Of a DNA stretch of 64,000 nucleotides, positions 1 through 64,000 are shown piece by piece. Source of the DNA: an uncultured Gammaproteobacteria bacterium (GTDB taxonomy: Bacteria; Patescibacteriota; Microgenomatia; UBA8517); contig CAYSEQ010000002.1 in assembly GCA_964430475.1 (NCBI GenBank), forward strand, positions 71,706 through 135,705. The letters are read 5' to 3'. Position 1 is the stretch's first letter. The number at the start of each line of letters is the position of its first letter. A model generated the notes under the pieces. It was not told the origin of the DNA, made no database searches, and saw nothing but the letters and a program-made list of their open reading frames with translations. A program made the position numbers and the translations under genes.

Positions 1-348
1 GGCGCCAGAGTGTTTTATCCTTGCTTGATCTAAGATCTTCAAAGTTTCCAGTAATCCTTCCTTGCCAAAATCCAAAATATGATTATTGGCACAACAACAA
101 TAGCTGACATTGGCGGCCTTTAAAGCCTCCACATTTTGAGGTTCACTTCTAAAAAAGAATACTGGAGATTCTTTTATTCCTTTTACTTTCGCGCTAGTTA
201 ATGCACACTCCAGGTTTATAAAAACAAGATCAGAACTGATAAGATCAGGTAAAATGTTTCCCCATATAACACTTTTGTCTTTTAAAGTTATTAAGTAATC
301 ATTAACTGCCCTACCGAGCATGACATCGCCAGTAAAAGTAAGAATCAT
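1..348 (-). CDS. CapA/PGA_cap family metallophosphatase-like protein (poly-gamma-glutamate capsule synthesis-like), N-terminal part; gene runs off the window edge
   Basis: Reverse-strand translation from ATG at 346-348 reads MILTFTGDVMLGRAVNDYL...NLECALTS, which is the typical N-terminus of the CapA/PGA_cap family. The ORF is open to position 1. The start overlaps the stop of the downstream gene (ATGA). Confidence 0.5.
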   Translation of the reverse strand, partial: MILTFTGDVMLGRAVNDYLITLKDKSVIWGNILPDLISSDLVFINLECALTSAKVKGIKESPVFFFRSEPQNVEALKAANVSYCCCANNHILDFGKEGLLETLKILDQARIKHSGA

Positions 349-845
349 TGTCTAGGTGTTTTCATCAGAAAAAGTAATGATATTAGAAATGTGAGACTAA
401 AAAATGTTAAGGGTAAGATGACTGGCCCTAACCACCCAAATGGCACAAGGAAAAAAATATCTAAATCGAAAATATTTTTTGGCCAATCTAAGAATATTTT
501 TAAGAATAGGTAGTATCCAAGATCCCAGAGAGAAAAAATGTAAAAAAAGTGGATAAACTTTTCGAGTTTGTTTTTCCCAGAAATTAGAGAAATACTTGCG
601 ATTACGACTAAAGTAGCAATCTCTCGAAGTTTTTCTAAATTTATTATCCAGGTGTTTCCGAAAATTTTTTCAGGGTTTTTAAAAAAAACAATAAAAGGTG
701 TTTTTAGGAAAATCTCTATCCTATTCGGGTCAATTTCTTGTAGTGACTCTAAAGGAAATATTTGGCGGAGATAGACTACAACCGCTGCTTCAATTAAAGC
801 AAAGGCTAGGGAAAAGATTGTTAAATTGAGGATTTTTCCTTTCAT
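345..845 (-). CDS. hypothetical small polytopic membrane protein (~4 TM)
   Basis: 166-aa ORF with several hydrophobic segments. No recognisable catalytic motif. Confidence 0.4.
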   Translation of the reverse strand: MKGKILNLTIFSLAFALIEAAVVVYLRQIFPLESLQEIDPNRIEIFLKTPFIVFFKNPEKIFGNTWIINLEKLREIATLVVIASISLISGKNKLEKFIHFFYIFSLWDLGYYLFLKIFLDWPKNIFDLDIFFLVPFGWLGPVILPLTFFSLTFLISLLFLMKTPRQ

Positions 846-950
846 TCAAAAAATATTTTACACCAAGTTGCCAATATCGGTTTTGAATTGAGAGGATAAA
901 TTTGTAGAAAAATAGCCCAAAAATCTTGAGTAAGAATTAATTATAAACTT

Positions 951-1664
951 TTAAAGAAACTGCTTATAGTAAGTTAGGTCATTTAGAAGGGATGTTAAAT
1001 TTAAGAGTCTTCCGCGTCTTTCATTTAATTCTTCTATCAAATACTGTCTTATTCCCTCATTAGTTTTTTGGATAATTTCTTTCTCTAGCTTTTCGCACTT
1101 TTTAAGTTCTCCTGTCTCGTAATAACCAAGAACTTCCTCTAGGGGAAAACTTATTTTAAGTAATTTTCCTGCCCTTAATATATTGGCAAGCGAGAATGGG
1201 CTGTCTTTATTATCAAGATTGCCTTGTTCTGCGTATACTTTACATTTTTCTTTTATGATATTTTCAACTGGTTTGTTTAATAGTACAGATTCTGTAAGGT
1301 AAAATGCCGCCAATTCTATACTTTTCTCTTCATCTACCTCGTAAGATGAAATTTCTTTCTGAGCTCGACCTTCTAAACTTTGGATTTTTTCCTTAAGGGG
1401 TTCCGTTTTAGCTATGAAGTAAAGTTTTCTTCTTTTGTGGTGAGTCTCTTCAAAAGTAGAAAGGACTTGAGTGATTACACTTTTAACTCTTTTTGCTGTT
1501 AATATCATTCCCACCTTTGGCTTTATCAAAGCTTTTGTTTCAGGATCATAATCAAGAGGTAAGACCACAAAATTTGCCGGGAGATTAAAGGGTCTTGGAT
1601 TCTTTGATGTAATAAAGTGGGGTATATCTTCAAATATTTTTGTATAGGAAAAACTTTCTTTCAT
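951..1664 (-). CDS. hypothetical protein
   Basis: 237-aa ORF with a clean ATG start. Charged and coiled-coil-like C-terminal half. No family recognised. Confidence 0.4.
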   Translation of the reverse strand: MKESFSYTKIFEDIPHFITSKNPRPFNLPANFVVLPLDYDPETKALIKPKVGMILTAKRVKSVITQVLSTFEETHHKRRKLYFIAKTEPLKEKIQSLEGRAQKEISSYEVDEEKSIELAAFYLTESVLLNKPVENIIKEKCKVYAEQGNLDNKDSPFSLANILRAGKLLKISFPLEEVLGYYETGELKKCEKLEKEIIQKTNEGIRQYLIEELNERRGRLLNLTSLLNDLTYYKQFL

Positions 1665-1826
1665 TTGAATATTAGTGTTGATCTTGTATTATAAGATAAT
1701 TATTCTTATGTTTGTAGATAGAAAGGATCAAAACTTGAGATCTTTTTCGAGAAGGGAATTTATAGCTTTATCAAGTATTTTTAGTGTTTATTCTCTAGTA
1801 AAAGTTTCTGAATCCGGAAAAACATC

Positions 1827-2825
1827 TTGGCTTTTACCTCAAATTGGAAGAGAAGATTTTTGCTCAGAAAATTTGAGATAAAGAAGCCTCGCGATTACCC
1901 CGAGGAATTAAAGGGTATATTGATAAATTCTCCGTATCTTCATTTGTATGATGAAGAAGAGCAAGATCTTTATTTAAACAAAGCAAAATCTTTGGGTGCT
2001 TCAAGGGTGAGAGTCTTTTTGGACGATGCTTATGAGCCTAAAATAGGAGAGTATCGGGGTGAGGTGTTGGAAAGGGTTTTAAAACTTAGTCAAAAAGCTA
2101 CCACTAAAGGTTTGGCGATTGAAGTTGATCTTTTTGATTGTTTTACACTCGGGAATTCTTTGATAAATAATTTTAGTTATCCTACTCCGGTGTCTTTACC
2201 AACTTCGCCCTACAATAAGACAAGAGATAAACTTGGATATTTCAAATTTTTTGTTGATGAAGATCTCAAAGATGCCTTCAAGTTCCGCGTAAAGGATGTT
2301 GTTTCAAAGTTAAAAGGAACTTCTGTGAATATTGTTAGTTGTGCTAATGAGGCAAATCCCGCACTTTGGAGTTTACCCGAAAATGAGGCTAAAGATGTTT
2401 TAACTAAATGGTACCAAGAGGTGGTTGAAGTGATCAGGGTTGAGAATCCAGATCTTATCGTACTGACGGGTTTGGCAGAACCTTGGAGTGTAGATTCTAA
2501 AAAAATTCCTGGAATTTCTGCGAATACTCTACACGCCTATCCATTTTCAACGAATCTTAAGCGATTAGAAAGTTTCAATGAAAATATACCTCTTGTTTGC
2601 CAAGAAACAGGTTTTCCGTATCGGTTTTTGTTGAGAATTCCCAGTGAAGTAAGAAATTATCTTTCTCTATCATTTGCACGAAAGCTAATCTTAAGTTTAA
2701 TGCTTGTAGATGAAGGGAAAAAAGAAATTCATCCAAAGGTTTTATCGATAGGCATTTGGAAATTAGGGAAGCATGACGATGGTTTCAATGTAAGTAGTGA
2801 TGATCCTTTTTGGTCTTATATTTAG
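1827..2825 (+). CDS. glycoside hydrolase family 5-like (TIM-barrel endo-glycanase/mannanase-like)
   Basis: The NEANP motif resembles the GH5 acid/base NEP motif. The downstream QETGFPY resembles the GH5 nucleophile ETG motif. There is no in-frame ATG, so a TTG start at 1827 is assumed and the true start is uncertain. No signal peptide seen. Confidence 0.5.
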   Translation: MAFTSNWKRRFLLRKFEIKKPRDYPEELKGILINSPYLHLYDEEEQDLYLNKAKSLGASRVRVFLDDAYEPKIGEYRGEVLERVLKLSQKATTKGLAIEVDLFDCFTLGNSLINNFSYPTPVSLPTSPYNKTRDKLGYFKFFVDEDLKDAFKFRVKDVVSKLKGTSVNIVSCANEANPALWSLPENEAKDVLTKWYQEVVEVIRVENPDLIVLTGLAEPWSVDSKKIPGISANTLHAYPFSTNLKRLESFNENIPLVCQETGFPYRFLLRIPSEVRNYLSLSFARKLILSLMLVDEGKKEIHPKVLSIGIWKLGKHDDGFNVSSDDPFWSYI

Positions 2826-2930
2826 AGAATGGAATCTCCGATTTTTAGGACAAGAAATATCTTAAAGTAAGGCCTTTTGACCTAGATTTTTTTCAATTTG
2901 TAAAGATGAGGTTTTTATTTTTGGACCACT

Positions 2931-3374
2931 TTAAAATCCGTGTTTTGAGAGATAGTTCAATATCTCGTTTGCATGCGTTGCAGGGTTAACATGGTTAAAG
3001 ATCTTCTGAATTTTTCCTTTGGGGTTTATTAAAAACGAACATCTTTTAGTGAAGATGACACCATCAGCCCCATAAACTTTTATCACCTCTTTTTTATAAT
3101 CTGAAAGAAGTGAGAATGGAAGGCGATACCTTTCACTGAATTTTTTATGGCTCTCGATACTATTAGGGCTTATACCTAAAATTTTAAGCCTATTTTTTAG
3201 TAAAGGAAAAATATCCCTGAAAGAACATGCTTCTTTTGTGCACCCTGGGGTAAAGTCTTTGGGGTAAAAGTAAACCAGCACCCACTTTCCTTTGTAGTCT
3301 GAGAGTTTTTCGATTCTTCCGTTCTGGTTAGGTAGGTTAAAGTTAGGCGCTTTTGTATTTTCTTTTAACCTCAT
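2931..3374 (-). CDS. bcp: peroxiredoxin Bcp (thiol peroxidase, AhpC/TSA family)
   Basis: FTPGCTKEAC peroxidatic and resolving Cys motif. The length of 147 aa and overall sequence are typical of Bcp. Confidence 0.85.
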   Translation of the reverse strand: MRLKENTKAPNFNLPNQNGRIEKLSDYKGKWVLVYFYPKDFTPGCTKEACSFRDIFPLLKNRLKILGISPNSIESHKKFSERYRLPFSLLSDYKKEVIKVYGADGVIFTKRCSFLINPKGKIQKIFNHVNPATHANEILNYLSKHGF

Positions 3375-3470
3375 ATTGGCTCTAAAGAGATAATCCTAAA
3401 AATTTTTAATTTTTGTAAGTCTTTTTTATATCCAAGACAGTCTTAAGGAATTAATAGGTAAAGTAACTTC

Positions 3471-4187
3471 TTATTTAACTAAAGTTTTTATTAAACTTGG
3501 TCTTATTTTTTGGGTTCTCTTCAATGCTTGATCTTTACGCCATTTTTCTATTTTTTGATGGTCTCCTGAGAGTAAAACTTTGGGTACCTTCCAATTACGA
3601 TAGATTGCAGGCCTGGTATATTGGGGGAATTCAAGGGTTGTAATTGAAGATCCCTGAATCTTTAATTTTGAAAAGGACTCAAGTTTGGTAGCCTCTTCTT
3701 TTTCCAAGACATTAGGAATAAGACGAACAATAGCATCTACCAAAACCATTGCGGGTATTTCACCTCCTGTTAGAATGTAATCTCCTATTGATATAACCTC
3801 GTCAGCAATGTATTTATGAACCCTATAATCTACGCCTTCGTAATGTCCTGCTATTAAAATAAGATGATTTTCTTTTGAAAGTCTCTTAGCCATTGTCTGA
3901 GTAAATTTTTTACCTGCGGGATCAAGAAGAATAATTTTTGTATCCGATCTCCCAGTTTTACCTATTAGTTCTTTAAACGCTTGGTCAATTACATCGACTC
4001 TTAATATCATTCCCACTCCTCCTCCGAATGGCCGGTCATCAACGGTTTTATGTCTGTCCTTTGCCCAATCGCGGAGGTTATGAATGTTTATTTCAACCAA
4101 TCCTTTTTGCTGTGCTTTCTTGATAATTGACTCCTGGAAGGGCCCTATGAACATTTTTGGGAAAAGAGTTATTATGTCTATCCTCAT
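3471..4187 (-). CDS. trmD: tRNA (guanine37-N1)-methyltransferase
   Basis: The N-terminus MRIDIITLFPKMF and the ...RDWAKDRHKTVDDRPFGGGVGM region are a canonical TrmD signature. 238 aa. Confidence 0.9.
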   Translation of the reverse strand: MRIDIITLFPKMFIGPFQESIIKKAQQKGLVEINIHNLRDWAKDRHKTVDDRPFGGGVGMILRVDVIDQAFKELIGKTGRSDTKIILLDPAGKKFTQTMAKRLSKENHLILIAGHYEGVDYRVHKYIADEVISIGDYILTGGEIPAMVLVDAIVRLIPNVLEKEEATKLESFSKLKIQGSSITTLEFPQYTRPAIYRNWKVPKVLLSGDHQKIEKWRKDQALKRTQKIRPSLIKTLVK

Positions 4188-4214
4188 ATTGATATATTAT
4201 ATTATAATTCTTTT

Positions 4215-4968
4215 ATGTACCAAATTCCCTCACTCCTGAGAATTTCTGGATTATTTCACGCGTTTTCCTGTAAGACTGACGGAAATATGTCATACATAAT
4301 TTTGGGTGAAGAAAAAGATTTTGAAGTAGTAACCAAAAATAGAAAAATCTTTTTGCAGAAAGCAAAAATCGATATTTCAAGGACAATTACAATGTGGGTG
4401 GAACCAAGGACCGGGTAAAGGAAGTATCTGAAAAAATCTCAAAAAAAGTCTGTCGGATCCAATTTCGGTAGTAAAATGTGACGCCTTAATTACTCAAAAG
4501 AGAAGGTTGTATCTTTTTTTAACTATTGCTGATTGTCTGCCAATAATTTTGTTTGATCCTGTAAAAAAAGCGTTAGGGTTAGTTCATGCAGGAGTTAGGG
4601 GTACAGATTTAGGAATAGCCAGGAAAGCGGTATCAAGAATGAAGAAAAAATATAATTGCGACCCGAAAGATTTAATAGTTGCTTTTGGACCCGCAGCTAG
4701 AGCTGACACTTACATTAAAGACGATCCTAAATTTGAAAATCCTAGGATGTGGAAGCCTTTTTTGAAAAGGACACTTGACGGAAGATTTATGGTAGACTTT
4801 GTAGGTTGCTCAAAGTGGCAGATCTTAGAAAGCGGAGTTTTTAAGAAGAATATTATCGATTGCGGGATAAATACGATGACTGACGAGAGATTTTTTTCGC
4901 ACAGGTTAGATTCGGAAAGGGGTTTTGCTGACCAAGGAAGGTTTGCTTGTGTGGTTGGAATTAAATAA
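4215..4968 (+). pseudogene. pgeF: peptidoglycan editing factor PgeF/YfiH (DUF152 purine-nucleoside phosphorylase/laccase-domain) homolog, split by a frameshift or stop between an N-terminal ORF (4215..4418) and a C-terminal ORF (4432/4507..4968)
   Basis: The C-terminal ORF contains the family hallmark (A)DALIT...LFLTIADCLP. It continues upstream in its own frame to 4432 (KCDALITQKRR). The N-terminal ORF (MYQIPSLLRISGLFHAFSCKTDGN...) is in a different frame and ends at 4418 next to an A7/A6 homopolymer region (4431-4447). This is either a genuine pseudogene, a programmed frameshift, or an assembly indel. Confidence 0.5.
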
Positions 4969-5124
4969 TAAGAAACTTATGAGAATAGCTGAATATTAAG
5001 ATGTAGGTTGTCAATCTATTCTAAGAAAATAGTCGTTGCCATAGAGTTTTATTGTGGAGTTATTAAAATAAATGTTAAGTTACCCCAGTCGATAAATAAG
5101 CTTTTCTTCCAAAGACTCTTAATG

Positions 5125-5154
5125 CGGTGTAAAATATTAACTCGGTGTTAAATA
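5125..5154. promoter_or_regulatory. direct repeat cggtgtaaaata / cggtgttaaata upstream of the efflux operon; candidate promoter/operator
   Basis: Two 12-nt near-identical copies lie 18 nt apart, about 25-50 nt upstream of the ATG at 5177. The first copy overlaps a TAAAAT -10-like hexamer. Confidence 0.25.
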
Positions 5155-5176
5155 AAAAAGGTAAGTTTTTATAAAT

Positions 5177-6193
5177 ATGGCTAAGTTATTAAATTTGTTG
5201 CGAAGAAAAAAAAGTTTCATAATTGTAGCGGTAGGTCTAATATTAGTAGGTTTCTTAGTCTACAAAAGGTTTTCCTCTGAGAAAAATAGAGTAAAAACCG
5301 TAGAGATAAAAAGGGGAACAGTAGTCCAAGAAATAGTTCTTCCTGGGCAGATTCTGGCAGAGGAATATGCTAATTTGAGTTTTCTGTCGTCTGGAAACTT
5401 AAATTATGTGAGTGTTAGCGAAGGACAGTTTGTTAAAAAAGGTGATATCCTTGCGCGTTTGGATTCTACCAACGCATATCAGACGCTCCTCCAAGCCGAA
5501 GCAGACCTTAGACGCTACGAGGCTTCCTTAGAAAAAGTCTACGATGAGATTAAGGGGCACGAAAAAGATGAAAGTTTTGAGCAAAAGGAAATAAGAACTA
5601 TTGCAGAGACAAATAGGGATAAGGCTTATAGAGCCTATGTTATCGCGCAACACAATTTACAAAATTTGGTTCTAAAAGCTCCTTTTGAAGGAATAGTTTC
5701 AAGTATCACCCATCCATTTAATGGAGTAAATGTTAGTCTGACTGAGTCCCAAATTGAGATTTTTAATCCTAAAACTATCTACTTTTCAGTAAGTGCCGAC
5801 CAGACGGAAGTAACTGGGTTAAAAGTTGGGCAGAAGGTGAAAGTAGTTTTAGACTCTTTTCCGAATGAAGAGATCGACGGAGAGGTTTCCTATATTAGCT
5901 TTACCCCAAAAGCACAGGAGGTTGGTACAGTTTACGAAGTTAAGGTAAAACTTTTGGGTTCGGTTGATATCCAAAAAATTCGTATTGGTATGAGCGGTGA
6001 CGCTAGATTCATTATTTCTGAGAAGCCGGATGTACTATATTTGCCTCCTGAATTTTTGAAGTCGGATAGAAATGGAAAATATATTAATCTTGGGAAAAAA
6101 GATAATAAGGTTTATATCGAGGTGGGCATTGAAGGTGAAGACAGGGTAGAAATAAAGGGAGAAGTCAAGGAAGGAGATGTGGTTTTCGACTAA
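5177..6193 (+). CDS. HlyD/MacA-family efflux periplasmic adaptor (membrane fusion protein)
   Basis: N-terminal signal-anchor TM, coiled-coil middle and beta-barrel-like C-terminus. Lies directly upstream of the MacB-type ABC ATPase and FtsX permease. Confidence 0.7.
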   Translation: MAKLLNLLRRKKSFIIVAVGLILVGFLVYKRFSSEKNRVKTVEIKRGTVVQEIVLPGQILAEEYANLSFLSSGNLNYVSVSEGQFVKKGDILARLDSTNAYQTLLQAEADLRRYEASLEKVYDEIKGHEKDESFEQKEIRTIAETNRDKAYRAYVIAQHNLQNLVLKAPFEGIVSSITHPFNGVNVSLTESQIEIFNPKTIYFSVSADQTEVTGLKVGQKVKVVLDSFPNEEIDGEVSYISFTPKAQEVGTVYEVKVKLLGSVDIQKIRIGMSGDARFIISEKPDVLYLPPEFLKSDRNGKYINLGKKDNKVYIEVGIEGEDRVEIKGEVKEGDVVFD

Positions 6194-6258
6194 AGAATTT
6201 TCCTTTCACGCTTTATTATTTAACTAAATGGAGGTATATATCTTATTCTACTTTGCCT

Positions 6259-6936
6259 ATGATTAAGCTTCAGAATGTGTGCAAATCCTACTTTTTGGGC
6301 GACGAAGAGGTTAAAGCCGTTTGTGATGTAAATCTAGAAATCAAAGAAAAAGAATATGTAGGGATTTTAGGAGCTTCCGGTTCAGGTAAGTCTACTTTGA
6401 TGTATTTAATAGGTCTTCTGGAGCATCCGACTTCTGGAAAGATTTTTCTGTACGGGAAAGACACCTCGAAACTAAGCGACACTGAACTTTCGAGGATGAG
6501 AAACAGGTATATTGGTTTCGTATTCCAACAGTTTAATCTAATAAATCGCTTCACTGTATTGGAGAATGTTTTATTACCAGTAAAATATTCTAAAGAAAGG
6601 TTGGACTTCAATCCTCGAGAGCGGGCAGAGGAGCTTTTAAGAATATTTGGGATCTACGATAGGAAGGATTTTTTCCCAAATAAAATTTCAGGAGGCCAGC
6701 AGCAAAGGGTAGCAATCGCAAGGGCATTAATAATGAATCCTAAGATAATTTTGGCAGACGAGCCGACAGGGAATCTAGATAGCAGGACGGGGGACGAAAT
6801 AATAAAAATTCTAAGTTCCTTAAATAAAGAATTCGGCGTAACCGTCATATTGGTAACGCATGAAAGAGAGATTGCCAAAAGGACTAAAAGACAAATTTAT
6901 ATAAAAGACGGCAAAATTGTGCAGAAATATCTCTAG
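6259..6936 (+). CDS. ABC transporter ATP-binding protein (MacB/LolD/FtsE-type)
   Basis: Walker A GASGSGKST, ABC signature ISGGQQQRVAIARAL and Walker B ILADEPTGNLD. ATG at 6259; the ORF track begins at TTG 6253. Confidence 0.9.
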   Translation: MIKLQNVCKSYFLGDEEVKAVCDVNLEIKEKEYVGILGASGSGKSTLMYLIGLLEHPTSGKIFLYGKDTSKLSDTELSRMRNRYIGFVFQQFNLINRFTVLENVLLPVKYSKERLDFNPRERAEELLRIFGIYDRKDFFPNKISGGQQQRVAIARALIMNPKIILADEPTGNLDSRTGDEIIKILSSLNKEFGVTVILVTHEREIAKRTKRQIYIKDGKIVQKYL

Positions 6937-6992
6937 TCATTTTTAATCAAAGTTTAAATCTTTTGCTATTTCTAATTTTCTCAGATTTTGGA

Positions 6993-8210
6993 ATGGAAAT
7001 TTTTAACGGTTATATTCATCTTGTCAAAACTGCTTTTTCGGATTTCCAAAGGAATAAAGTAAGAACCGCGTTGACATCGCTTGGAATTATGATTGGTGTT
7101 TTGTCTGTTGTTTTGCTTATTGCTCTAGGCGAAGGATTAAAGAATTATTTAGAACAACAGTTTGAAAAATTGGGAGCAAATTTAATTATTATCTTTCCGG
7201 GAAATATATCCTCGGGTGAGGAGGGGGGTGGGTTGAGAAATTTTGGGGCAGGATTCGCTGGTGGAGCAAGTTTTGATGAGAAAGACTATAACAGTTTATT
7301 GAGGATAAGCGAAGCTGACTATGTTGTTCCGCAGTTTGTGAAGAGTAGCCTTATTGAGGCGAATGGGAATAAAAAATTGGGTTACATCTTGGGGACGAAC
7401 GAGCAGTCTTTTAGTGTTTTAAATTTAAAACTTTTGAGAGGAGAGTTTTTTACAAGGGGAGATGTTTCAGCAAGAGCTAAAAAAGCTGTAGTTGGTTTTA
7501 GTCTGGCAGAGAAGTTGTTTGGTGTGCCAGAAGAAGGAGTTGGTAAGGTGATTCGGGTGGGAACTCAGCGTTTTAGGGTTGTTGGCGTAACAGCAAAAAC
7601 CGGAGATAGGGAACAAGACAATGGAGTATTTGTACCTTACAGGACAACCTTTGGGACTCTAAATCCTGATGAAAAATTTTTTACCATCTTTTTGGGAACT
7701 ACGAAGAAAGAAAATGTCGGAGTTATCAAACAAAAGGCTAAAGAGATATTACTTGAAAGATACAATGAAGACGACTTTACGGTAACCGAACAAACAGAAA
7801 TCCTTTCGACGCTAAACCAGATTTTCACAATCGTAAATTCGGTCCTAGTGGCAATAGGGTCGATTTCTTTGATTGTTGGGGGAATTGGGATTATGAATAT
7901 TATGTATGCAACGGTTACCGAGAGGACTAAAGAGATTGGGATAAGAAGGGCAGTTGGTGCGACTCAAAAAGATATTCTTAGGCATTTTCTTGTTGAAAGT
8001 GTTCTTCTATCTGTCTTTGGAGGTATCGCAGGACTAATTTTTGCATCTTTAGCTGTTTTTGTTATCCGAAGATTTTTCCCCGCTTCTTTGAACCTCTTGG
8101 CTATCTTTGCCTCACTGGGTGTTTCATCAGCAATCGGGATTTTTTTTGGTGTTTTTCCTGCTATACGTGCATCCCGGCTACCCCCGATAGAGGCTATACG
8201 CTACGAGTAA
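6993..8210 (+). CDS. ABC transporter permease, FtsX/MacB family, with large periplasmic domain
   Basis: N-terminal TM, then an extracytoplasmic domain of about 250 aa, then C-terminal FtsX 3-TM module (IGIRRAVGATQKDILRHFLVESV...). A Gly-rich low-complexity insert lies at 7201-7280. Confidence 0.8.
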   Translation: MEIFNGYIHLVKTAFSDFQRNKVRTALTSLGIMIGVLSVVLLIALGEGLKNYLEQQFEKLGANLIIIFPGNISSGEEGGGLRNFGAGFAGGASFDEKDYNSLLRISEADYVVPQFVKSSLIEANGNKKLGYILGTNEQSFSVLNLKLLRGEFFTRGDVSARAKKAVVGFSLAEKLFGVPEEGVGKVIRVGTQRFRVVGVTAKTGDREQDNGVFVPYRTTFGTLNPDEKFFTIFLGTTKKENVGVIKQKAKEILLERYNEDDFTVTEQTEILSTLNQIFTIVNSVLVAIGSISLIVGGIGIMNIMYATVTERTKEIGIRRAVGATQKDILRHFLVESVLLSVFGGIAGLIFASLAVFVIRRFFPASLNLLAIFASLGVSSAIGIFFGVFPAIRASRLPPIEAIRYE

Positions 8211-8412
8211 ATTTCTAGTTAAAATTTGGAGGGTTCCAAATTTTTATAGACTCTATTTTAAAAAGTTGAAAGGCAAGAAACTTAATCTATTACTCGAAGA
8301 AAAACTAATCTTCATTAATGTATATAGTAGAATATCCTTAAAATAAATAGAAATTTTTGTGATGGGTGTTAAGGAAAGATTATCAGTGTCTAATTTAAGC
8401 TGCAAGTAATAA

Positions 8413-9429
8413 ATGATAGTGAAGTTAGACAGTAAAAATCCGGATATTTCGATAATCCAGAAAGCAGGAGAAATCATTAGAAAAGGAGGGTTGGTTGCCT
8501 TTCCTACCGAGACTGTTTATGGTCTGGGAGCCAATGCTTTGGATAGAAAAGCAGTAAGAAAGATATTTGAAGTTAAAGGAAGGCATTTTGATAATCCTCT
8601 CATTGTGCATATTTCTGATCTAGAAGATCTTTCTAAACTAGCGAAAGATATCCCTTCCGAGGCTATTGTCCTAGTTAAAAAGTTTTGGCCTGGTCCTTTG
8701 ACGCTGATTTTAAAAAAAACAAAAGTTGTTCCTAATGCGACTACTGCTAACTTGGATACTGTGGCTATTAGGATGCCTAAAGATAAAATTGCCCTTGAGC
8801 TTATAAGAGCTTCAGGTGTACCTATTGCTGCTCCATCAGCTAATTTATCTGGTAGACCTTCTCCGACAACTGCACAACATGTATTGGAGGATTTTGATGA
8901 CAAAATAGATTTAATCTTAGATGGAGGTCCTACGAAAATTGGTTTAGAATCCACAGTTTTGGATTTAACTACTACCTCTCCATTAATATTAAGACCTGGA
9001 GGTTTAAGTTTGGAGAAAATAAGAAGCGTCTTAAAAAATGTAGAACTTCACCCATCACTTTTGGGTGAAAAATTTGCAGGAGAGGTAAGATCTCCTGGGA
9101 TGAAATATAGACATTATGCTCCTAGAGCAAGACTTATTTTGGTAAGGCGGGGTATGGATCGAATGATTGAGAAGTTCAAAGGTGAGGGGAAAAGAGTGGG
9201 AATTTTGATAACTAGTGAAAATAAAGGTAAATTCAAAGATGCTGATGTGACCTTGGTTGTTGGTTCTAAGAACAATTTAGAACAAATAGCAAGAAATTTA
9301 TTTAGGGTATTAAGGCAATTTGACCTCCTGAATGTGGATGTTATCCTATCTGAAACTTTTCCAAAAAAAGGTTTGGGTCTGGCAATAATGAACAGACTCA
9401 AAAAGGCAAGTAGTAAAGAAGAAGCTTAG
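8413..9429 (+). CDS. tsaC: L-threonylcarbamoyladenylate synthase (Sua5/TsaC, YrdC domain plus Sua5 C-terminal domain)
   Basis: GGLVAFPTETVYGLGANA YrdC motif. The 338-aa length indicates the long Sua5 form. Confidence 0.9.
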   Translation: MIVKLDSKNPDISIIQKAGEIIRKGGLVAFPTETVYGLGANALDRKAVRKIFEVKGRHFDNPLIVHISDLEDLSKLAKDIPSEAIVLVKKFWPGPLTLILKKTKVVPNATTANLDTVAIRMPKDKIALELIRASGVPIAAPSANLSGRPSPTTAQHVLEDFDDKIDLILDGGPTKIGLESTVLDLTTTSPLILRPGGLSLEKIRSVLKNVELHPSLLGEKFAGEVRSPGMKYRHYAPRARLILVRRGMDRMIEKFKGEGKRVGILITSENKGKFKDADVTLVVGSKNNLEQIARNLFRVLRQFDLLNVDVILSETFPKKGLGLAIMNRLKKASSKEEA

Positions 9430-9507
9430 TAGAATTCAAATAAAGAAATTATAGACACTTTTTTCTCTTATTGTATTGATACTTCCGAGTTTGCTACCAT
9501 AAAAGTT

Positions 9508-10656
9508 ATGGAAAGAATCGTTATTATTATGCCTACTTATAACGAGGCGGAGAATATTGGACGGATGATACATGAACTTTTCGAGGTAGAATTCCCGAGA
9601 ATAAAAAATGCCGATATGCATCTTCTTGTTGTAGATGATAATTCTCCTGATGGAACCGGTAATATTGTCAAAGAGGCAATGCGAAAATATAAAAATCTTC
9701 ATCTTCTTAATGGTGAAAAAAGGGGTTTGGGTTGGGCGTACATAAGAGGGATGGAATACGCGATGAGGGAATTAAAAGCCGATGCAGTGATGGAGATGGA
9801 CGCAGATTTTCAGCACCCGCCGAGATTCGTGAGACCTATGGTTGAAGCATATCTTTCAGGAGCGGATTATATTATTGGTTCACGCTATATCAAAGGTGGA
9901 TCAGTGCCAAAGGAGTGGGAATTTAGTCGCAAAGCTGTAAGCTATTTGGGGAATCTTTTTATAAGGTTGGTTCTTCTGAAGCCTCGTCTTCATGATTTGA
10001 CGACTGGTTTTAGGTTAACTAAGGTAAAAGGCGTTCTTGATCAAATTGATCTTGACACTTTAATGGAAAAGGAAAGGTTTGCTTACAAAGTAGATCTTTT
10101 GTATCGAAGTGTTAAACTCGCCAAAAAAGTTTTGGAAGTTCCATTGGAATTTGCACCAAGAGTAAGAGAAAAATCTAAGTTTAATCCTGAGGAAATGATT
10201 TCTACTTTTAAGGTCGCCATAATTTTAGGGATAAAAGACAAAGCGAGGTTTATTAAATTTGCAGTTGTTGGGTTTGTGGGATATTTGATCAATGCTTTGA
10301 GTCTTTTTCTCTTTACGAGGTGGAAGTTTATTGGACCTCTAGCTTGGGGTTTATCCACTGAGCTAGCAATTATAAATAATTTTGTTTTTAACAACATCTG
10401 GACATTTAGACAAGAACGAATAACTGGTATAAAAAAATTAATTTATAAATTTTTTCAATTTAATTTGACCTCAATCGGCGCATTAATAATTCAGGTTGTA
10501 TTTGGAACTATTTCGGATTTAGTCTTTGGGGTAGAATATCGACAATTAGCCTTACCGTTCATTATTGTTTTTCTTGTTCTTCCCTATAATTATTTTATGT
10601 ATAATACAGTGATTTGGAGATCGTGGAAATTGCCTTGGGCAAAGAAAAACCCTTGA
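9508..10656 (+). CDS. polyprenol-phosphate mannose synthase (Ppm1/Dpm1-like GT2) fused to a C-terminal GtrA-like 4-TM domain
   Basis: N-terminus IIMPTYNEAENI...LLVVDDNSPDGT...EMDADFQHPP matches the DPM-synthase GT2 signature. The C-terminus FAVVGFVGYLINALSLFLF...ELAIINNFVFNNIWTFRQ matches the GtrA-family motif. Confidence 0.85.
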   Translation: MERIVIIMPTYNEAENIGRMIHELFEVEFPRIKNADMHLLVVDDNSPDGTGNIVKEAMRKYKNLHLLNGEKRGLGWAYIRGMEYAMRELKADAVMEMDADFQHPPRFVRPMVEAYLSGADYIIGSRYIKGGSVPKEWEFSRKAVSYLGNLFIRLVLLKPRLHDLTTGFRLTKVKGVLDQIDLDTLMEKERFAYKVDLLYRSVKLAKKVLEVPLEFAPRVREKSKFNPEEMISTFKVAIILGIKDKARFIKFAVVGFVGYLINALSLFLFTRWKFIGPLAWGLSTELAIINNFVFNNIWTFRQERITGIKKLIYKFFQFNLTSIGALIIQVVFGTISDLVFGVEYRQLALPFIIVFLVLPYNYFMYNTVIWRSWKLPWAKKNP

Positions 10657-10657
10657 G

Positions 10658-11530
10658 ATGTTTTCTAAACATTCTTCCAGTAAAAGAGAAATAAAATTTC
10701 AAAAAATGTTGGTCAGGGAATACCTAAAATACGGTTCTGTTGATGAGGTATTCCGAAAATCTGAGTTAAATTTGCCTGTATCTTATGCTCAATATCAAAG
10801 GATCTTGGATGAATGGGGAATAGTAAAAAGAGCTGGCCCGAATAATAATTTGGGAGAACTTCTGAATTTTCTTGCTAAATTTAGTCAAGAAAATATAAGG
10901 ATTGATGCACTTTATAAAAAGATGCCACATACTTTCCAGACATCGCTAGTGACTATTTATAGGGTTCTTTCCTATATAAAAGAGGGTATAACTAGAAGAA
11001 TTGCTACCGGATTAGTGATTACTCCCTATAAAGATGAAAACAAGATTTTGATAGCAAACGATATTTCAACTCCAAGGTTGGAGTTTGGTAAGCCTTTTGG
11101 TGCGCTTACGATACCTGTATGTTTTTCTAGGAAAAGGGACACAAACGAGGATGCAATTATGAGGGTTCTCCAACAGGAAGTATTTAGCCAAAAGGCTATT
11201 GAGAGAAAGATACCAAGGAGTTTAATTAAGTCTTCGCAATACTTTATGTCTTTGGATATAGCTGATGTAAGGGTTGAGATATTCCATCTTCCTCTTCCAG
11301 AAGGCTTATCTCATATTAAAAACTTTAGCAGCTTTAAATTGGAGAACTTTCGCTTTGTTGGAGTAAATGAAATTCTTTCCGGGAAAATGAGATTTCTAAG
11401 AGAAGGTCTTACAGAGGTTGCAGAAGGTTATTTAAAATTTTCAAGGTTAAGTAAACAGGAAAATTTAGTCTTTAGACCTTTCCACCTAAGATCAAGAATC
11501 AATTATCATTTATCAGAATCTTTTATCTAG
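10658..11530 (+). CDS. hypothetical protein
   Basis: 290-aa ORF starting 2 nt after the Ppm1 stop. No confident family assigned; a Nudix box was looked for and not found. Confidence 0.35.
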   Translation: MFSKHSSSKREIKFQKMLVREYLKYGSVDEVFRKSELNLPVSYAQYQRILDEWGIVKRAGPNNNLGELLNFLAKFSQENIRIDALYKKMPHTFQTSLVTIYRVLSYIKEGITRRIATGLVITPYKDENKILIANDISTPRLEFGKPFGALTIPVCFSRKRDTNEDAIMRVLQQEVFSQKAIERKIPRSLIKSSQYFMSLDIADVRVEIFHLPLPEGLSHIKNFSSFKLENFRFVGVNEILSGKMRFLREGLTEVAEGYLKFSRLSKQENLVFRPFHLRSRINYHLSESFI

Positions 11531-11534
11531 AGAC

Positions 11535-11936
11535 TTAAGGTTTTATTGGTGGTCTAAACTTGTATCCGTAGATGATTATACCTTTTTCCCCGTCTGTCTT
11601 AAGTTTTCTTGTTACCATCTCAACAGGCATTCCTATTCTTGGCTCCCCTTCCAAGTCTGTCAATTGAGCAGTAGTCATTGGTCCTTCCTCAAGTTTTATT
11701 AGGGCAAGGTAGTATGGTGTTTGTTCCTCGAATCCTTGAGGTGGATCTTCTTTCAGAAAAGTATAGGAATATACCGTACCTTTCCCACTTAACCTCACAG
11801 CCGGTGTTTTAACTTCTTCTTTACATTCAGGGCAAACATCTCTAGGGGGGAAGATTGTCTTACCGCATTGGCTACAACTTTCTCCGATAAGATTGTATCT
11901 TTTTTCTGTTAATCTCCAATGCCTGGGAATTTCCAT
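11535..11936 (-). CDS. Zn-ribbon plus OB-fold protein (DUF35 family)
   Basis: N-terminal CxxC...CxxC ribbon (CSQCGKTIFPPRDVCPECK) followed by an OB-fold region, as in DUF35 proteins. 133 aa. Confidence 0.65.
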   Translation of the reverse strand: MEIPRHWRLTEKRYNLIGESCSQCGKTIFPPRDVCPECKEEVKTPAVRLSGKGTVYSYTFLKEDPPQGFEEQTPYYLALIKLEEGPMTTAQLTDLEGEPRIGMPVEMVTRKLKTDGEKGIIIYGYKFRPPIKP

Positions 11937-11992
11937 AATCTTTAATATCTAGAATAAAAGAAAGATTTTATCAAAAACTCTCAAATTCTGCC

Positions 11993-13147
11993 TTATAAAA
12001 GTGGGGACCAATCGGGAATGGGCATGACATTCTGGGAAATAAAAGCCAAGGAAAAAAGGTAGATAGGAATTAATAGAAAAAGAATTATGATTTTGAACTC
12101 CCTTTTTACGATTATCTCTGAAAAGGCAATGTATAAAAATGGGATCATTGGCAATGAATAGCGAAGTAAGTCTCTGTGGGAGACAAAAATAGTTGAGATA
12201 AAAAATATCGCGGTAAAGAAAGCGAATGTATATTGTTTTTGTTTGATTAATCTGATTAATCCCGCAAGATTAAAAAGGTATATAAGAATTATTTCCTCAA
12301 GCCAAAAAGTTCCAACCCAGGTTTGTGAATAGTCAAAAATTTTAAAAGGTGGGAAAAAAAGGTGGATATTATCGCCTGAGTGAAAATAGGCAAAAAAATC
12401 ATTAACTCTTAATTTGTAGAAATAAAAAACTCCTAATAATGATAAGGGTATAAGAAGGATTGGAAGAAATTCTTTTATTTCAAAAACTTTTAATTTTTCG
12501 TGGGGAGAGTGAGTGATATTCTTAAACTTTGTGAAAAGATACGAAAAAAGAAAAGCAAAAAAGAGAAGAATTCCGGGAGATTTAGTGATGGTACTTAAGG
12601 CGCCAAATATGCCAGCCAGAAGGTAGTTTTTTTTATTAAAGTAGTAGATAGAGGCGATTGTAGTTGCCAAAAAAAGAGGTTCTGCACTTCCTACTGAACG
12701 GACTATGAGCCAACGAGCCGGAAATATTGCAAATACAAATGTGGCCCAGGTGAGGCTGTGTTTATCTATGTAATCACTGATTAGCTTCTGGAAAAAGTAG
12801 ATTGCCAATATTGATGAGAAGACGGTTACGGCAAGCATTGAATAAGGGTACCCAACAAGCGGGGAAAAAAGCCTTATAAGTAAAGGGAAAAGGGGAAAGT
12901 GAGCCGGATAATATTCTGCCGGCAAATTAAAGGGGAAATTTGCCATTATTAGTTCTTTATCATAGAGGGTTTTTGCAACTACCAAAAACAAGGGACCATC
13001 GTAATTTGCTACAATCGTTGCCATTCCATTTTTTGAAAGCGGAATTCCCCAGAACTTTTCTAATCGCAGGAAAAATGGAACCCATAAAAGTATCGTTGGT
13101 AAAAGCGAAACTAATATGATAAATAGAATTTTTCTAACCTTGTGCAT
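11993..13147 (-). CDS. GT-C-like polytopic membrane glycosyltransferase candidate (PIG-V/Gpi18/DUF2029-like mannosyltransferase)
   Basis: About 10 TM segments. The motif AHFPLFPLL resembles the AFFPLYP motif of PIG-V-like mannosyltransferases. Confidence 0.45.
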   Translation of the reverse strand: MHKVRKILFIILVSLLPTILLWVPFFLRLEKFWGIPLSKNGMATIVANYDGPLFLVVAKTLYDKELIMANFPFNLPAEYYPAHFPLFPLLIRLFSPLVGYPYSMLAVTVFSSILAIYFFQKLISDYIDKHSLTWATFVFAIFPARWLIVRSVGSAEPLFLATTIASIYYFNKKNYLLAGIFGALSTITKSPGILLFFAFLFSYLFTKFKNITHSPHEKLKVFEIKEFLPILLIPLSLLGVFYFYKLRVNDFFAYFHSGDNIHLFFPPFKIFDYSQTWVGTFWLEEIILIYLFNLAGLIRLIKQKQYTFAFFTAIFFISTIFVSHRDLLRYSLPMIPFLYIAFSEIIVKREFKIIILFLLIPIYLFSLAFISQNVMPIPDWSPLL

Positions 13148-13360
13148 TTTCCAAAATAATATCGTTTTTAATTTAAACTAGCAAGTAAATACTATAAAAT
13201 TTAGAGGATTTTGTCTTTAGATGAATTTATAAAGTAAGATATAGGTAATGCTAGAATTCTATCAATTTCATTTTTTGAATTGATATTCATTTTTGAAAGT
13301 ATTTTTGTTTATATCAAAATTAATTATTTTTAATTAACTTTGCTTATAGAAGTTTGAAGT
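13148..13360. promoter_or_regulatory. AT-rich divergent intergenic/promoter region between the reverse-strand GT-C gene and the forward-strand glycosyltransferase run
   Basis: 213 nt non-coding and extremely AT-rich, with multiple TATAAT-like hexamers. It sits at the start of a ~36 kb same-strand gene run. Confidence 0.35.
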
Positions 13361-14074
13361 ATGCAGAAATTGATTAAGCAAATATCTGTGTTTTTTCCCG
13401 CTTATAATGAAGAAAAAAATATAGAAGAGACTGTCCTATCTGCAAAACGAATCTTGGAGAAAATTGCGGAAAAATGGGAAATTATTGTAGTAGATGATGG
13501 TTCTAGCGACAGAACGGGTAAAATAGCAGACCAGTTAAGTAGAAAGTATAAAGAGAAAATTAGGGTAATCCATCATTTTCCGAACAGGGGTTACGGAAGT
13601 GCTTTGAAATCAGGTTTTGAGGCTGCAAGATTTAATTGGATAGCATTTACTGATTCAGATCGACAATTTGATTTTTCTGATATAAAAAAATTTATTGAGG
13701 AACAAAAGAAGAAAAATGCGGATTTGGTCTTGGGTGTTAGGGTAAAGCGTGCAGACCCTTTTATTCGTAGACTTTTTACATTTGTCTGGTCGAAAATGTT
13801 ACCTAGGATCCTTTTTGGTTTAAAGGTACGTGACTATTCTTGCGGATTTAAGATGATTAGAAAGCAGGTTTATCAAAGTGTTCTTCCTTTGATTGGCGAG
13901 GAAAAGGTGACTCAAATTGAGATGTTGGTTAAGGCTCAAAGAAAAGGTTTCAAGTTCGCTGAAGTTGAGGTGAGACACTTTCCTAGGAAATTTGGGCACC
14001 AAACGGGTGCGGATTTTAAGGTAGTCGTAAGAAGTATTAGAGATCTTTTAAAACTTTGGTGGAATCTCAAATGA
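13361..14074 (+). CDS. GT2 polyprenol-phosphate glycosyltransferase (DPM/DPG-synthase, ArnC/GtrB-like)
   Basis: SVFFPAYNEEKNI...IVVDDGSSDRT...FTDSDRQ (DxD region). 237 aa. Confidence 0.8.
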   Translation: MQKLIKQISVFFPAYNEEKNIEETVLSAKRILEKIAEKWEIIVVDDGSSDRTGKIADQLSRKYKEKIRVIHHFPNRGYGSALKSGFEAARFNWIAFTDSDRQFDFSDIKKFIEEQKKKNADLVLGVRVKRADPFIRRLFTFVWSKMLPRILFGLKVRDYSCGFKMIRKQVYQSVLPLIGEEKVTQIEMLVKAQRKGFKFAEVEVRHFPRKFGHQTGADFKVVVRSIRDLLKLWWNLK

Positions 14075-15714
14075 TATCAACTTGTATTTTTCAAATTTTT
14101 TATTACAAAAAAAAGGTTGAGGAATGGGCAAAGAATAATAGGCTAGAGGCAATCTTGTTGTCTTTAATTCTTATTTTAGGCGCATTTTTAAGGCTATACC
14201 GTATTGATGAGTATATGACCTTTCTTGGTGATGAGGGAAGGGATGCCCTAGTGGTAAGAAGACTCCTCGTAAATTTTGATCCGATTCTTATTGGACCGAG
14301 GACATCTATTGGTGATATGTATTTAGGTCCCCTTTATTATTATCTGATGGCTCCATTTTTGCTTCTGGCGAATTTTTCCCCGGTTGGCCCGGCTGTGATG
14401 GTTGCCTTGATTGGTGTGGCAACGATTTTTTTGGTTTGGTGGATTGCAAGAGAATACTTAGGAAGTATTGCCGCTTTTTCTTCAAGTTTCTTATATGCTA
14501 TTTCACCAGTTGTGATCATTTACTCGCGGTCTTCTTGGAATCCCAACATTATGCCTTTTTTTGCCCTTTTATGCATTTATGCACTCTTTAAGATTTGGGA
14601 TAAAAAGGAATATCAATGGCTAATTATCCTTGGGATTTCTTATGCTTTTGTCCTTCAATCTCATTATTTGGGCTTGCTTCTTTTTCCGACAATTTCTCTT
14701 TTTATCTTCATTGTTTTTACTCAATTAATTTATAAAAAATATTTTGGATTTTCAAAATCAAAGCAAAATTCTGCCCATGATAGAATTAGATTTTTTTTCA
14801 AAAACTTATTCTGGGGATCTTTAATTTTTATTGTTTTAATGAGCCCACTGGTGATATTTGATGCTAGACACGACTGGAGAAACTTTAGCTCGATGAAGCG
14901 TTTTTTTACTGAACGTGAGCTTACGATATCAGCGCGTCCTTGGACAGGATTTCCCGAATTACCTCAGGTTTTGTCTAAGATGTTGACTCGGGTAGTTGGC
15001 GGTATGAACGAGACTGTTGGTAAACCCTTGGGCTACCTATTTATCGTTTTATCTTTTGCGATATTTTTTCTATTAATTTACAAATTTAGGAAAAAGAGGA
15101 CTCTAGATCAAAAATTCCGAACATATTTTCTACTCCTAGTTTGGATGTGGATTGGTTTAGAAGGTCTTGCTCTTTATAAACAGGAGATTTATGACCATTA
15201 TTATGGGTTCATTTATCCTGCACCATTTTTATTTATTGGAGGGCTATTACAAACTGTTTCAGACTTTTTCGCTAAGAAATTTATTCTTTTAAGAATTTTC
15301 GTATATTTTTGGCTATTGGCTGCTTTTCTTCTTCTAACCTTTGTCAATTTCCAAAAGAATCCCCTAAAATACGCACCTAACCGGCAGTTGCAAAGGACTG
15401 AAGAGGTGGCAAAGAAAATTTTGAAAGAGTCAAATGGAGAAAGATTTAATTTTGCAGTAATTGCTGAAAGAAATTACGAAGGTGCCTATCAGTATTTTTT
15501 AGAAAAATTCAAGGCGCCAATGGTGGAGATTGATCCTCAAAGAGCCTCAGATACGATTACTGAGAACCTCTTTGTTGTTTGTGAATTACCAAAAGAAAGT
15601 TGTGATCCGGTTCATAGTTCTAAAGCAGAAATCGCAAACTTTGGTTGGAGTAGGGTAGACCAGATGTGGGAGGTTTCAGGTGTTATTCTTTATAGATTAA
15701 CTCACTTACGATAA
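14071..15714 (+). CDS. GT-C membrane glycosyltransferase, PMT_2/ArnT-like (COG1807-like), subfamily with GDEGRDAL...GPLYYYL motif
   Basis: ATG at 14071 overlaps the stop of the upstream GT2 (ATGA). 10-12 TM segments. First-loop motif FLGDEGRDALVVRRL...GPLYYYLMAPF. Confidence 0.6.
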   Translation: MISTCIFQIFYYKKKVEEWAKNNRLEAILLSLILILGAFLRLYRIDEYMTFLGDEGRDALVVRRLLVNFDPILIGPRTSIGDMYLGPLYYYLMAPFLLLANFSPVGPAVMVALIGVATIFLVWWIAREYLGSIAAFSSSFLYAISPVVIIYSRSSWNPNIMPFFALLCIYALFKIWDKKEYQWLIILGISYAFVLQSHYLGLLLFPTISLFIFIVFTQLIYKKYFGFSKSKQNSAHDRIRFFFKNLFWGSLIFIVLMSPLVIFDARHDWRNFSSMKRFFTERELTISARPWTGFPELPQVLSKMLTRVVGGMNETVGKPLGYLFIVLSFAIFFLLIYKFRKKRTLDQKFRTYFLLLVWMWIGLEGLALYKQEIYDHYYGFIYPAPFLFIGGLLQTVSDFFAKKFILLRIFVYFWLLAAFLLLTFVNFQKNPLKYAPNRQLQRTEEVAKKILKESNGERFNFAVIAERNYEGAYQYFLEKFKAPMVEIDPQRASDTITENLFVVCELPKESCDPVHSSKAEIANFGWSRVDQMWEVSGVILYRLTHLR

Positions 15715-15802
15715 GATTGCTTATTTAAGATATTTTTGTTGTAGTAAAAGTGTCAGTTGATCCTTTTATAAATTTTAAGTAGTGAGCTTATTTTTACTGC
15801 TT

Positions 15803-16798
15803 ATGAATTACTTACTTTCACAGGAAGTACTTGAGAGGATAAAGAAATCTCAAAAGATTTTATTAAACTGTCATCGCAACCCTGATCCTGACTCAATTGG
15901 TTGTGCATTGTCTATGTATGATGTTTTGGAAGGGATGGGTAAGGATGTTTCGATTTTATGTCCAAGTAAAAATTTACCTAAAGTATTGAATTTTTTAAAA
16001 AATTTCGAAAAGATTCAAGATGGTGTGGATTTCTCGTCATTTAATTTTTCAGAATTCGACCTTTTTATTGTCATGGATTCATCAAGTTGGGATATTGTTT
16101 CTGGCCTGAAAGATTTCAAAAAACCGGATATAGAAACGATAGTCATAGATCATCATGATACCAATGAAAGTTTTGGAGATTTAAATATTGTCGATCCTAA
16201 GTTAACCTCAAACGCAGAACTTCTTTATTTAATTTTTGAAGATTGGGGTGTGGAATTAAACAAATTTATAGCAGATTGTTTATTGTGCGGAATCCTGGGT
16301 GATACCGGTGTTTTTAGGTATCCCGGTGCAAATCAAAAAGCCTTAAGAATAGCAGCTAATCTTATTGACATAGGTGCAGATAAAGATTTGATAGTTTTTC
16401 GTCTTTTCCGTTCCGAGCCTTTTAATTTATTTAAGTTTTATTCTGTGGTTTTGAAGAATATGAAGATAGAAAAGCCTGAAAGGTTTGTTTGGTCTGCTAT
16501 CCCTCATAAAATATATAAAAGGTTAAATCCTCCTGTAAATGCGCGAGAGTCTTCTGCGAGTCTTTTTTTTCAGGAGGTTGAGGGCACGGATTTTGGAATT
16601 GTTATAGTGGAAGAGGAACAAAGAAAAGTTTGGATTTCATTTCGTTCAAGAACAGGATTTGATACTTCTTTATTGGCAAAGAAGTTAGGTGGAGGAGGAC
16701 ATATATATGCATCAGGAGCAAAGCTTGAGGGTTTACCTTTCAATAAGGCGTTGAGAAAAATTCTTCATATCGTGAAAAAACATGTCAGAAGTCTTTAA
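15803..16798 (+). CDS. nrnA: DHH/DHHA1 phosphoesterase, NrnA-type oligoribonuclease/pAp phosphatase
   Basis: HRNPDPDSIGC, DHH motif IDHHD and DHHA1 motif GGGGH. ATG at 15803; the ORF track begins at GTG 15782. Confidence 0.85.
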   Translation: MNYLLSQEVLERIKKSQKILLNCHRNPDPDSIGCALSMYDVLEGMGKDVSILCPSKNLPKVLNFLKNFEKIQDGVDFSSFNFSEFDLFIVMDSSSWDIVSGLKDFKKPDIETIVIDHHDTNESFGDLNIVDPKLTSNAELLYLIFEDWGVELNKFIADCLLCGILGDTGVFRYPGANQKALRIAANLIDIGADKDLIVFRLFRSEPFNLFKFYSVVLKNMKIEKPERFVWSAIPHKIYKRLNPPVNARESSASLFFQEVEGTDFGIVIVEEEQRKVWISFRSRTGFDTSLLAKKLGGGGHIYASGAKLEGLPFNKALRKILHIVKKHVRSL

Positions 16799-16872
16799 AT
16801 TTTACTCCTTTTTAGGCAGCTCATGTTAAAATTTAATAATCCTAAATGTAGGATACCTAGTTAAACTTTTTT

Positions 16873-18423
16873 ATGCTAAAAGGTTTGTCAAAAATTTCTA
16901 TTAAAGATTGGAAAGTATTACTCGCCCTTTTTTTGGTTGGATTTGTACTCTTTCTTAGCCTTTTTATAAGAGTGTATAGGGTAGGCGATCTTTTGGGTTT
17001 TTATTATGATCAGGGAAGAGACGCCCTTGTAATTTGGAAATTCCTTTATGAAGGAAAACCGTTTTTAGTCGGTCCAGTCACCGGTTTAGAAGGGATTTTT
17101 TTAGGACCGCTTTATTATTTTCTGATAATGCCATTTTATCTAATTGGGCGCGGTGACCCCACCTACCCATCTTATTTTCTTGCACTTATTTCAGTTTTGG
17201 CGAATGCAGTCCTTTTTTACCTAGGCTGGAAAATGCAGAGCTTTTTGACTGGTTTTATAGCACTGCTTATTTCAAGTTTTTCGTATTACATGGTATTAGC
17301 TGGAAGATGGCTAGCAAATCCCACACCAATTCTTTTAACTAGCGTCGCTATCTTACTTTTGATGTGGAAGATGGTTAATTTTAAGAAAGAAAAAGTACAA
17401 ACTAAATATTTAAATTTGTTATGGATCGCGATAGCCCTTCTTATTGGTATGTCACTACAGTTTGAGGCCGCGAGTGCAATTTTTTATATTCCGATGATTT
17501 TTGTCTTCTTTTTTTATTTATTGATAATAAGAAGGTTGAGAGTCTTACCGAAACCTAAAATTCTGGCTGCCACTTTCTTGGTTTTTTTTGCAACCCTTAT
17601 ACCCCAGATTCTATTTAATTTTCGTCACGAAAATATCCTGTTTAAAAGTTTCAAAAGGGTAATAAGTGAAGAAAAAAGTTTTCGCAATCCCTTTTCCACG
17701 TCGAATTTAGAAAAAAAGAGAGATTACTTTTGGTCTGTATTTAGTCCAAAGATTTTTCCCGGTCATGTTAAATATTCGGATCTTTTTTATCTGTCATCTT
17801 TAGTTGGACTTATTCTCGCTTTTAGGAAAAAGAAAGATGAAATCATGCTTTTACTTATATTTATTGGCGTTGCAATAGTCGGATTCACCTTTTTTCAGGG
17901 GAATTATGGCAATATTTACGATTATTATATGACGGGTTATTATTTGCCAATGATTTTATTGTTCTCTATGGGTTTGGGATTTTTAGGTAAAAGTTGGGTT
18001 GGAAAGATTATCATCTTTATCTTTTTCATATTTTTTTTTGATCTTCATTTAGGCCTTATTAGAAACTATCTTTCAGCTGGGGTTGATGGTCCTACCCATA
18101 TAACCTTAGGTAATGAACTGCAGGCTGTAGACTGGGTTTTAAACGATGCCAAAGGCAAAGAATTCAATCTTGAGGTTTATGTTCCTCCAGTTATCCCTTA
18201 TGCTTATGATTACCTTTTTTTATGGCGTATGCAAAAATTTTGCAAGAACAAAGAGTGTATTTTAGTTAAAGAAGAGGTGCCAATTCTTTATACCCTTTAT
18301 GAGGCAGATCCCCCGCACCCTGAAAGATTAAAAAATTGGCTTTCTAGATTTGAGGGTAAGACTTTTATTGTTGAACAAAAGAAATTTGGAGGTATAACCT
18401 TAGAAAAAAGGCAAAGGATATAA
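16873..18423 (+). CDS. GT-C membrane glycosyltransferase, PMT_2/ArnT-like (paralog of 14071)
   Basis: YYDQGRDALVIWKFL...GPLYYFLIMPFY is the same motif architecture as 14071. Polytopic. Confidence 0.6.
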   Translation: MLKGLSKISIKDWKVLLALFLVGFVLFLSLFIRVYRVGDLLGFYYDQGRDALVIWKFLYEGKPFLVGPVTGLEGIFLGPLYYFLIMPFYLIGRGDPTYPSYFLALISVLANAVLFYLGWKMQSFLTGFIALLISSFSYYMVLAGRWLANPTPILLTSVAILLLMWKMVNFKKEKVQTKYLNLLWIAIALLIGMSLQFEAASAIFYIPMIFVFFFYLLIIRRLRVLPKPKILAATFLVFFATLIPQILFNFRHENILFKSFKRVISEEKSFRNPFSTSNLEKKRDYFWSVFSPKIFPGHVKYSDLFYLSSLVGLILAFRKKKDEIMLLLIFIGVAIVGFTFFQGNYGNIYDYYMTGYYLPMILLFSMGLGFLGKSWVGKIIIFIFFIFFFDLHLGLIRNYLSAGVDGPTHITLGNELQAVDWVLNDAKGKEFNLEVYVPPVIPYAYDYLFLWRMQKFCKNKECILVKEEVPILYTLYEADPPHPERLKNWLSRFEGKTFIVEQKKFGGITLEKRQRI

Positions 18424-19899
18424 ATGTTTTCATTTTTTAGAAAAAATTATCTTTTTCTAATTATTATTGCACTGGGAGTTTTTTTGAGATCTTACTCTTT
18501 GGTTGAAAGATTGGATTATGCCCATGATCAAGATTTGCAGGGATGGATCATTAAGGATATCGTCGTAAATAAGCACTTGCGTTTGGTTGGACAAGAAACC
18601 TCAACACAGGGAATTTTTATAGGTCCTCTGTACTATTATCTATTAATCCCTTTCTACTTAGTTTTGAATATGGATCCAATTGCAGGATCTTATCTCGCAC
18701 TTTTATTAGGGATTCTAACTATTGGAAGTTTTTATTTTGTTTTTAAAGAAGTTTTTAATAAGACAGTTGGTTTGGTGGCGTCTTTTGTTTATTCAGTATC
18801 CTTTCCTCTTGTTTTCAATGATAGATCTGTTGTACCTACTTCTCCAATGCTACTCTGGTCGGTTTGGTTTTTTTATGCGACCTTTTTACTTCTGCGTGGA
18901 AACCAAAAGGGGTTTTTGCTAGTTGGAATACTTGCGGGACTTATTTGGAACATCAATGCTTCTTTAGTTCTTTTGCTCCCGATTGCATTGATTGCCTTTT
19001 TGCTTTCTGAAAAAAGAAAAATAAATTGGAGATATCTAATTTTTGCCTTGGTTATCTTTCTTATTATCCTTGCGCCATTAGTTGTCTTTGAGATTAGACA
19101 TGGATTTATTCAATCAAAATCCTTGATTAAGGCTTTCACATTAAATCAAGGAACAACTCTTACAAGAATAGGTCAGTTTGAAAAGGTGGTTTTTATCATA
19201 TCTTCCGGAGCTGTCTCTATTTTTTTTCAGCCGGATAGACGTTATGTTTTTTGGATCTTTTTGGTATATTTAATTTCTTTTATCTATCTTACTTATAAAG
19301 GCACTCTAAATTCTAGACTCTCAGTATTAATGTTTTTCTGGGTTCTGTTTCCCCTGATCTTTTTTTCTTTATATTCAAAGATTGTTTCGGAGTATTATCT
19401 TAATGAGGTTCTAATTGTTTGGATTGCAATTTTATCTCTTACTATTTTTGATCTTATTAAAGAAGATAGGTTTAAGATTTTTGCTTTTGTAATCCTTTTA
19501 TTTTTTGGTATTGTCAATTTAAATAGATCTCTTTCTTACCAGGGTGCATTAAACGGTTACAAATATCGGAAAGCTTTGGTGAGTGAGATTAAAAAAGATG
19601 CGTTGGAGAAAAAATATCCCTGTATTGCGATATCTTATATCACGGATCCGGGATATAATTTAGGTTATAGGTATCTTTTTTGGCTTGAAAATTTGCATGT
19701 AAACCAACCTAAATCTGGAAGTCCCGTTTACACTATAGTATACCCCTTAAACGATAAACTTTTTCCAGTTCATAGGACTTTTGGTGCTCTTGGGCTTATT
19801 TATCCAGATTATAGGAAGTATACTCAAGAGCAGGTTGAAAAAAGTTGTTTGGGTGAAAATGCAAACTTAACCGATCCCATGTTTGGATTTACAGATTAG
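18424..19899 (+). CDS. GT-C membrane glycosyltransferase, PMT_2/ArnT-like (paralog of 14071 and 16873)
   Basis: Start abuts the upstream stop (TAAATG). AHDQDLQGW...GPLYYYLLIPFYL. Polytopic. Confidence 0.55.
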   Translation: MFSFFRKNYLFLIIIALGVFLRSYSLVERLDYAHDQDLQGWIIKDIVVNKHLRLVGQETSTQGIFIGPLYYYLLIPFYLVLNMDPIAGSYLALLLGILTIGSFYFVFKEVFNKTVGLVASFVYSVSFPLVFNDRSVVPTSPMLLWSVWFFYATFLLLRGNQKGFLLVGILAGLIWNINASLVLLLPIALIAFLLSEKRKINWRYLIFALVIFLIILAPLVVFEIRHGFIQSKSLIKAFTLNQGTTLTRIGQFEKVVFIISSGAVSIFFQPDRRYVFWIFLVYLISFIYLTYKGTLNSRLSVLMFFWVLFPLIFFSLYSKIVSEYYLNEVLIVWIAILSLTIFDLIKEDRFKIFAFVILLFFGIVNLNRSLSYQGALNGYKYRKALVSEIKKDALEKKYPCIAISYITDPGYNLGYRYLFWLENLHVNQPKSGSPVYTIVYPLNDKLFPVHRTFGALGLIYPDYRKYTQEQVEKSCLGENANLTDPMFGFTD

Positions 19900-19901
19900 A
19901 A

Positions 19902-20681
19902 ATGAAAGATATATTTTTATCCGTGATAATTCCTTGCTATAACGAGAGTGAAAATCTTGAAAGAGGGGTTCTTGAAGATGTGTATAAGTTTTTGAAAACA
20001 AAAGATTTTGGTTGGGAGGTAATAATTTCTGATGATGGGTCAAACGATAAAAGCCGAGAGATTATTAAGAGTAAAATTAAAAATTTGAATAACTTTAGGC
20101 TTTTAGAAAATCCTCATGGAGGAAAACCTTGGGCACTTTTTTATGGTATAAATGAAGCAAAGGGAAGATTTATTTTATTTAGTGATATGGACCAATCTAC
20201 CCCCATCAATGAGCTAGACAAACTCCTTCCTTTCATAGGAAATAATGTTGGAGCAGTCATCGGTTCAAGGGGATTGGTCAGAAAAAATTATCCATTTTAT
20301 AGGAAATTAGGCTCTATAGTTTTTACAACATTTCGTCGACTCATTTTGCTTCCTGAAATCTATGATACACAGTGTGGATTTAAACTCTTTAGAAAGGAAG
20401 TAGTGAAGAAAGGATTTTCTAGACTTGAATTTTTCAGAAGAAAAGAGGAAGCGAAGGGTTGGAAGGTTACTTCCTATGATGTTGAACTTTTGCATATTAT
20501 AAAAAAAATGGGTTATGAGATTGAGGAAGTGCCTGTTAAATGGGAGGATGTTGATATAAGTAAAACTAAAGGTGCTTCTTTTAAAAGATATTTAAGGGAG
20601 TCCTTAGATATGCTGAACCAAATTGTAAGAGTTAAGTTGAATGAAATTAAGGGCGTTTATGACAATGTTCTTAAGGGTTGA
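19902..20681 (+). CDS. GT2 polyprenol-phosphate glycosyltransferase (DPM-synthase-like)
   Basis: SVIIPCYNESENL...VIISDDGSNDKS...FSDMDQS. Confidence 0.8.
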   Translation: MKDIFLSVIIPCYNESENLERGVLEDVYKFLKTKDFGWEVIISDDGSNDKSREIIKSKIKNLNNFRLLENPHGGKPWALFYGINEAKGRFILFSDMDQSTPINELDKLLPFIGNNVGAVIGSRGLVRKNYPFYRKLGSIVFTTFRRLILLPEIYDTQCGFKLFRKEVVKKGFSRLEFFRRKEEAKGWKVTSYDVELLHIIKKMGYEIEEVPVKWEDVDISKTKGASFKRYLRESLDMLNQIVRVKLNEIKGVYDNVLKG

Positions 20682-20730
20682 TTTTAGGCTACATATAAAA
20701 ATTTTTTGGTAATTGAAACAAAGCCAGGTC

Positions 20731-22305
20731 ATGTTTAATGAATTTTGGAAAAGGCATCTAAAAACTTTTATTCTGGGATTTGGAATTTTGGTTTTGGCTT
20801 TCTTTTTAAGGGTCAAAAATCTGACAATTTTGCCTGTTTTTAATGACGAGGCTATTTATATTCGTTGGGCACAAATAATGAAAAATGAGCCAACTCTCCG
20901 TTTCTTGCCTCTTTCGGATGGTAAACAGCCCCTTTTTATGTGGTCAATGATTCCTCTTTTCAAGGTTTTTTCCGATCCTCTTGTGGCTGGAAGAACTCTT
21001 TCTGTCTTAACTGGTTTAGTATCCTTGGCTTCAGTATTTATATTAACCTTTATTCTTTTTAGATCCACGAATAAAGCACTGATTGCAAGTAGTATGTATG
21101 CTTTATCTCCATTTGCTTTATTTTTTGACCGTTTAGCGTTGGTAGACTCTATGCTGACTATGTTTGGGATTCTTAGTGTTATTTTTGCGATTCTAGCGGT
21201 TAAAAAGGTAAGGCTTGATTGTGCAATGTTATCAGGATTTTTTTTAGGAGGTGCCTTGCTAACTAAATCCCCTGGAATTTTTTTTGCTTTACTTTTGCCT
21301 TCGACATTAATTCTTAGCGATTGGCCAAAAAATGTAAAGAAAAGTTTTAACAAGCTAAGCGTTTTTGTTTTTCTATTTACCTTTACATATTTAATAGCGT
21401 TTGGTCTTTACAATATTTTAAGGCTAGGTCCTAATTTCCACATGATTGCAATAAGGAATAAAGATTATGTGTTCCCTTTAAGTCACATCTGGGAGAACCC
21501 GAAAGATCCTTTTATTTTTCATATTAACGAGATTGTTCAGTGGTTGTGGTTTTTGGGTCCTTCTTTCTTGATTTTTATGCTTATTATTGGAGTAATTAGA
21601 GGATTTAATAGTTTTAAGAAAGAGACTTTAGTAATGTTTATCTTTGCTTTTTTCCCACTTTTTGTTAATGCCATGTATGCGAAAGTTTTTACTGCAAGGT
21701 ATATTCTCTATACTCTTCCTTTTATTTTTATACTCGCATCGTTATTTTTCAGTGAGACTAAAGAAAAAAAAGCACCCACTTTCTACCTCGAAATCTTTCT
21801 TTTTGTAGCGTTCATTGCTCATGCTTTCTGGATGGATTTTCTTTTACTAAGTAATGTCCAAAAAGCCCCACTCCCAAGAAGTGAACGTAGTGGCTACTTG
21901 GAGGAATGGAGTTCAGGTTATGGTATCAAGGAAGTAGCAGATTTTTTGCGTGAAATCCAAGAAGAAAACCCAAATCAAAAAATAGTAGTTGGTACTGAAG
22001 GATATTTTGGCGTCTTGCCCGACGGACTTAAGATGTATTTGGAAGATTTGCCTGAAATCACTGTCGTTGGTGTGGGGCTGGATCTGAAAGAAATACCATT
22101 AAGTCTCGTGGAGTCAGAAAAATCCGGAAATAGAACATTTTTGGTCATTAACAAGTCTCGCTTAAAAGCCGATTTTAGGGATTTAAATCTTAACCTTATC
22201 TCGTCTTATCCAAAAGCTCTCAGGAGCGAGGGAACCCGAGAGTATAATTTGCTTGGTCCACAAGAGGTTCTTTATTTGTTTGAATTGAAAGATATTAAAA
22301 AATAA
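20731..22305 (+). CDS. GT-C membrane glycosyltransferase, ArnT-like
   Basis: VFNDEAIYIRWAQIM...GKQPLFMWS parallels the ArnT DExRYaE...EKPPLxYW motif. About 12 TM segments. ATG at 20731; the ORF track begins at TTG 20713. Confidence 0.65.
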   Translation: MFNEFWKRHLKTFILGFGILVLAFFLRVKNLTILPVFNDEAIYIRWAQIMKNEPTLRFLPLSDGKQPLFMWSMIPLFKVFSDPLVAGRTLSVLTGLVSLASVFILTFILFRSTNKALIASSMYALSPFALFFDRLALVDSMLTMFGILSVIFAILAVKKVRLDCAMLSGFFLGGALLTKSPGIFFALLLPSTLILSDWPKNVKKSFNKLSVFVFLFTFTYLIAFGLYNILRLGPNFHMIAIRNKDYVFPLSHIWENPKDPFIFHINEIVQWLWFLGPSFLIFMLIIGVIRGFNSFKKETLVMFIFAFFPLFVNAMYAKVFTARYILYTLPFIFILASLFFSETKEKKAPTFYLEIFLFVAFIAHAFWMDFLLLSNVQKAPLPRSERSGYLEEWSSGYGIKEVADFLREIQEENPNQKIVVGTEGYFGVLPDGLKMYLEDLPEITVVGVGLDLKEIPLSLVESEKSGNRTFLVINKSRLKADFRDLNLNLISSYPKALRSEGTREYNLLGPQEVLYLFELKDIKK

Positions 22306-22316
22306 AATAATCCTTG

Positions 22317-23045
22317 ATGAACAAGAAAATTCTTCTTTCCTTAATAATCCCAGCATACAATGAGGAAAAAATTATTAAAGATACCTTATCTAAGGTTATA
22401 AAATTTCTTGCTAAGAAAAATTATTCTTGGGAAGTTTTAGTAGTTGATGATGGAAGTACTGACAATACGGCCAAAATAGCTAAGGGTTTTTCTAAAAAAA
22501 AGGTAAGAGTTTTATCTTTTGTTAAAAATAAGGGTAAAGGAGCGGCGATAAGAGAAGGTGTTTTAGTCTCAAAAGGAGAATTTATAATTTTTATGGATGC
22601 TGATTTGTCAGTTCCCTTAACAAATATTGATAAATTTTTGGATGAATTCAAGAAAGAAGAAATAGTAATAGCTTCCCGCCGTGCTGAGGGTGCGAAAATA
22701 GTAGTCCATCAGCCTTGGTTACGAGAGAATTTGGGCAGGATACATACCTTTCTTTCGAGAGTTGTGACCGGAGTGAATATCTCAGATTTTACATGTGGTT
22801 TTAAGGGATTTACCAGGAATGCAGCACTCAAAATATTTACAAAAGCCATCATCGACCGCTGGGCTTATGATGACGAGATAATGTTTTTGGCAAAGAAATT
22901 TGGGTTTAGGATCAAGGAAGTTCCGGTAGAGTGGGAGAATAGGAAAGATACGCGTGTAAAATTTAAGGATGTCGTTTTTGGGACACCCAAGGATTTATTG
23001 ATGATAAAGTTAAATGATCTTTTGGGAATATATGCGAATAATTGA
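22317..23045 (+). CDS. GT2 polyprenol-phosphate glycosyltransferase (CsbB/GtrB-like)
   Basis: SLIIPAYNEEKII...VLVVDDGSTDNT...FMDADLS. Confidence 0.8.
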   Translation: MNKKILLSLIIPAYNEEKIIKDTLSKVIKFLAKKNYSWEVLVVDDGSTDNTAKIAKGFSKKKVRVLSFVKNKGKGAAIREGVLVSKGEFIIFMDADLSVPLTNIDKFLDEFKKEEIVIASRRAEGAKIVVHQPWLRENLGRIHTFLSRVVTGVNISDFTCGFKGFTRNAALKIFTKAIIDRWAYDDEIMFLAKKFGFRIKEVPVEWENRKDTRVKFKDVVFGTPKDLLMIKLNDLLGIYANN

Positions 23046-24723
23046 GAATAAAGAAAAAATTGGCTTTCTTGTGATACTACTTTTCTTGGTTTTTATTTCC
23101 TTAAAACCCCTAACAAAACCAGGATTTTTTCCAATACATGACGATGTGCAGGTAATGCGACTTTTAGGAATTGATAAATGTCTGAAAGATGGACAGTTTC
23201 CTTGTAGATGGGTTCCCGATATGGGATACGGATACGGTTATCCTCAGTTTAATTATTATTCACCATTACCTTATTACATCATGGAAATTTTTCATCTAAT
23301 AGGTTTTGGATTTTTGGATAGCATCAAAATCGGATTTGCCTTAGGCTCCCTCATTGGTATTTTGGGTATGTATTTGTTAGCTAACTCTTTGTGGGGAGGT
23401 TATTCCGGAATTTTAGCCTCTCTTCTTTATGCTTATTTACCATATAAGGCTGTCAATATCTATGTTCGAGGTTCCTTGGCTGAGCTTTGGGGTTTAGCTT
23501 TTTTCCCCCTCGTACTTTGGAGTGCTAAAAAGTTAATTGAATCAAGACAAAAGATATATATCTTATCATTTGCAATTTTCCTCTTTTTTCTTTTTACTTC
23601 TCACAATATTAGCGCATTTATTTTTCTCCCGGTAGTTTTTTTATGGATTTTTTTTCTTTTTTTTCGTTTAAGAGGTAGCAAGATTGAGAATTTAAAAATT
23701 ATTGGAATTAGGTTATTATTGGGATTCTTGTGGGCAGTGGGTTTGTCAGCCTTCTTTATCTTTCCATCATGGTTTGAGAAAGACCTTGTGCATTTAGAGA
23801 CAATACGAAGTGGGTACTTTAGTTTTTTCAACCACTTTGTTGGGATAAAACAACTCCTGTTTTCGAATTATTGGGGCTATGGTGTTTCAGAACCTGGCCA
23901 ATATGATGAAATATTGCTTTCAGTCGGATTTTGGTACTGGTTTCTGCCTTTAATTCCTTTATTTTTTTTCCTTATTAAAAAAAGAGCGGGGTTTATTGAG
24001 ATTGTTTTTTTTATCCTTTTAGGCTGGGCTTTTCTTTTTATGGTTCATCCACGCTCAGCAATTTTATGGGAAAAGATATCTTATCTTTCTTTTGTCCAAT
24101 TTCCCTGGAGATTTTTAGGACCCGCAGGATTTTGCTTTTCATTATCAGCCGCAGCATGTGGTAGTTGGTTTAAGGAGGGGAAGAAATTTTTTATGGTAAT
24201 GTTTTTACCAATTTCAATATTAATTTTAATCTTCTATTCAAGCTTTTTTAGACCGAGGGAAATTCTTAATATTTCCGACAAGGAGAAGTTTTCTGGTGAT
24301 GAGTGGTTAAAACAACAAACAATAAGCATATACGACTATCTACCAATTTATGTTGAAAAAGTTCCAGACACTCCGGCAAGTAGTGAACCTTTGGTGTTAA
24401 AGGGAAGTGTTGAAATTCTTAAAGTGGATAAGGGAAGCAATTGGATAAGGTGGAACCTTATGGTAAGAAGTGATAGCTCAAAAGTGCTATTGCCTATGTA
24501 TTATTTTCCAGATTTTACGGTAAAGTTGGATTCTGACGAATGGAACTTTAGTAGACCGAATGAGAATGGACTTGTAAGTGTTGAGATTCCTTTTGGTAAG
24601 CATGAGCTTATGGTTAAAATAGACGATACAAAAATTCGGAGATTTTCAAATCTTTTAAGCTTTGGAGCCGTGATGATGATTCCCATTTTTTTAAGGAAGT
24701 TGAAAAAAACCTATGAAACTTAA
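23014..24723 (+). CDS. YfhO-like GT-C membrane glycosyltransferase candidate (1 of 3 tandem paralogs)
   Basis: The N-loop HDDVQVMRL...DGQFPCRWVPDMGYGYGYPQFNYYSPLPYY is conserved in the next two genes. The C-terminal YYFPDFTVKLD...GKHELMVK resembles the YfhO-family C-terminal signature (about YYPGWKAYVDGK, recalled). Overlaps the upstream GT2 by about 30 nt. Confidence 0.55.
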   Translation: MIFWEYMRIIENKEKIGFLVILLFLVFISLKPLTKPGFFPIHDDVQVMRLLGIDKCLKDGQFPCRWVPDMGYGYGYPQFNYYSPLPYYIMEIFHLIGFGFLDSIKIGFALGSLIGILGMYLLANSLWGGYSGILASLLYAYLPYKAVNIYVRGSLAELWGLAFFPLVLWSAKKLIESRQKIYILSFAIFLFFLFTSHNISAFIFLPVVFLWIFFLFFRLRGSKIENLKIIGIRLLLGFLWAVGLSAFFIFPSWFEKDLVHLETIRSGYFSFFNHFVGIKQLLFSNYWGYGVSEPGQYDEILLSVGFWYWFLPLIPLFFFLIKKRAGFIEIVFFILLGWAFLFMVHPRSAILWEKISYLSFVQFPWRFLGPAGFCFSLSAAACGSWFKEGKKFFMVMFLPISILILIFYSSFFRPREILNISDKEKFSGDEWLKQQTISIYDYLPIYVEKVPDTPASSEPLVLKGSVEILKVDKGSNWIRWNLMVRSDSSKVLLPMYYFPDFTVKLDSDEWNFSRPNENGLVSVEIPFGKHELMVKIDDTKIRRFSNLLSFGAVMMIPIFLRKLKKTYET

Positions 24724-26389
24724 GGAATTTTTATTGATCTTAATCGCAAGTATACCGGCTGGATGGTATTTATTCGGACCGGGTTATTACAACATGCATG
24801 ATGACCTTCAGGTTATGAGGATATTTGAAATGGAGAAGTGTTTGAGAGATGGGCAGATCCCTTGCAGATGGTCGCCTGATATGGCTTATGGATATGGGCA
24901 GGCGATGTTTAATTTTTATAGCGCTTTTCCTTATTATTTTGGCGTTTTAATTAGGATATTAACTTTTCTTTCTATCATCGCTACGGTCAAATTTACCTTT
25001 TTCCTTTCAATTCTATTTTCCGGCCTTGGGATGTATCTTCTTGCAAGGGAGTTTTGGGGTCGTCTGGGTGGTTTTGTTTCCTCGGTTTTGTATATTTATG
25101 CGCCATATCATGCTTTAGATGTCTTTGTCAGGGGTGCGCTAGCTGAGAGTTGGGCGATAGCAATTCTGCCGTGGTTGTGGCTTTCTATATACAAACTAGT
25201 TAGAAACCCGAACTTTTTGAATGGGTGTTTTTTGGCATTGAATTTATTTCTTCTTCTTACGACACATAATGTTTCTACCTTAATTTACTTTCTTCCTTCA
25301 TTAGGATGGGGCCTTTTTTGGTTATTGCGAGAAAGAAAATTAAAAAGTTTTCTTTATGTTGGATTTTATGGAATTTTAGGTTTGGGCTTATCCGCGTTTT
25401 TTATTATACCTGCAATTTATGAGACAAGGTTTGTGCAAATTGATAACCTTAAAAAGGATTATTCTGATTATCACGCCCATTTTGTCTCACTTAATCAGCT
25501 CTTTTTTGAAAGAAAGTGGGGTGACGGCCCATCAATTTGGGGACCTGAAGACGACATTTCTTTTCAAATTGGCTGGCCACACTGGTGGATTGTAGCACCC
25601 GCCTTTATTTTTTCCATATGGTTTTTTTTAAGAAAAAAAAGATTTTTAGAACCCCTTTTGATTTTTTCGCTTATTTTTCTTTTCCTTTTGACTAGTTTTC
25701 TTACACACCCAAGATCTGTGTTTATTTGGGAGAAAGTCCCTTTAATGGCATTTGTTCAATTCCCTTGGCGTTTTTTGGCTCTTGTCATTTTTTCACTTTC
25801 TTTTTTGGGAGGCTTTCTTGTTTGGATTAAGTATAGAGGAAGAACTCTAGTTGCGCTTATATTGGTAATTCTTACCTTTCTTTTGAATATTTCTTATTTT
25901 AAACCCATACATTTCTCGCGCTTGGTGAAAGATGAGGATAAACTGACAGGTCTTGCTTTTGAACTCCAGCAAAAAGCCGCGATTGTTGATTATCTTCCGA
26001 AAACTGCGGAAGTAGTACCACCTGCACCCGCACCGGAAAGTCCCAATATCATTGAAGGCGATGGTCATGTTTGGGGTTTTTCAAAAGGTTCTAATCGTTT
26101 CAGTTTTGAGATAGAAATGTATAACGAAGGTGAGGTGGTTGTTCCAGTTATGTACTTTCCTGGTTGGATTGTAATTCTAGATTCAAATGAAGTTCCTTTA
26201 GAAATTCACGGTGCACATGGAGTAATCAAAGTCAAGGTTCCTCTGGGGAAGCATAGCGTTAGAGGTCGTTTTACCAACACGCCAATAAGAAGTTATGCCA
26301 ATGGAATTTCTCTTTTTTCTGCCGTGTTTCTATTTTCTCTAAGCCTTTTGAAATTAAGGGAAAGGAGTAAACTTTATAAAGATGATTGA
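24713..26389 (+). CDS. YfhO-like GT-C membrane glycosyltransferase candidate (2 of 3)
   Basis: HDDLQVMRIFEMEKCLRDGQIPCRWSPDMAYGYGQAMFNFYSAFPYY. C-terminus YFPGWIVILDSNEVPLE...GKHSV. Confidence 0.55.
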   Translation: MKLKEFLLILIASIPAGWYLFGPGYYNMHDDLQVMRIFEMEKCLRDGQIPCRWSPDMAYGYGQAMFNFYSAFPYYFGVLIRILTFLSIIATVKFTFFLSILFSGLGMYLLAREFWGRLGGFVSSVLYIYAPYHALDVFVRGALAESWAIAILPWLWLSIYKLVRNPNFLNGCFLALNLFLLLTTHNVSTLIYFLPSLGWGLFWLLRERKLKSFLYVGFYGILGLGLSAFFIIPAIYETRFVQIDNLKKDYSDYHAHFVSLNQLFFERKWGDGPSIWGPEDDISFQIGWPHWWIVAPAFIFSIWFFLRKKRFLEPLLIFSLIFLFLLTSFLTHPRSVFIWEKVPLMAFVQFPWRFLALVIFSLSFLGGFLVWIKYRGRTLVALILVILTFLLNISYFKPIHFSRLVKDEDKLTGLAFELQQKAAIVDYLPKTAEVVPPAPAPESPNIIEGDGHVWGFSKGSNRFSFEIEMYNEGEVVVPVMYFPGWIVILDSNEVPLEIHGAHGVIKVKVPLGKHSVRGRFTNTPIRSYANGISLFSAVFLFSLSLLKLRERSKLYKDD

Positions 26390-28076
26390 CCTTAAAAGAC
26401 ATAAGTTCTTTATTTCTATTTTCCTTCTTTCAATTCCGGCAATCTACTTTTTAATCCTTCCGGGCTTCTACGAGTCTTCTGACCTTCACCACTTAGCAGA
26501 TATTTATGAGATGTTCCGAGCAACTTCATCTGGTCAAATACCGCCTCGCTGGGGTCCTGACTTTAGCTTTGGATATGGATATCCTCTTTTTAATTTTTAT
26601 TATGTTTTACCTTTTTATTTAGGAGCTTTGTTTTTTGCCGTTTTAAAAAGTTTACAATTTAGTTTCGAGTTAATTTTTATAGTCAGTGTTCTTCTTTCGG
26701 TTTTCGGCATGTATCTTTTTTTAAGGGAATTTTTTAATACATGGGCAGCGATGGCAGGATCAATACTTTTCCTTTATACCCCATATAGGGCTGTCCAGAT
26801 TTATGTAAGGGGGGCGATGGGGGAAGCGTTAGCTTTGTCTTTTCTCCCCTTTGTTTTCTGGGCCACTTTTAGACTATTAAAAAAATTTCATTGGAATTTT
26901 GTAGTTATATTAGCCTGTATTTTGGCACTTTTAATTCTTTCCCACAATTATTTTTGGGCCCTAACCCTTCCTTTTTTGATCTTTTTTGTATTTATTTTTA
27001 TGAATAAAAAAGATGTCAAAGTTAGCCTTATTTCTTTTGCTATAAGCCTATTTTTGGGCCTTGGTTTGACTTCATATTGGTGGTTACCTGCTATAATTGA
27101 ACAAAGACTTCTTTCTTCTAAAACACCATTTCCCTTGTATGATCATTTTCCTTTTCTTAGGCAATTAATTTTGCCTTCTTGGGGATATGGTGCCTCAGTT
27201 TGGGGTCCTCAAGATGGCCTTTCTTTTCAGGTTGGTGTTATGAATTGGTTGGTATTTTTGCTTTTTTGTGTTTTATTCCTAGTGAAAATGTCAAAAAAAG
27301 AAAACAAACACATAGCATTATTTATCTTTTCTTTATCGGGATTTATTTTAAGTATCTTTTTTATGAACATTCGCTCTTATCCAATCTGGAGGCTAATTCC
27401 CTTTCATGATTTTGTCCAATTTCCTTGGAGACTTCTTTCTTTCACTACATTTTTTACGAGTGTTATGGCGGCAATCTTGGTTGAGAGTTTTAAAAGCGCC
27501 TGGAAATTAGCTTGCGTGATTATTATTTTCGGGAGTATATCTTTGACCTTGAATTATTTCAGGCCCAGTCAAATTTTTTATAAAGGAGACGATGAGTATT
27601 TAGCAAGACTTTTCGCAAACAGGAGTCTGGGTGGAGAAAAAAAGGAGGTTTCGCAGGAATACTTGAACTGGAGTGAAGATTATCTTTTATTGCCTCATTG
27701 GGTTGGTGAAAGGCCGAAAGGTTTACCCTCTGCAAAGATTGAATCTAAAAAAGCAAGTATTGAAAGTATTCAGGAGATTTCAGCGGTAAAGTATAAGGTA
27801 GAAATTTTTTCCCAGGAAGACACAATTTTGACTTTTAACAATTATTACTTTCCTGGTTGGTTTGCGATGTTAGATGGTAAAAACAAAGAGATAAAGATCG
27901 GGAGACCCTATGGTCAAATTGAAGTGAATGTTCCTCCGGGGAGACATTCAATAGTATTTTATTGGGCTGAAACTAATTTAAGGAGATTTGCAGATTTGGT
28001 AAGTTTTCTTTCCTTTTTCTTCCTTTTGATGGTTTTAAAAACAAAAGGCAAGTGTTTGAAGCTTTTGATTAAATGA
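26382..28076 (+). CDS. YfhO-like GT-C membrane glycosyltransferase candidate (3 of 3)
   Basis: GQIPPRWGPDFSFGYGYPLFNFYYVLPFY. C-terminus YFPGWFAMLDGKNKEIK...GRHSI. Confidence 0.55.
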   Translation: MIDLKRHKFFISIFLLSIPAIYFLILPGFYESSDLHHLADIYEMFRATSSGQIPPRWGPDFSFGYGYPLFNFYYVLPFYLGALFFAVLKSLQFSFELIFIVSVLLSVFGMYLFLREFFNTWAAMAGSILFLYTPYRAVQIYVRGAMGEALALSFLPFVFWATFRLLKKFHWNFVVILACILALLILSHNYFWALTLPFLIFFVFIFMNKKDVKVSLISFAISLFLGLGLTSYWWLPAIIEQRLLSSKTPFPLYDHFPFLRQLILPSWGYGASVWGPQDGLSFQVGVMNWLVFLLFCVLFLVKMSKKENKHIALFIFSLSGFILSIFFMNIRSYPIWRLIPFHDFVQFPWRLLSFTTFFTSVMAAILVESFKSAWKLACVIIIFGSISLTLNYFRPSQIFYKGDDEYLARLFANRSLGGEKKEVSQEYLNWSEDYLLLPHWVGERPKGLPSAKIESKKASIESIQEISAVKYKVEIFSQEDTILTFNNYYFPGWFAMLDGKNKEIKIGRPYGQIEVNVPPGRHSIVFYWAETNLRRFADLVSFLSFFFLLMVLKTKGKCLKLLIK

Positions 28077-29428
28077 ATCTGGTAAAAATTTACAAAAAGC
28101 GATTTTTATTTTTTTTAGTCATTCTAATTGGTTTTTTGTTAAGGATATATCTAACCCGATTCGGTAATTTTGGAGATGTAAATGCTTTTGCAGAATGGGG
28201 AAAAAGATTTTGGGAATTAAATCCAAAAGATTTTTATTTTGACAAAAATTGGTATTATACATTTCCAACTTACCCACCCATTTCAATGTTTATGCTCGGG
28301 TTTCTATATTGGGTTTATGACAAGCGTTATATTTTGGCGGAAATACACAATGCGACAAAACTTGTTCCCTCAGCCTTTATTTTGTATTTCAATACACCTG
28401 TACCCAAAGACCCATTTTTAAATACCTTTGGTTATTATCTTCTTCTGAAACTGCCCGCAATAATTGCTGATATTTTTTTATCTATCCTTATTTACAATAT
28501 AGTTTTAACTTTAACAAGAAATAAAAAAAAGGCAATCTTCTCTTTTTTATTTTATATTCTTAGCCCAGTGAGTCTTTTTATATCTGGCGTTTGGGGACAA
28601 ACAGAAAGTTTAGTCTCTCTTTTTGGTTTGGTATCCTTTTTATTATTACTTAATAGGAGGTTTTCAATTTCACTTCTATCGATGTTTTTAAGCTTGTATT
28701 TGAAACCGACCTGGGTAGTATTTTTGCCTCTTTACCTTGCAATAATTTTTTACAACCGGCGAGAACTAACAAAGATTTTTATTGGAATTTTAATTTGCCT
28801 TGGGATGTTTTTTATTTCTACCTTTCCTTTTTCAGGGAAGGACATTTGGGGTTTTTCAAAAAAGGTGGTTTACGAAAACTTTAGTCCAGAAGCAAAGGGT
28901 GATACCAAGACTTCAACCTCACTTTTTAATTTCTATTCAATTTTTCTTCCCATAGATAAAGTGCTTTCTTCAGATAAAATCTTTAAGACGATATCGTTTA
29001 ACGATCTGAGTCTTATTTTTTATGTTCTTATCAACCTGATTGCTCTTAATATTCTTAGGAAAGAAAAAGAAATTTCACTAGCTACCCTTGTAAAACTTAT
29101 CTTCATCGTGGGTTTTGGGACTCCGTTGTTTTTAGTTGGTATGCTTGAAAGGTATCTTTTTATTGGATTTCTACCGATGATTATTCTTGGATTTATGACC
29201 CCAAAGACATTAAAATATGTGGCAGTAATAAACACCATTTTCTTCTTGAACTTAATTTGGTCTTATTTTCGAAGAAGTTCCTCAGAAGTTGATTTATTGT
29301 TTACAGGTAATAATTTTTTGTTAATTAGACTTTTTTCTTTGATAAATACGCTCTTTTATCTTTTTTGGCTTAAAAAGATATTTCTAGAAAAGAAGTCTTG
29401 GCGACTAACTTTTAAAACACTAATTTGA
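28073..29428 (+). CDS. PIG-V/DUF2029-like GT-C membrane glycosyltransferase candidate
   Basis: ATGA overlap with the upstream gene. YYTFPTYPPISMF and ISGVWGQTESL motifs are shared with 44871 and 46191. About 10 TM segments. Confidence 0.45.
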   Translation: MNLVKIYKKRFLFFLVILIGFLLRIYLTRFGNFGDVNAFAEWGKRFWELNPKDFYFDKNWYYTFPTYPPISMFMLGFLYWVYDKRYILAEIHNATKLVPSAFILYFNTPVPKDPFLNTFGYYLLLKLPAIIADIFLSILIYNIVLTLTRNKKKAIFSFLFYILSPVSLFISGVWGQTESLVSLFGLVSFLLLLNRRFSISLLSMFLSLYLKPTWVVFLPLYLAIIFYNRRELTKIFIGILICLGMFFISTFPFSGKDIWGFSKKVVYENFSPEAKGDTKTSTSLFNFYSIFLPIDKVLSSDKIFKTISFNDLSLIFYVLINLIALNILRKEKEISLATLVKLIFIVGFGTPLFLVGMLERYLFIGFLPMIILGFMTPKTLKYVAVINTIFFLNLIWSYFRRSSSEVDLLFTGNNFLLIRLFSLINTLFYLFWLKKIFLEKKSWRLTFKTLI

Positions 29429-29437
29429 TTAACGACT

Positions 29438-30931
29438 ATGGCGAATATAAATTTTAATGACCACTTGGATTCTACTAACGAGATGACTTTAGAAATGGTA
29501 AAAATGCGTGCTCTAAAAGGTGTTTTAGTCTTAACAGGACGAACTTTCTTTTTAAATGCACTTTCATTTTTCGCAACACTATTGCTGACTATATTTCTTG
29601 AACCGAAAGACTTTGGGATTTTCTGGATAGTCTCAGCGGTTGTAAATTTTTTGGCTTATTTTTCAGATATAGGTCTTGCAGCTGCCTTGATTCAAAAAAG
29701 GAAAAGGGTTACTTATGAGGAGTTAAAGACTACTTTTACAATACAAGAAGGGTTGGTTCTTTCCCTTTCTTTAGGAGTTCTTGTTATAACCCCCTTTTTG
29801 CAGGAGCATTATCATTTGTCTAAAGAAGGAACGATGCTTCTTTGGGCACTTCTTTTTTCGTTTGTCTTATCATCGCTAAAGACCATTCCATCCGTACTTT
29901 TAGAAAGAGAGCTTAAATTTACGACGCTTGTAATTCCTCAAATTTTGGAAAATTTAAGCTACAATATCACCTCGGTTATTTTAGCTTGGAAGGGCTTCGG
30001 TATTAGTAGTTTTACATATGCGGTAGTTATACGCGGTGTAGTGGGATTAGCCTCAATGTATATCCTTAAGCCCTGGAGACCTGGGATTTCTTTGAATAGA
30101 AGTGCTTTAAAAAGACTTTTAAGTTTTGGCTTGCCTTATCAAGCCAACACCTTACTTGCGGTTATAAAAGATGATGGTATGACATTGGTGCTGGGTTCGA
30201 TTCTAGGTGCCAATGGCGTAGGTCTTTTGGGATGGGCCCAAAAATGGGCCTATATGCCCTTAAGGCTTTTTATGGATCATGTCTTAAAAGTCACCTTTCC
30301 AGCTTTTAGTAGAATTCAAGCTAAGAAAAAAGAATTAAGTTCAGCAGTTTCCCTATCCATCTTTTTTATTTGCTTTCTTGTATTTCCGACAACAGCAGGT
30401 CTTTTAGTGGTTGCACCTACTCTTATTGAGATTGTACCGCGTTATGAGAAGTGGAGGCCGGCTTTACTAGTCCTTAGTCTGGTGAGTGTCAACACATTTT
30501 TTGCTGCCTTTACCACACAACTTACCAATTTACTCAACGCTATCGGCAAAATTAGATTGACATTTAAGTTAATGTTGATGTGGACAATTTTAACCTGGAT
30601 CCTGGTTCCAACATTAGGAAAATTTTATAACCTCAACGGAGCAGCACTTGGCTATGCAATTGTTGGATTAAGTTCAGTGGTTGCGTTTTATGTATCTTAC
30701 AGAATCCTAAAATTTGATTTCTTGAAAAGTGTGGGTATTCCAGGAGTTGCAACCTTCATAATGGTGTTGGTTTTAATAGGAATTAAAACTTTTCTCAAAC
30801 CTAACTTTTTATCGGTAGTGATTATTTCAATTTCAGGCTTAATTATTTATCTTGGGGTTATGTATATTTTAGCTGGAAGTTTTTTTGTCAAAAACCTTAA
30901 GAAAGGATTGGATACCATTTTTCGTAAATGA
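29438..30931 (+). CDS. Wzx-like oligosaccharide/polysaccharide flippase (MOP superfamily, Polysacc_synt)
   Basis: 497 aa with about 12-14 TM segments. The N-terminal cytoplasmic helix, IFWIVSAVVNFLAYFSDIGLAAALIQ and the central loop are consistent with the Polysacc_synt family. Confidence 0.7.
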   Translation: MANINFNDHLDSTNEMTLEMVKMRALKGVLVLTGRTFFLNALSFFATLLLTIFLEPKDFGIFWIVSAVVNFLAYFSDIGLAAALIQKRKRVTYEELKTTFTIQEGLVLSLSLGVLVITPFLQEHYHLSKEGTMLLWALLFSFVLSSLKTIPSVLLERELKFTTLVIPQILENLSYNITSVILAWKGFGISSFTYAVVIRGVVGLASMYILKPWRPGISLNRSALKRLLSFGLPYQANTLLAVIKDDGMTLVLGSILGANGVGLLGWAQKWAYMPLRLFMDHVLKVTFPAFSRIQAKKKELSSAVSLSIFFICFLVFPTTAGLLVVAPTLIEIVPRYEKWRPALLVLSLVSVNTFFAAFTTQLTNLLNAIGKIRLTFKLMLMWTILTWILVPTLGKFYNLNGAALGYAIVGLSSVVAFYVSYRILKFDFLKSVGIPGVATFIMVLVLIGIKTFLKPNFLSVVIISISGLIIYLGVMYILAGSFFVKNLKKGLDTIFRK

Positions 30932-30937
30932 TTCAGA

Positions 30938-32704
30938 ATGAAAGTTATTTTTAGAATACCTCATAACCTAAACATAAAAAACTTATACCTTATTTTGGTC
31001 TTCTTTCTCGCACTACTTCCCCGAGTATATAAACTGAATAAATTTCCTCCAAGTATGATACATGATGAATTAAATTATGTTATGAATGCTAAGTCGCTTT
31101 GGACAACCGGCAAAAACATTCCACTTACCGCGTCAGCGCTTTTTTCCTGGGGAGAGTCGGAATTTGATGTTGTAATTTCAGAATTGCCATCTTTGATAAT
31201 TGCACCTTGGGTAGGAATAAACGACCTAAGTCAGTTAAATGTAAGAATTTTCTATGCATTTTTATCCTCTTTATCAGTCGTTCTAATTTATTTGATAGTT
31301 GAGACTCTTTTAAACAAAGAAGTGGCTTTCTTCACGGGTTTTGTTGCTGCTTTTAATCCCTGGAGCATTCATATCGGACGAACCGCACTTGAAGTGAATT
31401 TTGCCATCTTTTTCTTTCTTTTGGGTACTCTACTTTTTTTGAGAAGTAAAACCTTAAAGACTTTGTTTGCGTTTCCATTTTTCTTGGCAGGATTTTTATC
31501 TTACTTAGGTGCAAAGCTACATTTTTTTCCATGGATAATGATCTTACTGATTTATAAATGGTTGGAATTAAAGGAAGAAAATAAAAAGAAAGGATACCTT
31601 TTGATCTTTGGCATTTTAAGTTTTGCGGTACTTGTTTTTTATACTCTAACTTTGTCTTTCCAACCCGCAGGTTCAAGAAAGGGTGAACTTACATTTTTTA
31701 ACGAAAGTTGGGCTTCGAAAATTGTGGACACGGAAAGGCGTTTAGCGATTCCAAACCAAGGATTAAGAATTTTTTCAAATAAATTAACAGTCACGCTAAA
31801 AAGAGCAGGCGATGTTTATCTGAAAGCTTTCTCAACCGTAGGTTTGTTCTCACGGGGTGAAACGGTTTCGGTATATTCTCTTTGGGAATACGGACAATTC
31901 CATTTTCTGGATTTTATTTTAATCTTGGTTGGATTTGTGGGCCTTTATTTTTTTAATCGTCGGATTTTTTGGTTGATATCGTTTCTGGTGCTTCTTGGAC
32001 CTTGGGTTTCGGCTATTGATCTGGTTGAGGAAACTTACGCGATTAGAGCCTTCCCTACTTATATTTTTTTGTGGGTATTTGCGGGTTTCGGATTTTGGTA
32101 CCTTTCAAAATCAAAAAGACAAAAATTAATTTTTAGTCTTATATTGATTTTGTATTTTTTCAGCATTGCCTATTTTATAAACCTTTATTTATATCGCTAT
32201 CCTATTTATTCTGCAGAACGCTGGTTTTTTAGCGAAAGAATTTTATCAAGTTATATCAAAAGGGTCTTGGCAAAATACCCCGGAACCAAGATTTATGTTT
32301 CTTCGGTTGAATCTCCAAAGATTGTCTTTGAGAATTTCCTATTTTATACAGGACTTTACAACACAAAAGATCAGGTAATTTATGCTAATTCTAGATTAAA
32401 AGATAAGGTATTTGGAATCGGGAATGTAACTTTTATGCATGGCTGTCCATTTGGGAGTGAAAAGGATATTAGCCCTGATTATGTGCTAATTTCACATCAA
32501 AGGTTTAAATGCCTTGAAGAAAGTCAAGAAAGAAGAGGAATCGTTGATCTTAAGGATGCAGGAACGGTGTTTGTAATAAGTGATGATAAGCTTTGTAGGG
32601 GCTTTGAGTTGCCAAGGTACTATAGACCAATGAATGATAAAATCTTTGATATAGAAAGTCTAAGTGATGAAGATTTTTGTAGGAATTGGATTGTAGCATT
32701 TTAG
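30938..32704 (+). CDS. ArnT/PMT_2-like GT-C glycosyltransferase, outlying member of the downstream 11-copy array family
   Basis: HDELNYVMNAKSLW.TGKN and NPWSIHIGRTALEVN match the family motifs DEAxxGYxAYS and SPWHIHFSRGAWEAN. Polytopic, with a C-terminal soluble domain. Confidence 0.6.
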   Translation: MKVIFRIPHNLNIKNLYLILVFFLALLPRVYKLNKFPPSMIHDELNYVMNAKSLWTTGKNIPLTASALFSWGESEFDVVISELPSLIIAPWVGINDLSQLNVRIFYAFLSSLSVVLIYLIVETLLNKEVAFFTGFVAAFNPWSIHIGRTALEVNFAIFFFLLGTLLFLRSKTLKTLFAFPFFLAGFLSYLGAKLHFFPWIMILLIYKWLELKEENKKKGYLLIFGILSFAVLVFYTLTLSFQPAGSRKGELTFFNESWASKIVDTERRLAIPNQGLRIFSNKLTVTLKRAGDVYLKAFSTVGLFSRGETVSVYSLWEYGQFHFLDFILILVGFVGLYFFNRRIFWLISFLVLLGPWVSAIDLVEETYAIRAFPTYIFLWVFAGFGFWYLSKSKRQKLIFSLILILYFFSIAYFINLYLYRYPIYSAERWFFSERILSSYIKRVLAKYPGTKIYVSSVESPKIVFENFLFYTGLYNTKDQVIYANSRLKDKVFGIGNVTFMHGCPFGSEKDISPDYVLISHQRFKCLEESQERRGIVDLKDAGTVFVISDDKLCRGFELPRYYRPMNDKIFDIESLSDEDFCRNWIVAF

Positions 32705-32712
32705 TAGAGCAT

Positions 32713-34437
32713 ATGTTAAAAAAAATTAAAGCTTTTCTACACATCAAAGAGAATTTTTGGCTTTTTCTTCTTATAATTTCCGGTTCTTTGACTTGGTCTT
32801 TAGTAATGTTTAAAAGCGGTCTTGTCTTTTCTTACGGTATGGGATTTTGGGGTCCTAATGCTCATGATGGTGTTTGGCATATTGCTTTGGCAAAAAGTTT
32901 AGCTAAGGGTTCATGGGAGATGCCGATTTTTGCTGGTGAAAAAATAAAAAATTATCACATCGGATTTGATCTTATTCTTGCAGTGATCCATAAAATAACA
33001 TTTATTCCAATACACAACCTTTATTTCCAAATTCTGCCCCCGATATTTAGCGTTTTAGTTGGTGTTCTCGTTTATCTTTTCGTCTATAGGTGGCAACGAT
33101 CTAAAATCAAGGCTTTTTGGTCTTTGTTTTTTGTTTATTTTGGAGGGAGTTGGGGTTGGGTTATAAGTTTGATAAGGAACGGGAGATTGGATGGTGAATC
33201 GATGTTTTGGTCTCAACAATCAATCTCTACCCTTCTTAATCCCCCCTTCGCCCTTTCTTTGATTCTAATTTTCTTAGGATTTCTGTGTTTAAAGATTGGC
33301 CTAGATAAGAGTGATGTTAAATTTTTGACTGTTGCAGGCTTCCTTTTCGGAATTCTTTCCCAGATTAAGGTGTATGCTGGAATACTCATCCTTCTTAGTC
33401 TTTTTTTGGGAGGAATTTATGACTTACTGAAGAAAAGGAGTACAAATCTTATCAAGGTGTTTACAAGTAGTTTGGTCGTTTCTATTTTGCTTTTCCCTTC
33501 GGTAGATTTGGAAGCTGAACAATTAGTAGTATTTAAACCGTTTTGGTTTTTGGAAACTATGATGCTTTTTCCTGACAGGTTGGGATGGACCAAGTTTGGC
33601 GAAGCAATGATTAACTATAAGCTTGGAGCGATTTGGAGTAAGGCAATTTTAGCTTATGTTTTAGCCCTTCTTATATTTTTAGTGGGAAACATGGGTACCA
33701 GGATAGTTTCTTTCTTCGGATTATTAAAATGGATATCGAGAGGAAAGCCTACCCCTTCCAACTACAAATACATCGATGTATTGGTAATTACGATGTTGGT
33801 TCTGGGGATTTTCTTTCCATTGATGTTTGTTCAGTCAGGAACGCCTTGGAATACTATCCAATTTTTTTATTATGCCTTAGTCTTTTCAGGGATTCTGGCG
33901 GGGATTGTGATGGGCGAGTCTATCCAACACTTACGGTCAAACCTAATGAAGTATTTTTTGGGTATTAGCATAATTTTTTTCACAATACCTACTACGGTTG
34001 GCACTTTATGGTTTCATTATTTACCCTCAAGACCACCCGCAAAGATTTCAAACGAGGAACTTGAGGCTCTAGAATTTCTTTCGAAAGAACCTGACGGAGT
34101 GGTTTTGACTTTGCCGTTTGATAAAAAATATTCTGATGCATGGGTAGTTCCGCCATTACCCATTTACCTTTACGAATCAACCGCGTATGTATCTGCATTT
34201 ACAGGGAAGGCAGTGTATTTTGAAGATGAAGTCAATTTGAGAATAATTGGTTATAATTTTGGGGAGAGGAGGAAAGGGGTCGAAGAATTTTTCTTAAATC
34301 CCAACGCTGATTTTCTGCGTGAGAACAAAATCACCTACATTTACATACCCAAAAATTTAATAAAAAACAGTTTAGAAAATATCGGATTAGAAAAAATTTT
34401 TGAGAATAAAGAAGTGGTCATCTATACTAACTTATAA
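32713..34437 (+). CDS. unknown polytopic membrane protein (candidate novel GT-C or polymerase/ligase-like)
   Basis: About 575 aa with at least 12 TM segments. Distinctive loop FWGPNAHDGVWHIALAKSL. No match to the other three families. ATG at 32713; the ORF track begins at TTG 32686. Confidence 0.4.
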   Translation: MLKKIKAFLHIKENFWLFLLIISGSLTWSLVMFKSGLVFSYGMGFWGPNAHDGVWHIALAKSLAKGSWEMPIFAGEKIKNYHIGFDLILAVIHKITFIPIHNLYFQILPPIFSVLVGVLVYLFVYRWQRSKIKAFWSLFFVYFGGSWGWVISLIRNGRLDGESMFWSQQSISTLLNPPFALSLILIFLGFLCLKIGLDKSDVKFLTVAGFLFGILSQIKVYAGILILLSLFLGGIYDLLKKRSTNLIKVFTSSLVVSILLFPSVDLEAEQLVVFKPFWFLETMMLFPDRLGWTKFGEAMINYKLGAIWSKAILAYVLALLIFLVGNMGTRIVSFFGLLKWISRGKPTPSNYKYIDVLVITMLVLGIFFPLMFVQSGTPWNTIQFFYYALVFSGILAGIVMGESIQHLRSNLMKYFLGISIIFFTIPTTVGTLWFHYLPSRPPAKISNEELEALEFLSKEPDGVVLTLPFDKKYSDAWVVPPLPIYLYESTAYVSAFTGKAVYFEDEVNLRIIGYNFGERRKGVEEFFLNPNADFLRENKITYIYIPKNLIKNSLENIGLEKIFENKEVVIYTNL

Positions 34438-34611
34438 AGGAAGTAAGAACTTCTCTAACTTAATTAATATTTGAATTTAATACTTTTTGATTTCGGCAGT
34501 TTCTCAATAAAGTAATTTCAAAAATCCAAATTTAAAAAATAATAAAATTCTAGTAAGCTTATAAGATTAAAAAAATAAAAATAACAGGAAATTCGTGGTA
34601 AAATTTGAATT
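34438..34611. promoter_or_regulatory. AT-rich intergenic region, probable internal promoter ahead of the cytoplasmic GT block
   Basis: 174 nt non-coding with over 80 percent A+T. It is the only sizeable gap in the forward-strand run 13361..49663. Confidence 0.3.
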
Positions 34612-35511
34612 GTGGGGAAGATTTCAGTTGTCGTAAATACTTTAAACGAGGAAAAAAATTTAGGACGGGCTCTTTCTTCCGTAAAGAATATCGCCGATGA
34701 GATTGTGGTGGTAGACATGAACTCAACCGATAGGACTCTTGAGGTTGCCAAGGAATTTGGTGCGAGAATTTTCAAACATGAAAGAACAGGATATGTTGAA
34801 CCAGCAAGAAATTATGCGATAAGTAAGGCAAATAACGAATGGATTTTAATTCTTGATGCCGATGAAGAAGTTCCTGATAGCCTATCCCAAAAGATTAAGA
34901 GTATTGTTGAGAACCCTCAAGCTGACTATTTTAGAATTCCGCGTAAAAATATTATCTTTGGAAAGTGGATAAAGCACTCACGCTGGTGGCCGGATTACAA
35001 TATAAGACTTTTTAGAAAAGGGTATGTTTCTTGGAGCGAGATTATCCATTCTGTTCCAACAACTAAAGGTGTTGGATTAGATTTGGAACCTGAGGAAAAT
35101 AACGCCATAATACATTACAACTATCAGAAAGTTGAGCAATATATAGAGCGGTTAAATCGCTATACCACAGTTCAAGCCAAAAATAAACTTAACGAAGGCT
35201 ACAAATTTCAACTTAGTGATTTGATAAGGAAACCCTTTAATGAATTTTTGGGAAGATTTTTTGAAGGTGAAGGTTATAAAGATGGGTTGCATGGTTTCGC
35301 TCTAGCGGTATTACAATCTTTTTCGGAGTTTATCGTTTACCTTAAATTGTGGGAAATGCAGGGGTTTAAGGAAGAGCCCTTTGAACTTGAAGGGGTGATA
35401 GCGGAGTTTAAAGAGGCTGAATCCGATCTCCACTATTGGGAATCTGACGCTCTTCTTAAGAAAGTAGGAAGTTTGAAAGAGAGAATTAAGAGAAAATTTA
35501 AACTTTACTAA
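34612..35511 (+). CDS. GT2 glycosyltransferase, WaaE/KdtX-like
   Basis: GTG start. ISVVVNTLNEEKNL...VVVDMNSTDRT...ILDADEE. C-terminal tail ...YLKLWEMQG is shared with 36553 and 63029. Confidence 0.75.
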   Translation: MGKISVVVNTLNEEKNLGRALSSVKNIADEIVVVDMNSTDRTLEVAKEFGARIFKHERTGYVEPARNYAISKANNEWILILDADEEVPDSLSQKIKSIVENPQADYFRIPRKNIIFGKWIKHSRWWPDYNIRLFRKGYVSWSEIIHSVPTTKGVGLDLEPEENNAIIHYNYQKVEQYIERLNRYTTVQAKNKLNEGYKFQLSDLIRKPFNEFLGRFFEGEGYKDGLHGFALAVLQSFSEFIVYLKLWEMQGFKEEPFELEGVIAEFKEAESDLHYWESDALLKKVGSLKERIKRKFKLY

Positions 35512-35567
35512 CTTTAATTTAGATAACATCGTATAAGCATATTCCCGAAGAGTTACACAAGTAGAAG

Positions 35568-36512
35568 ATGAGAGTATCTATCGTAATTCTGAATTGGAAT
35601 AGACCAAAAGATACCATTGATTGTTTGGAAAGCATTTGTGAGATGTCTTTTTTGGGTCTTTATCCAACAGTAGTGTTGGTGGATAACGCTTCGACAGATG
35701 ATTCCTTGGATAAAATAAGAAATTGGGCTTCAAAAAGGTTTTCGACACAAGAAAGTCTAGGTAAAAGGTTAGAGTTTAAAATACTAAAAAATAAAGAAAA
35801 TCTGGGTTTTGCACAAGGTAATAATGTCGGAATTTTGTACTCTTTGGAGAGAAAAAGTGATTTTATTTTGTTGATAAATAATGACACCTATACAGATAAA
35901 AATATGCTTAAGTATCTTCTTGATACAGCAAAGGTTAATTCAAGAGTAGGAGCTATTTCCCCGAAAATCTATTTTGCCAAAGGTTATGAGTTTCATAAAG
36001 GAAGATATAGAAAGTCGGAGCTAGGACGGGTTATTTGGTATGCAGGGGGAAATTTAGACTGGGACAATGTCTTGGGTTTAAATCGTGGAGTCGATGAAGT
36101 TGATCATGGCCAGTATGATGAAATTTCGGAGACTGATTTTGCAACAGGGGCTTGTATGCTTTTAAGATCTACTGCCTTGAGAGAGGTTGGACTTTTCGAT
36201 CAAAGATACTTTATGTATTTTGAAGATGTTGATCTTTCTCAGAGGTTAAAAGCGGTTGGCTGGAAAGTGATGTATGATTTCAGAGCAAAGTTGTGGCACA
36301 AAGTTGCCCAAAGCTCAAAAATAGGTGGTGATCTTAATGACTACTTTATTACAAGAAATCGACTTTTGTTTGGGTTTAAGTATGCCAGACCTAGGACAAA
36401 ATTAGCAATACTTAAAGAAAGTTTTCGAATTTTGTTTTCAGGTAGAAGGTGGCAAAAAAGGGGAGTCATCGACTTTTATCTTAGGAGATTGGGCAAAGGA
36501 AGGTGGAGTTAG
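35568..36512 (+). CDS. GT2 glycosyltransferase (DxD type, rhamnosyl/hexosyltransferase-like)
   Basis: VSIVILNWNR...VLVDNASTDDS...GFAQGNN...INNDT...YFEDVDLSQR. Confidence 0.8.
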   Translation: MRVSIVILNWNRPKDTIDCLESICEMSFLGLYPTVVLVDNASTDDSLDKIRNWASKRFSTQESLGKRLEFKILKNKENLGFAQGNNVGILYSLERKSDFILLINNDTYTDKNMLKYLLDTAKVNSRVGAISPKIYFAKGYEFHKGRYRKSELGRVIWYAGGNLDWDNVLGLNRGVDEVDHGQYDEISETDFATGACMLLRSTALREVGLFDQRYFMYFEDVDLSQRLKAVGWKVMYDFRAKLWHKVAQSSKIGGDLNDYFITRNRLLFGFKYARPRTKLAILKESFRILFSGRRWQKRGVIDFYLRRLGKGRWS

Positions 36513-36552
36513 AAGTTAGTCTTATTACTTTTTAAAGGAGAGTTTTATTAAA

Positions 36553-37320
36553 ATGCTAATTTCGGCTATCATTATTGCCAAAAACGAGGAGAAGAAAATA
36601 AAGGACTGTCTTTCTTCTATTAAGAAACTTTGTGATGAAGTAATTTTAGTGGATTCGGGTTCAGAAGATAAGACTTTAGAGATTGCAAAGAAATTTGAAG
36701 CTCATGTTTATAAGTCAGAAACGAACAATTTCAGTAGGTTGAGAAATGAAGGTTTAAAACATGCGAAGGGGGTTTGGGTTTTATACATAGATGCCGACGA
36801 GAGAATAACGCCGGAACTTGCTGAAGAAATATTGGAAAAGATTAAGGATGAGGGATCAGGTGGCAGTAATATTTTTGCCTATGCTATTCCAAGGAGAAAC
36901 TTTATTTTAGGAAAAGAATTAAAATATGGTGGATGGTGGCCTGATTATGTTAAAAGGCTATTTAAAAAAGAAAAACTTAAAAAATGGGTTGGGGAATTAC
37001 ATGAAGAGCCAATTTTTGATGGAAATTTGGGACTTCTAAAAAATCCCCTTCTGCATATTAAGCACGATAACCTTGAGGATATGGTTGTCAAAACCAATGC
37101 TTGGTCGGAAATAGAGGCAAAATTGATGTATAAGGCAAGGCATCCGAAAATGAACATCTTCCGTTTTTGTTCTGCTGTCTTTCGGGAATTTTGGCTTAGA
37201 TTTATTAAAGAAAAAGCCTTTCTCGATGGCAAAGTGGGTATAATCTATGCGGTGTATCAGGTTTATAGTAAATTTTTCTCTTATGCCAAACTTTGGGAGA
37301 TGCAACTTAAGCAAAAGTGA
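36553..37320 (+). CDS. GT2 glycosyltransferase, WaaE/KdtX-like (paralog of 34612)
   Basis: ISAIIIAKNEEKKI...ILVDSGSEDKT...IDADER...AKLWEMQ. Confidence 0.75.
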   Translation: MLISAIIIAKNEEKKIKDCLSSIKKLCDEVILVDSGSEDKTLEIAKKFEAHVYKSETNNFSRLRNEGLKHAKGVWVLYIDADERITPELAEEILEKIKDEGSGGSNIFAYAIPRRNFILGKELKYGGWWPDYVKRLFKKEKLKKWVGELHEEPIFDGNLGLLKNPLLHIKHDNLEDMVVKTNAWSEIEAKLMYKARHPKMNIFRFCSAVFREFWLRFIKEKAFLDGKVGIIYAVYQVYSKFFSYAKLWEMQLKQK

Positions 37321-37351
37321 ATGAGATGATATTTTTAGAAAAGTAAAAAAA

Positions 37352-38377
37352 ATGAAAGCTGGAATTTTTAATCCGTATCTAGATACTTTAGGTGGTGGTG
37401 AAAGATATACGCTATCTTTAGCGCGTGTTTTGTTGGAGAATGGATTTGATGTTGATATTCAATGGGAAAACCCTTCAATTAAAATTAAGCTAAAAGAAAG
37501 GTTTGGCATTGATGTGAGTGGAATACGCTTTGTTAAAGATATAAAAAGGGGCGATGGTTACGATGTATGTTTTTGGGTTTCAGATGGAAGTATTCCTCTT
37601 TTGAAGGCAAGGAAAAACTTTCTACATTTTCAGGTTCCTTTTAAGGATGTGGGGGGCAAAACTCTTCTCAATAGGATGAAGTTATTTAGGATTGATAAAG
37701 TAATAGTTAATTCAAAATTTACTAAGAAGTTTATTGATAAAGAATATGGGGTAGACAGTGTTGTGGTATATCCTCCTGTCCCTGTAGATAAAATAAAGGC
37801 TAAGAGAAAGGAGAAGTTGATCATTTATGTGGGGCGTTTTTCTTCTTTGGCTCAGTCGAAAAGACAGGATGTTTTGATTAAAGCTTTCAAAAAACTTTAC
37901 AACATTGGTTTTAAGGATTGGAGAATGATTTTAGCTGGTGGGGTGGAAGTGGGAGTAAAAGATGAACTGAGGAGTTTGAAAACAAAATCTGAAGGGTATC
38001 CAATTGAAATTTTAGAAAGCCCCTCCTTCGAGACGCTAAAAGAGCTTTACGGAAAAGCAAAGATTTTTTGGTCAGCAGCGGGATTTGGCATAGATGAGGA
38101 TAAGTGCCCTCAGAAAGTAGAACATTTTGGAATTACAGTCGTTGAGGCTATGGCTGCTGGGGTTGTCCCTATAGTCTACGAAGCGGGTGGGCCAAAGGAA
38201 GTTATTAAAAATGGGGAAAATGGTTTCCTGTGGAGGAAAGAATCTCAGTTGATAAGGATTACTAGCGATTTAATTAAAAATCCTTCTACCTTGTTTTCTA
38301 TATCTAAGAAAGCAAGAGAGGAAAGCGGAAACTATAGTTATGAGAAATTTAAAGAAAGTTTTACAAAACTTCTTTAA
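37352..38377 (+). CDS. GT4 (GT-B fold) glycosyltransferase
   Basis: C-terminal domain EHFGITVVEAMAAGVVPIV...G.ENG matches the GT4 EX7E-type motif. 341 aa. Confidence 0.85.
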   Translation: MKAGIFNPYLDTLGGGERYTLSLARVLLENGFDVDIQWENPSIKIKLKERFGIDVSGIRFVKDIKRGDGYDVCFWVSDGSIPLLKARKNFLHFQVPFKDVGGKTLLNRMKLFRIDKVIVNSKFTKKFIDKEYGVDSVVVYPPVPVDKIKAKRKEKLIIYVGRFSSLAQSKRQDVLIKAFKKLYNIGFKDWRMILAGGVEVGVKDELRSLKTKSEGYPIEILESPSFETLKELYGKAKIFWSAAGFGIDEDKCPQKVEHFGITVVEAMAAGVVPIVYEAGGPKEVIKNGENGFLWRKESQLIRITSDLIKNPSTLFSISKKAREESGNYSYEKFKESFTKLL

Positions 38378-40772
38378 GAAGGTTTTTCCTCTTTTTTTAA
38401 TTTCAATCTCAATAGCTCTCTTTTTTTGGAAATTTTTCATCAAAGGCTATATTCCTATACCAGCTGATTTTGTTGTTGGGACCTATTACCCTTGGCTTGA
38501 CTATAAATGGGGTTACGAGGTTCAAGTTCCTGTAAAAAACCCAATAACAGCCGATGTTGTTTCCTTTTCATTTCCAGTCCAAAACTTAGCTATAGATCTT
38601 CTTAAGAAAAAAGAAATGCCTTTATGGAATCCTTATATTTTATCTGGTACTCCTCTTCTTGCGAATTTTCAATCTGCTCCTTTTGCCATCAACAATATTT
38701 TTTATGTTTTTTTTAAAACAGAGACAGCCTGGAGTTTAAAGATTATATCTCAACATTTTTTAGTAGCCCTTTTTACCTACCTTCTTTTAAGGTATTGGAA
38801 AGTTAGTAAATTTTCTTCTTTTTTGGGTGGCGTTCTTTTTGCTTTTTCGGGGTTTAATACAATTTGGTCTCAGTGGGGTGTTCACACACTTTCTTCTTCT
38901 TTTATTCCCCTTATTATTCTATTTTTGGATAAATATCTAAAGAGGAAGAAATTAAATGATTTGTTGTTCTTTTCCCTTTCTATTTTTTTACAAATTCTTT
39001 CTGGTTATCCCCAGTTGGTTTTGTATTCGTTTATTGCCATTCTTACACTTTTATTAGTAAGGTTTAGAAAAGAAAGAGAATTTTTGATAGGTGTTTTTGG
39101 AGTAATAACCTTTTTTATTTTTGGAATTTTACTTTCTTCTTTTCAACTTCTTCCAGCGTGGGAGCTTCTTGCTCTTTCTCAAAGAAAGGTTGAGTTTCTT
39201 GAATTTTCATCTGCATTTTTACCTTGGGCTAAGGTGATAACTTTTATAGCACCAGATTTTTTTGGTAATCCGTCAACTAGGAATTACTGGGGACCAACAG
39301 ATTACACAACTACTACTGGATTTGTGGGAGTTACCTCCTTTATATTAGCTTTTGCCGGTTTGTCTTCACTTAAGCAAAAAAGAGAAGTTCTTTTTTCAGG
39401 TTTGGTTGCTTTATTTTCATTGATTATCTCTTTTCCTACACCTTTGGCGATTCTTATTAGAAATTCACACCTTTTAGGTTTGCAAGCAGCTTCAGCTCAT
39501 AGAGCTTTAGTCCTTTTTAATTTCGCTATCTCTTGCTTAATGGCTTTTGGAATAGATTATCTTTCAAGGAAAAAGGTGAAGATTCTAAGAGTAATTTTTT
39601 TGACGGGTGTTTTGCTTCTTGCTTTTGGTGTTTATGCTCTTTTGGGCTATTTTAGCAGCAATCTGGATATCTTTCAGGGTTTAGTAGTATTTCCCAAGAA
39701 AGAAATGCTTTTTGTTTCTCTTAGGAATCTTGCTATACCAAACTTTTGTTTTTTTCTAACTCTTATTTTCTTGCTTATTTCCAACAAGAATTTATTGGGT
39801 TTTAGAAAGATTGCCCCCTTTTTGTTGTCTCTGCTTATTTTTTTGGAAGTTTTTAGATTTTTTGATAAGTTTACCCCCTTTTCTAAAAAAGAAATTTTTT
39901 ATCCCAGAACTCCTGTCTTAGACTTTCTTATTGACAAGATGGAAAAGGAAGGACCTTTCAGGGTTACAACAGAAGGAGTTATTCCAATTAACATCAAGAT
40001 GGTCTATAAAATAGAATCCCTAGAGGGCTATGATGCAGTTTATCCATTAGACATTGCAAAGTTTATAGCTGTAGTAAATAGTTTAAATCCAGAAGTAACG
40101 CCTCAAGGAAGGTATGCTTCTGTTTCTAATGTTAACTCGCATCTTCTAGACCTTGCTAATACGAGGTATTTTTTGGGATTGAAAGTTGGCCAAAAAGGAA
40201 ACTCTGAAAAAGAAGGAAATGTGGAATCAAGATTTAATTCAAAAAAGTTCTTAAAGGTATATGAAGATAAAACAACTGTTGTTCTTGAAAATAAGGATTT
40301 TTTACCAAGAGCTTTTGTTGTCTATGATTGGGAAGTGGTACCAAAAAGAGGTGAGATCTTAGAAAGGCTTGTTGATAAAAGTTTTCCTTTCAGAGAAAAA
40401 ATTCTCTTAGAGGAAGAGCCTAGAATTTTTTTGTCAAAAGAAAAATATCTTTCCCCAAGTGTTGATTACGAATTTTATTCAGCCCAAAAAAGTGTAATAA
40501 AAGTTAATTCTTCAAAAGAGGGTTTGCTTTTTGTTTCAGATCTTTTTTATCCCGGTTGGAAAGCCTTTGTTAATGAAAAGCCGGTAAGGATATTAAAAGC
40601 AAATTATGCTTTTAGAGCTGTTCCTATTCCTAAAGGAGAATCAAAAGTGATGTTTATTTATATTCCAGATTCCTTTAAAATAGGATTGTTTTTGTCAGGG
40701 TTCACTTTTATTTTTTTGTTAAGTTTATTGTTTTATGAATCAGTATTTCAAAAAGGCAGAAGAGCTTCATAA
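38340..40772 (+). CDS. YfhO-like GT-C membrane glycosyltransferase candidate (large, 810 aa)
   Basis: More than 14 TM segments. The C-terminal SDLFYPGWKAFVNEKPVRILKANYAFRAV resembles the YfhO-family C-terminal signature. Confidence 0.6.
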   Translation: MRNLKKVLQNFFKKVFPLFLISISIALFFWKFFIKGYIPIPADFVVGTYYPWLDYKWGYEVQVPVKNPITADVVSFSFPVQNLAIDLLKKKEMPLWNPYILSGTPLLANFQSAPFAINNIFYVFFKTETAWSLKIISQHFLVALFTYLLLRYWKVSKFSSFLGGVLFAFSGFNTIWSQWGVHTLSSSFIPLIILFLDKYLKRKKLNDLLFFSLSIFLQILSGYPQLVLYSFIAILTLLLVRFRKEREFLIGVFGVITFFIFGILLSSFQLLPAWELLALSQRKVEFLEFSSAFLPWAKVITFIAPDFFGNPSTRNYWGPTDYTTTTGFVGVTSFILAFAGLSSLKQKREVLFSGLVALFSLIISFPTPLAILIRNSHLLGLQAASAHRALVLFNFAISCLMAFGIDYLSRKKVKILRVIFLTGVLLLAFGVYALLGYFSSNLDIFQGLVVFPKKEMLFVSLRNLAIPNFCFFLTLIFLLISNKNLLGFRKIAPFLLSLLIFLEVFRFFDKFTPFSKKEIFYPRTPVLDFLIDKMEKEGPFRVTTEGVIPINIKMVYKIESLEGYDAVYPLDIAKFIAVVNSLNPEVTPQGRYASVSNVNSHLLDLANTRYFLGLKVGQKGNSEKEGNVESRFNSKKFLKVYEDKTTVVLENKDFLPRAFVVYDWEVVPKRGEILERLVDKSFPFREKILLEEEPRIFLSKEKYLSPSVDYEFYSAQKSVIKVNSSKEGLLFVSDLFYPGWKAFVNEKPVRILKANYAFRAVPIPKGESKVMFIYIPDSFKIGLFLSGFTFIFLLSLLFYESVFQKGRRAS

Positions 40773-41388
40773 AAAGGTTCCTCCCAATTGGTATTTTCAA
40801 TCTCTTAAGATAGATCTGCTACAAAGGTTTTGGCATAAGACAAGATTTAATGAAGTTGAAAAAGTGTTAGAAATTACAAAGGGAGTAATTCTTGATGTGG
40901 GGAGTGCTGATGGAGTTTTTACACATTTTATTCTTGAAAAAACAAAAGCAAGAAAGATAGTAGGTATAGATGTCCTAAGACCTTCGGTGGAATGGGCTAG
41001 GAAACACTGGAAAGATAAAAGAATGGAATTTAAAGTCGGTGATGCTCATGAGTTGAATTTTAAAAACGAGAGTTTTGATGCTGTATTTTGTTTAGAAGTC
41101 TTGGAACATGTCCACAATCCTAAAAGGGTTTTAAAAGAATTTAGAAGGGTTTTGAAAAGGGGAGGTTATGGGGTGTTTTTAGTACCTAGTGACAGTCTTC
41201 TTTTTAGAGTAATCTGGTGGCTGTGGCTTCATTTTTATCCTAGAGGTTGGGTATGGAGAGATACACACATTCAAACTTATAGAAATAATTATTTAACAAA
41301 GATTTGCAAGGAAGCCGGTTTTAAAATAGAGATAGACAAGAAATTTAATTTAGGCATGCTTCATTTGATAAAAGTTAGGAAGGACTAA
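40735..41388 (+). CDS. class I SAM-dependent methyltransferase
   Basis: Motif I ILDVGSADGVF, post-I acidic GIDV and motif II/III region FDAVFCLEVLEHV...LKRGG. Confidence 0.8.
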   Translation: MNQYFKKAEELHKKVPPNWYFQSLKIDLLQRFWHKTRFNEVEKVLEITKGVILDVGSADGVFTHFILEKTKARKIVGIDVLRPSVEWARKHWKDKRMEFKVGDAHELNFKNESFDAVFCLEVLEHVHNPKRVLKEFRRVLKRGGYGVFLVPSDSLLFRVIWWLWLHFYPRGWVWRDTHIQTYRNNYLTKICKEAGFKIEIDKKFNLGMLHLIKVRKD

Positions 41389-41397
41389 GGGGTTATT

Positions 41398-42309
41398 ATG
41401 AGAGAAACAATAAAAGATAAAAAAGTATCTATTATCATTCCAAATTTTAATGGTCGGGAGCTTTTGGAAAAGAATTTACCCAGTGTTATAAAAGCTAAAA
41501 AATATGTGCCAAATAGGATACTCGAGGTTATTGTTGTAGATGACGCATCAAGGGATGACAGTTGGGAGTTTGTTAAAAAGAACTTTTCTGAAGTAAAGTT
41601 AATAAGACATAGGGAAAATAGGGGGTTTTCTGCATCTGTTAACACAGGAGCAAGAGCGGCGAAGGGTGAAATTTTAGTCCTTTTAAATTCAGATGTCTCT
41701 CCCACAAGAGATTTTTTGGTTGAGGCAATTAGACACTTTAATAATGAGAATGTCTTTGGAGTTTCATTCCATGAGAAAGGTTTCAGTTGGGCAAGAGGGA
41801 AATTTAGCGATGGGTTTATCGTACACGAAAGTGGGAAAAATGATGGCAAAGTGCATGAAACATTTTGGATTAGTGGTGGAAGTGGAGCTTTTAGGAGACG
41901 CTATTGGATGGAGCTTGGGGGGATGGATGAGAAACTTTTCTCGCCATTTTATTGGGAGGATGTCGATATTTGCTATAGAGCTCAAAAAAGAGGTTGGATC
42001 TGCCTTTGGGAACCAAATTCTTTAGTTTATCACATGCATGAGGCAACCATAGGAAAATTAAATTTAAATTTTAGAAAAAGAATTCAAGAAAAAAATCAAC
42101 TTATTTTTATTTGGAAGAATCTTACCTCACCTGTACTTTTTCGTAAGCACTTGTTGGGTCTTTTGAAAAGGATTTACAAAAATCCCGGTTATATTAGGAT
42201 TCTTATTTTGGCAATTTCAAAAGTTAGGCTCATATTAAAAGCAAGAAAAAAAGAAAAAAAACAGGCTAAGATTTCAGATGAGTCAATTTTTGCTAGGTTT
42301 GCAAGTTAA
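41398..42309 (+). CDS. GT2 glycosyltransferase (DxD type)
   Basis: VSIIIPNFNG...VVDDASRDDS...LNSDVSP...YWEDVDICYR. Confidence 0.8.
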   Translation: MRETIKDKKVSIIIPNFNGRELLEKNLPSVIKAKKYVPNRILEVIVVDDASRDDSWEFVKKNFSEVKLIRHRENRGFSASVNTGARAAKGEILVLLNSDVSPTRDFLVEAIRHFNNENVFGVSFHEKGFSWARGKFSDGFIVHESGKNDGKVHETFWISGGSGAFRRRYWMELGGMDEKLFSPFYWEDVDICYRAQKRGWICLWEPNSLVYHMHEATIGKLNLNFRKRIQEKNQLIFIWKNLTSPVLFRKHLLGLLKRIYKNPGYIRILILAISKVRLILKARKKEKKQAKISDESIFARFAS

Positions 42310-42322
42310 GTATAACCTTTTT

Positions 42323-43156
42323 ATGTTGGATGTTTCTGTCATCATAGTTAGTTTTAATACCAAGGAATTAACTATCAAGTCTGTTAGATCAGTTTTGGGT
42401 GAGGGTTCAGATCTTAGTAAAGAGATAATAGTAGTGGACAATGCTTCAGATGATGGTTCACTAGAGGCATTATCTAGGATGAAGGATGAATATAAAAAAT
42501 CAAAGATAGGGATTAAGATTATAAAAAATCGTAAGAATTTAGGTTTTGCGAAGGCCAATAATCAGGGAATAAAGGTCGCAAAAGGGGAATATATTTTTCT
42601 TTTGAATTCGGACGCTTTACTTAAGAAGGGTTCACTTAGTAAACTCGTCAGTTTTGCAAAAGAAAGACCAGATGCGGGTGCTGTGGGACCAAGGCTTTTG
42701 AATCCTGACGGAACAACCCAAGCTTCAGCCTTTCGTTTTCCAGGCATCTTTCGTGCTATAAGGCAATACTGGTTAGGGGAAAAGGGACTTTTGGATAAGT
42801 ATATTCCGGAGACTAAAAATCAAGAGGCTACCAAAGTTGAATCATTAGTAATGGCAGCATTTTTAATTACCCCAAAAGCGTTGAAGGAAGTCGGGTTATT
42901 GAACGAGAGATATTTTATGTATTTTGAGGATTTAGACTATTGCAAAAGAATTCGGAAAAAGGGATTGAGTGTTTATTATCTGCCTACGGCAGAAGTTATA
43001 CATTACCACGGTGCAAGTGGAAAGAGATTATCAAATCAAGATAATCAGTGGAGACGCCTTATTCCATCAAGTAAAATTTACCATGGTATGTTTAAACATT
43101 ATCTTATAAATTTCATTATATGGTCAGGACAGAAATGTCAAAGAGTTTTTCATTAA
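42323..43156 (+). CDS. GT2 glycosyltransferase (DxD type, paralog of 35568 and 41398)
   Basis: VSVIIVSFNTKE...IVVDNASDDGS...GFAKANNQG...LNSDALL...YFEDLDYCKR. ATG at 42323 is preferred over the ORF-track start 42278. Confidence 0.8.
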   Translation: MLDVSVIIVSFNTKELTIKSVRSVLGEGSDLSKEIIVVDNASDDGSLEALSRMKDEYKKSKIGIKIIKNRKNLGFAKANNQGIKVAKGEYIFLLNSDALLKKGSLSKLVSFAKERPDAGAVGPRLLNPDGTTQASAFRFPGIFRAIRQYWLGEKGLLDKYIPETKNQEATKVESLVMAAFLITPKALKEVGLLNERYFMYFEDLDYCKRIRKKGLSVYYLPTAEVIHYHGASGKRLSNQDNQWRRLIPSSKIYHGMFKHYLINFIIWSGQKCQRVFH

Positions 43157-44874
43157 TCTCAAAAGTTCCGCTTATTTTTTTGATTTTAATATTGGCATTT
43201 TTGCTAAGGTTCATAAAAATTGAATCTGTCCCTGTATCTCTTTTTTCCGATGAGTTAGATGTTGGGTACCATGCGTATTCTTTAATCAAAACAGGTAAAG
43301 ATTACATGGGTCATAAACTTCCCTTGTACTTCGAGTCCTATTCTGATTTTAGAACTCCATTTTTAATTTATTCTGCGGTTCCAAGCGTATTTTTGTTTGG
43401 TATTTCACCTTTAGGTGTACGCTTGCCTGCCATTTTATTTGGCACTTTTGGTGTTTTAGTATTTTATTTACTTGTCGCCGAAATTTTTAGAGGTGAAGAT
43501 AGGAGAAAAACCAACTTAATGGCATTAGTAGCCGCTTTTGTATTAGCGGTTAGTCCCTGGCACATCCAATATTCTAGGGCAGGATTTGAAGCTACGGCAT
43601 TGGTTTTTTTTCTTTTACTTGGATTATATTTTTTTTTCAAGGGTGTAGATGATGAAAGATATCTCTTACTCTCGGCTTTATCCTTTGGAATCACTGTTTG
43701 GATATATAGCACGGCAAAACTTTTTACACCGATTTTAACTATTTTCCTTTTTTGGATTTATAAAAGAAATATCCTTCAGGTTTCTAAAAAGACTTTAATC
43801 TATAGCTTTCTAATTCTTGGTCCTTTTTTTGTTCCAATGGTTTACTTAACTTTTAGGGGTGGGGGAAATCAAAGATTTAACTATATAAGCGTTTTCACCG
43901 ATCCAGCTATAGAGGGAGAGATGTCTTTTCAAAGGCTTATCGATGCCCAGTTTGAAGGACCTCAAAGAAATCTACTTCAAAAAATAACCTCAAGACTTAT
44001 ACACAATAAATATTCATATTGGATTTCTAAAATTGTTCAAAATTACTTTGAGACATTTTCAATGCAGTTTTTATTTATGAAAGGGGATTTAAATTTAAGA
44101 CATTCGCCTGAGGGGATTGGACAATTTTATAAGATAGAAGTGATACCGTTACTTCTTGGATCTGCCTTATTTTTTCTAAATTTTAGCGATAGAAAATTTA
44201 AAAAGCTCTTGGCCCTTTGGATTTTTGTAGGAGCTTTACCTTCCGCGATTACTCGTGATGGTGGTCATCATGCAACGAGGCTGATTTTAATTCTTCCGCC
44301 ATTAATCATTCTTATTTCTTATGGAATTGTACAAACTTCCTTTCTTTTTAAAAACTTGAAATTAAGGATTATTTTTTGGGGGACTTATTTTTCTATATTT
44401 AGTATTTTATTTTTTCTTTATCTTCACACATTGTTTGTTCATAATCCTTGGTACTCTGAACGCTATTGGCATGCAGGATACAAGGAAATGATTGAGTCAT
44501 TAAAGGTTTTGGAAGAGAGGTATCAAAAGATCATTATCACAAACGCCTTAGACCAGCCTTATATTTTCCTTGCAGCTTATTACCCTATTCCTCCTGAAAT
44601 TTGGCAAAGAGGTTTTGAGGAGGAATATGTAGAGGGTTTTGGGGAACTTAGGAGAATAGACAAATTTTATTTTGGTCAGGTGGGTGAAGAGGGCATAAGT
44701 GTACTGGCAAATTTTTTGGATGAGAAAACGCTGTATGTCGCAGCTGAAAGAGAGGTTGGTGCCAATTTGATATTGGAACCCCAAAAAACTCCTAAAGGTC
44801 TTAAACTTGTTAAGGCAATTTCTTATCCTTCGGGAGAGCCGGCATTTTATCTTTTTGAAAAGGAAAGATCATGA
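43135..44874 (+). CDS. ArnT/PMT_2-like GT-C glycosyltransferase (array copy 1)
   Basis: FSDELDVGYHAYSLIKTGKDYMGH...DFRTPFLIY and SPWHIQYSRAGFEAT. C-terminal domain ITNALDQPYIFLAAYYPIPPE...SYPSGEPAFYLFE. Confidence 0.65.
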   Translation: MSKSFSLISKVPLIFLILILAFLLRFIKIESVPVSLFSDELDVGYHAYSLIKTGKDYMGHKLPLYFESYSDFRTPFLIYSAVPSVFLFGISPLGVRLPAILFGTFGVLVFYLLVAEIFRGEDRRKTNLMALVAAFVLAVSPWHIQYSRAGFEATALVFFLLLGLYFFFKGVDDERYLLLSALSFGITVWIYSTAKLFTPILTIFLFWIYKRNILQVSKKTLIYSFLILGPFFVPMVYLTFRGGGNQRFNYISVFTDPAIEGEMSFQRLIDAQFEGPQRNLLQKITSRLIHNKYSYWISKIVQNYFETFSMQFLFMKGDLNLRHSPEGIGQFYKIEVIPLLLGSALFFLNFSDRKFKKLLALWIFVGALPSAITRDGGHHATRLILILPPLIILISYGIVQTSFLFKNLKLRIIFWGTYFSIFSILFFLYLHTLFVHNPWYSERYWHAGYKEMIESLKVLEERYQKIIITNALDQPYIFLAAYYPIPPEIWQRGFEEEYVEGFGELRRIDKFYFGQVGEEGISVLANFLDEKTLYVAAEREVGANLILEPQKTPKGLKLVKAISYPSGEPAFYLFEKERS

Positions 44875-46166
44875 GAAATCTTTTTGTTTTTCTTTTCGCT
44901 TTCACTTTTTTATTTAGAATTATACTTTCATTTTTTGTTTGGCATCCGGATGTTAGGAATAATATGGATTGGGGAAAACGTTTTTACGAATACGGAGCTT
45001 CAAAATTTTATAGCCCTGAATCAAATGTCTGGAGTTTTCTTTGGCCTAATCAGCCACCAGGTTCTATTTACCTTTTTGCTTTCATATACAAAATCTATGA
45101 ATTTTTATTTTCCATTTTTTGGTTTTTAAATATTAAAATTAGGCTTTTTCCTTCAATAATAATTTCACTTTTATTTCCTCCGGAAATTCTTTTAGTAAAC
45201 AGTCTCTATTCAGCTCTTATGCATTTCCCAGGGATTATCTCCGATTTGCTTTTGGCATTCCTTATATATAAATCTTTGTTGGCTTTGGATAAAAAGAATG
45301 TTGCAAAATTGGCGGCATTGATTTTTTTACTAAACCCTGTTGTTTGGTACAATTCTTCAGTGTGGGGACAGTATGATTCTTTTGTTTTTCTTCTTGCGTT
45401 ATCAGGTTTTTATTTTTTAATTAATAAAAAACCCGTTCTTGCAAGCATTTCGTATTCTTTGTCTTTATATACAAAAGCAACACCCTTAATATTTTTACCC
45501 GTCTTTTTAGTTTACTGGTTTAAGAGTAAGTTTAGTTTGAAGGATCGTTTTCTTTCATTAACATTACCAATTTTATTAATTGGTTTTTTAACATTACCTT
45601 TTTCGCGTGGTGAACCTTTTTCTTGGTTATTTAATTTATATAAAGACAAGATATTTATTGAGCAAAGACAGGTTGTTACATCAAATGCCTTCAATATTTG
45701 GGCGGGATTAACAGGAATCTATCAAGTTTCACATTATGATTTCTTAGGACCTTTTACTTATAAGACATGGGGATTGATATTCTATTCAATCTCTTATCTT
45801 TTCCCACTTATTTTAATTTTCAAAAAAAGGGATATAAAAAGTCTTGTTTGGACACTAGCAATGGTTTCCATTTCTTCATTCTCTTTACTTACTAATATGC
45901 ATGAAAGGTATCTTTTTCCGTTTTTTCCGCTTTTCACTATAGTCACTTTTATGGATAAAAGATTATTTGGGATTTATGTCTTAATTAGCATATTAAATTT
46001 TTTAAACCTTTATAATTTTTGGTGGTTTCCAGATATAGGTTTTCTTAAAAGTTTTTTGTCGTATAATGAAGGAATAAACGCTAGAATCCTTGGATATTTG
46101 GAATTTTTTATATTTGTATTACTTTATCGAATATTTCTTAAAAAGTTTCTAAAGTATATTTTATAA
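44871..46166 (+). CDS. PIG-V/DUF2029-like GT-C membrane glycosyltransferase candidate
   Basis: ATGA overlap with the upstream gene. FLWPNQPPGSIYLF and NSSVWGQYDSF are shared with 28073 and 46191. Confidence 0.45.
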   Translation: MRNLFVFLFAFTFLFRIILSFFVWHPDVRNNMDWGKRFYEYGASKFYSPESNVWSFLWPNQPPGSIYLFAFIYKIYEFLFSIFWFLNIKIRLFPSIIISLLFPPEILLVNSLYSALMHFPGIISDLLLAFLIYKSLLALDKKNVAKLAALIFLLNPVVWYNSSVWGQYDSFVFLLALSGFYFLINKKPVLASISYSLSLYTKATPLIFLPVFLVYWFKSKFSLKDRFLSLTLPILLIGFLTLPFSRGEPFSWLFNLYKDKIFIEQRQVVTSNAFNIWAGLTGIYQVSHYDFLGPFTYKTWGLIFYSISYLFPLILIFKKRDIKSLVWTLAMVSISSFSLLTNMHERYLFPFFPLFTIVTFMDKRLFGIYVLISILNFLNLYNFWWFPDIGFLKSFLSYNEGINARILGYLEFFIFVLLYRIFLKKFLKYIL

Positions 46167-46190
46167 GCAAGAAACCAAGCCGTGAATTTT

Positions 46191-47420
46191 ATGAGTAAAA
46201 AAGGGATATTTGTTTTAGCTATCTTTGTTTATTTTCTGATTTCCCCTTTAACCTATCATCCAGATATAAAAACAATCTTTTATCTTTCCCAATTTCTTTC
46301 CAAGGGAATTTTAAATATTTATTCTTATTTGGAAACGACTCCAAGTGTTGCACAACTGGGGCAATTCGTATATCCTCCGCTTGCTTATATTTTTTACGGT
46401 ATTTTATTTGTTCCAGTTAAATTTATTGCGGGAGAAGGTTTTTCTACCTGGCTGGCTATGGGGAATGATGAGATCAACCACGCGCATATTTTCCGATACC
46501 TTTTTTTGATGAAACTTCCGGGAATATTGTTTCTTTTACTTACAGGTTATCTTTTATCTAGTTTTATTAAGGATGAAAAACAAGGAAGACTTGCTTTAAT
46601 TTTATGGTTTTTTAACCCTGTAAGTCTTTATGTAGTGGGTTTAATGGGTCAAATTGACATCGTACCTACTTTCATAACATTTCTTTCCCTTTTTTATCTA
46701 AATAAAAATCCTTATTTTTCGGCTTTCTTTTTGGGTTTAGGGGCTAGCTTTAAAACATATCCTTTAATCCTTATTCCTTATACTTCACTTCTTGTGCGAA
46801 AGACTTGGAAACATAGATTGTTAATTAGTATTTGCGGTTTTTTAACATTTATTTTTCTTATATTTCCTTTTGTCAAAACCCCGGCATTTTATCATGCAAG
46901 CTTGGTTTCAGGACTAACTAAAAGAATTTTTGAGCTGAAAATGTCGGTCGGATTTGAGGAGTATATCTTGATTTTACCGACAATACTTTTTCTGCTTCTT
47001 ATTTTAAGTTCATCGAAAAAATTTGGAGAAACTAAGAAATCCTTTGTTTATTTTTTCGGTGTCACCTTTTACTTGTTTTCGGGTTTGCATTTTCATCCCC
47101 AGTGGGCAATGTGGAGTATTCCATTTTTGATTTTAAGTGTTTTGGATTTTGTTCTTAGAAAAGAGGGTGATATCGTGTTATCAACAATCCTTTTTTTCTT
47201 GGGGTGGATTGGTGTTTTAGTACTTTATGATGATAAATTTTTGACATGGGGAATTTTGTCTCCTTTAGATCCAGGGGTTCTTTTTTTGCCCACCTTAAGT
47301 AGCTTTCTTAAGCCGTTTGTTGAACCGAATTTACTAAAAAGTGTTTTTCATAGTCTTATTCTTACCTCAGGTTCTTGGGTTTTTTTAAGAAGTTTGATTA
47401 ATAATGCAAAGATTAAATAA
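46191..47420 (+). CDS. PIG-V/DUF2029-like GT-C membrane glycosyltransferase candidate
   Basis: FVYPPLAYIFYG and VVGLMGQIDIV. Polytopic. An alternative GTG start lies at 46182. Confidence 0.45.
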   Translation: MSKKGIFVLAIFVYFLISPLTYHPDIKTIFYLSQFLSKGILNIYSYLETTPSVAQLGQFVYPPLAYIFYGILFVPVKFIAGEGFSTWLAMGNDEINHAHIFRYLFLMKLPGILFLLLTGYLLSSFIKDEKQGRLALILWFFNPVSLYVVGLMGQIDIVPTFITFLSLFYLNKNPYFSAFFLGLGASFKTYPLILIPYTSLLVRKTWKHRLLISICGFLTFIFLIFPFVKTPAFYHASLVSGLTKRIFELKMSVGFEEYILILPTILFLLLILSSSKKFGETKKSFVYFFGVTFYLFSGLHFHPQWAMWSIPFLILSVLDFVLRKEGDIVLSTILFFLGWIGVLVLYDDKFLTWGILSPLDPGVLFLPTLSSFLKPFVEPNLLKSVFHSLILTSGSWVFLRSLINNAKIK

Positions 47421-47997
47421 TTTTTTTCTACTGACATTATTTATTACATTCGTGTTTTTGGGCATAAACTTATTTGTTAGTTTATTTATGGTTCAAAATA
47501 GACTTGGTTTTCAACATTCTGGAGAAAAATTTGTTGAAATAAAAGAACCACTTTCTTTCGCTTATAAACCAACCTACGATAATTTTAATATATTAATTTT
47601 TACTTTTAAAAATCCTGTTTCCGCAAATCAGGAAAATTTTAGTCTTAAGATTCTTTCCGAAGAGAAAGTCATTAGGGAGATAACTTTTAGCGGCTTTAAC
47701 TTAGGAGATACACAGGATTTAAAATTTCAATTTGATCCCATATTGGATTCAAAGGGAAAAGAATTTAAAATTGAAATATCTGCCCAAAATTACCGTAACC
47801 CAATATTTATTAATGTGGACGATAAAGGTATACCATCTTTTAAGGCGTACTATAGAACCACTAAAAAATTTTTTGTCTTAAGAAACATCCTAAGTTCTTG
47901 GGTTAATTTTGTAAAAAGTGATTTAGTATTTTTCTCCATATGGTTTTTAATTCTTATCCTTACATCCATACTTGGATCTAGATATGCTAAAAAATAG
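47404..47997 (+). CDS. hypothetical bitopic protein: N-terminal TM anchor, soluble domain of about 130 aa, C-terminal TM
   Basis: The hydrophobic N-terminus LLTLFITFVFLGINLFVSLFMV and the C-terminus VFFSIWFLILILTSILG flank a beta-rich-looking central domain. Overlaps both neighbours. Confidence 0.4.
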   Translation: MQRLNNFFLLTLFITFVFLGINLFVSLFMVQNRLGFQHSGEKFVEIKEPLSFAYKPTYDNFNILIFTFKNPVSANQENFSLKILSEEKVIREITFSGFNLGDTQDLKFQFDPILDSKGKEFKIEISAQNYRNPIFINVDDKGIPSFKAYYRTTKKFFVLRNILSSWVNFVKSDLVFFSIWFLILILTSILGSRYAKK

Positions 47998-49663
47998 GCT
48001 TTTAATTTTTGCTATTTTCTTTGTGGCATTTATCTTACGTGTTTGGGGTCTTAATAAAGTTCCACCAGAACTTTTTGGTGATGAGCTAGATGTAGGTTAT
48101 CATGCCTATTCTTTACTCAAGACTTTTCGTGATTATTATGGTCAGTTTTTGCCAACTTATATTCACTCCTTTTCCGAGTGGAGAGCTCCTCTTTTGATGT
48201 ATGTGACAGCTCCTTTTGTCGCTATTTTTGGACTAAACGAGTGGGGGGTAAGACTTCCGAGTGTGGTATTCGGCATTATTTCCATCTGGTTTTTTTATTT
48301 GATTGTTAAGAGGTTAAGAAAGCAAAATCGGATCTCTTTAGAGTTGGAAATTTTTGCAGGTTTATTTTTTGCAACTGTCCCTTGGCATATCCAGTACTCA
48401 AGATCGGCTTTTGAAGTCTCTCTTTTATTATTCTTAATTCTTTCCGCAACTTACTTCTTTTTAAAAAGTCTTGAGAAAGGTATATTTCTGATTATTTCCG
48501 CTTTCCTTTTCTCCCTAACTTTTTATACTTATAGTACCGCGAACCTTTTTATTCCACTTTATCTAATTCTTGTAGTCTTAGTTTTTAGGAGACAGGTTTT
48601 ATCTATTGATAAAAAGGTTTTAGTTTCTTCATTTTTAATATTTTTACTTTTATCTCTGCCTATGGCTTTCAATATCCTTTTTGGACACGCGGCGGATCGT
48701 TTTAAACAATTTAGTGTTTTTACCGATGAACAAGTTGAGAAAGAAATCATAAGAAAAAGACTTCTAGTAGATAGTCCTAGCGAAAGACTATTCCATAACA
48801 AATATACTTTTTGGTTTAAAGAAATAGTTGCAAATTATGCCTCTTCTTTTTCCCCACAATTTTTATTTATAACAGGCGATATAGTCTTTCGTCACTCCAT
48901 TCATACGGGTGAGCTTTTTTGGGTGATGCTTCCTCTTTTGATCATTGGGTTCTATCGAATTTTTAAGCTGAACAATAAATCTAGGTATTTTTGGATTGGT
49001 TGGTTATTTCTTGCTCCAATTCCTTCCTCTTTAACGAGAGATGGCGCTTTTCATGCCACTCGTCTTATCTTGATGCTTCCCCCTCTTATTTTTTTAGCGA
49101 GTTTAGGTATTGATGGTGTATTAAATTACAAACTACCGCGAATGTTAAAGAAAGCTACACTACTCTCTTTAGGTTTAGTGTTTGTTTTGCAATTTGGGTT
49201 TTATATTCATGAATATTGGATACATTATCCAAAAGAATCATGGCGTTGGTGGCAGGTAGGTTACAAAGAAGCTTTAGAGTTTATGAAAAATGAGGAAAAA
49301 AATTACGATATTTTAGCCTTTAACAATACTTATGAACCCTCCCTAATTAGATTTTTATTCTGGTGGAAATATCCACCTGAAAGATTTTTGAAAGAATTCA
49401 AGGAAGATAAGGAAAAAAAGGATATTCTTCCCGGTTTTAATGGCTTTTCTTTAGAAGACAAATATTTTTTTGGAAGTGCCAAAGATTCACCAGGAGGAGT
49501 TTCGAGTTTTGTAAAACCAAACATGCTTTATCTTGTTTCCCATCAGGATGAAGTTGGAGGTGATTGGGATTGGGAAGATAACCCACCTGAGGGTATAAAA
49601 GTTTTGAAAACAATAAGAAATCCATATGGAGAGCCTATCTTTTATGTTGTAACTGGAAATTGA
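47984..49663 (+). CDS. ArnT/PMT_2-like GT-C glycosyltransferase (array copy 2)
   Basis: FGDELDVGYHAYSLLKTFRDYYGQ...EWRAPLLMY and VPWHIQYSRSAFEVS. C-terminus NNTYEPSLIRFLFWWKYPPE...KTIRNPYGEPIFYVV. Confidence 0.65.
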   Translation: MLKNRLLIFAIFFVAFILRVWGLNKVPPELFGDELDVGYHAYSLLKTFRDYYGQFLPTYIHSFSEWRAPLLMYVTAPFVAIFGLNEWGVRLPSVVFGIISIWFFYLIVKRLRKQNRISLELEIFAGLFFATVPWHIQYSRSAFEVSLLLFLILSATYFFLKSLEKGIFLIISAFLFSLTFYTYSTANLFIPLYLILVVLVFRRQVLSIDKKVLVSSFLIFLLLSLPMAFNILFGHAADRFKQFSVFTDEQVEKEIIRKRLLVDSPSERLFHNKYTFWFKEIVANYASSFSPQFLFITGDIVFRHSIHTGELFWVMLPLLIIGFYRIFKLNNKSRYFWIGWLFLAPIPSSLTRDGAFHATRLILMLPPLIFLASLGIDGVLNYKLPRMLKKATLLSLGLVFVLQFGFYIHEYWIHYPKESWRWWQVGYKEALEFMKNEEKNYDILAFNNTYEPSLIRFLFWWKYPPERFLKEFKEDKEKKDILPGFNGFSLEDKYFFGSAKDSPGGVSSFVKPNMLYLVSHQDEVGGDWDWEDNPPEGIKVLKTIRNPYGEPIFYVVTGN

Positions 49664-51439
49664 TTACCAAAGTGATGGGTAATCTTCAGGAATTATTCCG
49701 TCGGGATATTTTGTTTCTTTTTCAACCATGTATTTAAGCATCGGAGGAAGTTCTTGCGGGATTGGCGGAGCTTTTGAAAAAGGATAAAACTCTATTAGTG
49801 AATAAGCCGGTATTCCGTCAAGGAAATAGATTGTTTTGAGGACTTTTGCATTTTGAGGAATTTCAGAGCCTTTACAGACATACAGCACATTTAATTTTCC
49901 CCCCTTAGGACAGTCAAAAGGCATGCCGAAATAAATGTTTGACCAGCGTTTTACTCTTTCCCATTGTTTCTCTTTCGATTCAGGTAATATTTCAGAGTCA
50001 GTAAGAAATTCACTAGGAGAAACCTTACCATAAAATAGGAAAAATATGTAATGTGTTTCCTTCATTGCGACCGCATTAAAATTGTTTTTTCTTGCCAAGA
50101 TTTCGGTTACGAGCTCTTTTTTACCCTGGTCGCTATACCAAGGTTGACGGACTGGCTTATGAACAAAAATTTGATGCCAAACGAATGAAAAATTAAGAAG
50201 TATTAGTAAGATAATTAACACAAAGGTTGTCTTTCTTATCCTTTTATTTTTAATAAAAGTAAGTAAGTTGAATACTCCATATCCAGAAAAAATGGCAATC
50301 GGAGGGTACATTATTCCTGCCCGGACAAGATGAGGCCCTTCTTGGGTTAGTGCTGCAGCACAAGGTCCGGCTAAAAACCAGACTAGAAGGATAAAGGCTG
50401 AAATATTATTTTTACTTTTCAATAAGTAAAAAAGACCTAAAAGTACGAAAATAAGTTCAATGTGAAGAACTATGCCAACATCAGGAGTGGTTTCCGGACT
50501 TCGGTCGCCTTTAAAAAAGATAAACTCGGGATTGAAATAGCTTATGTAACGACCAAACCCTTCTATCACGCTGGTGGTGATTTTGTTATGATAGACGCGG
50601 GTGAGAAATAAGGGAATTCGAATTGGACTTATGCCATCATAGAAAATATCTTTTTCAATCTTTTCTTGAGGAATTTTTGCAACGACTCCAGAGGCTCTCC
50701 CGCGTGCTTGCCAAGGCAGAAGTGCTATAGCGCAAATGAGAGTAAGTATTATGAAGATTGTAAAAATACTGTTTTTGAGTTTTGTATCGGTCTTTTTAGA
50801 AAAAAGAAGAATCAGGAAAACTCCGAATAAGAAGGAAGGTATAAACACTCTTTGTGCGGCATAACAAAATGAGGCAAGAAAAAAAAGAATAAAAGCAATC
50901 AACAGTGATTTTCTCGATGATATCTTTAAAAACACACATCTGTTATTGGGGTGTTTAATACCACAGATTAAAAAAAGGATAGCGAGAGACGATAGGAAAA
51001 TTGAGAGATTAGACTCATAACCGACTCTCGAGAGGGTTATGCTCCATGGAGCAAGAGCTATAAAAAGCGATGAAAAAAGTGATACGAAAACCGATGAAAA
51101 AGTAAGGTAGGAGATGGTAAAAATTAGGGGAATAAGGGCGATACCGCTAACTACTGACCAGAAACGTATAACATTTTCAGAAAGTCCAAACATTGCTGCC
51201 GGAAGCATGTTAAAGTAGGCTAGAAGAGGATATTTGTAATCACCAACTGAAGCAAAATATATTGGGAATTTGTTTCCGTATTCATCACTTCCAAAATTGA
51301 AAAGACTCCAACCATAATAGGCGAAAGCAAGCTCGTCTCCATTTGGAGGAAGGGGAAGAGAATTTAGACGCCAAAGTCTAACGCTTGCTCCAAAAATGGT
51401 AATTATACTAAGGAGTAGTAAAAAGTATCTTTTCCTCAT
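49664..51439 (-). CDS. ArnT/PMT_2-like GT-C glycosyltransferase (array copy 3, inverted)
   Basis: NGDELAFAYYGWSLFNFGSDEYGN...DYKYPLLAY and APWSITLSRVGYESN. C-terminus MKETHYIFFLFYGKVSPSE...KTIYFLDGIPAYSLIE. Confidence 0.65.
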   Translation of the reverse strand: MRKRYFLLLLSIITIFGASVRLWRLNSLPLPPNGDELAFAYYGWSLFNFGSDEYGNKFPIYFASVGDYKYPLLAYFNMLPAAMFGLSENVIRFWSVVSGIALIPLIFTISYLTFSSVFVSLFSSLFIALAPWSITLSRVGYESNLSIFLSSLAILFLICGIKHPNNRCVFLKISSRKSLLIAFILFFLASFCYAAQRVFIPSFLFGVFLILLFSKKTDTKLKNSIFTIFIILTLICAIALLPWQARGRASGVVAKIPQEKIEKDIFYDGISPIRIPLFLTRVYHNKITTSVIEGFGRYISYFNPEFIFFKGDRSPETTPDVGIVLHIELIFVLLGLFYLLKSKNNISAFILLVWFLAGPCAAALTQEGPHLVRAGIMYPPIAIFSGYGVFNLLTFIKNKRIRKTTFVLIILLILLNFSFVWHQIFVHKPVRQPWYSDQGKKELVTEILARKNNFNAVAMKETHYIFFLFYGKVSPSEFLTDSEILPESKEKQWERVKRWSNIYFGMPFDCPKGGKLNVLYVCKGSEIPQNAKVLKTIYFLDGIPAYSLIEFYPFSKAPPIPQELPPMLKYMVEKETKYPDGIIPEDYPSLW

Positions 51440-51456
51440 TATTTTTTAAGTTTATA

Positions 51457-53055
51457 TTACTTGATTTCGACGATTCTTGCCACGAAATCTTCTCTAGCAT
51501 CAACCACATCAACCAAAATTTTGGCATTAGGAGTTGTAGTAATATCTTGGGTTGGTAAGCTATATTCCGAACCGATAAACAGAGTGTTTCTCAAATTCCT
51601 ATCTTCAGGCCAGTATATTTTTCTAAATTCGTATTTTCCAAAGTTAAAATTTTTCCTTGGTTTTTCAACGCAATCAGGGCATTTTATTTCCTGATGATAC
51701 CTTTCAGGGTCATATTTTGAATAAAAAAGGACGAAGATATGAGGTTGCGCGTGCCCGGTTTCAAAAATGATCTTTTCGTAATTATCCTGAATTGGAGAAA
51801 CAACCTGCATTATTTCTCTGAAACCATATTGCCAGTTACCCTTTTGTGTAAAAGGAAGATAAAAAAAGAGGCTGGTTGCGAGATTTGCAACTGCGTTTGT
51901 ATAAAAGATGACGAAAGTTGAAAAGACCAAAATTTTTATTGAAGGTGGAGAAGCCTTTATCTTTGAATATAGAAAATCAACACCTAAGGCAAGAACAGGG
52001 GTAAGTAAAGCATACAAAAGAAGAGTCCTTACAGGAACAAACCAGTTCCAAGTTAAAATTGCCGGTATCGGACTTAAAAGTATCAAAATTAGAAGTATCC
52101 TCGGGCGAAATAAATTTTTGGCTAAAGAAAAAATTCCTAGGATATAAAAAATAATGTCCAAGTTGTAAAAAAGTCCAAAACCGGGAATTTGTTGATTAGG
52201 TTCGGGTGTTCCTCTTAGAAAAATGTTTGCTAAAGAAAAGTAGGAAAAATATCTTCCCAAGATTTCTTTTCCTAAATTATAGAAAGGATTTTCTATTATT
52301 GAGAATAAAGAAACTTTTTCTTTGTTCCAAAGTTTAAAGATACTTGTTGATTCGAACCTTTGGATACCTTCGCCATTTATTATAAGATAGACCAGAGGCA
52401 AAGTTATAATTGTAAGAAAAATTACCAAGAAAGATATTTTTTTCTTGTTGGTAATTACTTCTCTATTTTTCCATATAGAAATAGTCGTAAAGAAAGGAAA
52501 AAGAATTTTGTAAGAGTGGTACGAGTATGCGGCTAATGCAAATAGGCCTAATGAGAAGATTAAGTCCTTTATCTGATGATTATTTTTAGTCAATAAATAT
52601 ATACCCCCAAGGGTTAACATCAGTCCTAGGTTTGCCTCGAAAGCAACGCGTGAAAAAAAGATAGCCCAAGGTTCAATATAAAAGAAAGCCAAGGTTAGTA
52701 GCGCAACCCTGGTATTGAAAATATTTTTAGCGATAAGGAATAGGAAAAATCCTGAAAGAATACCTGATATTGAAGAAAGAAGCCTTACGGAAAATTCATT
52801 GAGTCCAAAAAGTAGGATAAAGGGAATACTTAAATAAGAGTATAAAGCAGGTTTGTAGTCATCAAATGACCTCAAAACCAGAGGGAATGGATAACCATAT
52901 TCATCTTTACCTGTTTTGAGTAAAGAGTAAGCGTTGTATCCCAAAGCAGCCTCGTCCCAATTAAGAGACGGCGGAGATTTGGAGAGCCAGAAGGTTCTTA
53001 AAAAGATGCCAATACATAAAATGCAAAATGAAATCAGAAACTCTTTTTTATTCAT
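51457..53055 (-). CDS. ArnT/PMT_2-like GT-C glycosyltransferase (array copy 4, inverted)
   Basis: NWDEAALGYNAYSLLKTGKDEYGY...DYKPALYSY and EPWAIFFSRVAFEAN. C-terminus ETGHAQPHIFVLFYSKYDPE. Confidence 0.65.
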   Translation of the reverse strand: MNKKEFLISFCILCIGIFLRTFWLSKSPPSLNWDEAALGYNAYSLLKTGKDEYGYPFPLVLRSFDDYKPALYSYLSIPFILLFGLNEFSVRLLSSISGILSGFFLFLIAKNIFNTRVALLTLAFFYIEPWAIFFSRVAFEANLGLMLTLGGIYLLTKNNHQIKDLIFSLGLFALAAYSYHSYKILFPFFTTISIWKNREVITNKKKISFLVIFLTIITLPLVYLIINGEGIQRFESTSIFKLWNKEKVSLFSIIENPFYNLGKEILGRYFSYFSLANIFLRGTPEPNQQIPGFGLFYNLDIIFYILGIFSLAKNLFRPRILLILILLSPIPAILTWNWFVPVRTLLLYALLTPVLALGVDFLYSKIKASPPSIKILVFSTFVIFYTNAVANLATSLFFYLPFTQKGNWQYGFREIMQVVSPIQDNYEKIIFETGHAQPHIFVLFYSKYDPERYHQEIKCPDCVEKPRKNFNFGKYEFRKIYWPEDRNLRNTLFIGSEYSLPTQDITTTPNAKILVDVVDAREDFVARIVEIK

Positions 53056-54749
53056 AAAATCTTAATGAACCAAAGTCTATTTCCCATCAAATATACTAAT
53101 TCTTCGTTGAGTAAAATTTCTTTTAAAAGAAGAAAATTTTTTGGTAAGTTTAAATGATTAAAGTTCTCTTTTGGACCTAGAAATTCTCCAGGAAAACCTA
53201 TAAAAACTGCATCTTTGGAGTTTTCAATTAGATCAGGCGAAATTGATGTAAATTCGAGGTTTTCTATTTTGAAACCTAGATCTGTTTTGTTTTTTGCGAA
53301 TAAGGTTTGTTGTTCTATTTTTGAAGGAACAATGTCAAGGTAGAATGCAGTAGATATGTGTGTTGGACCAAAACTATTAGTTATAAAGATTTTTTTGTAA
53401 TTTTCTTGATTTTCCTTAATCCAGTTTGAGATTTCTAAATAAGCGAGAGCATCAGATCTTTTGTAATCTTCTTGTTTTGTGAAAAAAAGGTTATAAAAGT
53501 TAAGAAGACTCATCGAGTAAAGGGGAATAATTAAAACGAGCGTAAAAAACTTTAAAGACCCCTTTTTTAACTTATTATAAATAAAGTTAAATCCCAGTAT
53601 TTCGATCGTTAATAAAATTGGTATAAAGAAGATGCCAGAAAAAACAAGATCTTTCTTCTCAAAAACTAGATATGGAAAAAGCGATGCAAGTATGAAACTT
53701 TTCGGAAAAACTAGTTTTCTTCTTGATTGTAATATTAGATAAATACCAAGAACTACTAATGGTATCTCAATAAAAGAAAGAAGGGGAAGTTTGGATTTTG
53801 GCAAGACACCACTTAATCTTAATTCATCGTAGGACTCTTCTGGAAAACTCAAATGTTCAAAATCCAACAAGCCTATAAGATGATTGTTAATCTTATTGAT
53901 AGCAAGTAAAGGTTTATTATAAATTGATTTTCGGACAACTAAAGGAAGGATAAATTTTTTGTTAGTTGACAGGTAGTCTATTTTTTGGCGCTCGTTTATT
54001 TCGTCGGAAAGAACCGAGGGTCTTAACTTTTCAATAAATGTATTTTGAATCAGAAGATTGTGAATATAGTTTTTGTTTGAGAGTATTGCTAGAAGGAAAA
54101 TTCCCAAACTAAAAATTGAGAGAAAGACTACAAATCTATTTTGTCTTTCTTGAAAAAGGATAAAGATTAGTAAGAAAATGGAAAAGATGAATCCACTCGG
54201 GCTAGTAAAGGCACAAGCTATTAAGGAAAGAAATAAAAATAGGGCACTTATCTTGTGATTCATTTTTTTGTTTAGGGTTATATTTAGAGCAAGAAAAGCA
54301 AACAATAAAGATAGTGTTTCGGGAATAAAGTTGAAAGAAACCTGTGAAAGCCAAAAAGAAGACGATATGATAACTGCGAGCACGATTAAAGAAATTCCAT
54401 TTAAATTTGCAACTTTGGCTAGTGTTTTAAATGCTAGAAAAGAAAGAAATATTAATAAAATTATGCTTGGCACTTTGTAAAGGTATAAAAGATGGTTAAA
54501 GTTTCTGGAAAAAAGATAAAGAAAATCTGTTGTGACAAAGAATAATTTTTGTTCACCCTCCAAGGTTGTTTGGTCTTCTTTTAAAAATACCTCCGCAGTT
54601 AAGGGTTTATTACCCGCAAAATAGTACATTTGTATTTCGTTAGTGTTTGGAACTAAAGGGTATAAAACGCTGAGTATTGCCTTTATTAAAATACCAACGA
54701 GGATTATTAGGTATCCTAGAAAGTGGAATGGAAAGGTTTTTCTTCGCAT
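53052..54749 (-). CDS. divergent GT-C-like polytopic membrane protein related to the array family (array copy 5, inverted)
   Basis: The DEA loop motif is absent, but the C-terminal domain ITNSFGPTHISTAFYLDIVPSKIE aligns with the family motif QPYIFFLFY.KYDP. Its stop overlaps the start of 51457..53055 (ATGA on the reverse strand). Confidence 0.45.
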   Translation of the reverse strand: MRRKTFPFHFLGYLIILVGILIKAILSVLYPLVPNTNEIQMYYFAGNKPLTAEVFLKEDQTTLEGEQKLFFVTTDFLYLFSRNFNHLLYLYKVPSIILLIFLSFLAFKTLAKVANLNGISLIVLAVIISSSFWLSQVSFNFIPETLSLLFAFLALNITLNKKMNHKISALFLFLSLIACAFTSPSGFIFSIFLLIFILFQERQNRFVVFLSIFSLGIFLLAILSNKNYIHNLLIQNTFIEKLRPSVLSDEINERQKIDYLSTNKKFILPLVVRKSIYNKPLLAINKINNHLIGLLDFEHLSFPEESYDELRLSGVLPKSKLPLLSFIEIPLVVLGIYLILQSRRKLVFPKSFILASLFPYLVFEKKDLVFSGIFFIPILLTIEILGFNFIYNKLKKGSLKFFTLVLIIPLYSMSLLNFYNLFFTKQEDYKRSDALAYLEISNWIKENQENYKKIFITNSFGPTHISTAFYLDIVPSKIEQQTLFAKNKTDLGFKIENLEFTSISPDLIENSKDAVFIGFPGEFLGPKENFNHLNLPKNFLLLKEILLNEELVYLMGNRLWFIKIL

Positions 54750-54847
54750 TTTTTATTATACAACCCCTCAAAGGGTATTTATTGATCTTCCCATTTTAAG
54801 GATTTATTTTTTCGACAATTAATTTGGATAAAAGTATAATTAAAGGT

Positions 54848-56551
54848 ATGGAGAAATTTTTTTTGGCTATAGTTTTAGTCATTGGTTTTCTTCTTCGAAT
54901 TTTGTTTTTAAATAGTTACCCTTCTGGATTTACCCCTGACGAAGCCTCTTTTGGATATGATGCTTATTCAATATTAAAAACAGGCAGGGATCAGTGGGGA
55001 CACACCTTTCCCTTAGTTTTGGAATCGTTTGGTGATTTTAAACCGCCTCTATATTCGTACCTAGCTATTCCCAGTGTCTTAATCTTTGGTTTGAATAAAT
55101 TTGCAGTGAGACTTCCTAATGCCTTATTGGGAAGTTTATCGATTTTTATTGTTTATTTATTAGTTAAAAATTTAAGAGAAAATCTTAAGTTAAAGATTGC
55201 CAACAAAAATCTAACTTATGAACTTCTAGCTTCTTTGCTTTTGGCAATATCACCTTGGCATGTGATGTTGAGTAGAGGTGCCTTCGAGGCAAATTTAACT
55301 ACCTTTTTTCTTCCTTTAGGAATACTTTTGTTTGTTAAAGGGCTAAAAAAGAAAAACCTTTTTTTATGGTCTGCGGTTGTTTTTGGTTTGAATTTGTTTA
55401 CCTATCACTCTGCTAAATTCGTGACTATTGGTGTCTTGTTTTTTTTAATATTTATTTATCGTAAAGAATTTTTAGGTTTAGGATTTAAAAGATTATTTAT
55501 TTTTTCTGTTTTATTTTTGGTATTTTTTTTACCATTTCTATACACCTTTTTTGTTGGTGCTACGGCAAGAATCTCAGATCTTACAATTACTAAGGGAGCT
55601 TTGGAATCCGCATCTCAGGAAAGATTTATAGGTGAGTATGAGGGACTCCCAGGCTTTATTTCGCGTTTATTACACAATAAATTTCAGGTTTTCTTAAGGC
55701 GTTTCGTTTCAAATTACTTTCAATATTTCTCTCCACAGTTTCTATTTACAAACGGGCCTGCTGAATCTACTTATGGAATGCTTCGCGAGCGAGGGGTTCT
55801 TTATTGGTTCGAACTTCCTTTTTTGGTTGGATTTTTTATGTTTTTATTCACGAAAAGTTTAAAAGATATTAAACATTTATTGCCAATTATTTTTTGGTTA
55901 GCGATTGCGCCCATTCCCGCCAGCTTAGCGGCGGGCCCGGGTTATGCTGCGAATCGGGCGGAGGTTTCGTTACCAGCATATCAAATAATTTTTTCTTTTG
56001 GGGCTTTTGAGATATTTTATAGACTTAAGTCTTTACTAAAATCATATATTTTTAGATACATTAGGATTTTTTACATTCTTTTCTCTCTAATAATCTTCTT
56101 GGCATTTTTGGAGGATTATTTTATCCAATCTCCTTACAAAATTTCTAAAGCCATGCTTTATGGGAGTTACGAGGCAGCGTTGTGGCTTAAGGAGAATACC
56201 ACTGATAACCAGATTATTCTAGTGAGTAAAAGTTTATCTGAACCCCACATATTTATAGCATTTGCGAGTAATTTAGACCCTAGGATATATCAGGAAGAAG
56301 CAAAGACATGGAATTACAAGGAGAAAGGACTGATATGGGTTGACCAACTTCCCGCATACAGACTTGGGAATTATTTGTTTAAAAATATTGATTATGAAGT
56401 AGATTTTAAACAAAATGCGCTTCTTGTGGGTAAGCCTGAGGAGTTTCCGAAGAGTGCTAAAAGGCTTGCGACACTTTACTATCCAAGTGGTGAGGAAGCA
56501 ATTTTAATTGTTGAAGGAACTTGGGAATCTTATGCTCAAAAGCTTAACTAA
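54848..56551 (+). CDS. ArnT/PMT_2-like GT-C glycosyltransferase (array copy 6)
   Basis: TPDEASFGYDAYSILKTGRDQWGH...DFKPPLYSY and SPWHVMLSRGAFEAN. C-terminus SKSLSEPHIFIAFASNLDPR...TLYYPSGEEAILIVE. ATG at 54848; the ORF track begins at TTG 54824. Confidence 0.65.
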   Translation: MEKFFLAIVLVIGFLLRILFLNSYPSGFTPDEASFGYDAYSILKTGRDQWGHTFPLVLESFGDFKPPLYSYLAIPSVLIFGLNKFAVRLPNALLGSLSIFIVYLLVKNLRENLKLKIANKNLTYELLASLLLAISPWHVMLSRGAFEANLTTFFLPLGILLFVKGLKKKNLFLWSAVVFGLNLFTYHSAKFVTIGVLFFLIFIYRKEFLGLGFKRLFIFSVLFLVFFLPFLYTFFVGATARISDLTITKGALESASQERFIGEYEGLPGFISRLLHNKFQVFLRRFVSNYFQYFSPQFLFTNGPAESTYGMLRERGVLYWFELPFLVGFFMFLFTKSLKDIKHLLPIIFWLAIAPIPASLAAGPGYAANRAEVSLPAYQIIFSFGAFEIFYRLKSLLKSYIFRYIRIFYILFSLIIFLAFLEDYFIQSPYKISKAMLYGSYEAALWLKENTTDNQIILVSKSLSEPHIFIAFASNLDPRIYQEEAKTWNYKEKGLIWVDQLPAYRLGNYLFKNIDYEVDFKQNALLVGKPEEFPKSAKRLATLYYPSGEEAILIVEGTWESYAQKLN

Positions 56552-58280
56552 TATTTCCTTTTCTTTCTACTTAATTTTTTTCGGCACAATTTTTGCCCTT
56601 TTTTTACGCGTCATTGATATTGATAAAGTGCCTTCTTCTTTAAATTGGGATGAAATATCTCATGGATATAACGCTTACTCAATTCTTAAAACAGGCAAGG
56701 ACGAATGGGGTAAATCCTTTCCTGTCATTTTCAGGGCGTATGGTGATTATAAATTGCCGGTTTATATTTATATTACAACCGTCTCAGTATTTTTCTTTGG
56801 GTTAACACCCCTTGCAGTTCGTCTGCCATCAGTTCTTGCAGGTGTCGGTGTCTGTCTTTTTACTTATTTTTTAGTTAAAGAGCTTTTTAAAAATTCAAGG
56901 TTTAAAAAGTGGAAATTAGAATATCTTTCTTTCTTACTGGTTATTTTCGAACCCTGGACATTATTTATTTCTAGAGCTTCCTTTGAAGCCAATATCGGAC
57001 TTTTTTTATTTCTCGGAGGATTCTTGTTTTTTATAAAGAGCCTTAAGAATAGAAAGTTCTTGTTATTGTCTTCTTGTTTTTTTGGATTGAGTGTATGGGC
57101 GTACAATTCCTATAGGGTTTTTACTCCTATATTTCTTTCGCTATTAATACTTTTATTTAAAAAAAAGCTTTCTTTTTCATACTCCAAAGACAAAAAATAT
57201 ATTTTAATTTCAGTATTACTCATTTTATTTTTCTTTATTCCAATGTTTTGGCAACTTTTACACCCAGTTGGCCAGGCTCGGTTTGGGAAGGTTTCGATAA
57301 TTGACGAAGGTGCTATCGCCAAGATCATCGAAGAAAGACAAAGGTCAAATCTAAATGTTTTTGTTGAGCGTATTCTTTACAACCGACCAGTGTATTTTAT
57401 AAAGCGGTTTATTGCGAACTGGTTTTCGCATTTTACACCAAGGTTCTTATTTTTTTTGGGCGGCAATAACCATCAATTTAGTGTCCCTTCGCATGGTATT
57501 TTGTATTTGATAGATATGCCATTTTTTTTGGTGGGTCTTGCTTTACTTTTTTACAATGCGCTTAAGAAAGAGAAAACATTTATACTTATATTGCTCTGGT
57601 TATTGCTTGGACCTATCGCTTCAAGTCTTACTCGCGAGGCACCTCATGTTTTAAGAAGTGTTACGATGTTGCCAATACCGATGATTATTACTTCTTTGGG
57701 TCTAAGCGCCTTAGGTAATTTTGTCAAAAAATTTCTTCCTTATAAAATGTTCTTGATTTTTTGGATGTTGGTATTTTTTGTCTTTAGTGAGAGGTTTTTA
57801 ACAAAATATTTTACAGAGTACAAAGTATCTTATTCATGGGCTTGGCAGTATGGTTACAAAGAGGTGGTTGAATATGTAAGATCGCGTTATGATTTTTATG
57901 ACAAGATTATAGTAACCAAAAAATATGGAGAACCTCACGAATTCTTCCTTTTCTATTGGCCTTGGGATCCTAAAAATTATTTAGCTGATCCAAATCTAAT
58001 TCGCTTTTATCAATCAGGGTGGTATTGGGTGGATAGCTTTGACAAGTTTTATTTTGTTAATAATTGGGAGATTTCTGAAAAAAGCGGTGAAAATATACCC
58101 CGGTCTATTAAAAGTGAAGATGCTTTTAAACTTGAAAGTGGTAAAAAAGTAGAGTGTCAATTTGGAAGCACAAAATGTCTTTTAATAACAAGCCCTGGAA
58201 ATGTTCCAGGAAATTGGAGAAAATTGAAAACGATAAATTTTTTGGATGGAAGTCCTGCATTCGAGATATACGAAAATTAG
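56532..58280 (+). CDS. ArnT/PMT_2-like GT-C glycosyltransferase (array copy 7)
   Basis: NWDEISHGYNAYSILKTGKDEWGK...DYKLPVYIY and EPWTLFISRASFEAN. C-terminus TKKYGEPHEFFLFYWPWDPK...KTINFLDGSPAFEIYE. Confidence 0.65.
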   Translation: MLKSLTNISFSFYLIFFGTIFALFLRVIDIDKVPSSLNWDEISHGYNAYSILKTGKDEWGKSFPVIFRAYGDYKLPVYIYITTVSVFFFGLTPLAVRLPSVLAGVGVCLFTYFLVKELFKNSRFKKWKLEYLSFLLVIFEPWTLFISRASFEANIGLFLFLGGFLFFIKSLKNRKFLLLSSCFFGLSVWAYNSYRVFTPIFLSLLILLFKKKLSFSYSKDKKYILISVLLILFFFIPMFWQLLHPVGQARFGKVSIIDEGAIAKIIEERQRSNLNVFVERILYNRPVYFIKRFIANWFSHFTPRFLFFLGGNNHQFSVPSHGILYLIDMPFFLVGLALLFYNALKKEKTFILILLWLLLGPIASSLTREAPHVLRSVTMLPIPMIITSLGLSALGNFVKKFLPYKMFLIFWMLVFFVFSERFLTKYFTEYKVSYSWAWQYGYKEVVEYVRSRYDFYDKIIVTKKYGEPHEFFLFYWPWDPKNYLADPNLIRFYQSGWYWVDSFDKFYFVNNWEISEKSGENIPRSIKSEDAFKLESGKKVECQFGSTKCLLITSPGNVPGNWRKLKTINFLDGSPAFEIYEN

Positions 58281-58309
58281 TTAAAATTTTATATTATCCT
58301 TAATCAAGA

Positions 58310-60043
58310 ATGAAGACATTTGAGAAGTATTTTATTTTCTCTATTATTTTTTTATCCTCTATCCTAAGATTATGGAGATTGGGAGAAATTCCTCCTCACC
58401 TTACCCCTGATGAAGCGGCATTGGGTTACAATGCTTACTCAATTCTAAGAACAGGAAAAGATGAATACGGTCAGTTTTTCCCAATTGTCTTTAAATCGTT
58501 TGGAGATTATAAACCTGGCCTTTATATTTATTTAACGCTTCCATTTATTGCTTTCTTTGGTCTTAATGAGTTTGCGGTCCGTCTTCCCTCTGCCATTGCC
58601 GGTATATTCGCAGTATATTTGGTTTACCTAATAACCCTTAACGCATGGTGGTTTAAAAACGCAAAAGATATAATAAATGAAAACGAATTTCGTAGTAAAA
58701 GGTTTTTGGGTTTTTTTGCAAGTTTTCTTTTGGCGGTCTCTCCTTGGCACATTCATTTTTCCAGAGGTGCGTGGGAAGCTAATGTCTCACTTACCCTTAC
58801 ACTTGCAGGAATCTATTTTTTCTTAAAAGCCCTTGAAAATTCCAAAATGTTTTTTCCTTCTTTAATATTTTTTTCTTTAACACTTCTTACCTATCAAGGG
58901 GCAAAACTATCCACATTAATAGTGATCGTAATTTTATTTATCGTTTTTGCGAGAAATTTTTGGAAAAATTGTAAAGATAAGGTTTTGCCATTAACTTTAA
59001 GTGTGGTTGTAGCATCCATAATAGCTTTGCCAATCGTCTTTAGTGTAGCTAAGGGAGAGGCTGGTAGACTAAAAATTTTTAGTATATTTTCGTATCCAAG
59101 AAAGGAAGAAGAGATATCGGAACTTCTTTTACAGGCAAACGAAACCCCAGGGAGTTTAACTTATTATCTTTTCCATTCAGAAACATTGAATTATGCCAGG
59201 ATGATTATCGGACGGTGGTTTAATCATTTTAGTGGCCGGTTTTTGTTTTTTGAGGGAGATTACCAAAATCCTAGGCATTCGGCACCAAATCATGGGATGC
59301 TTCTTTTGGCGGATTTGATATTGATTCCATTTGGTTTGTTGGCTCTAATTAAGTCCAGATCAAAATTTTCTAGCTTTTCGTTGCTTTGGCTTGTATTGTC
59401 TTGTCTGCCCTCTTCCTTAACTCGAGATCAAGTAAATGCAGTAAGAGCGCTGAATATGGTGGTTCCACTAATTTTTGTCTCAGCATCAGGGATTAATTAC
59501 TTACTGCAAATAGAGTTGCTAGAGAAATCCTACCTTAAAAAAAAGTTACCCGGTTTTCGGCTTAGACTTACCCCATTATTTCTATTCGGTATTTTATTTC
59601 TGAGTTTAATTTATTATTTAGATTCCTACTTTGTTCATTTAACAAAGCATAATTCCAAATATTGGGAGTATGGATATAAACAGATTGTTGAAGCAGTTTC
59701 TCCGATCCAAAAAAATTATAAGGAGATTAAGGTTCAGCAATCTTTTTCCCAACCCTATATCTATTTTCTTTTCTATCAAAAGTATGACCCCTTAAAATAT
59801 CAAAGTCAGGCAAAATTGGTGGAAAGTGAATACAAGGGTGATGTGGGTTATGTAGAAAGACTTGATAACATTTGTTTTTGTGCCATAGATTGGCCTCGTG
59901 ATAAAAAAGAGCATGGCACCTTAGTTATTGCTGATAGCATTAGGATTCCGGATAGTGAACTTGTAAGTGATTCTCTAAGTTTATCTAAAGAAATAAAGTA
60001 TTTAGATGGCTCTGTTGCTTTTAGAATTGTTGAGGTGAAATGA
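58310..60043 (+). CDS. ArnT/PMT_2-like GT-C glycosyltransferase (array copy 8)
   Basis: TPDEAALGYNAYSILRTGKDEYGQ...DYKPGLYIY and SPWHIHFSRGAWEAN. C-terminus QQSFSQPYIYFLFYQKYDPL...KEIKYLDGSVAFRIVE. Confidence 0.7.
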   Translation: MKTFEKYFIFSIIFLSSILRLWRLGEIPPHLTPDEAALGYNAYSILRTGKDEYGQFFPIVFKSFGDYKPGLYIYLTLPFIAFFGLNEFAVRLPSAIAGIFAVYLVYLITLNAWWFKNAKDIINENEFRSKRFLGFFASFLLAVSPWHIHFSRGAWEANVSLTLTLAGIYFFLKALENSKMFFPSLIFFSLTLLTYQGAKLSTLIVIVILFIVFARNFWKNCKDKVLPLTLSVVVASIIALPIVFSVAKGEAGRLKIFSIFSYPRKEEEISELLLQANETPGSLTYYLFHSETLNYARMIIGRWFNHFSGRFLFFEGDYQNPRHSAPNHGMLLLADLILIPFGLLALIKSRSKFSSFSLLWLVLSCLPSSLTRDQVNAVRALNMVVPLIFVSASGINYLLQIELLEKSYLKKKLPGFRLRLTPLFLFGILFLSLIYYLDSYFVHLTKHNSKYWEYGYKQIVEAVSPIQKNYKEIKVQQSFSQPYIYFLFYQKYDPLKYQSQAKLVESEYKGDVGYVERLDNICFCAIDWPRDKKEHGTLVIADSIRIPDSELVSDSLSLSKEIKYLDGSVAFRIVEVK

Positions 60044-60052
60044 TTCTTTTTT

Positions 60053-61723
60053 ATGTCAAAGACTAAAATAACTTTAATATTCATTTTATTACTGGCTTTT
60101 TTACTTCGGTTTTACCGATTGGGGACTTATCCAGCTCTTAATGCTGATGAGGCTGCGATAGGATATAATGCTTACTCTCTTATTCAAACCGGCCGAGACG
60201 AGCATGGAAACCCTTGGCCTCTCCATTTCCAATCTTTTAACGACTATAAACCCGGTTTTTACTTTTATTTAGTTTTACCTTTTATAGCGGCATTTGGACT
60301 TAACGCTTGGAGTGTTAGGATTCCTAACGCTTTTTTAGGTGTTGCCACCGTCTATTTTGTCTATTTGGTAACAGCCAAACTCTACGAGATGAGCTTTGAG
60401 AAAGAAAAGAAGTTGAGAAAACTGATTGATTATCCGGCCATATTTGCAAGTTTTCTTTTGGCGGTCTCTCCCTGGCATATTCATTTTTCAAGAGGTGCAT
60501 GGGAGGTAAACACCTCTAGTTTTTTGATGGTTTTGGGTTTATGGTTTTTTATTAAAGCTTTGAAAGGCAAAAGAACCTTTCTAATTTTAAGTTCTTTAGC
60601 TTTTGTTTTGAGTCTTTATACTTATCATGCAACAAGGGTTGTGGTTCCCTTGTTGATTTTGGGGCTTATTGTTATTTATAAAGAAAACCTTAAGAGAAAT
60701 CTTAAAAATTATTTGCTTGCCTTTTTTGTTGGATTGTTACTCCTTTTACCGCTAATAAAAGACTTCGCTAAGGGTGAGGCTTTTTCGAGAGCAGCAGGTG
60801 TCGGTCTTTTTGCAGACCCCGGACCACTTGCGAGAATCAACGAGCAAAGAGGAGAGCATGGAGATTTCACCGGGAAAGTTGCAAAACTTTTTCACAATAA
60901 ACCGGTGAACTATGGATTGGCTTTCTTAAATAACTACTTTAAACATTTTGACGGAAATTTTCTTTTTATCTCAGGTGATTCAATTCAAAGAAACAAGGTA
61001 CCTGAGACAGGACAAATGTATTTTTTTGATTTTATCTGGATATCTTTAGGAATGATTTTCCTATTTAAAAATTTTAAAGAGAAAGAATCCAAGTTAATAC
61101 TTTTGTGGTTATTAGTTTCTCCTGTGGCATCTTCCTTAACATTTCAATCGCCAAATGCGCTCCGATCCGAAAACATGGTCATCCCTCTTGTAGTGATTGG
61201 CGCATTAGGTTTATTCAGGGCTATCATGTGGGGCAAAAGAATCATTGTTTACAGGCATCTACTCACTAGCTACTATCTACTAATTTTTAGTTTGATAACC
61301 TGGCAGTTTGTTAGATACCAACATATGTATTGGTTGCATATGGCAAAAGAATACCCTTTTTCCTCGCAGTATGGTGTCAAGGAGTTAGTTGACTTCGTAA
61401 GAACTGAAGGAGAGAATTTCAAAAAGATTGTCGTTACAGATAGATATGACCAGCCCTACATTTTATTCTTGTTTTATTTAAATTATCCTCCTGAAAAGTT
61501 TCAAAAAGAACATGTATTAACCTCACGAGATAAATTTGGTTTTTCAACAGTTAGGGATTTTGATAAATATGAGTTTAAGAGTATAAGTTGGGATACTGAT
61601 CGGGTAAAATACCCTGGCGCTTTAATTGTAGGCACAAGTCAGGAGATTCCTAAAGAGGCAAATATTGTCAAAAAAATTTACGGACAAAATGCTTATGAAT
61701 ATTTTGTTGTTGTTGCAAACTAA
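60053..61723 (+). CDS. ArnT/PMT_2-like GT-C glycosyltransferase (array copy 9)
   Basis: NADEAAIGYNAYSLIQTGRDEHGN...DYKPGFYFY and SPWHIHFSRGAWEVN. C-terminus TDRYDQPYILFLFYLNYPPE. Confidence 0.7.
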   Translation: MSKTKITLIFILLLAFLLRFYRLGTYPALNADEAAIGYNAYSLIQTGRDEHGNPWPLHFQSFNDYKPGFYFYLVLPFIAAFGLNAWSVRIPNAFLGVATVYFVYLVTAKLYEMSFEKEKKLRKLIDYPAIFASFLLAVSPWHIHFSRGAWEVNTSSFLMVLGLWFFIKALKGKRTFLILSSLAFVLSLYTYHATRVVVPLLILGLIVIYKENLKRNLKNYLLAFFVGLLLLLPLIKDFAKGEAFSRAAGVGLFADPGPLARINEQRGEHGDFTGKVAKLFHNKPVNYGLAFLNNYFKHFDGNFLFISGDSIQRNKVPETGQMYFFDFIWISLGMIFLFKNFKEKESKLILLWLLVSPVASSLTFQSPNALRSENMVIPLVVIGALGLFRAIMWGKRIIVYRHLLTSYYLLIFSLITWQFVRYQHMYWLHMAKEYPFSSQYGVKELVDFVRTEGENFKKIVVTDRYDQPYILFLFYLNYPPEKFQKEHVLTSRDKFGFSTVRDFDKYEFKSISWDTDRVKYPGALIVGTSQEIPKEANIVKKIYGQNAYEYFVVVAN

Positions 61724-61739
61724 GTTTTAAAGATAAAAA

Positions 61740-63032
61740 ATGCGTGTTGGAATAATTGGAGCAGGTTTCGGAGGACTTGCAGCATCCTATTACCTTTCTA
61801 AGAAGGGGTGTGAGGTTTTAGTTTTTGAGGCAGGCGATCAACCCGGAGGTCTTGCTGTGGGGTTTAAAAAAAAGGAGTGGAAGTGGAGCATTGAAAAGCA
61901 TTATCATCACTTATTTACTAACGACTATTCAATATTAAATTTAGCCCAAGAGATTGGCTATCCGGTTGTTAGGATAAGACCAAAGACATGCTCATTTGTT
62001 GATGGTAAAATTATTCAGTTGGATTCTGTGGAATCTCTCTTGCGGTTTCCTAAACTTTCATTTTTGGAAAAATTAAGAATGGGAGCAGTTTTAGCGTTTT
62101 TAAAGGCTACACCTTTCTGGAAGCCGCTAGAGAGGATAACAGCCGAGGAGTTCATTAAAAGGTATATGGGGGAAAAAGCCTGGAAAATTTTATGGGGACC
62201 ATTGTTTGTTGGAAAATTTCATGAGTTTTCAGGTAAGATTCCTGCATCTTGGTTTTGGGCGAGAATAAAAAAAAGGACAGAATTCCTTGTTTACCCTTAT
62301 GGTGGATTTTTAGCTTTTGCTAAAGCTATTGAAAAGTCGGTGAAAGATTATAAAGGAAAATTTTTTTACAATACAGAAGTTTTTTCAATAAGCCTTGTTA
62401 GATCTTCGGGAAAACTAGTAATTAAAACACCAAGAGGCAATTTTGAATTTGAAAAAGTGATCTGCACTCTCCCCACACCCTTATTCTTAAAAATTACTAA
62501 AGGTCTAAGTAAAGAATATGTTAAAAGTATAGTCGGCCTTAAGGGGTTAGGATCTGTTAATTTATTGCTTTCCCTTTCTAAAAAGTTTCTTGAAGATGGC
62601 ACTTATTGGTTGAATATTACTGATAGTCATTTTCCTTTTATTGCAGTTATTGAACATACAAATTTTATTGATAAAAGATATTATAATACTGAACATCTCG
62701 TATATGTTGGTAATTATTTGCCCCATCATCACATTTTTTTTAGGAAAGAAGCGAATGAACTTTTGTCCGACTTCTATCCTTATCTAAAGAAGATAAATCC
62801 AAAATTTGAAAAATCTTGGGTCGGCTCCGCTTTCGTTTTTAAGGCATTTTTTACCCAACCTATTATTCCTTTAAATTATTCTAAAAAGATTCCTAGGTTT
62901 GAGACACCAATTAAAGGCTTGTATCTTTGCAATATTCAACAGGTTTATCCTTGGGATAGGGGAACGAATTACGCGGTAGAAAATGCAAAAAAAGTATCCG
63001 AGTTAGTACTTCAAGGAAAAATAAGAGAATGA
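61740..63032 (+). CDS. FAD/NAD(P)-binding oxidoreductase, amine-oxidase/PPOX/phytoene-desaturase superfamily
   Basis: N-terminal Rossmann motif MRVGIIGAGFGGLAASYYLSKKGCEVLVFEAGDQPGGLA. 430 aa. Substrate not inferable from the sequence. Confidence 0.7.
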   Translation: MRVGIIGAGFGGLAASYYLSKKGCEVLVFEAGDQPGGLAVGFKKKEWKWSIEKHYHHLFTNDYSILNLAQEIGYPVVRIRPKTCSFVDGKIIQLDSVESLLRFPKLSFLEKLRMGAVLAFLKATPFWKPLERITAEEFIKRYMGEKAWKILWGPLFVGKFHEFSGKIPASWFWARIKKRTEFLVYPYGGFLAFAKAIEKSVKDYKGKFFYNTEVFSISLVRSSGKLVIKTPRGNFEFEKVICTLPTPLFLKITKGLSKEYVKSIVGLKGLGSVNLLLSLSKKFLEDGTYWLNITDSHFPFIAVIEHTNFIDKRYYNTEHLVYVGNYLPHHHIFFRKEANELLSDFYPYLKKINPKFEKSWVGSAFVFKAFFTQPIIPLNYSKKIPRFETPIKGLYLCNIQQVYPWDRGTNYAVENAKKVSELVLQGKIRE

Positions 63033-63934
63033 AAGTTAAACTATCGGTGGTCTTGGCGACTCGTAACGAAGAGAAAAATATAAGTTCTTGTCTTAATTCG
63101 GTTAAAGAAATTGCAGACGAAATCATCGTCTTTGACGAGTTTTCAGAAGACAAAACCCGAGAGATTGCCAAAAGTTTCGGAGCAAAAGTTTTCAAATATC
63201 AACACAAAACAAATTTCCACGAGACAAAACAGAAAGCTATTGAAAAAGCAACAGGCGATTGGATTTTACAACTTGACGCTGATGAGCGTGTTACCCCTGA
63301 ACTTTCAGAGGAAATAAAAACGGTAATAAATCTTCCAACTCAGAAGTTAAAAGAGCGAGTCCTGGATGCGAGATCCATTGGAAAATTTAATAATCCTAAA
63401 AAAATCTCTCTTTTTATAAGACATCAGAAACTACTGGGGTTAGCAAAAGAAAAATCTAGCGGTTCAACTAAAGAGGTAGTGGCTTTTTTTGTGCCGCGTA
63501 AGAATTACTTTTTAGGTAAACCTTTAATTCATGCTGGGGTCTACCCCGACGCCTCCATACGACTAATTAGAAAGGGAAAAGCAAGGCTTCCTGCAAAAAG
63601 CGTTCATGAAATGATGAAGGTTGATGGAGAAATTGGTTGGTTATTTAATGACCTTGAGCACCATGAATCCCCTACATTTTTTAGATATTTGGAACGCGCC
63701 AACCGTTATACGGATTTGACTGCCCAAGAATTTAAGAAAAATTATGGGAGTAAAAAAAGTCTTATTCTACTTTTTTATTTCTCTTTTATTAAACCACTTA
63801 TCGTTTTTTTAAATCTCTACATTTTGCACAAAGGTTTTCTTGACGGAGTGAGAGGATTTATTTGGTCTTTATTTTCAGGTCTTCATTACCCAATTGCCTA
63901 TTTCAAATTTTGGCAGATGGCCAATAGAGATTAA
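63029..63934 (+). CDS. GT2 glycosyltransferase, WaaE/KdtX-like (third paralog)
   Basis: ATGA overlap with the upstream gene. LSVVLATRNEEKNI...IIVFDEFSEDKT...LDADER...YFKFWQMANRD tail, like 34612 and 36553. Confidence 0.75.
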   Translation: MKVKLSVVLATRNEEKNISSCLNSVKEIADEIIVFDEFSEDKTREIAKSFGAKVFKYQHKTNFHETKQKAIEKATGDWILQLDADERVTPELSEEIKTVINLPTQKLKERVLDARSIGKFNNPKKISLFIRHQKLLGLAKEKSSGSTKEVVAFFVPRKNYFLGKPLIHAGVYPDASIRLIRKGKARLPAKSVHEMMKVDGEIGWLFNDLEHHESPTFFRYLERANRYTDLTAQEFKKNYGSKKSLILLFYFSFIKPLIVFLNLYILHKGFLDGVRGFIWSLFSGLHYPIAYFKFWQMANRD

Positions 63935-64000
63935 ATGTTTTTTATTAACTAATTTTAGAATTAAAAGATATGCATAATTTTTGATTAACTTTTGGCAGTC

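Follow-up and report, generated by a model that had tools for sequence, protein, structure and literature searches.

An array of ArnT/PMT_2-like membrane glycosyltransferase paralogs with a shared C-terminal domain in a Microgenomates genome

Why should a genome carry so many paralogous membrane glycosyltransferases side by side, and what might distinguish one copy from the next? This question is raised by the 64,000-nucleotide stretch of DNA analysed here (the window), which comes from a Woesebacteria-like member of the Microgenomates with a tiny genome. Eight full-length members of an ArnT/PMT-like family (A1 to A4 and A6 to A9) are encoded within positions 43120-61723. They are polytopic proteins of 532-591 aa, which were 24-38% identical over their full length in all-against-all BLASTP (E 1e-27 to 1e-113), in agreement with the paralogs of about 530-590 aa reported in the preliminary description. 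The "nine consecutive genes" of that description proved to be a real family, but the run is broken by three unrelated membrane-protein genes, and three of its genes (A3, A4 and A5x) lie on the minus strand. Two further genes, A0 and A5x, are divergent relatives of the family.

On the plus strand, A1 (43120-44874, 584 aa; position 43135 is its second ATG) consists of a GT-C membrane module and a C-terminal domain (44425-44871). It is matched by both family profiles and by Pfam PMT_2 (40.8 bits), and BLASTP links it to its paralogs with E values of 1e-34 to 1e-113. The three interrupting genes follow on the same strand. The product of 44871-46166 is a GT87-like polytopic membrane protein (Pfam GT87, 27.4 bits), a paralog of 28073-29428 (BLASTP E 5e-33) that the family profiles did not match. 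The gene at 46182-47420 encodes a protein with about eight transmembrane (TM) helices in its hydropathy profile, for which neither Pfam, NCBIfam nor the family gave a match, and the small gene at 47404-47997 encodes a non-family protein of 197 aa with TM helices at both ends and no match in Pfam or NCBIfam. The array resumes with A2 (47972-49663, plus strand, 563 aa; C-terminal domain 49208-49660; PMT_2 50.8 bits). A3 (49664-51439, minus strand, 591 aa) is the most divergent full member; it had no Pfam match, and the family profiles detected both its N-terminal (E 1e-105) and its C-terminal part (E 8e-39). Its C-terminal domain (start of block 49667-50176) precedes a tail of some 40 aa that is rich in Pro. 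The stop codons of A3 and A2 abut with zero spacer. A4 (51457-53055, 532 aa; C-terminal domain 51460-51876; PMT_2 43.1 bits) and A5x (53052-54749, 565 aa) are also on the minus strand. The remaining genes, all on the plus strand, form the conserved core A6-A7-A8-A9, which is opened by A6 (54824-56551, 575 aa; C-terminal domain 56111-56548) and continues with A7 (56508-58280, 590 aa), in which the domain (57801-58277) has an insertion of about 25 aa. A8 (58310-60043, 577 aa; C-terminal domain block 59621-60040; Pfam PMT 27.2 bits), with more than 3,400 homologs, was modelled as the representative, and A9 (60053-61723, 556 aa; C-terminal domain 61322-61720) was assigned by BLASTP and the profiles.

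The assignment of the family to ArnT/PMT_2-like enzymes was borne out by both sequence and structure. Pfam PMT_2 or PMT scored above threshold in five of the eight members (below it in the other three), the matches spanning residues ~10-250, and in a search of PDB sequences with the family profile ArnT (5EZM) was the only significant match. The AF2 model of A8 (pLDDT 91.4, pTM 0.92) also had ArnT as its best PDB match (Foldseek E 3e-8, prob 1.0, TM ~0.5), followed by STT3/AglB, ALG12/ALG9 and Pmt4, each likewise at prob 1.0. DSSP of the model gave about 12 TM helices, which would contradict an N-in/C-out arrangement unless a short or kinked helix is given a count of its own. Every paralog has a K/R-rich loop before its last TM helix, and the positive-inside rule therefore predicts that the C-terminal domain lies outside, as in ArnT; homology suggests the same sidedness. 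Most likely the family is a subfamily of ArnT/PMT_2-like membrane glycosyltransferases (GT-C class A) that is specific to Microgenomates.

Every motif quoted in the preliminary description was positionally homologous in a multiple alignment. The motifs DE..GY.AYS.LKTGKDE.G..FP, DYKP.LY and SPWHI.FSRGA.EAN, as well as QP(Y/H)IFFLFY..YDP and LDG.PAF.IVE of the C-terminal domain, fall in the same columns with MAFFT. Thirty-one positions are invariant across all eight members, among them (A8 numbering) D34, E35, S151, R152 and E156, and every member has K or R at position 68. The proposed parallel to the ArnT motif was also upheld: DE corresponds to ArnT D55/E56, the DYKP Lys with K85 and the Glu of SRGxxE with D158, K68 and E156 being placed on K85 and D158 when the family profile was aligned with 5EZM. 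These are canonical GT-C catalytic motifs; in ArnT, K85 contacts the lipid phosphate and D158 is the acidic residue before TM4, and the counterpart of the DE motif in Pmt1 is D77/E78 (PMC7801869).

Beyond the last TM helix (residues 420-443 of A8), all full members share a lineage-specific soluble domain, modelled in A8 as an alpha/beta fold of about 135 aa (residues 444-577). It is real, as had been proposed, but measures ~135-150 aa rather than ~170 aa. It is uncharacterised, is not annotated in Pfam or NCBIfam and lacks a closely related solved structure. The architecture as such is not novel, since a GT-C membrane module with an outward C-terminal soluble domain is standard for ArnT and OSTs. 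The domain occurred in 2,885 cluster representatives, and among the 150 listed it was always C-terminal, in proteins of ~520-630 aa or fragments of them. In a comparison whose ortholog set was that of A8 only, the catalytic loops were conserved among orthologs and paralogs alike, whereas conservation was 0.63 among orthologs against 0.24 among paralogs in the C-terminal domain and 0.68 against 0.24 in the outer loop 248-334. From this contrast and from analogy with other GT-C enzymes, the domain and this loop would be the likeliest determinants of acceptor specificity.

The two outliers were misassigned in the preliminary description; each retains a different part of the family architecture. 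A0 (30938-32704, plus strand, 588 aa) has the homologous membrane module (profile E 2e-40), including DE and PW..R..E.N, but its tail was not recognized as the family C-terminal domain by hmmsearch (no match) or hhalign (E 0.3). A5x keeps the C-terminal domain (~53115-53489; profile E 1.7e-14, hhalign prob 96.7), but the N-terminal profile did not match it, and alignments show that the loop with the DYKP Lys and the Ser-Arg of the second motif are missing from it and that its DE is replaced by NE. A5x is probably catalytically altered or inactive; only two homologs of it were found in the database.

The duplications are old, as had been supposed. One-to-one orthologs in other Woesebacteria, Blackburnbacteria and Amesbacteria are 40-64% identical and stand in the same order, whereas the paralogs share only 24-38%. 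In the related locus L001 the orthologs of A1 and A9 are 51% and 64% identical. A6 has clear orthologs in 48 related loci and A7 in 55; A3 has few. The order A1-GT87-[variable]-A6-A7-A8-A9-GT2 is conserved across several candidate phyla, with a GT87-like gene after A1 in many related loci, whereas the middle of the array differs between genomes; the A4 orthologs in L009, L045 and L057 lie on the minus strand and adjoin an A5x-type gene. A FAD oxidoreductase gene (61740-63032, plus strand; Pfam Amino_oxidase; NCBIfam PRK07233, E 1e-114) and a GT2 gene (63029-63934, plus strand) trail the array 3' here and in related genomes, and L001 has orthologs of 65% identity in the corresponding place. Microgenomates as a rule carry arrays of three to six copies in a conserved gene order, so the array is a hallmark of the lineage and not special to this genome. 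Since the old paralogs are each kept as a one-to-one ortholog, each is most likely specific for an acceptor or linkage of its own.

The locus also holds candidates for donor supply. Four ArnC/PgfS/PpgS-like GT2 genes and a Wzx/MOP-type flippase gene (29438-30931, plus strand; Pfam Polysacc_synt_3 E 1.6e-50; NCBIfam MOP flippase E 1e-40) were found. One GT2 (9508-10656, plus strand; Pfam Glycos_transf_2 and GtrA_DPMS_TM) is fused to a GtrA-like TM domain and is a candidate polyprenyl-phosphate-sugar synthase; its best NCBIfam matches (PgfS, AglJ and PpgS) are all below the cut-off. A small ArnC/DPM1-like GT2 gene (13361-14074, plus strand), with undecaprenyl-phosphate Ara4FN transferase as its best NCBIfam match (E 4.5e-24, below the cut-off), overlaps the PMT_2 GT-C gene 14056-15714 just downstream, and further GT2-then-GT-C pairs lie at 19902/20713 and 22314/23014. 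The GT-C-like genes number about 20 and come from at least four families, as against four candidate donor synthases. Genes for an initiating phosphoglycosyltransferase, a ligase or an obvious acceptor are absent from the 64-kb window.

The reading we favour is that the paralogs are probably polyprenyl-phosphate-sugar-dependent GT-C transferases, each attaching a particular sugar to a glycan of the cell surface. A cytoplasmic ArnC/DPM1-like GT2 of the locus would load a monosaccharide onto polyprenyl phosphate, the lipid-linked sugar would be flipped across the membrane, and each paralog would transfer it on the outer face with D34/E35 of the first loop, K68 (the Lys/Arg holding the lipid phosphate) and E156 of the second motif; together the paralogs may elaborate the glycan stepwise.

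A possible but clearly less probable explanation is that the paralogs are PMT/Pgf-like protein O-glycosyltransferases acting on proteins that are secreted or exposed at the surface (for example S-layer proteins or pilins), the copies differing in protein substrate or adding successive sugars and the C-terminal domain binding the protein acceptor. Pfam PMT (PF02366) does exceed its threshold in A8, Pmt4 and Pmt1/2 are among the significant Foldseek matches, the GT2 genes resemble PgfS and AglJ, an 810-aa YfhO protein is weakly like PgfM2 of the streptococcal Pgf protein-glycosylation system, and the Wzx flippase scores E 9e-30 against a model named "O-glycosylation flippase". Nevertheless, MIR and PMT_4TMC domains were not found, ArnT and not PMT is the best match in both structure and sequence, genes for candidate acceptor proteins are absent from the window, and eight to ten distinct conserved paralogs suit stepwise glycan building better than protein targeting. 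The closeness to ArnT, with the conserved equivalents of K85 and D158, the ArnC-like GT2 genes and relatives publicly annotated as "ArnT family glycosyltransferase", would also fit true ArnT-type lipid modifiers, which would place a sugar on the head group of a membrane glycolipid or lipid-anchored polymer and tune surface charge or resistance, in the way that ArnT acts on lipid A. We consider this improbable: homologs of ArnA, ArnB and ArnD were not found in the window, no ArnT-specific NCBIfam model gave a match, Patescibacteria are not known to synthesise lipid A, and a single lipid target leaves eight to ten conserved paralogs unexplained.

Still less probable is a reading of the C-terminal domain as a miniature oligosaccharyltransferase-type domain, with WxYGYK after the last TM helix as a degenerate WWDYG, which implies en bloc transfer of a glycan from polyprenyl-diphosphate carriers to proteins or polymers. 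Orthologs hardly vary at W452, Y454, G455 and K457, and paralogs do not vary at G455; these residues lie at the WWDYG position of OSTs, and in the Foldseek ranking of full-length matches STT3A, AglB and STT3B come next after ArnT. However, the acidic residue of WWDYG is unconserved among paralogs, Pfam STT3 was not matched, no OST appeared in the profile search of PDB sequences, and the lipid-phosphate Lys aligns with that of ArnT, a monophosphate-donor enzyme. Hardly credible is a last reading in which the array consists of duplicated DNA that is redundant or decaying, or else arose in assembly as an artefact, and its copies have no distinct function. The lost catalytic-loop features of A5x and the variable array middle might be read in this way, but every copy in the array has an intact reading frame and the invariant catalytic residues, their nucleotide likeness is confined to short motif tracts, and orthologs of the individual copies recur in the same order in independent assemblies by the dozen. 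Synteny and orthologs largely refute this explanation.

The enzyme type is familiar, whereas the subfamily, its extra outer domain and its array are uncharacterised. With ArnT (GT83, undecaprenyl-phosphate-L-Ara4N:lipid A transferase of Cupriavidus metallidurans; 5EZM/5F15), the family shares the GT-C class A fold, the DE pair of the first outer loop, the lipid-phosphate Lys, the acidic residue before TM4 and the order of membrane module and outward C-terminal soluble domain (PMC7801869). Identity to ArnT is only 12-14%, however, the Ara4N pathway genes are absent from the window, lipid A is presumably absent, and ArnT is one gene as against eight to ten tandem paralogs. The PMT enzymes (GT39) resemble the family in the Pfam matches and the DE motif, and relatives of the family are publicly annotated as "glycosyltransferase family 39 protein", but the MIR and PMT_4TMC domains are missing here and the structural matches of Pmt1/2/4 to the A8 model cover only ~290 columns for most entries.

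The locus follows the logic of three-component extracytoplasmic glycosylation, as documented for GtrA/GtrB/Gtr-GT-C, CsbB/GtcA/YfhO and the GT136 system of Citrobacter (PMC11127046), in combining GT2 polyprenyl-phosphate-sugar synthases, GtrA-like/Wzx flippases and GT-C transferases, partly as end-overlapping GT2-then-GT-C pairs. There, each donor is usually served by a single GT-C, whereas here the many GT-C-like genes share four candidate synthases and the genes of the array are not individually paired with a GT2. Several GT-C paralogs each adding one sugar in fixed order from lipid-phosphate donors are found in the luminal ALG3/9/12/6/8/10 steps of the ER and the mycobacterial Emb/Aft/Mpt enzymes, and the structural matches of the family include ALG12, ALG9 and AftD. 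The C-terminal soluble domains of Emb and AftD bind the acceptor glycan. In contrast to these lines, the family has a small alpha/beta unit that is not of carbohydrate-binding-module fold, its genes are tandemly arrayed, and its sequential action is proposed by inference only. Mycobacterial arabinogalactan/LAM assembly, the luminal ALG steps and Gtr/YfhO-type systems are the comparables for the proposed stepwise building of a surface glycan.

The window has a GC content of about 34% and carries nearly every gene on the plus strand; the stretch from about 9.5 kb onwards is a single very large glycan-biosynthesis locus. All-against-all BLASTP of the ORFs detected eight full-length paralogs between 43120 and 61723, designated family A here: A1 (43120-44874, +), A2 (47972-49663, +), A3 (49664-51439, -), A4 (51457-53055, -), A6 (54824-56551, +), A7 (56508-58280, +), A8 (58310-60043, +) and A9 (60053-61723, +). 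The predicted proteins share 24-38% identity over nearly their full length (E 1e-27 to 1e-113), which is far beyond chance. The preliminary description had spoken of nine consecutive genes; the array is interrupted by three non-members, a GT87-like gene (44871-46166) and the genes at 46182-47420 and 47404-47997, and includes an inverted minus-strand block of three members, A3, A4 and the derived A5x. The quoted motifs proved to be positionally homologous since they occupy the same columns in a MAFFT alignment of the eight members, which contains 31 invariant positions.

The convergent genes A2 and A3 abut at 49663/49664 with no spacer, and the divergent A5x and A6 are separated by 74 nt (54749-54824). 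In the latter spacer, TCGACA-17-TATAAT (54812-54840) is the strongest promoter-like match in the region; it overlaps the annotated TTG start of A6, whose true start could therefore be the ATG at 54848. As the promoter and terminator scans produced matches no more frequently than expected from shuffled sequence, operon boundaries are not claimed from them. A Pro-rich stretch of about 40 aa follows the shared C-terminal domain in A3 and in no other paralog (49664-49790, -; …YPFSKAPPIPQELPPMLKYMVEKETKYPDGIIPEDYPSLW).

The conserved motifs are the canonical catalytic and donor-binding motifs of GT-C class A, because they align to ArnT and Pmt1 residues and the model of a representative protein matches GT-C structures. 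Pfam PMT_2 or PMT was found above threshold in five of the eight members (residues ~10-250): A1, A2, A4 and A6 exceeded the gathering threshold of PMT_2 (PF13231, 26.1 bits) and A8 that of PMT (PF02366, 22.7 bits), A7 and A9 fell under both thresholds and A3 had no Pfam match. From NCBIfam, only a sub-threshold match to TIGR03663 (Agl23) was obtained, and no ArnT-specific model matched the family. ArnT of C. metallidurans (5EZM) was the sole meaningful match of the family profile to PDB sequences (E 0.003). In this alignment, the Lys of DYKP, a position occupied by K or R in 8/8 members, lies over the Lys of the ArnT EKPP motif (K85) and the Glu of SRGAWEAN lies over ArnT D158, which contact the phosphate of the lipid-linked donor and the sugar or acceptor, respectively (PMC7801869). 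TM1 is followed by an extracytoplasmic loop with the DE motif (D34/E35 in A8), which does not vary among the eight full members or the 55 homologs aligned and is the equivalent of the first outer loop residues ArnT D55/E56 and Pmt1 D77/E78, which have been equated with one another (PMC7801869). Comparison of the family profile with the single E. coli ArnT sequence by hhalign was uninformative, covering only 37 columns with a probability of 1.8%.

Every member has 8-10 hydrophobic segments. The AlphaFold2 model of A8, built from an alignment of 55 sequences (pLDDT 91.4, pTM 0.92), found ArnT as its best Foldseek match in the PDB (E 3e-8, TM 0.51/0.54), followed by STT3A/B and AglB, ALG12/ALG9, Pmt4, DPY19 and AftD, all with probability 1.0. 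The model thus predicts a polytopic N-terminal membrane module with GT-C structural similarity, and the alignments place a putative first-loop catalytic Asp and a putative donor-phosphate basic residue in each of the eight full members. The core observation of the preliminary description and its ArnT analogy are sound; the profile match to 5EZM, the residue correspondence and the best Foldseek match all bear out the parallel.

In the A8 model, the last TM helix (420-443) leads into a compactly folded alpha/beta domain (444-577). It spans about 135 aa, less than the ~170 aa originally estimated, and reached a pLDDT of 86 when modelled alone. The loop preceding this helix contains 3-6 Lys/Arg residues in every paralog and, according to the positive-inside rule, the C-terminal domain is predicted to lie outside the cell, as in ArnT. 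The domain had no match in Pfam or NCBIfam, its profile gave nothing meaningful among PDB sequences, and Foldseek against the PDB returned only noise, mainly antibody Fabs, all with E > 0.2. When the domain profile was run exhaustively against 1.84 billion cluster representatives, 2,885 proteins matched at E <= 1e-3, of which 1,433 reached E <= 1e-10; in each of the 150 matches listed, the aligned region runs to the C-terminal end of a protein of about 510-630 aa or of part of such a protein. Free-standing versions of the domain were discounted, since the short matches start within the last TM helix and appear to be gene calls that were cut short. By hhalign and hmmsearch, the C-terminal tails of other GT-C proteins of the locus (genes starting at 14056, 16873, 18424, 20713, 23014, 32686 and 30938) show no detectable relation to the family domain. 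The shared domain described previously is real; it is family-specific and has no close solved relative.

Two outliers had also been counted as members, one of them (53052-54749) with some reserve. Separate profiles of the membrane module and the C-terminal domain, run against all window ORFs, divided this claim. The distant relative A0 (30938-32704, +) matched the membrane-module profile (E 2e-40), and the shared C-terminal domain was not detected in its tail by the C-terminal profile or by hhalign (E 0.3). Conversely, A5x (53052-54749, -) matched the C-terminal-domain profile (E 1.7e-14; hhalign probability 96.7), and its N-terminal part did not match the family membrane-module profile. As judged from these profiles, A0 and A5x appear as mirror images, each matching only one of the two. 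In the alignments, A5x has neither the DYKP loop with the phosphate-binding Lys nor the Ser-Arg of motif 2, and NE replaces the first-loop DE. The minus-strand pairing of an A5x-type with an A4-type gene recurs in three related loci (L009, L045 and L057); the Lys loop is absent from all A5x orthologs, and DE is kept in some. Only two A5x homologs were found in a search of 5.8 billion proteins. A5x may be a pseudo-enzyme or a partner subunit.

Pairwise identities among the eight paralogs were compared with those within a single ortholog group, that of A8. The first outer loop (0.46 among paralogs, 0.82 among A8 orthologs) and motif 2 (0.49 and 0.78) are kept in both sets, whereas the large outer loop 248-334 (0.24 and 0.68) and the C-terminal domain (0.24 and 0.63) are kept among the orthologs and have diverged between paralogs. 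This pattern, from one ortholog group, is what paralog-specific (acceptor or linkage) functions carried by the loop 248-334 and the C-terminal domain would produce, but it is no more than suggestive. A8 and A9, which are 37% identical as proteins elsewhere, share a sharply bounded 62-nt tract (58715-58776 and 60443-60504) of 94% identity, spanning motif 2 (FASFLLAVSPWHIHFSRGAWE), in which 16/22 third codon positions are identical compared with 45% elsewhere. The orthologous A8/A9 pair in the related locus L001 also shares a fully identical core, of 26 nt, with a sequence different from that in the window. This similarity resembles the outcome of gene conversion over a short tract between adjacent genes.

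Arrays of this kind are common in the Microgenomates lineage, a point missed by the preliminary description. Relatives of the A8 protein are named Candidatus Woesebacteria or Patescibacteria, and are publicly annotated as "glycosyltransferase family 39 protein", "ArnT family glycosyltransferase" or "Ara4N transferase-like". A scan for the C-terminal motif with one genome per species found 249 relatives, the best 80 of which are all of the Microgenomates type (Woese-, Blackburn-, Davies-, Ames- and Gottesmanbacteria, and "Gammaproteobacteria" TPA records). Many TPA_asm MAGs titled 'uncultured Gammaproteobacteria bacterium' (L003, L007, L009, L010 and others) carry Microgenomates-type arrays with 50-75% identity to the window proteins, and these titles look like taxonomic mislabels. 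Among 46 loci of at least 20 kb, 43 contain at least three two-domain family genes (mode 5, maximum 6). In Woesebacteria RIFCSPHIGHO2_01_FULL_39_32, the array is syntenic with the window, with one-to-one orthologs of A1, A6, A7, A8 and A9 (51-64% identity) and the same FAD oxidoreductase and GT2 genes after it. The recurrent order A1 - GT87-like - [variable] - A6 - A7 - A8 - A9 - (FAD oxidoreductase) - GT2 extends to Blackburnbacteria and Amesbacteria, the variable middle block being A2, A3, A4 and A5x in the window. Since orthologs are more alike than paralogs, the duplications are older than the divergence of these lineages and each copy has been maintained. This is in agreement with the earlier suggestion of old duplications, with ortholog identity exceeding paralog identity and gene order kept across lineages. 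At 24-38% protein identity between paralogs and 40-64% between available orthologs, synonymous sites are saturated.

About 20 GT-C-type genes of at least four families (PMT_2-like, PTPS_related/YfhO, GT87-like and family A) are packed into ~54 kb (9500-64000). Besides family A, the locus encodes four other PMT_2-like proteins, three PTPS_related/YfhO-like proteins and a YfhO protein of 810 aa. Nearly all of the ~20 proteins end in a soluble tail of 120-170 aa, and tails from different families have unrelated sequences. Four ArnC/DPM1-like GT2 genes are present, one as a GT2-GtrA fusion (9508-10656) and three as small GT2s, at 13361, 19902 and 22314, each directly upstream of another GT-C gene; the best NCBIfam matches of the latter three are undecaprenyl-phosphate Ara4FN transferase (ArnC), PgfS, PpgS and dolichyl-phosphate hexose transferases. 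The GT2-then-GT-C modules in 13361-24723 (13361/14056, 19902/20713 and 22314/23014) have overlapping or near-abutting ends and look like ready-made donor-plus-transferase pairs. The locus also carries genes for a Wzx/MOP flippase (29438-30931) and, at 34612-43156, for GT2 and GT4 enzymes of the cytoplasm and a methyltransferase. A DHH/DHHA1 gene (NrnA-like oligoribonuclease/pAp phosphatase; 15782-16798, +) lies in the middle of the glycosyltransferase locus. The array is followed by genes for an FAD-dependent amine-oxidase/phytoene-desaturase-like oxidoreductase (NCBIfam PRK07233, E 1e-114) and a GT2 (61740-63934, +). Both follow the array in L001 as well (65% orthologs), and the GT2 does so in most related loci; the pair may modify a sugar or lipid in connection with the array.

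Three-component extracytoplasmic glycosylation consists of a polyprenyl-phosphate-sugar synthase, a flippase and a GT-C transferase (PMC11127046). As the locus encodes the same parts list, family A is proposed to use polyprenyl-phosphate-monosaccharide donors. Its enzymes would take these donors on the outer face and each would add one defined residue to a surface glycan, the acceptor being set by the C-terminal domain and the large outer loop. In its most extended form, this proposal would make family A a Microgenomates-wide GT-C lineage not described before, whose core array A6-A7-A8-A9, with accessory copies, would work as a glycan assembly line outside the cytoplasm, comparable in bacteria to the ALG pathway of the ER lumen; the private alpha/beta domain with its WxYGYK motif would bind the acceptor as a reduced module of the OST type, and the surface glycan would be a major and costly trait, probably tied to host-cell attachment. 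Taken with all its parts, we consider this extended form improbable.

Protein O-glycosylation of the PMT/Pgf type would draw on the same GT-C fold, with Pmt4 among the structural matches and PgfS among those of the small GT2s; no member matched the Pfam models MIR or PMT_4TMC at E <= 0.01, which mark the eukaryote-type PMT (GT39), and the wider PMT/Pgf-like reading is rather unlikely although a serious candidate. An ArnT-like lipid modification agrees with ArnT being the closest structure. Judged against the E. coli arn operon, the Ara4N pathway families arnA, arnB, arnD and arnE/F are absent among the 48 window ORFs scanned, with only the ArnC-like GT2s present, and the family does not have the ArnT-type C-terminal periplasmic domain. 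ArnT proper (GT83) is without support on these grounds and by the missing ArnT model match, and we regard lipid modification of this kind as very unlikely. An oligosaccharyltransferase-like role is suggested by WxYGYK sitting where WWDYG would be; family A showed neither the Pfam STT3 match nor the C-terminal-domain WWDYG that characterize STT3, AglB and PglB, and this role appears extremely unlikely.

If the assembly-line reading is true, ~20 GT-C genes in a ~54-kb locus, set against genomes under 1 Mb (0.82-0.92 Mb for the complete Woesebacteria chromosomes in the genome set), express the cost of the trait. Such a large and conserved investment in outer-face glycosylation by organisms of minimal metabolism suggests an elaborate surface glycan or glycoprotein coat. 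Moreover, the subfamily is a natural experiment on GT-C acceptor specificity, with the catalytic loops fixed and the outer loop and C-terminal domain divergent between paralogs and conserved among orthologs. Literature searches on GT-C expansions in CPR/Patescibacteria found no description of the subfamily, of its private C-terminal domain or of a Microgenomates-conserved tandem array. The enzyme class, the motifs and the general architecture are textbook knowledge, and public databases already give the proteins generic annotations; the finding adds to known biology and overturns none of it. The novelty of the architecture was overstated in the preliminary description, since a membrane module with an outward C-terminal soluble domain is the standard layout of ArnT and OST, and family A is built in the same way.
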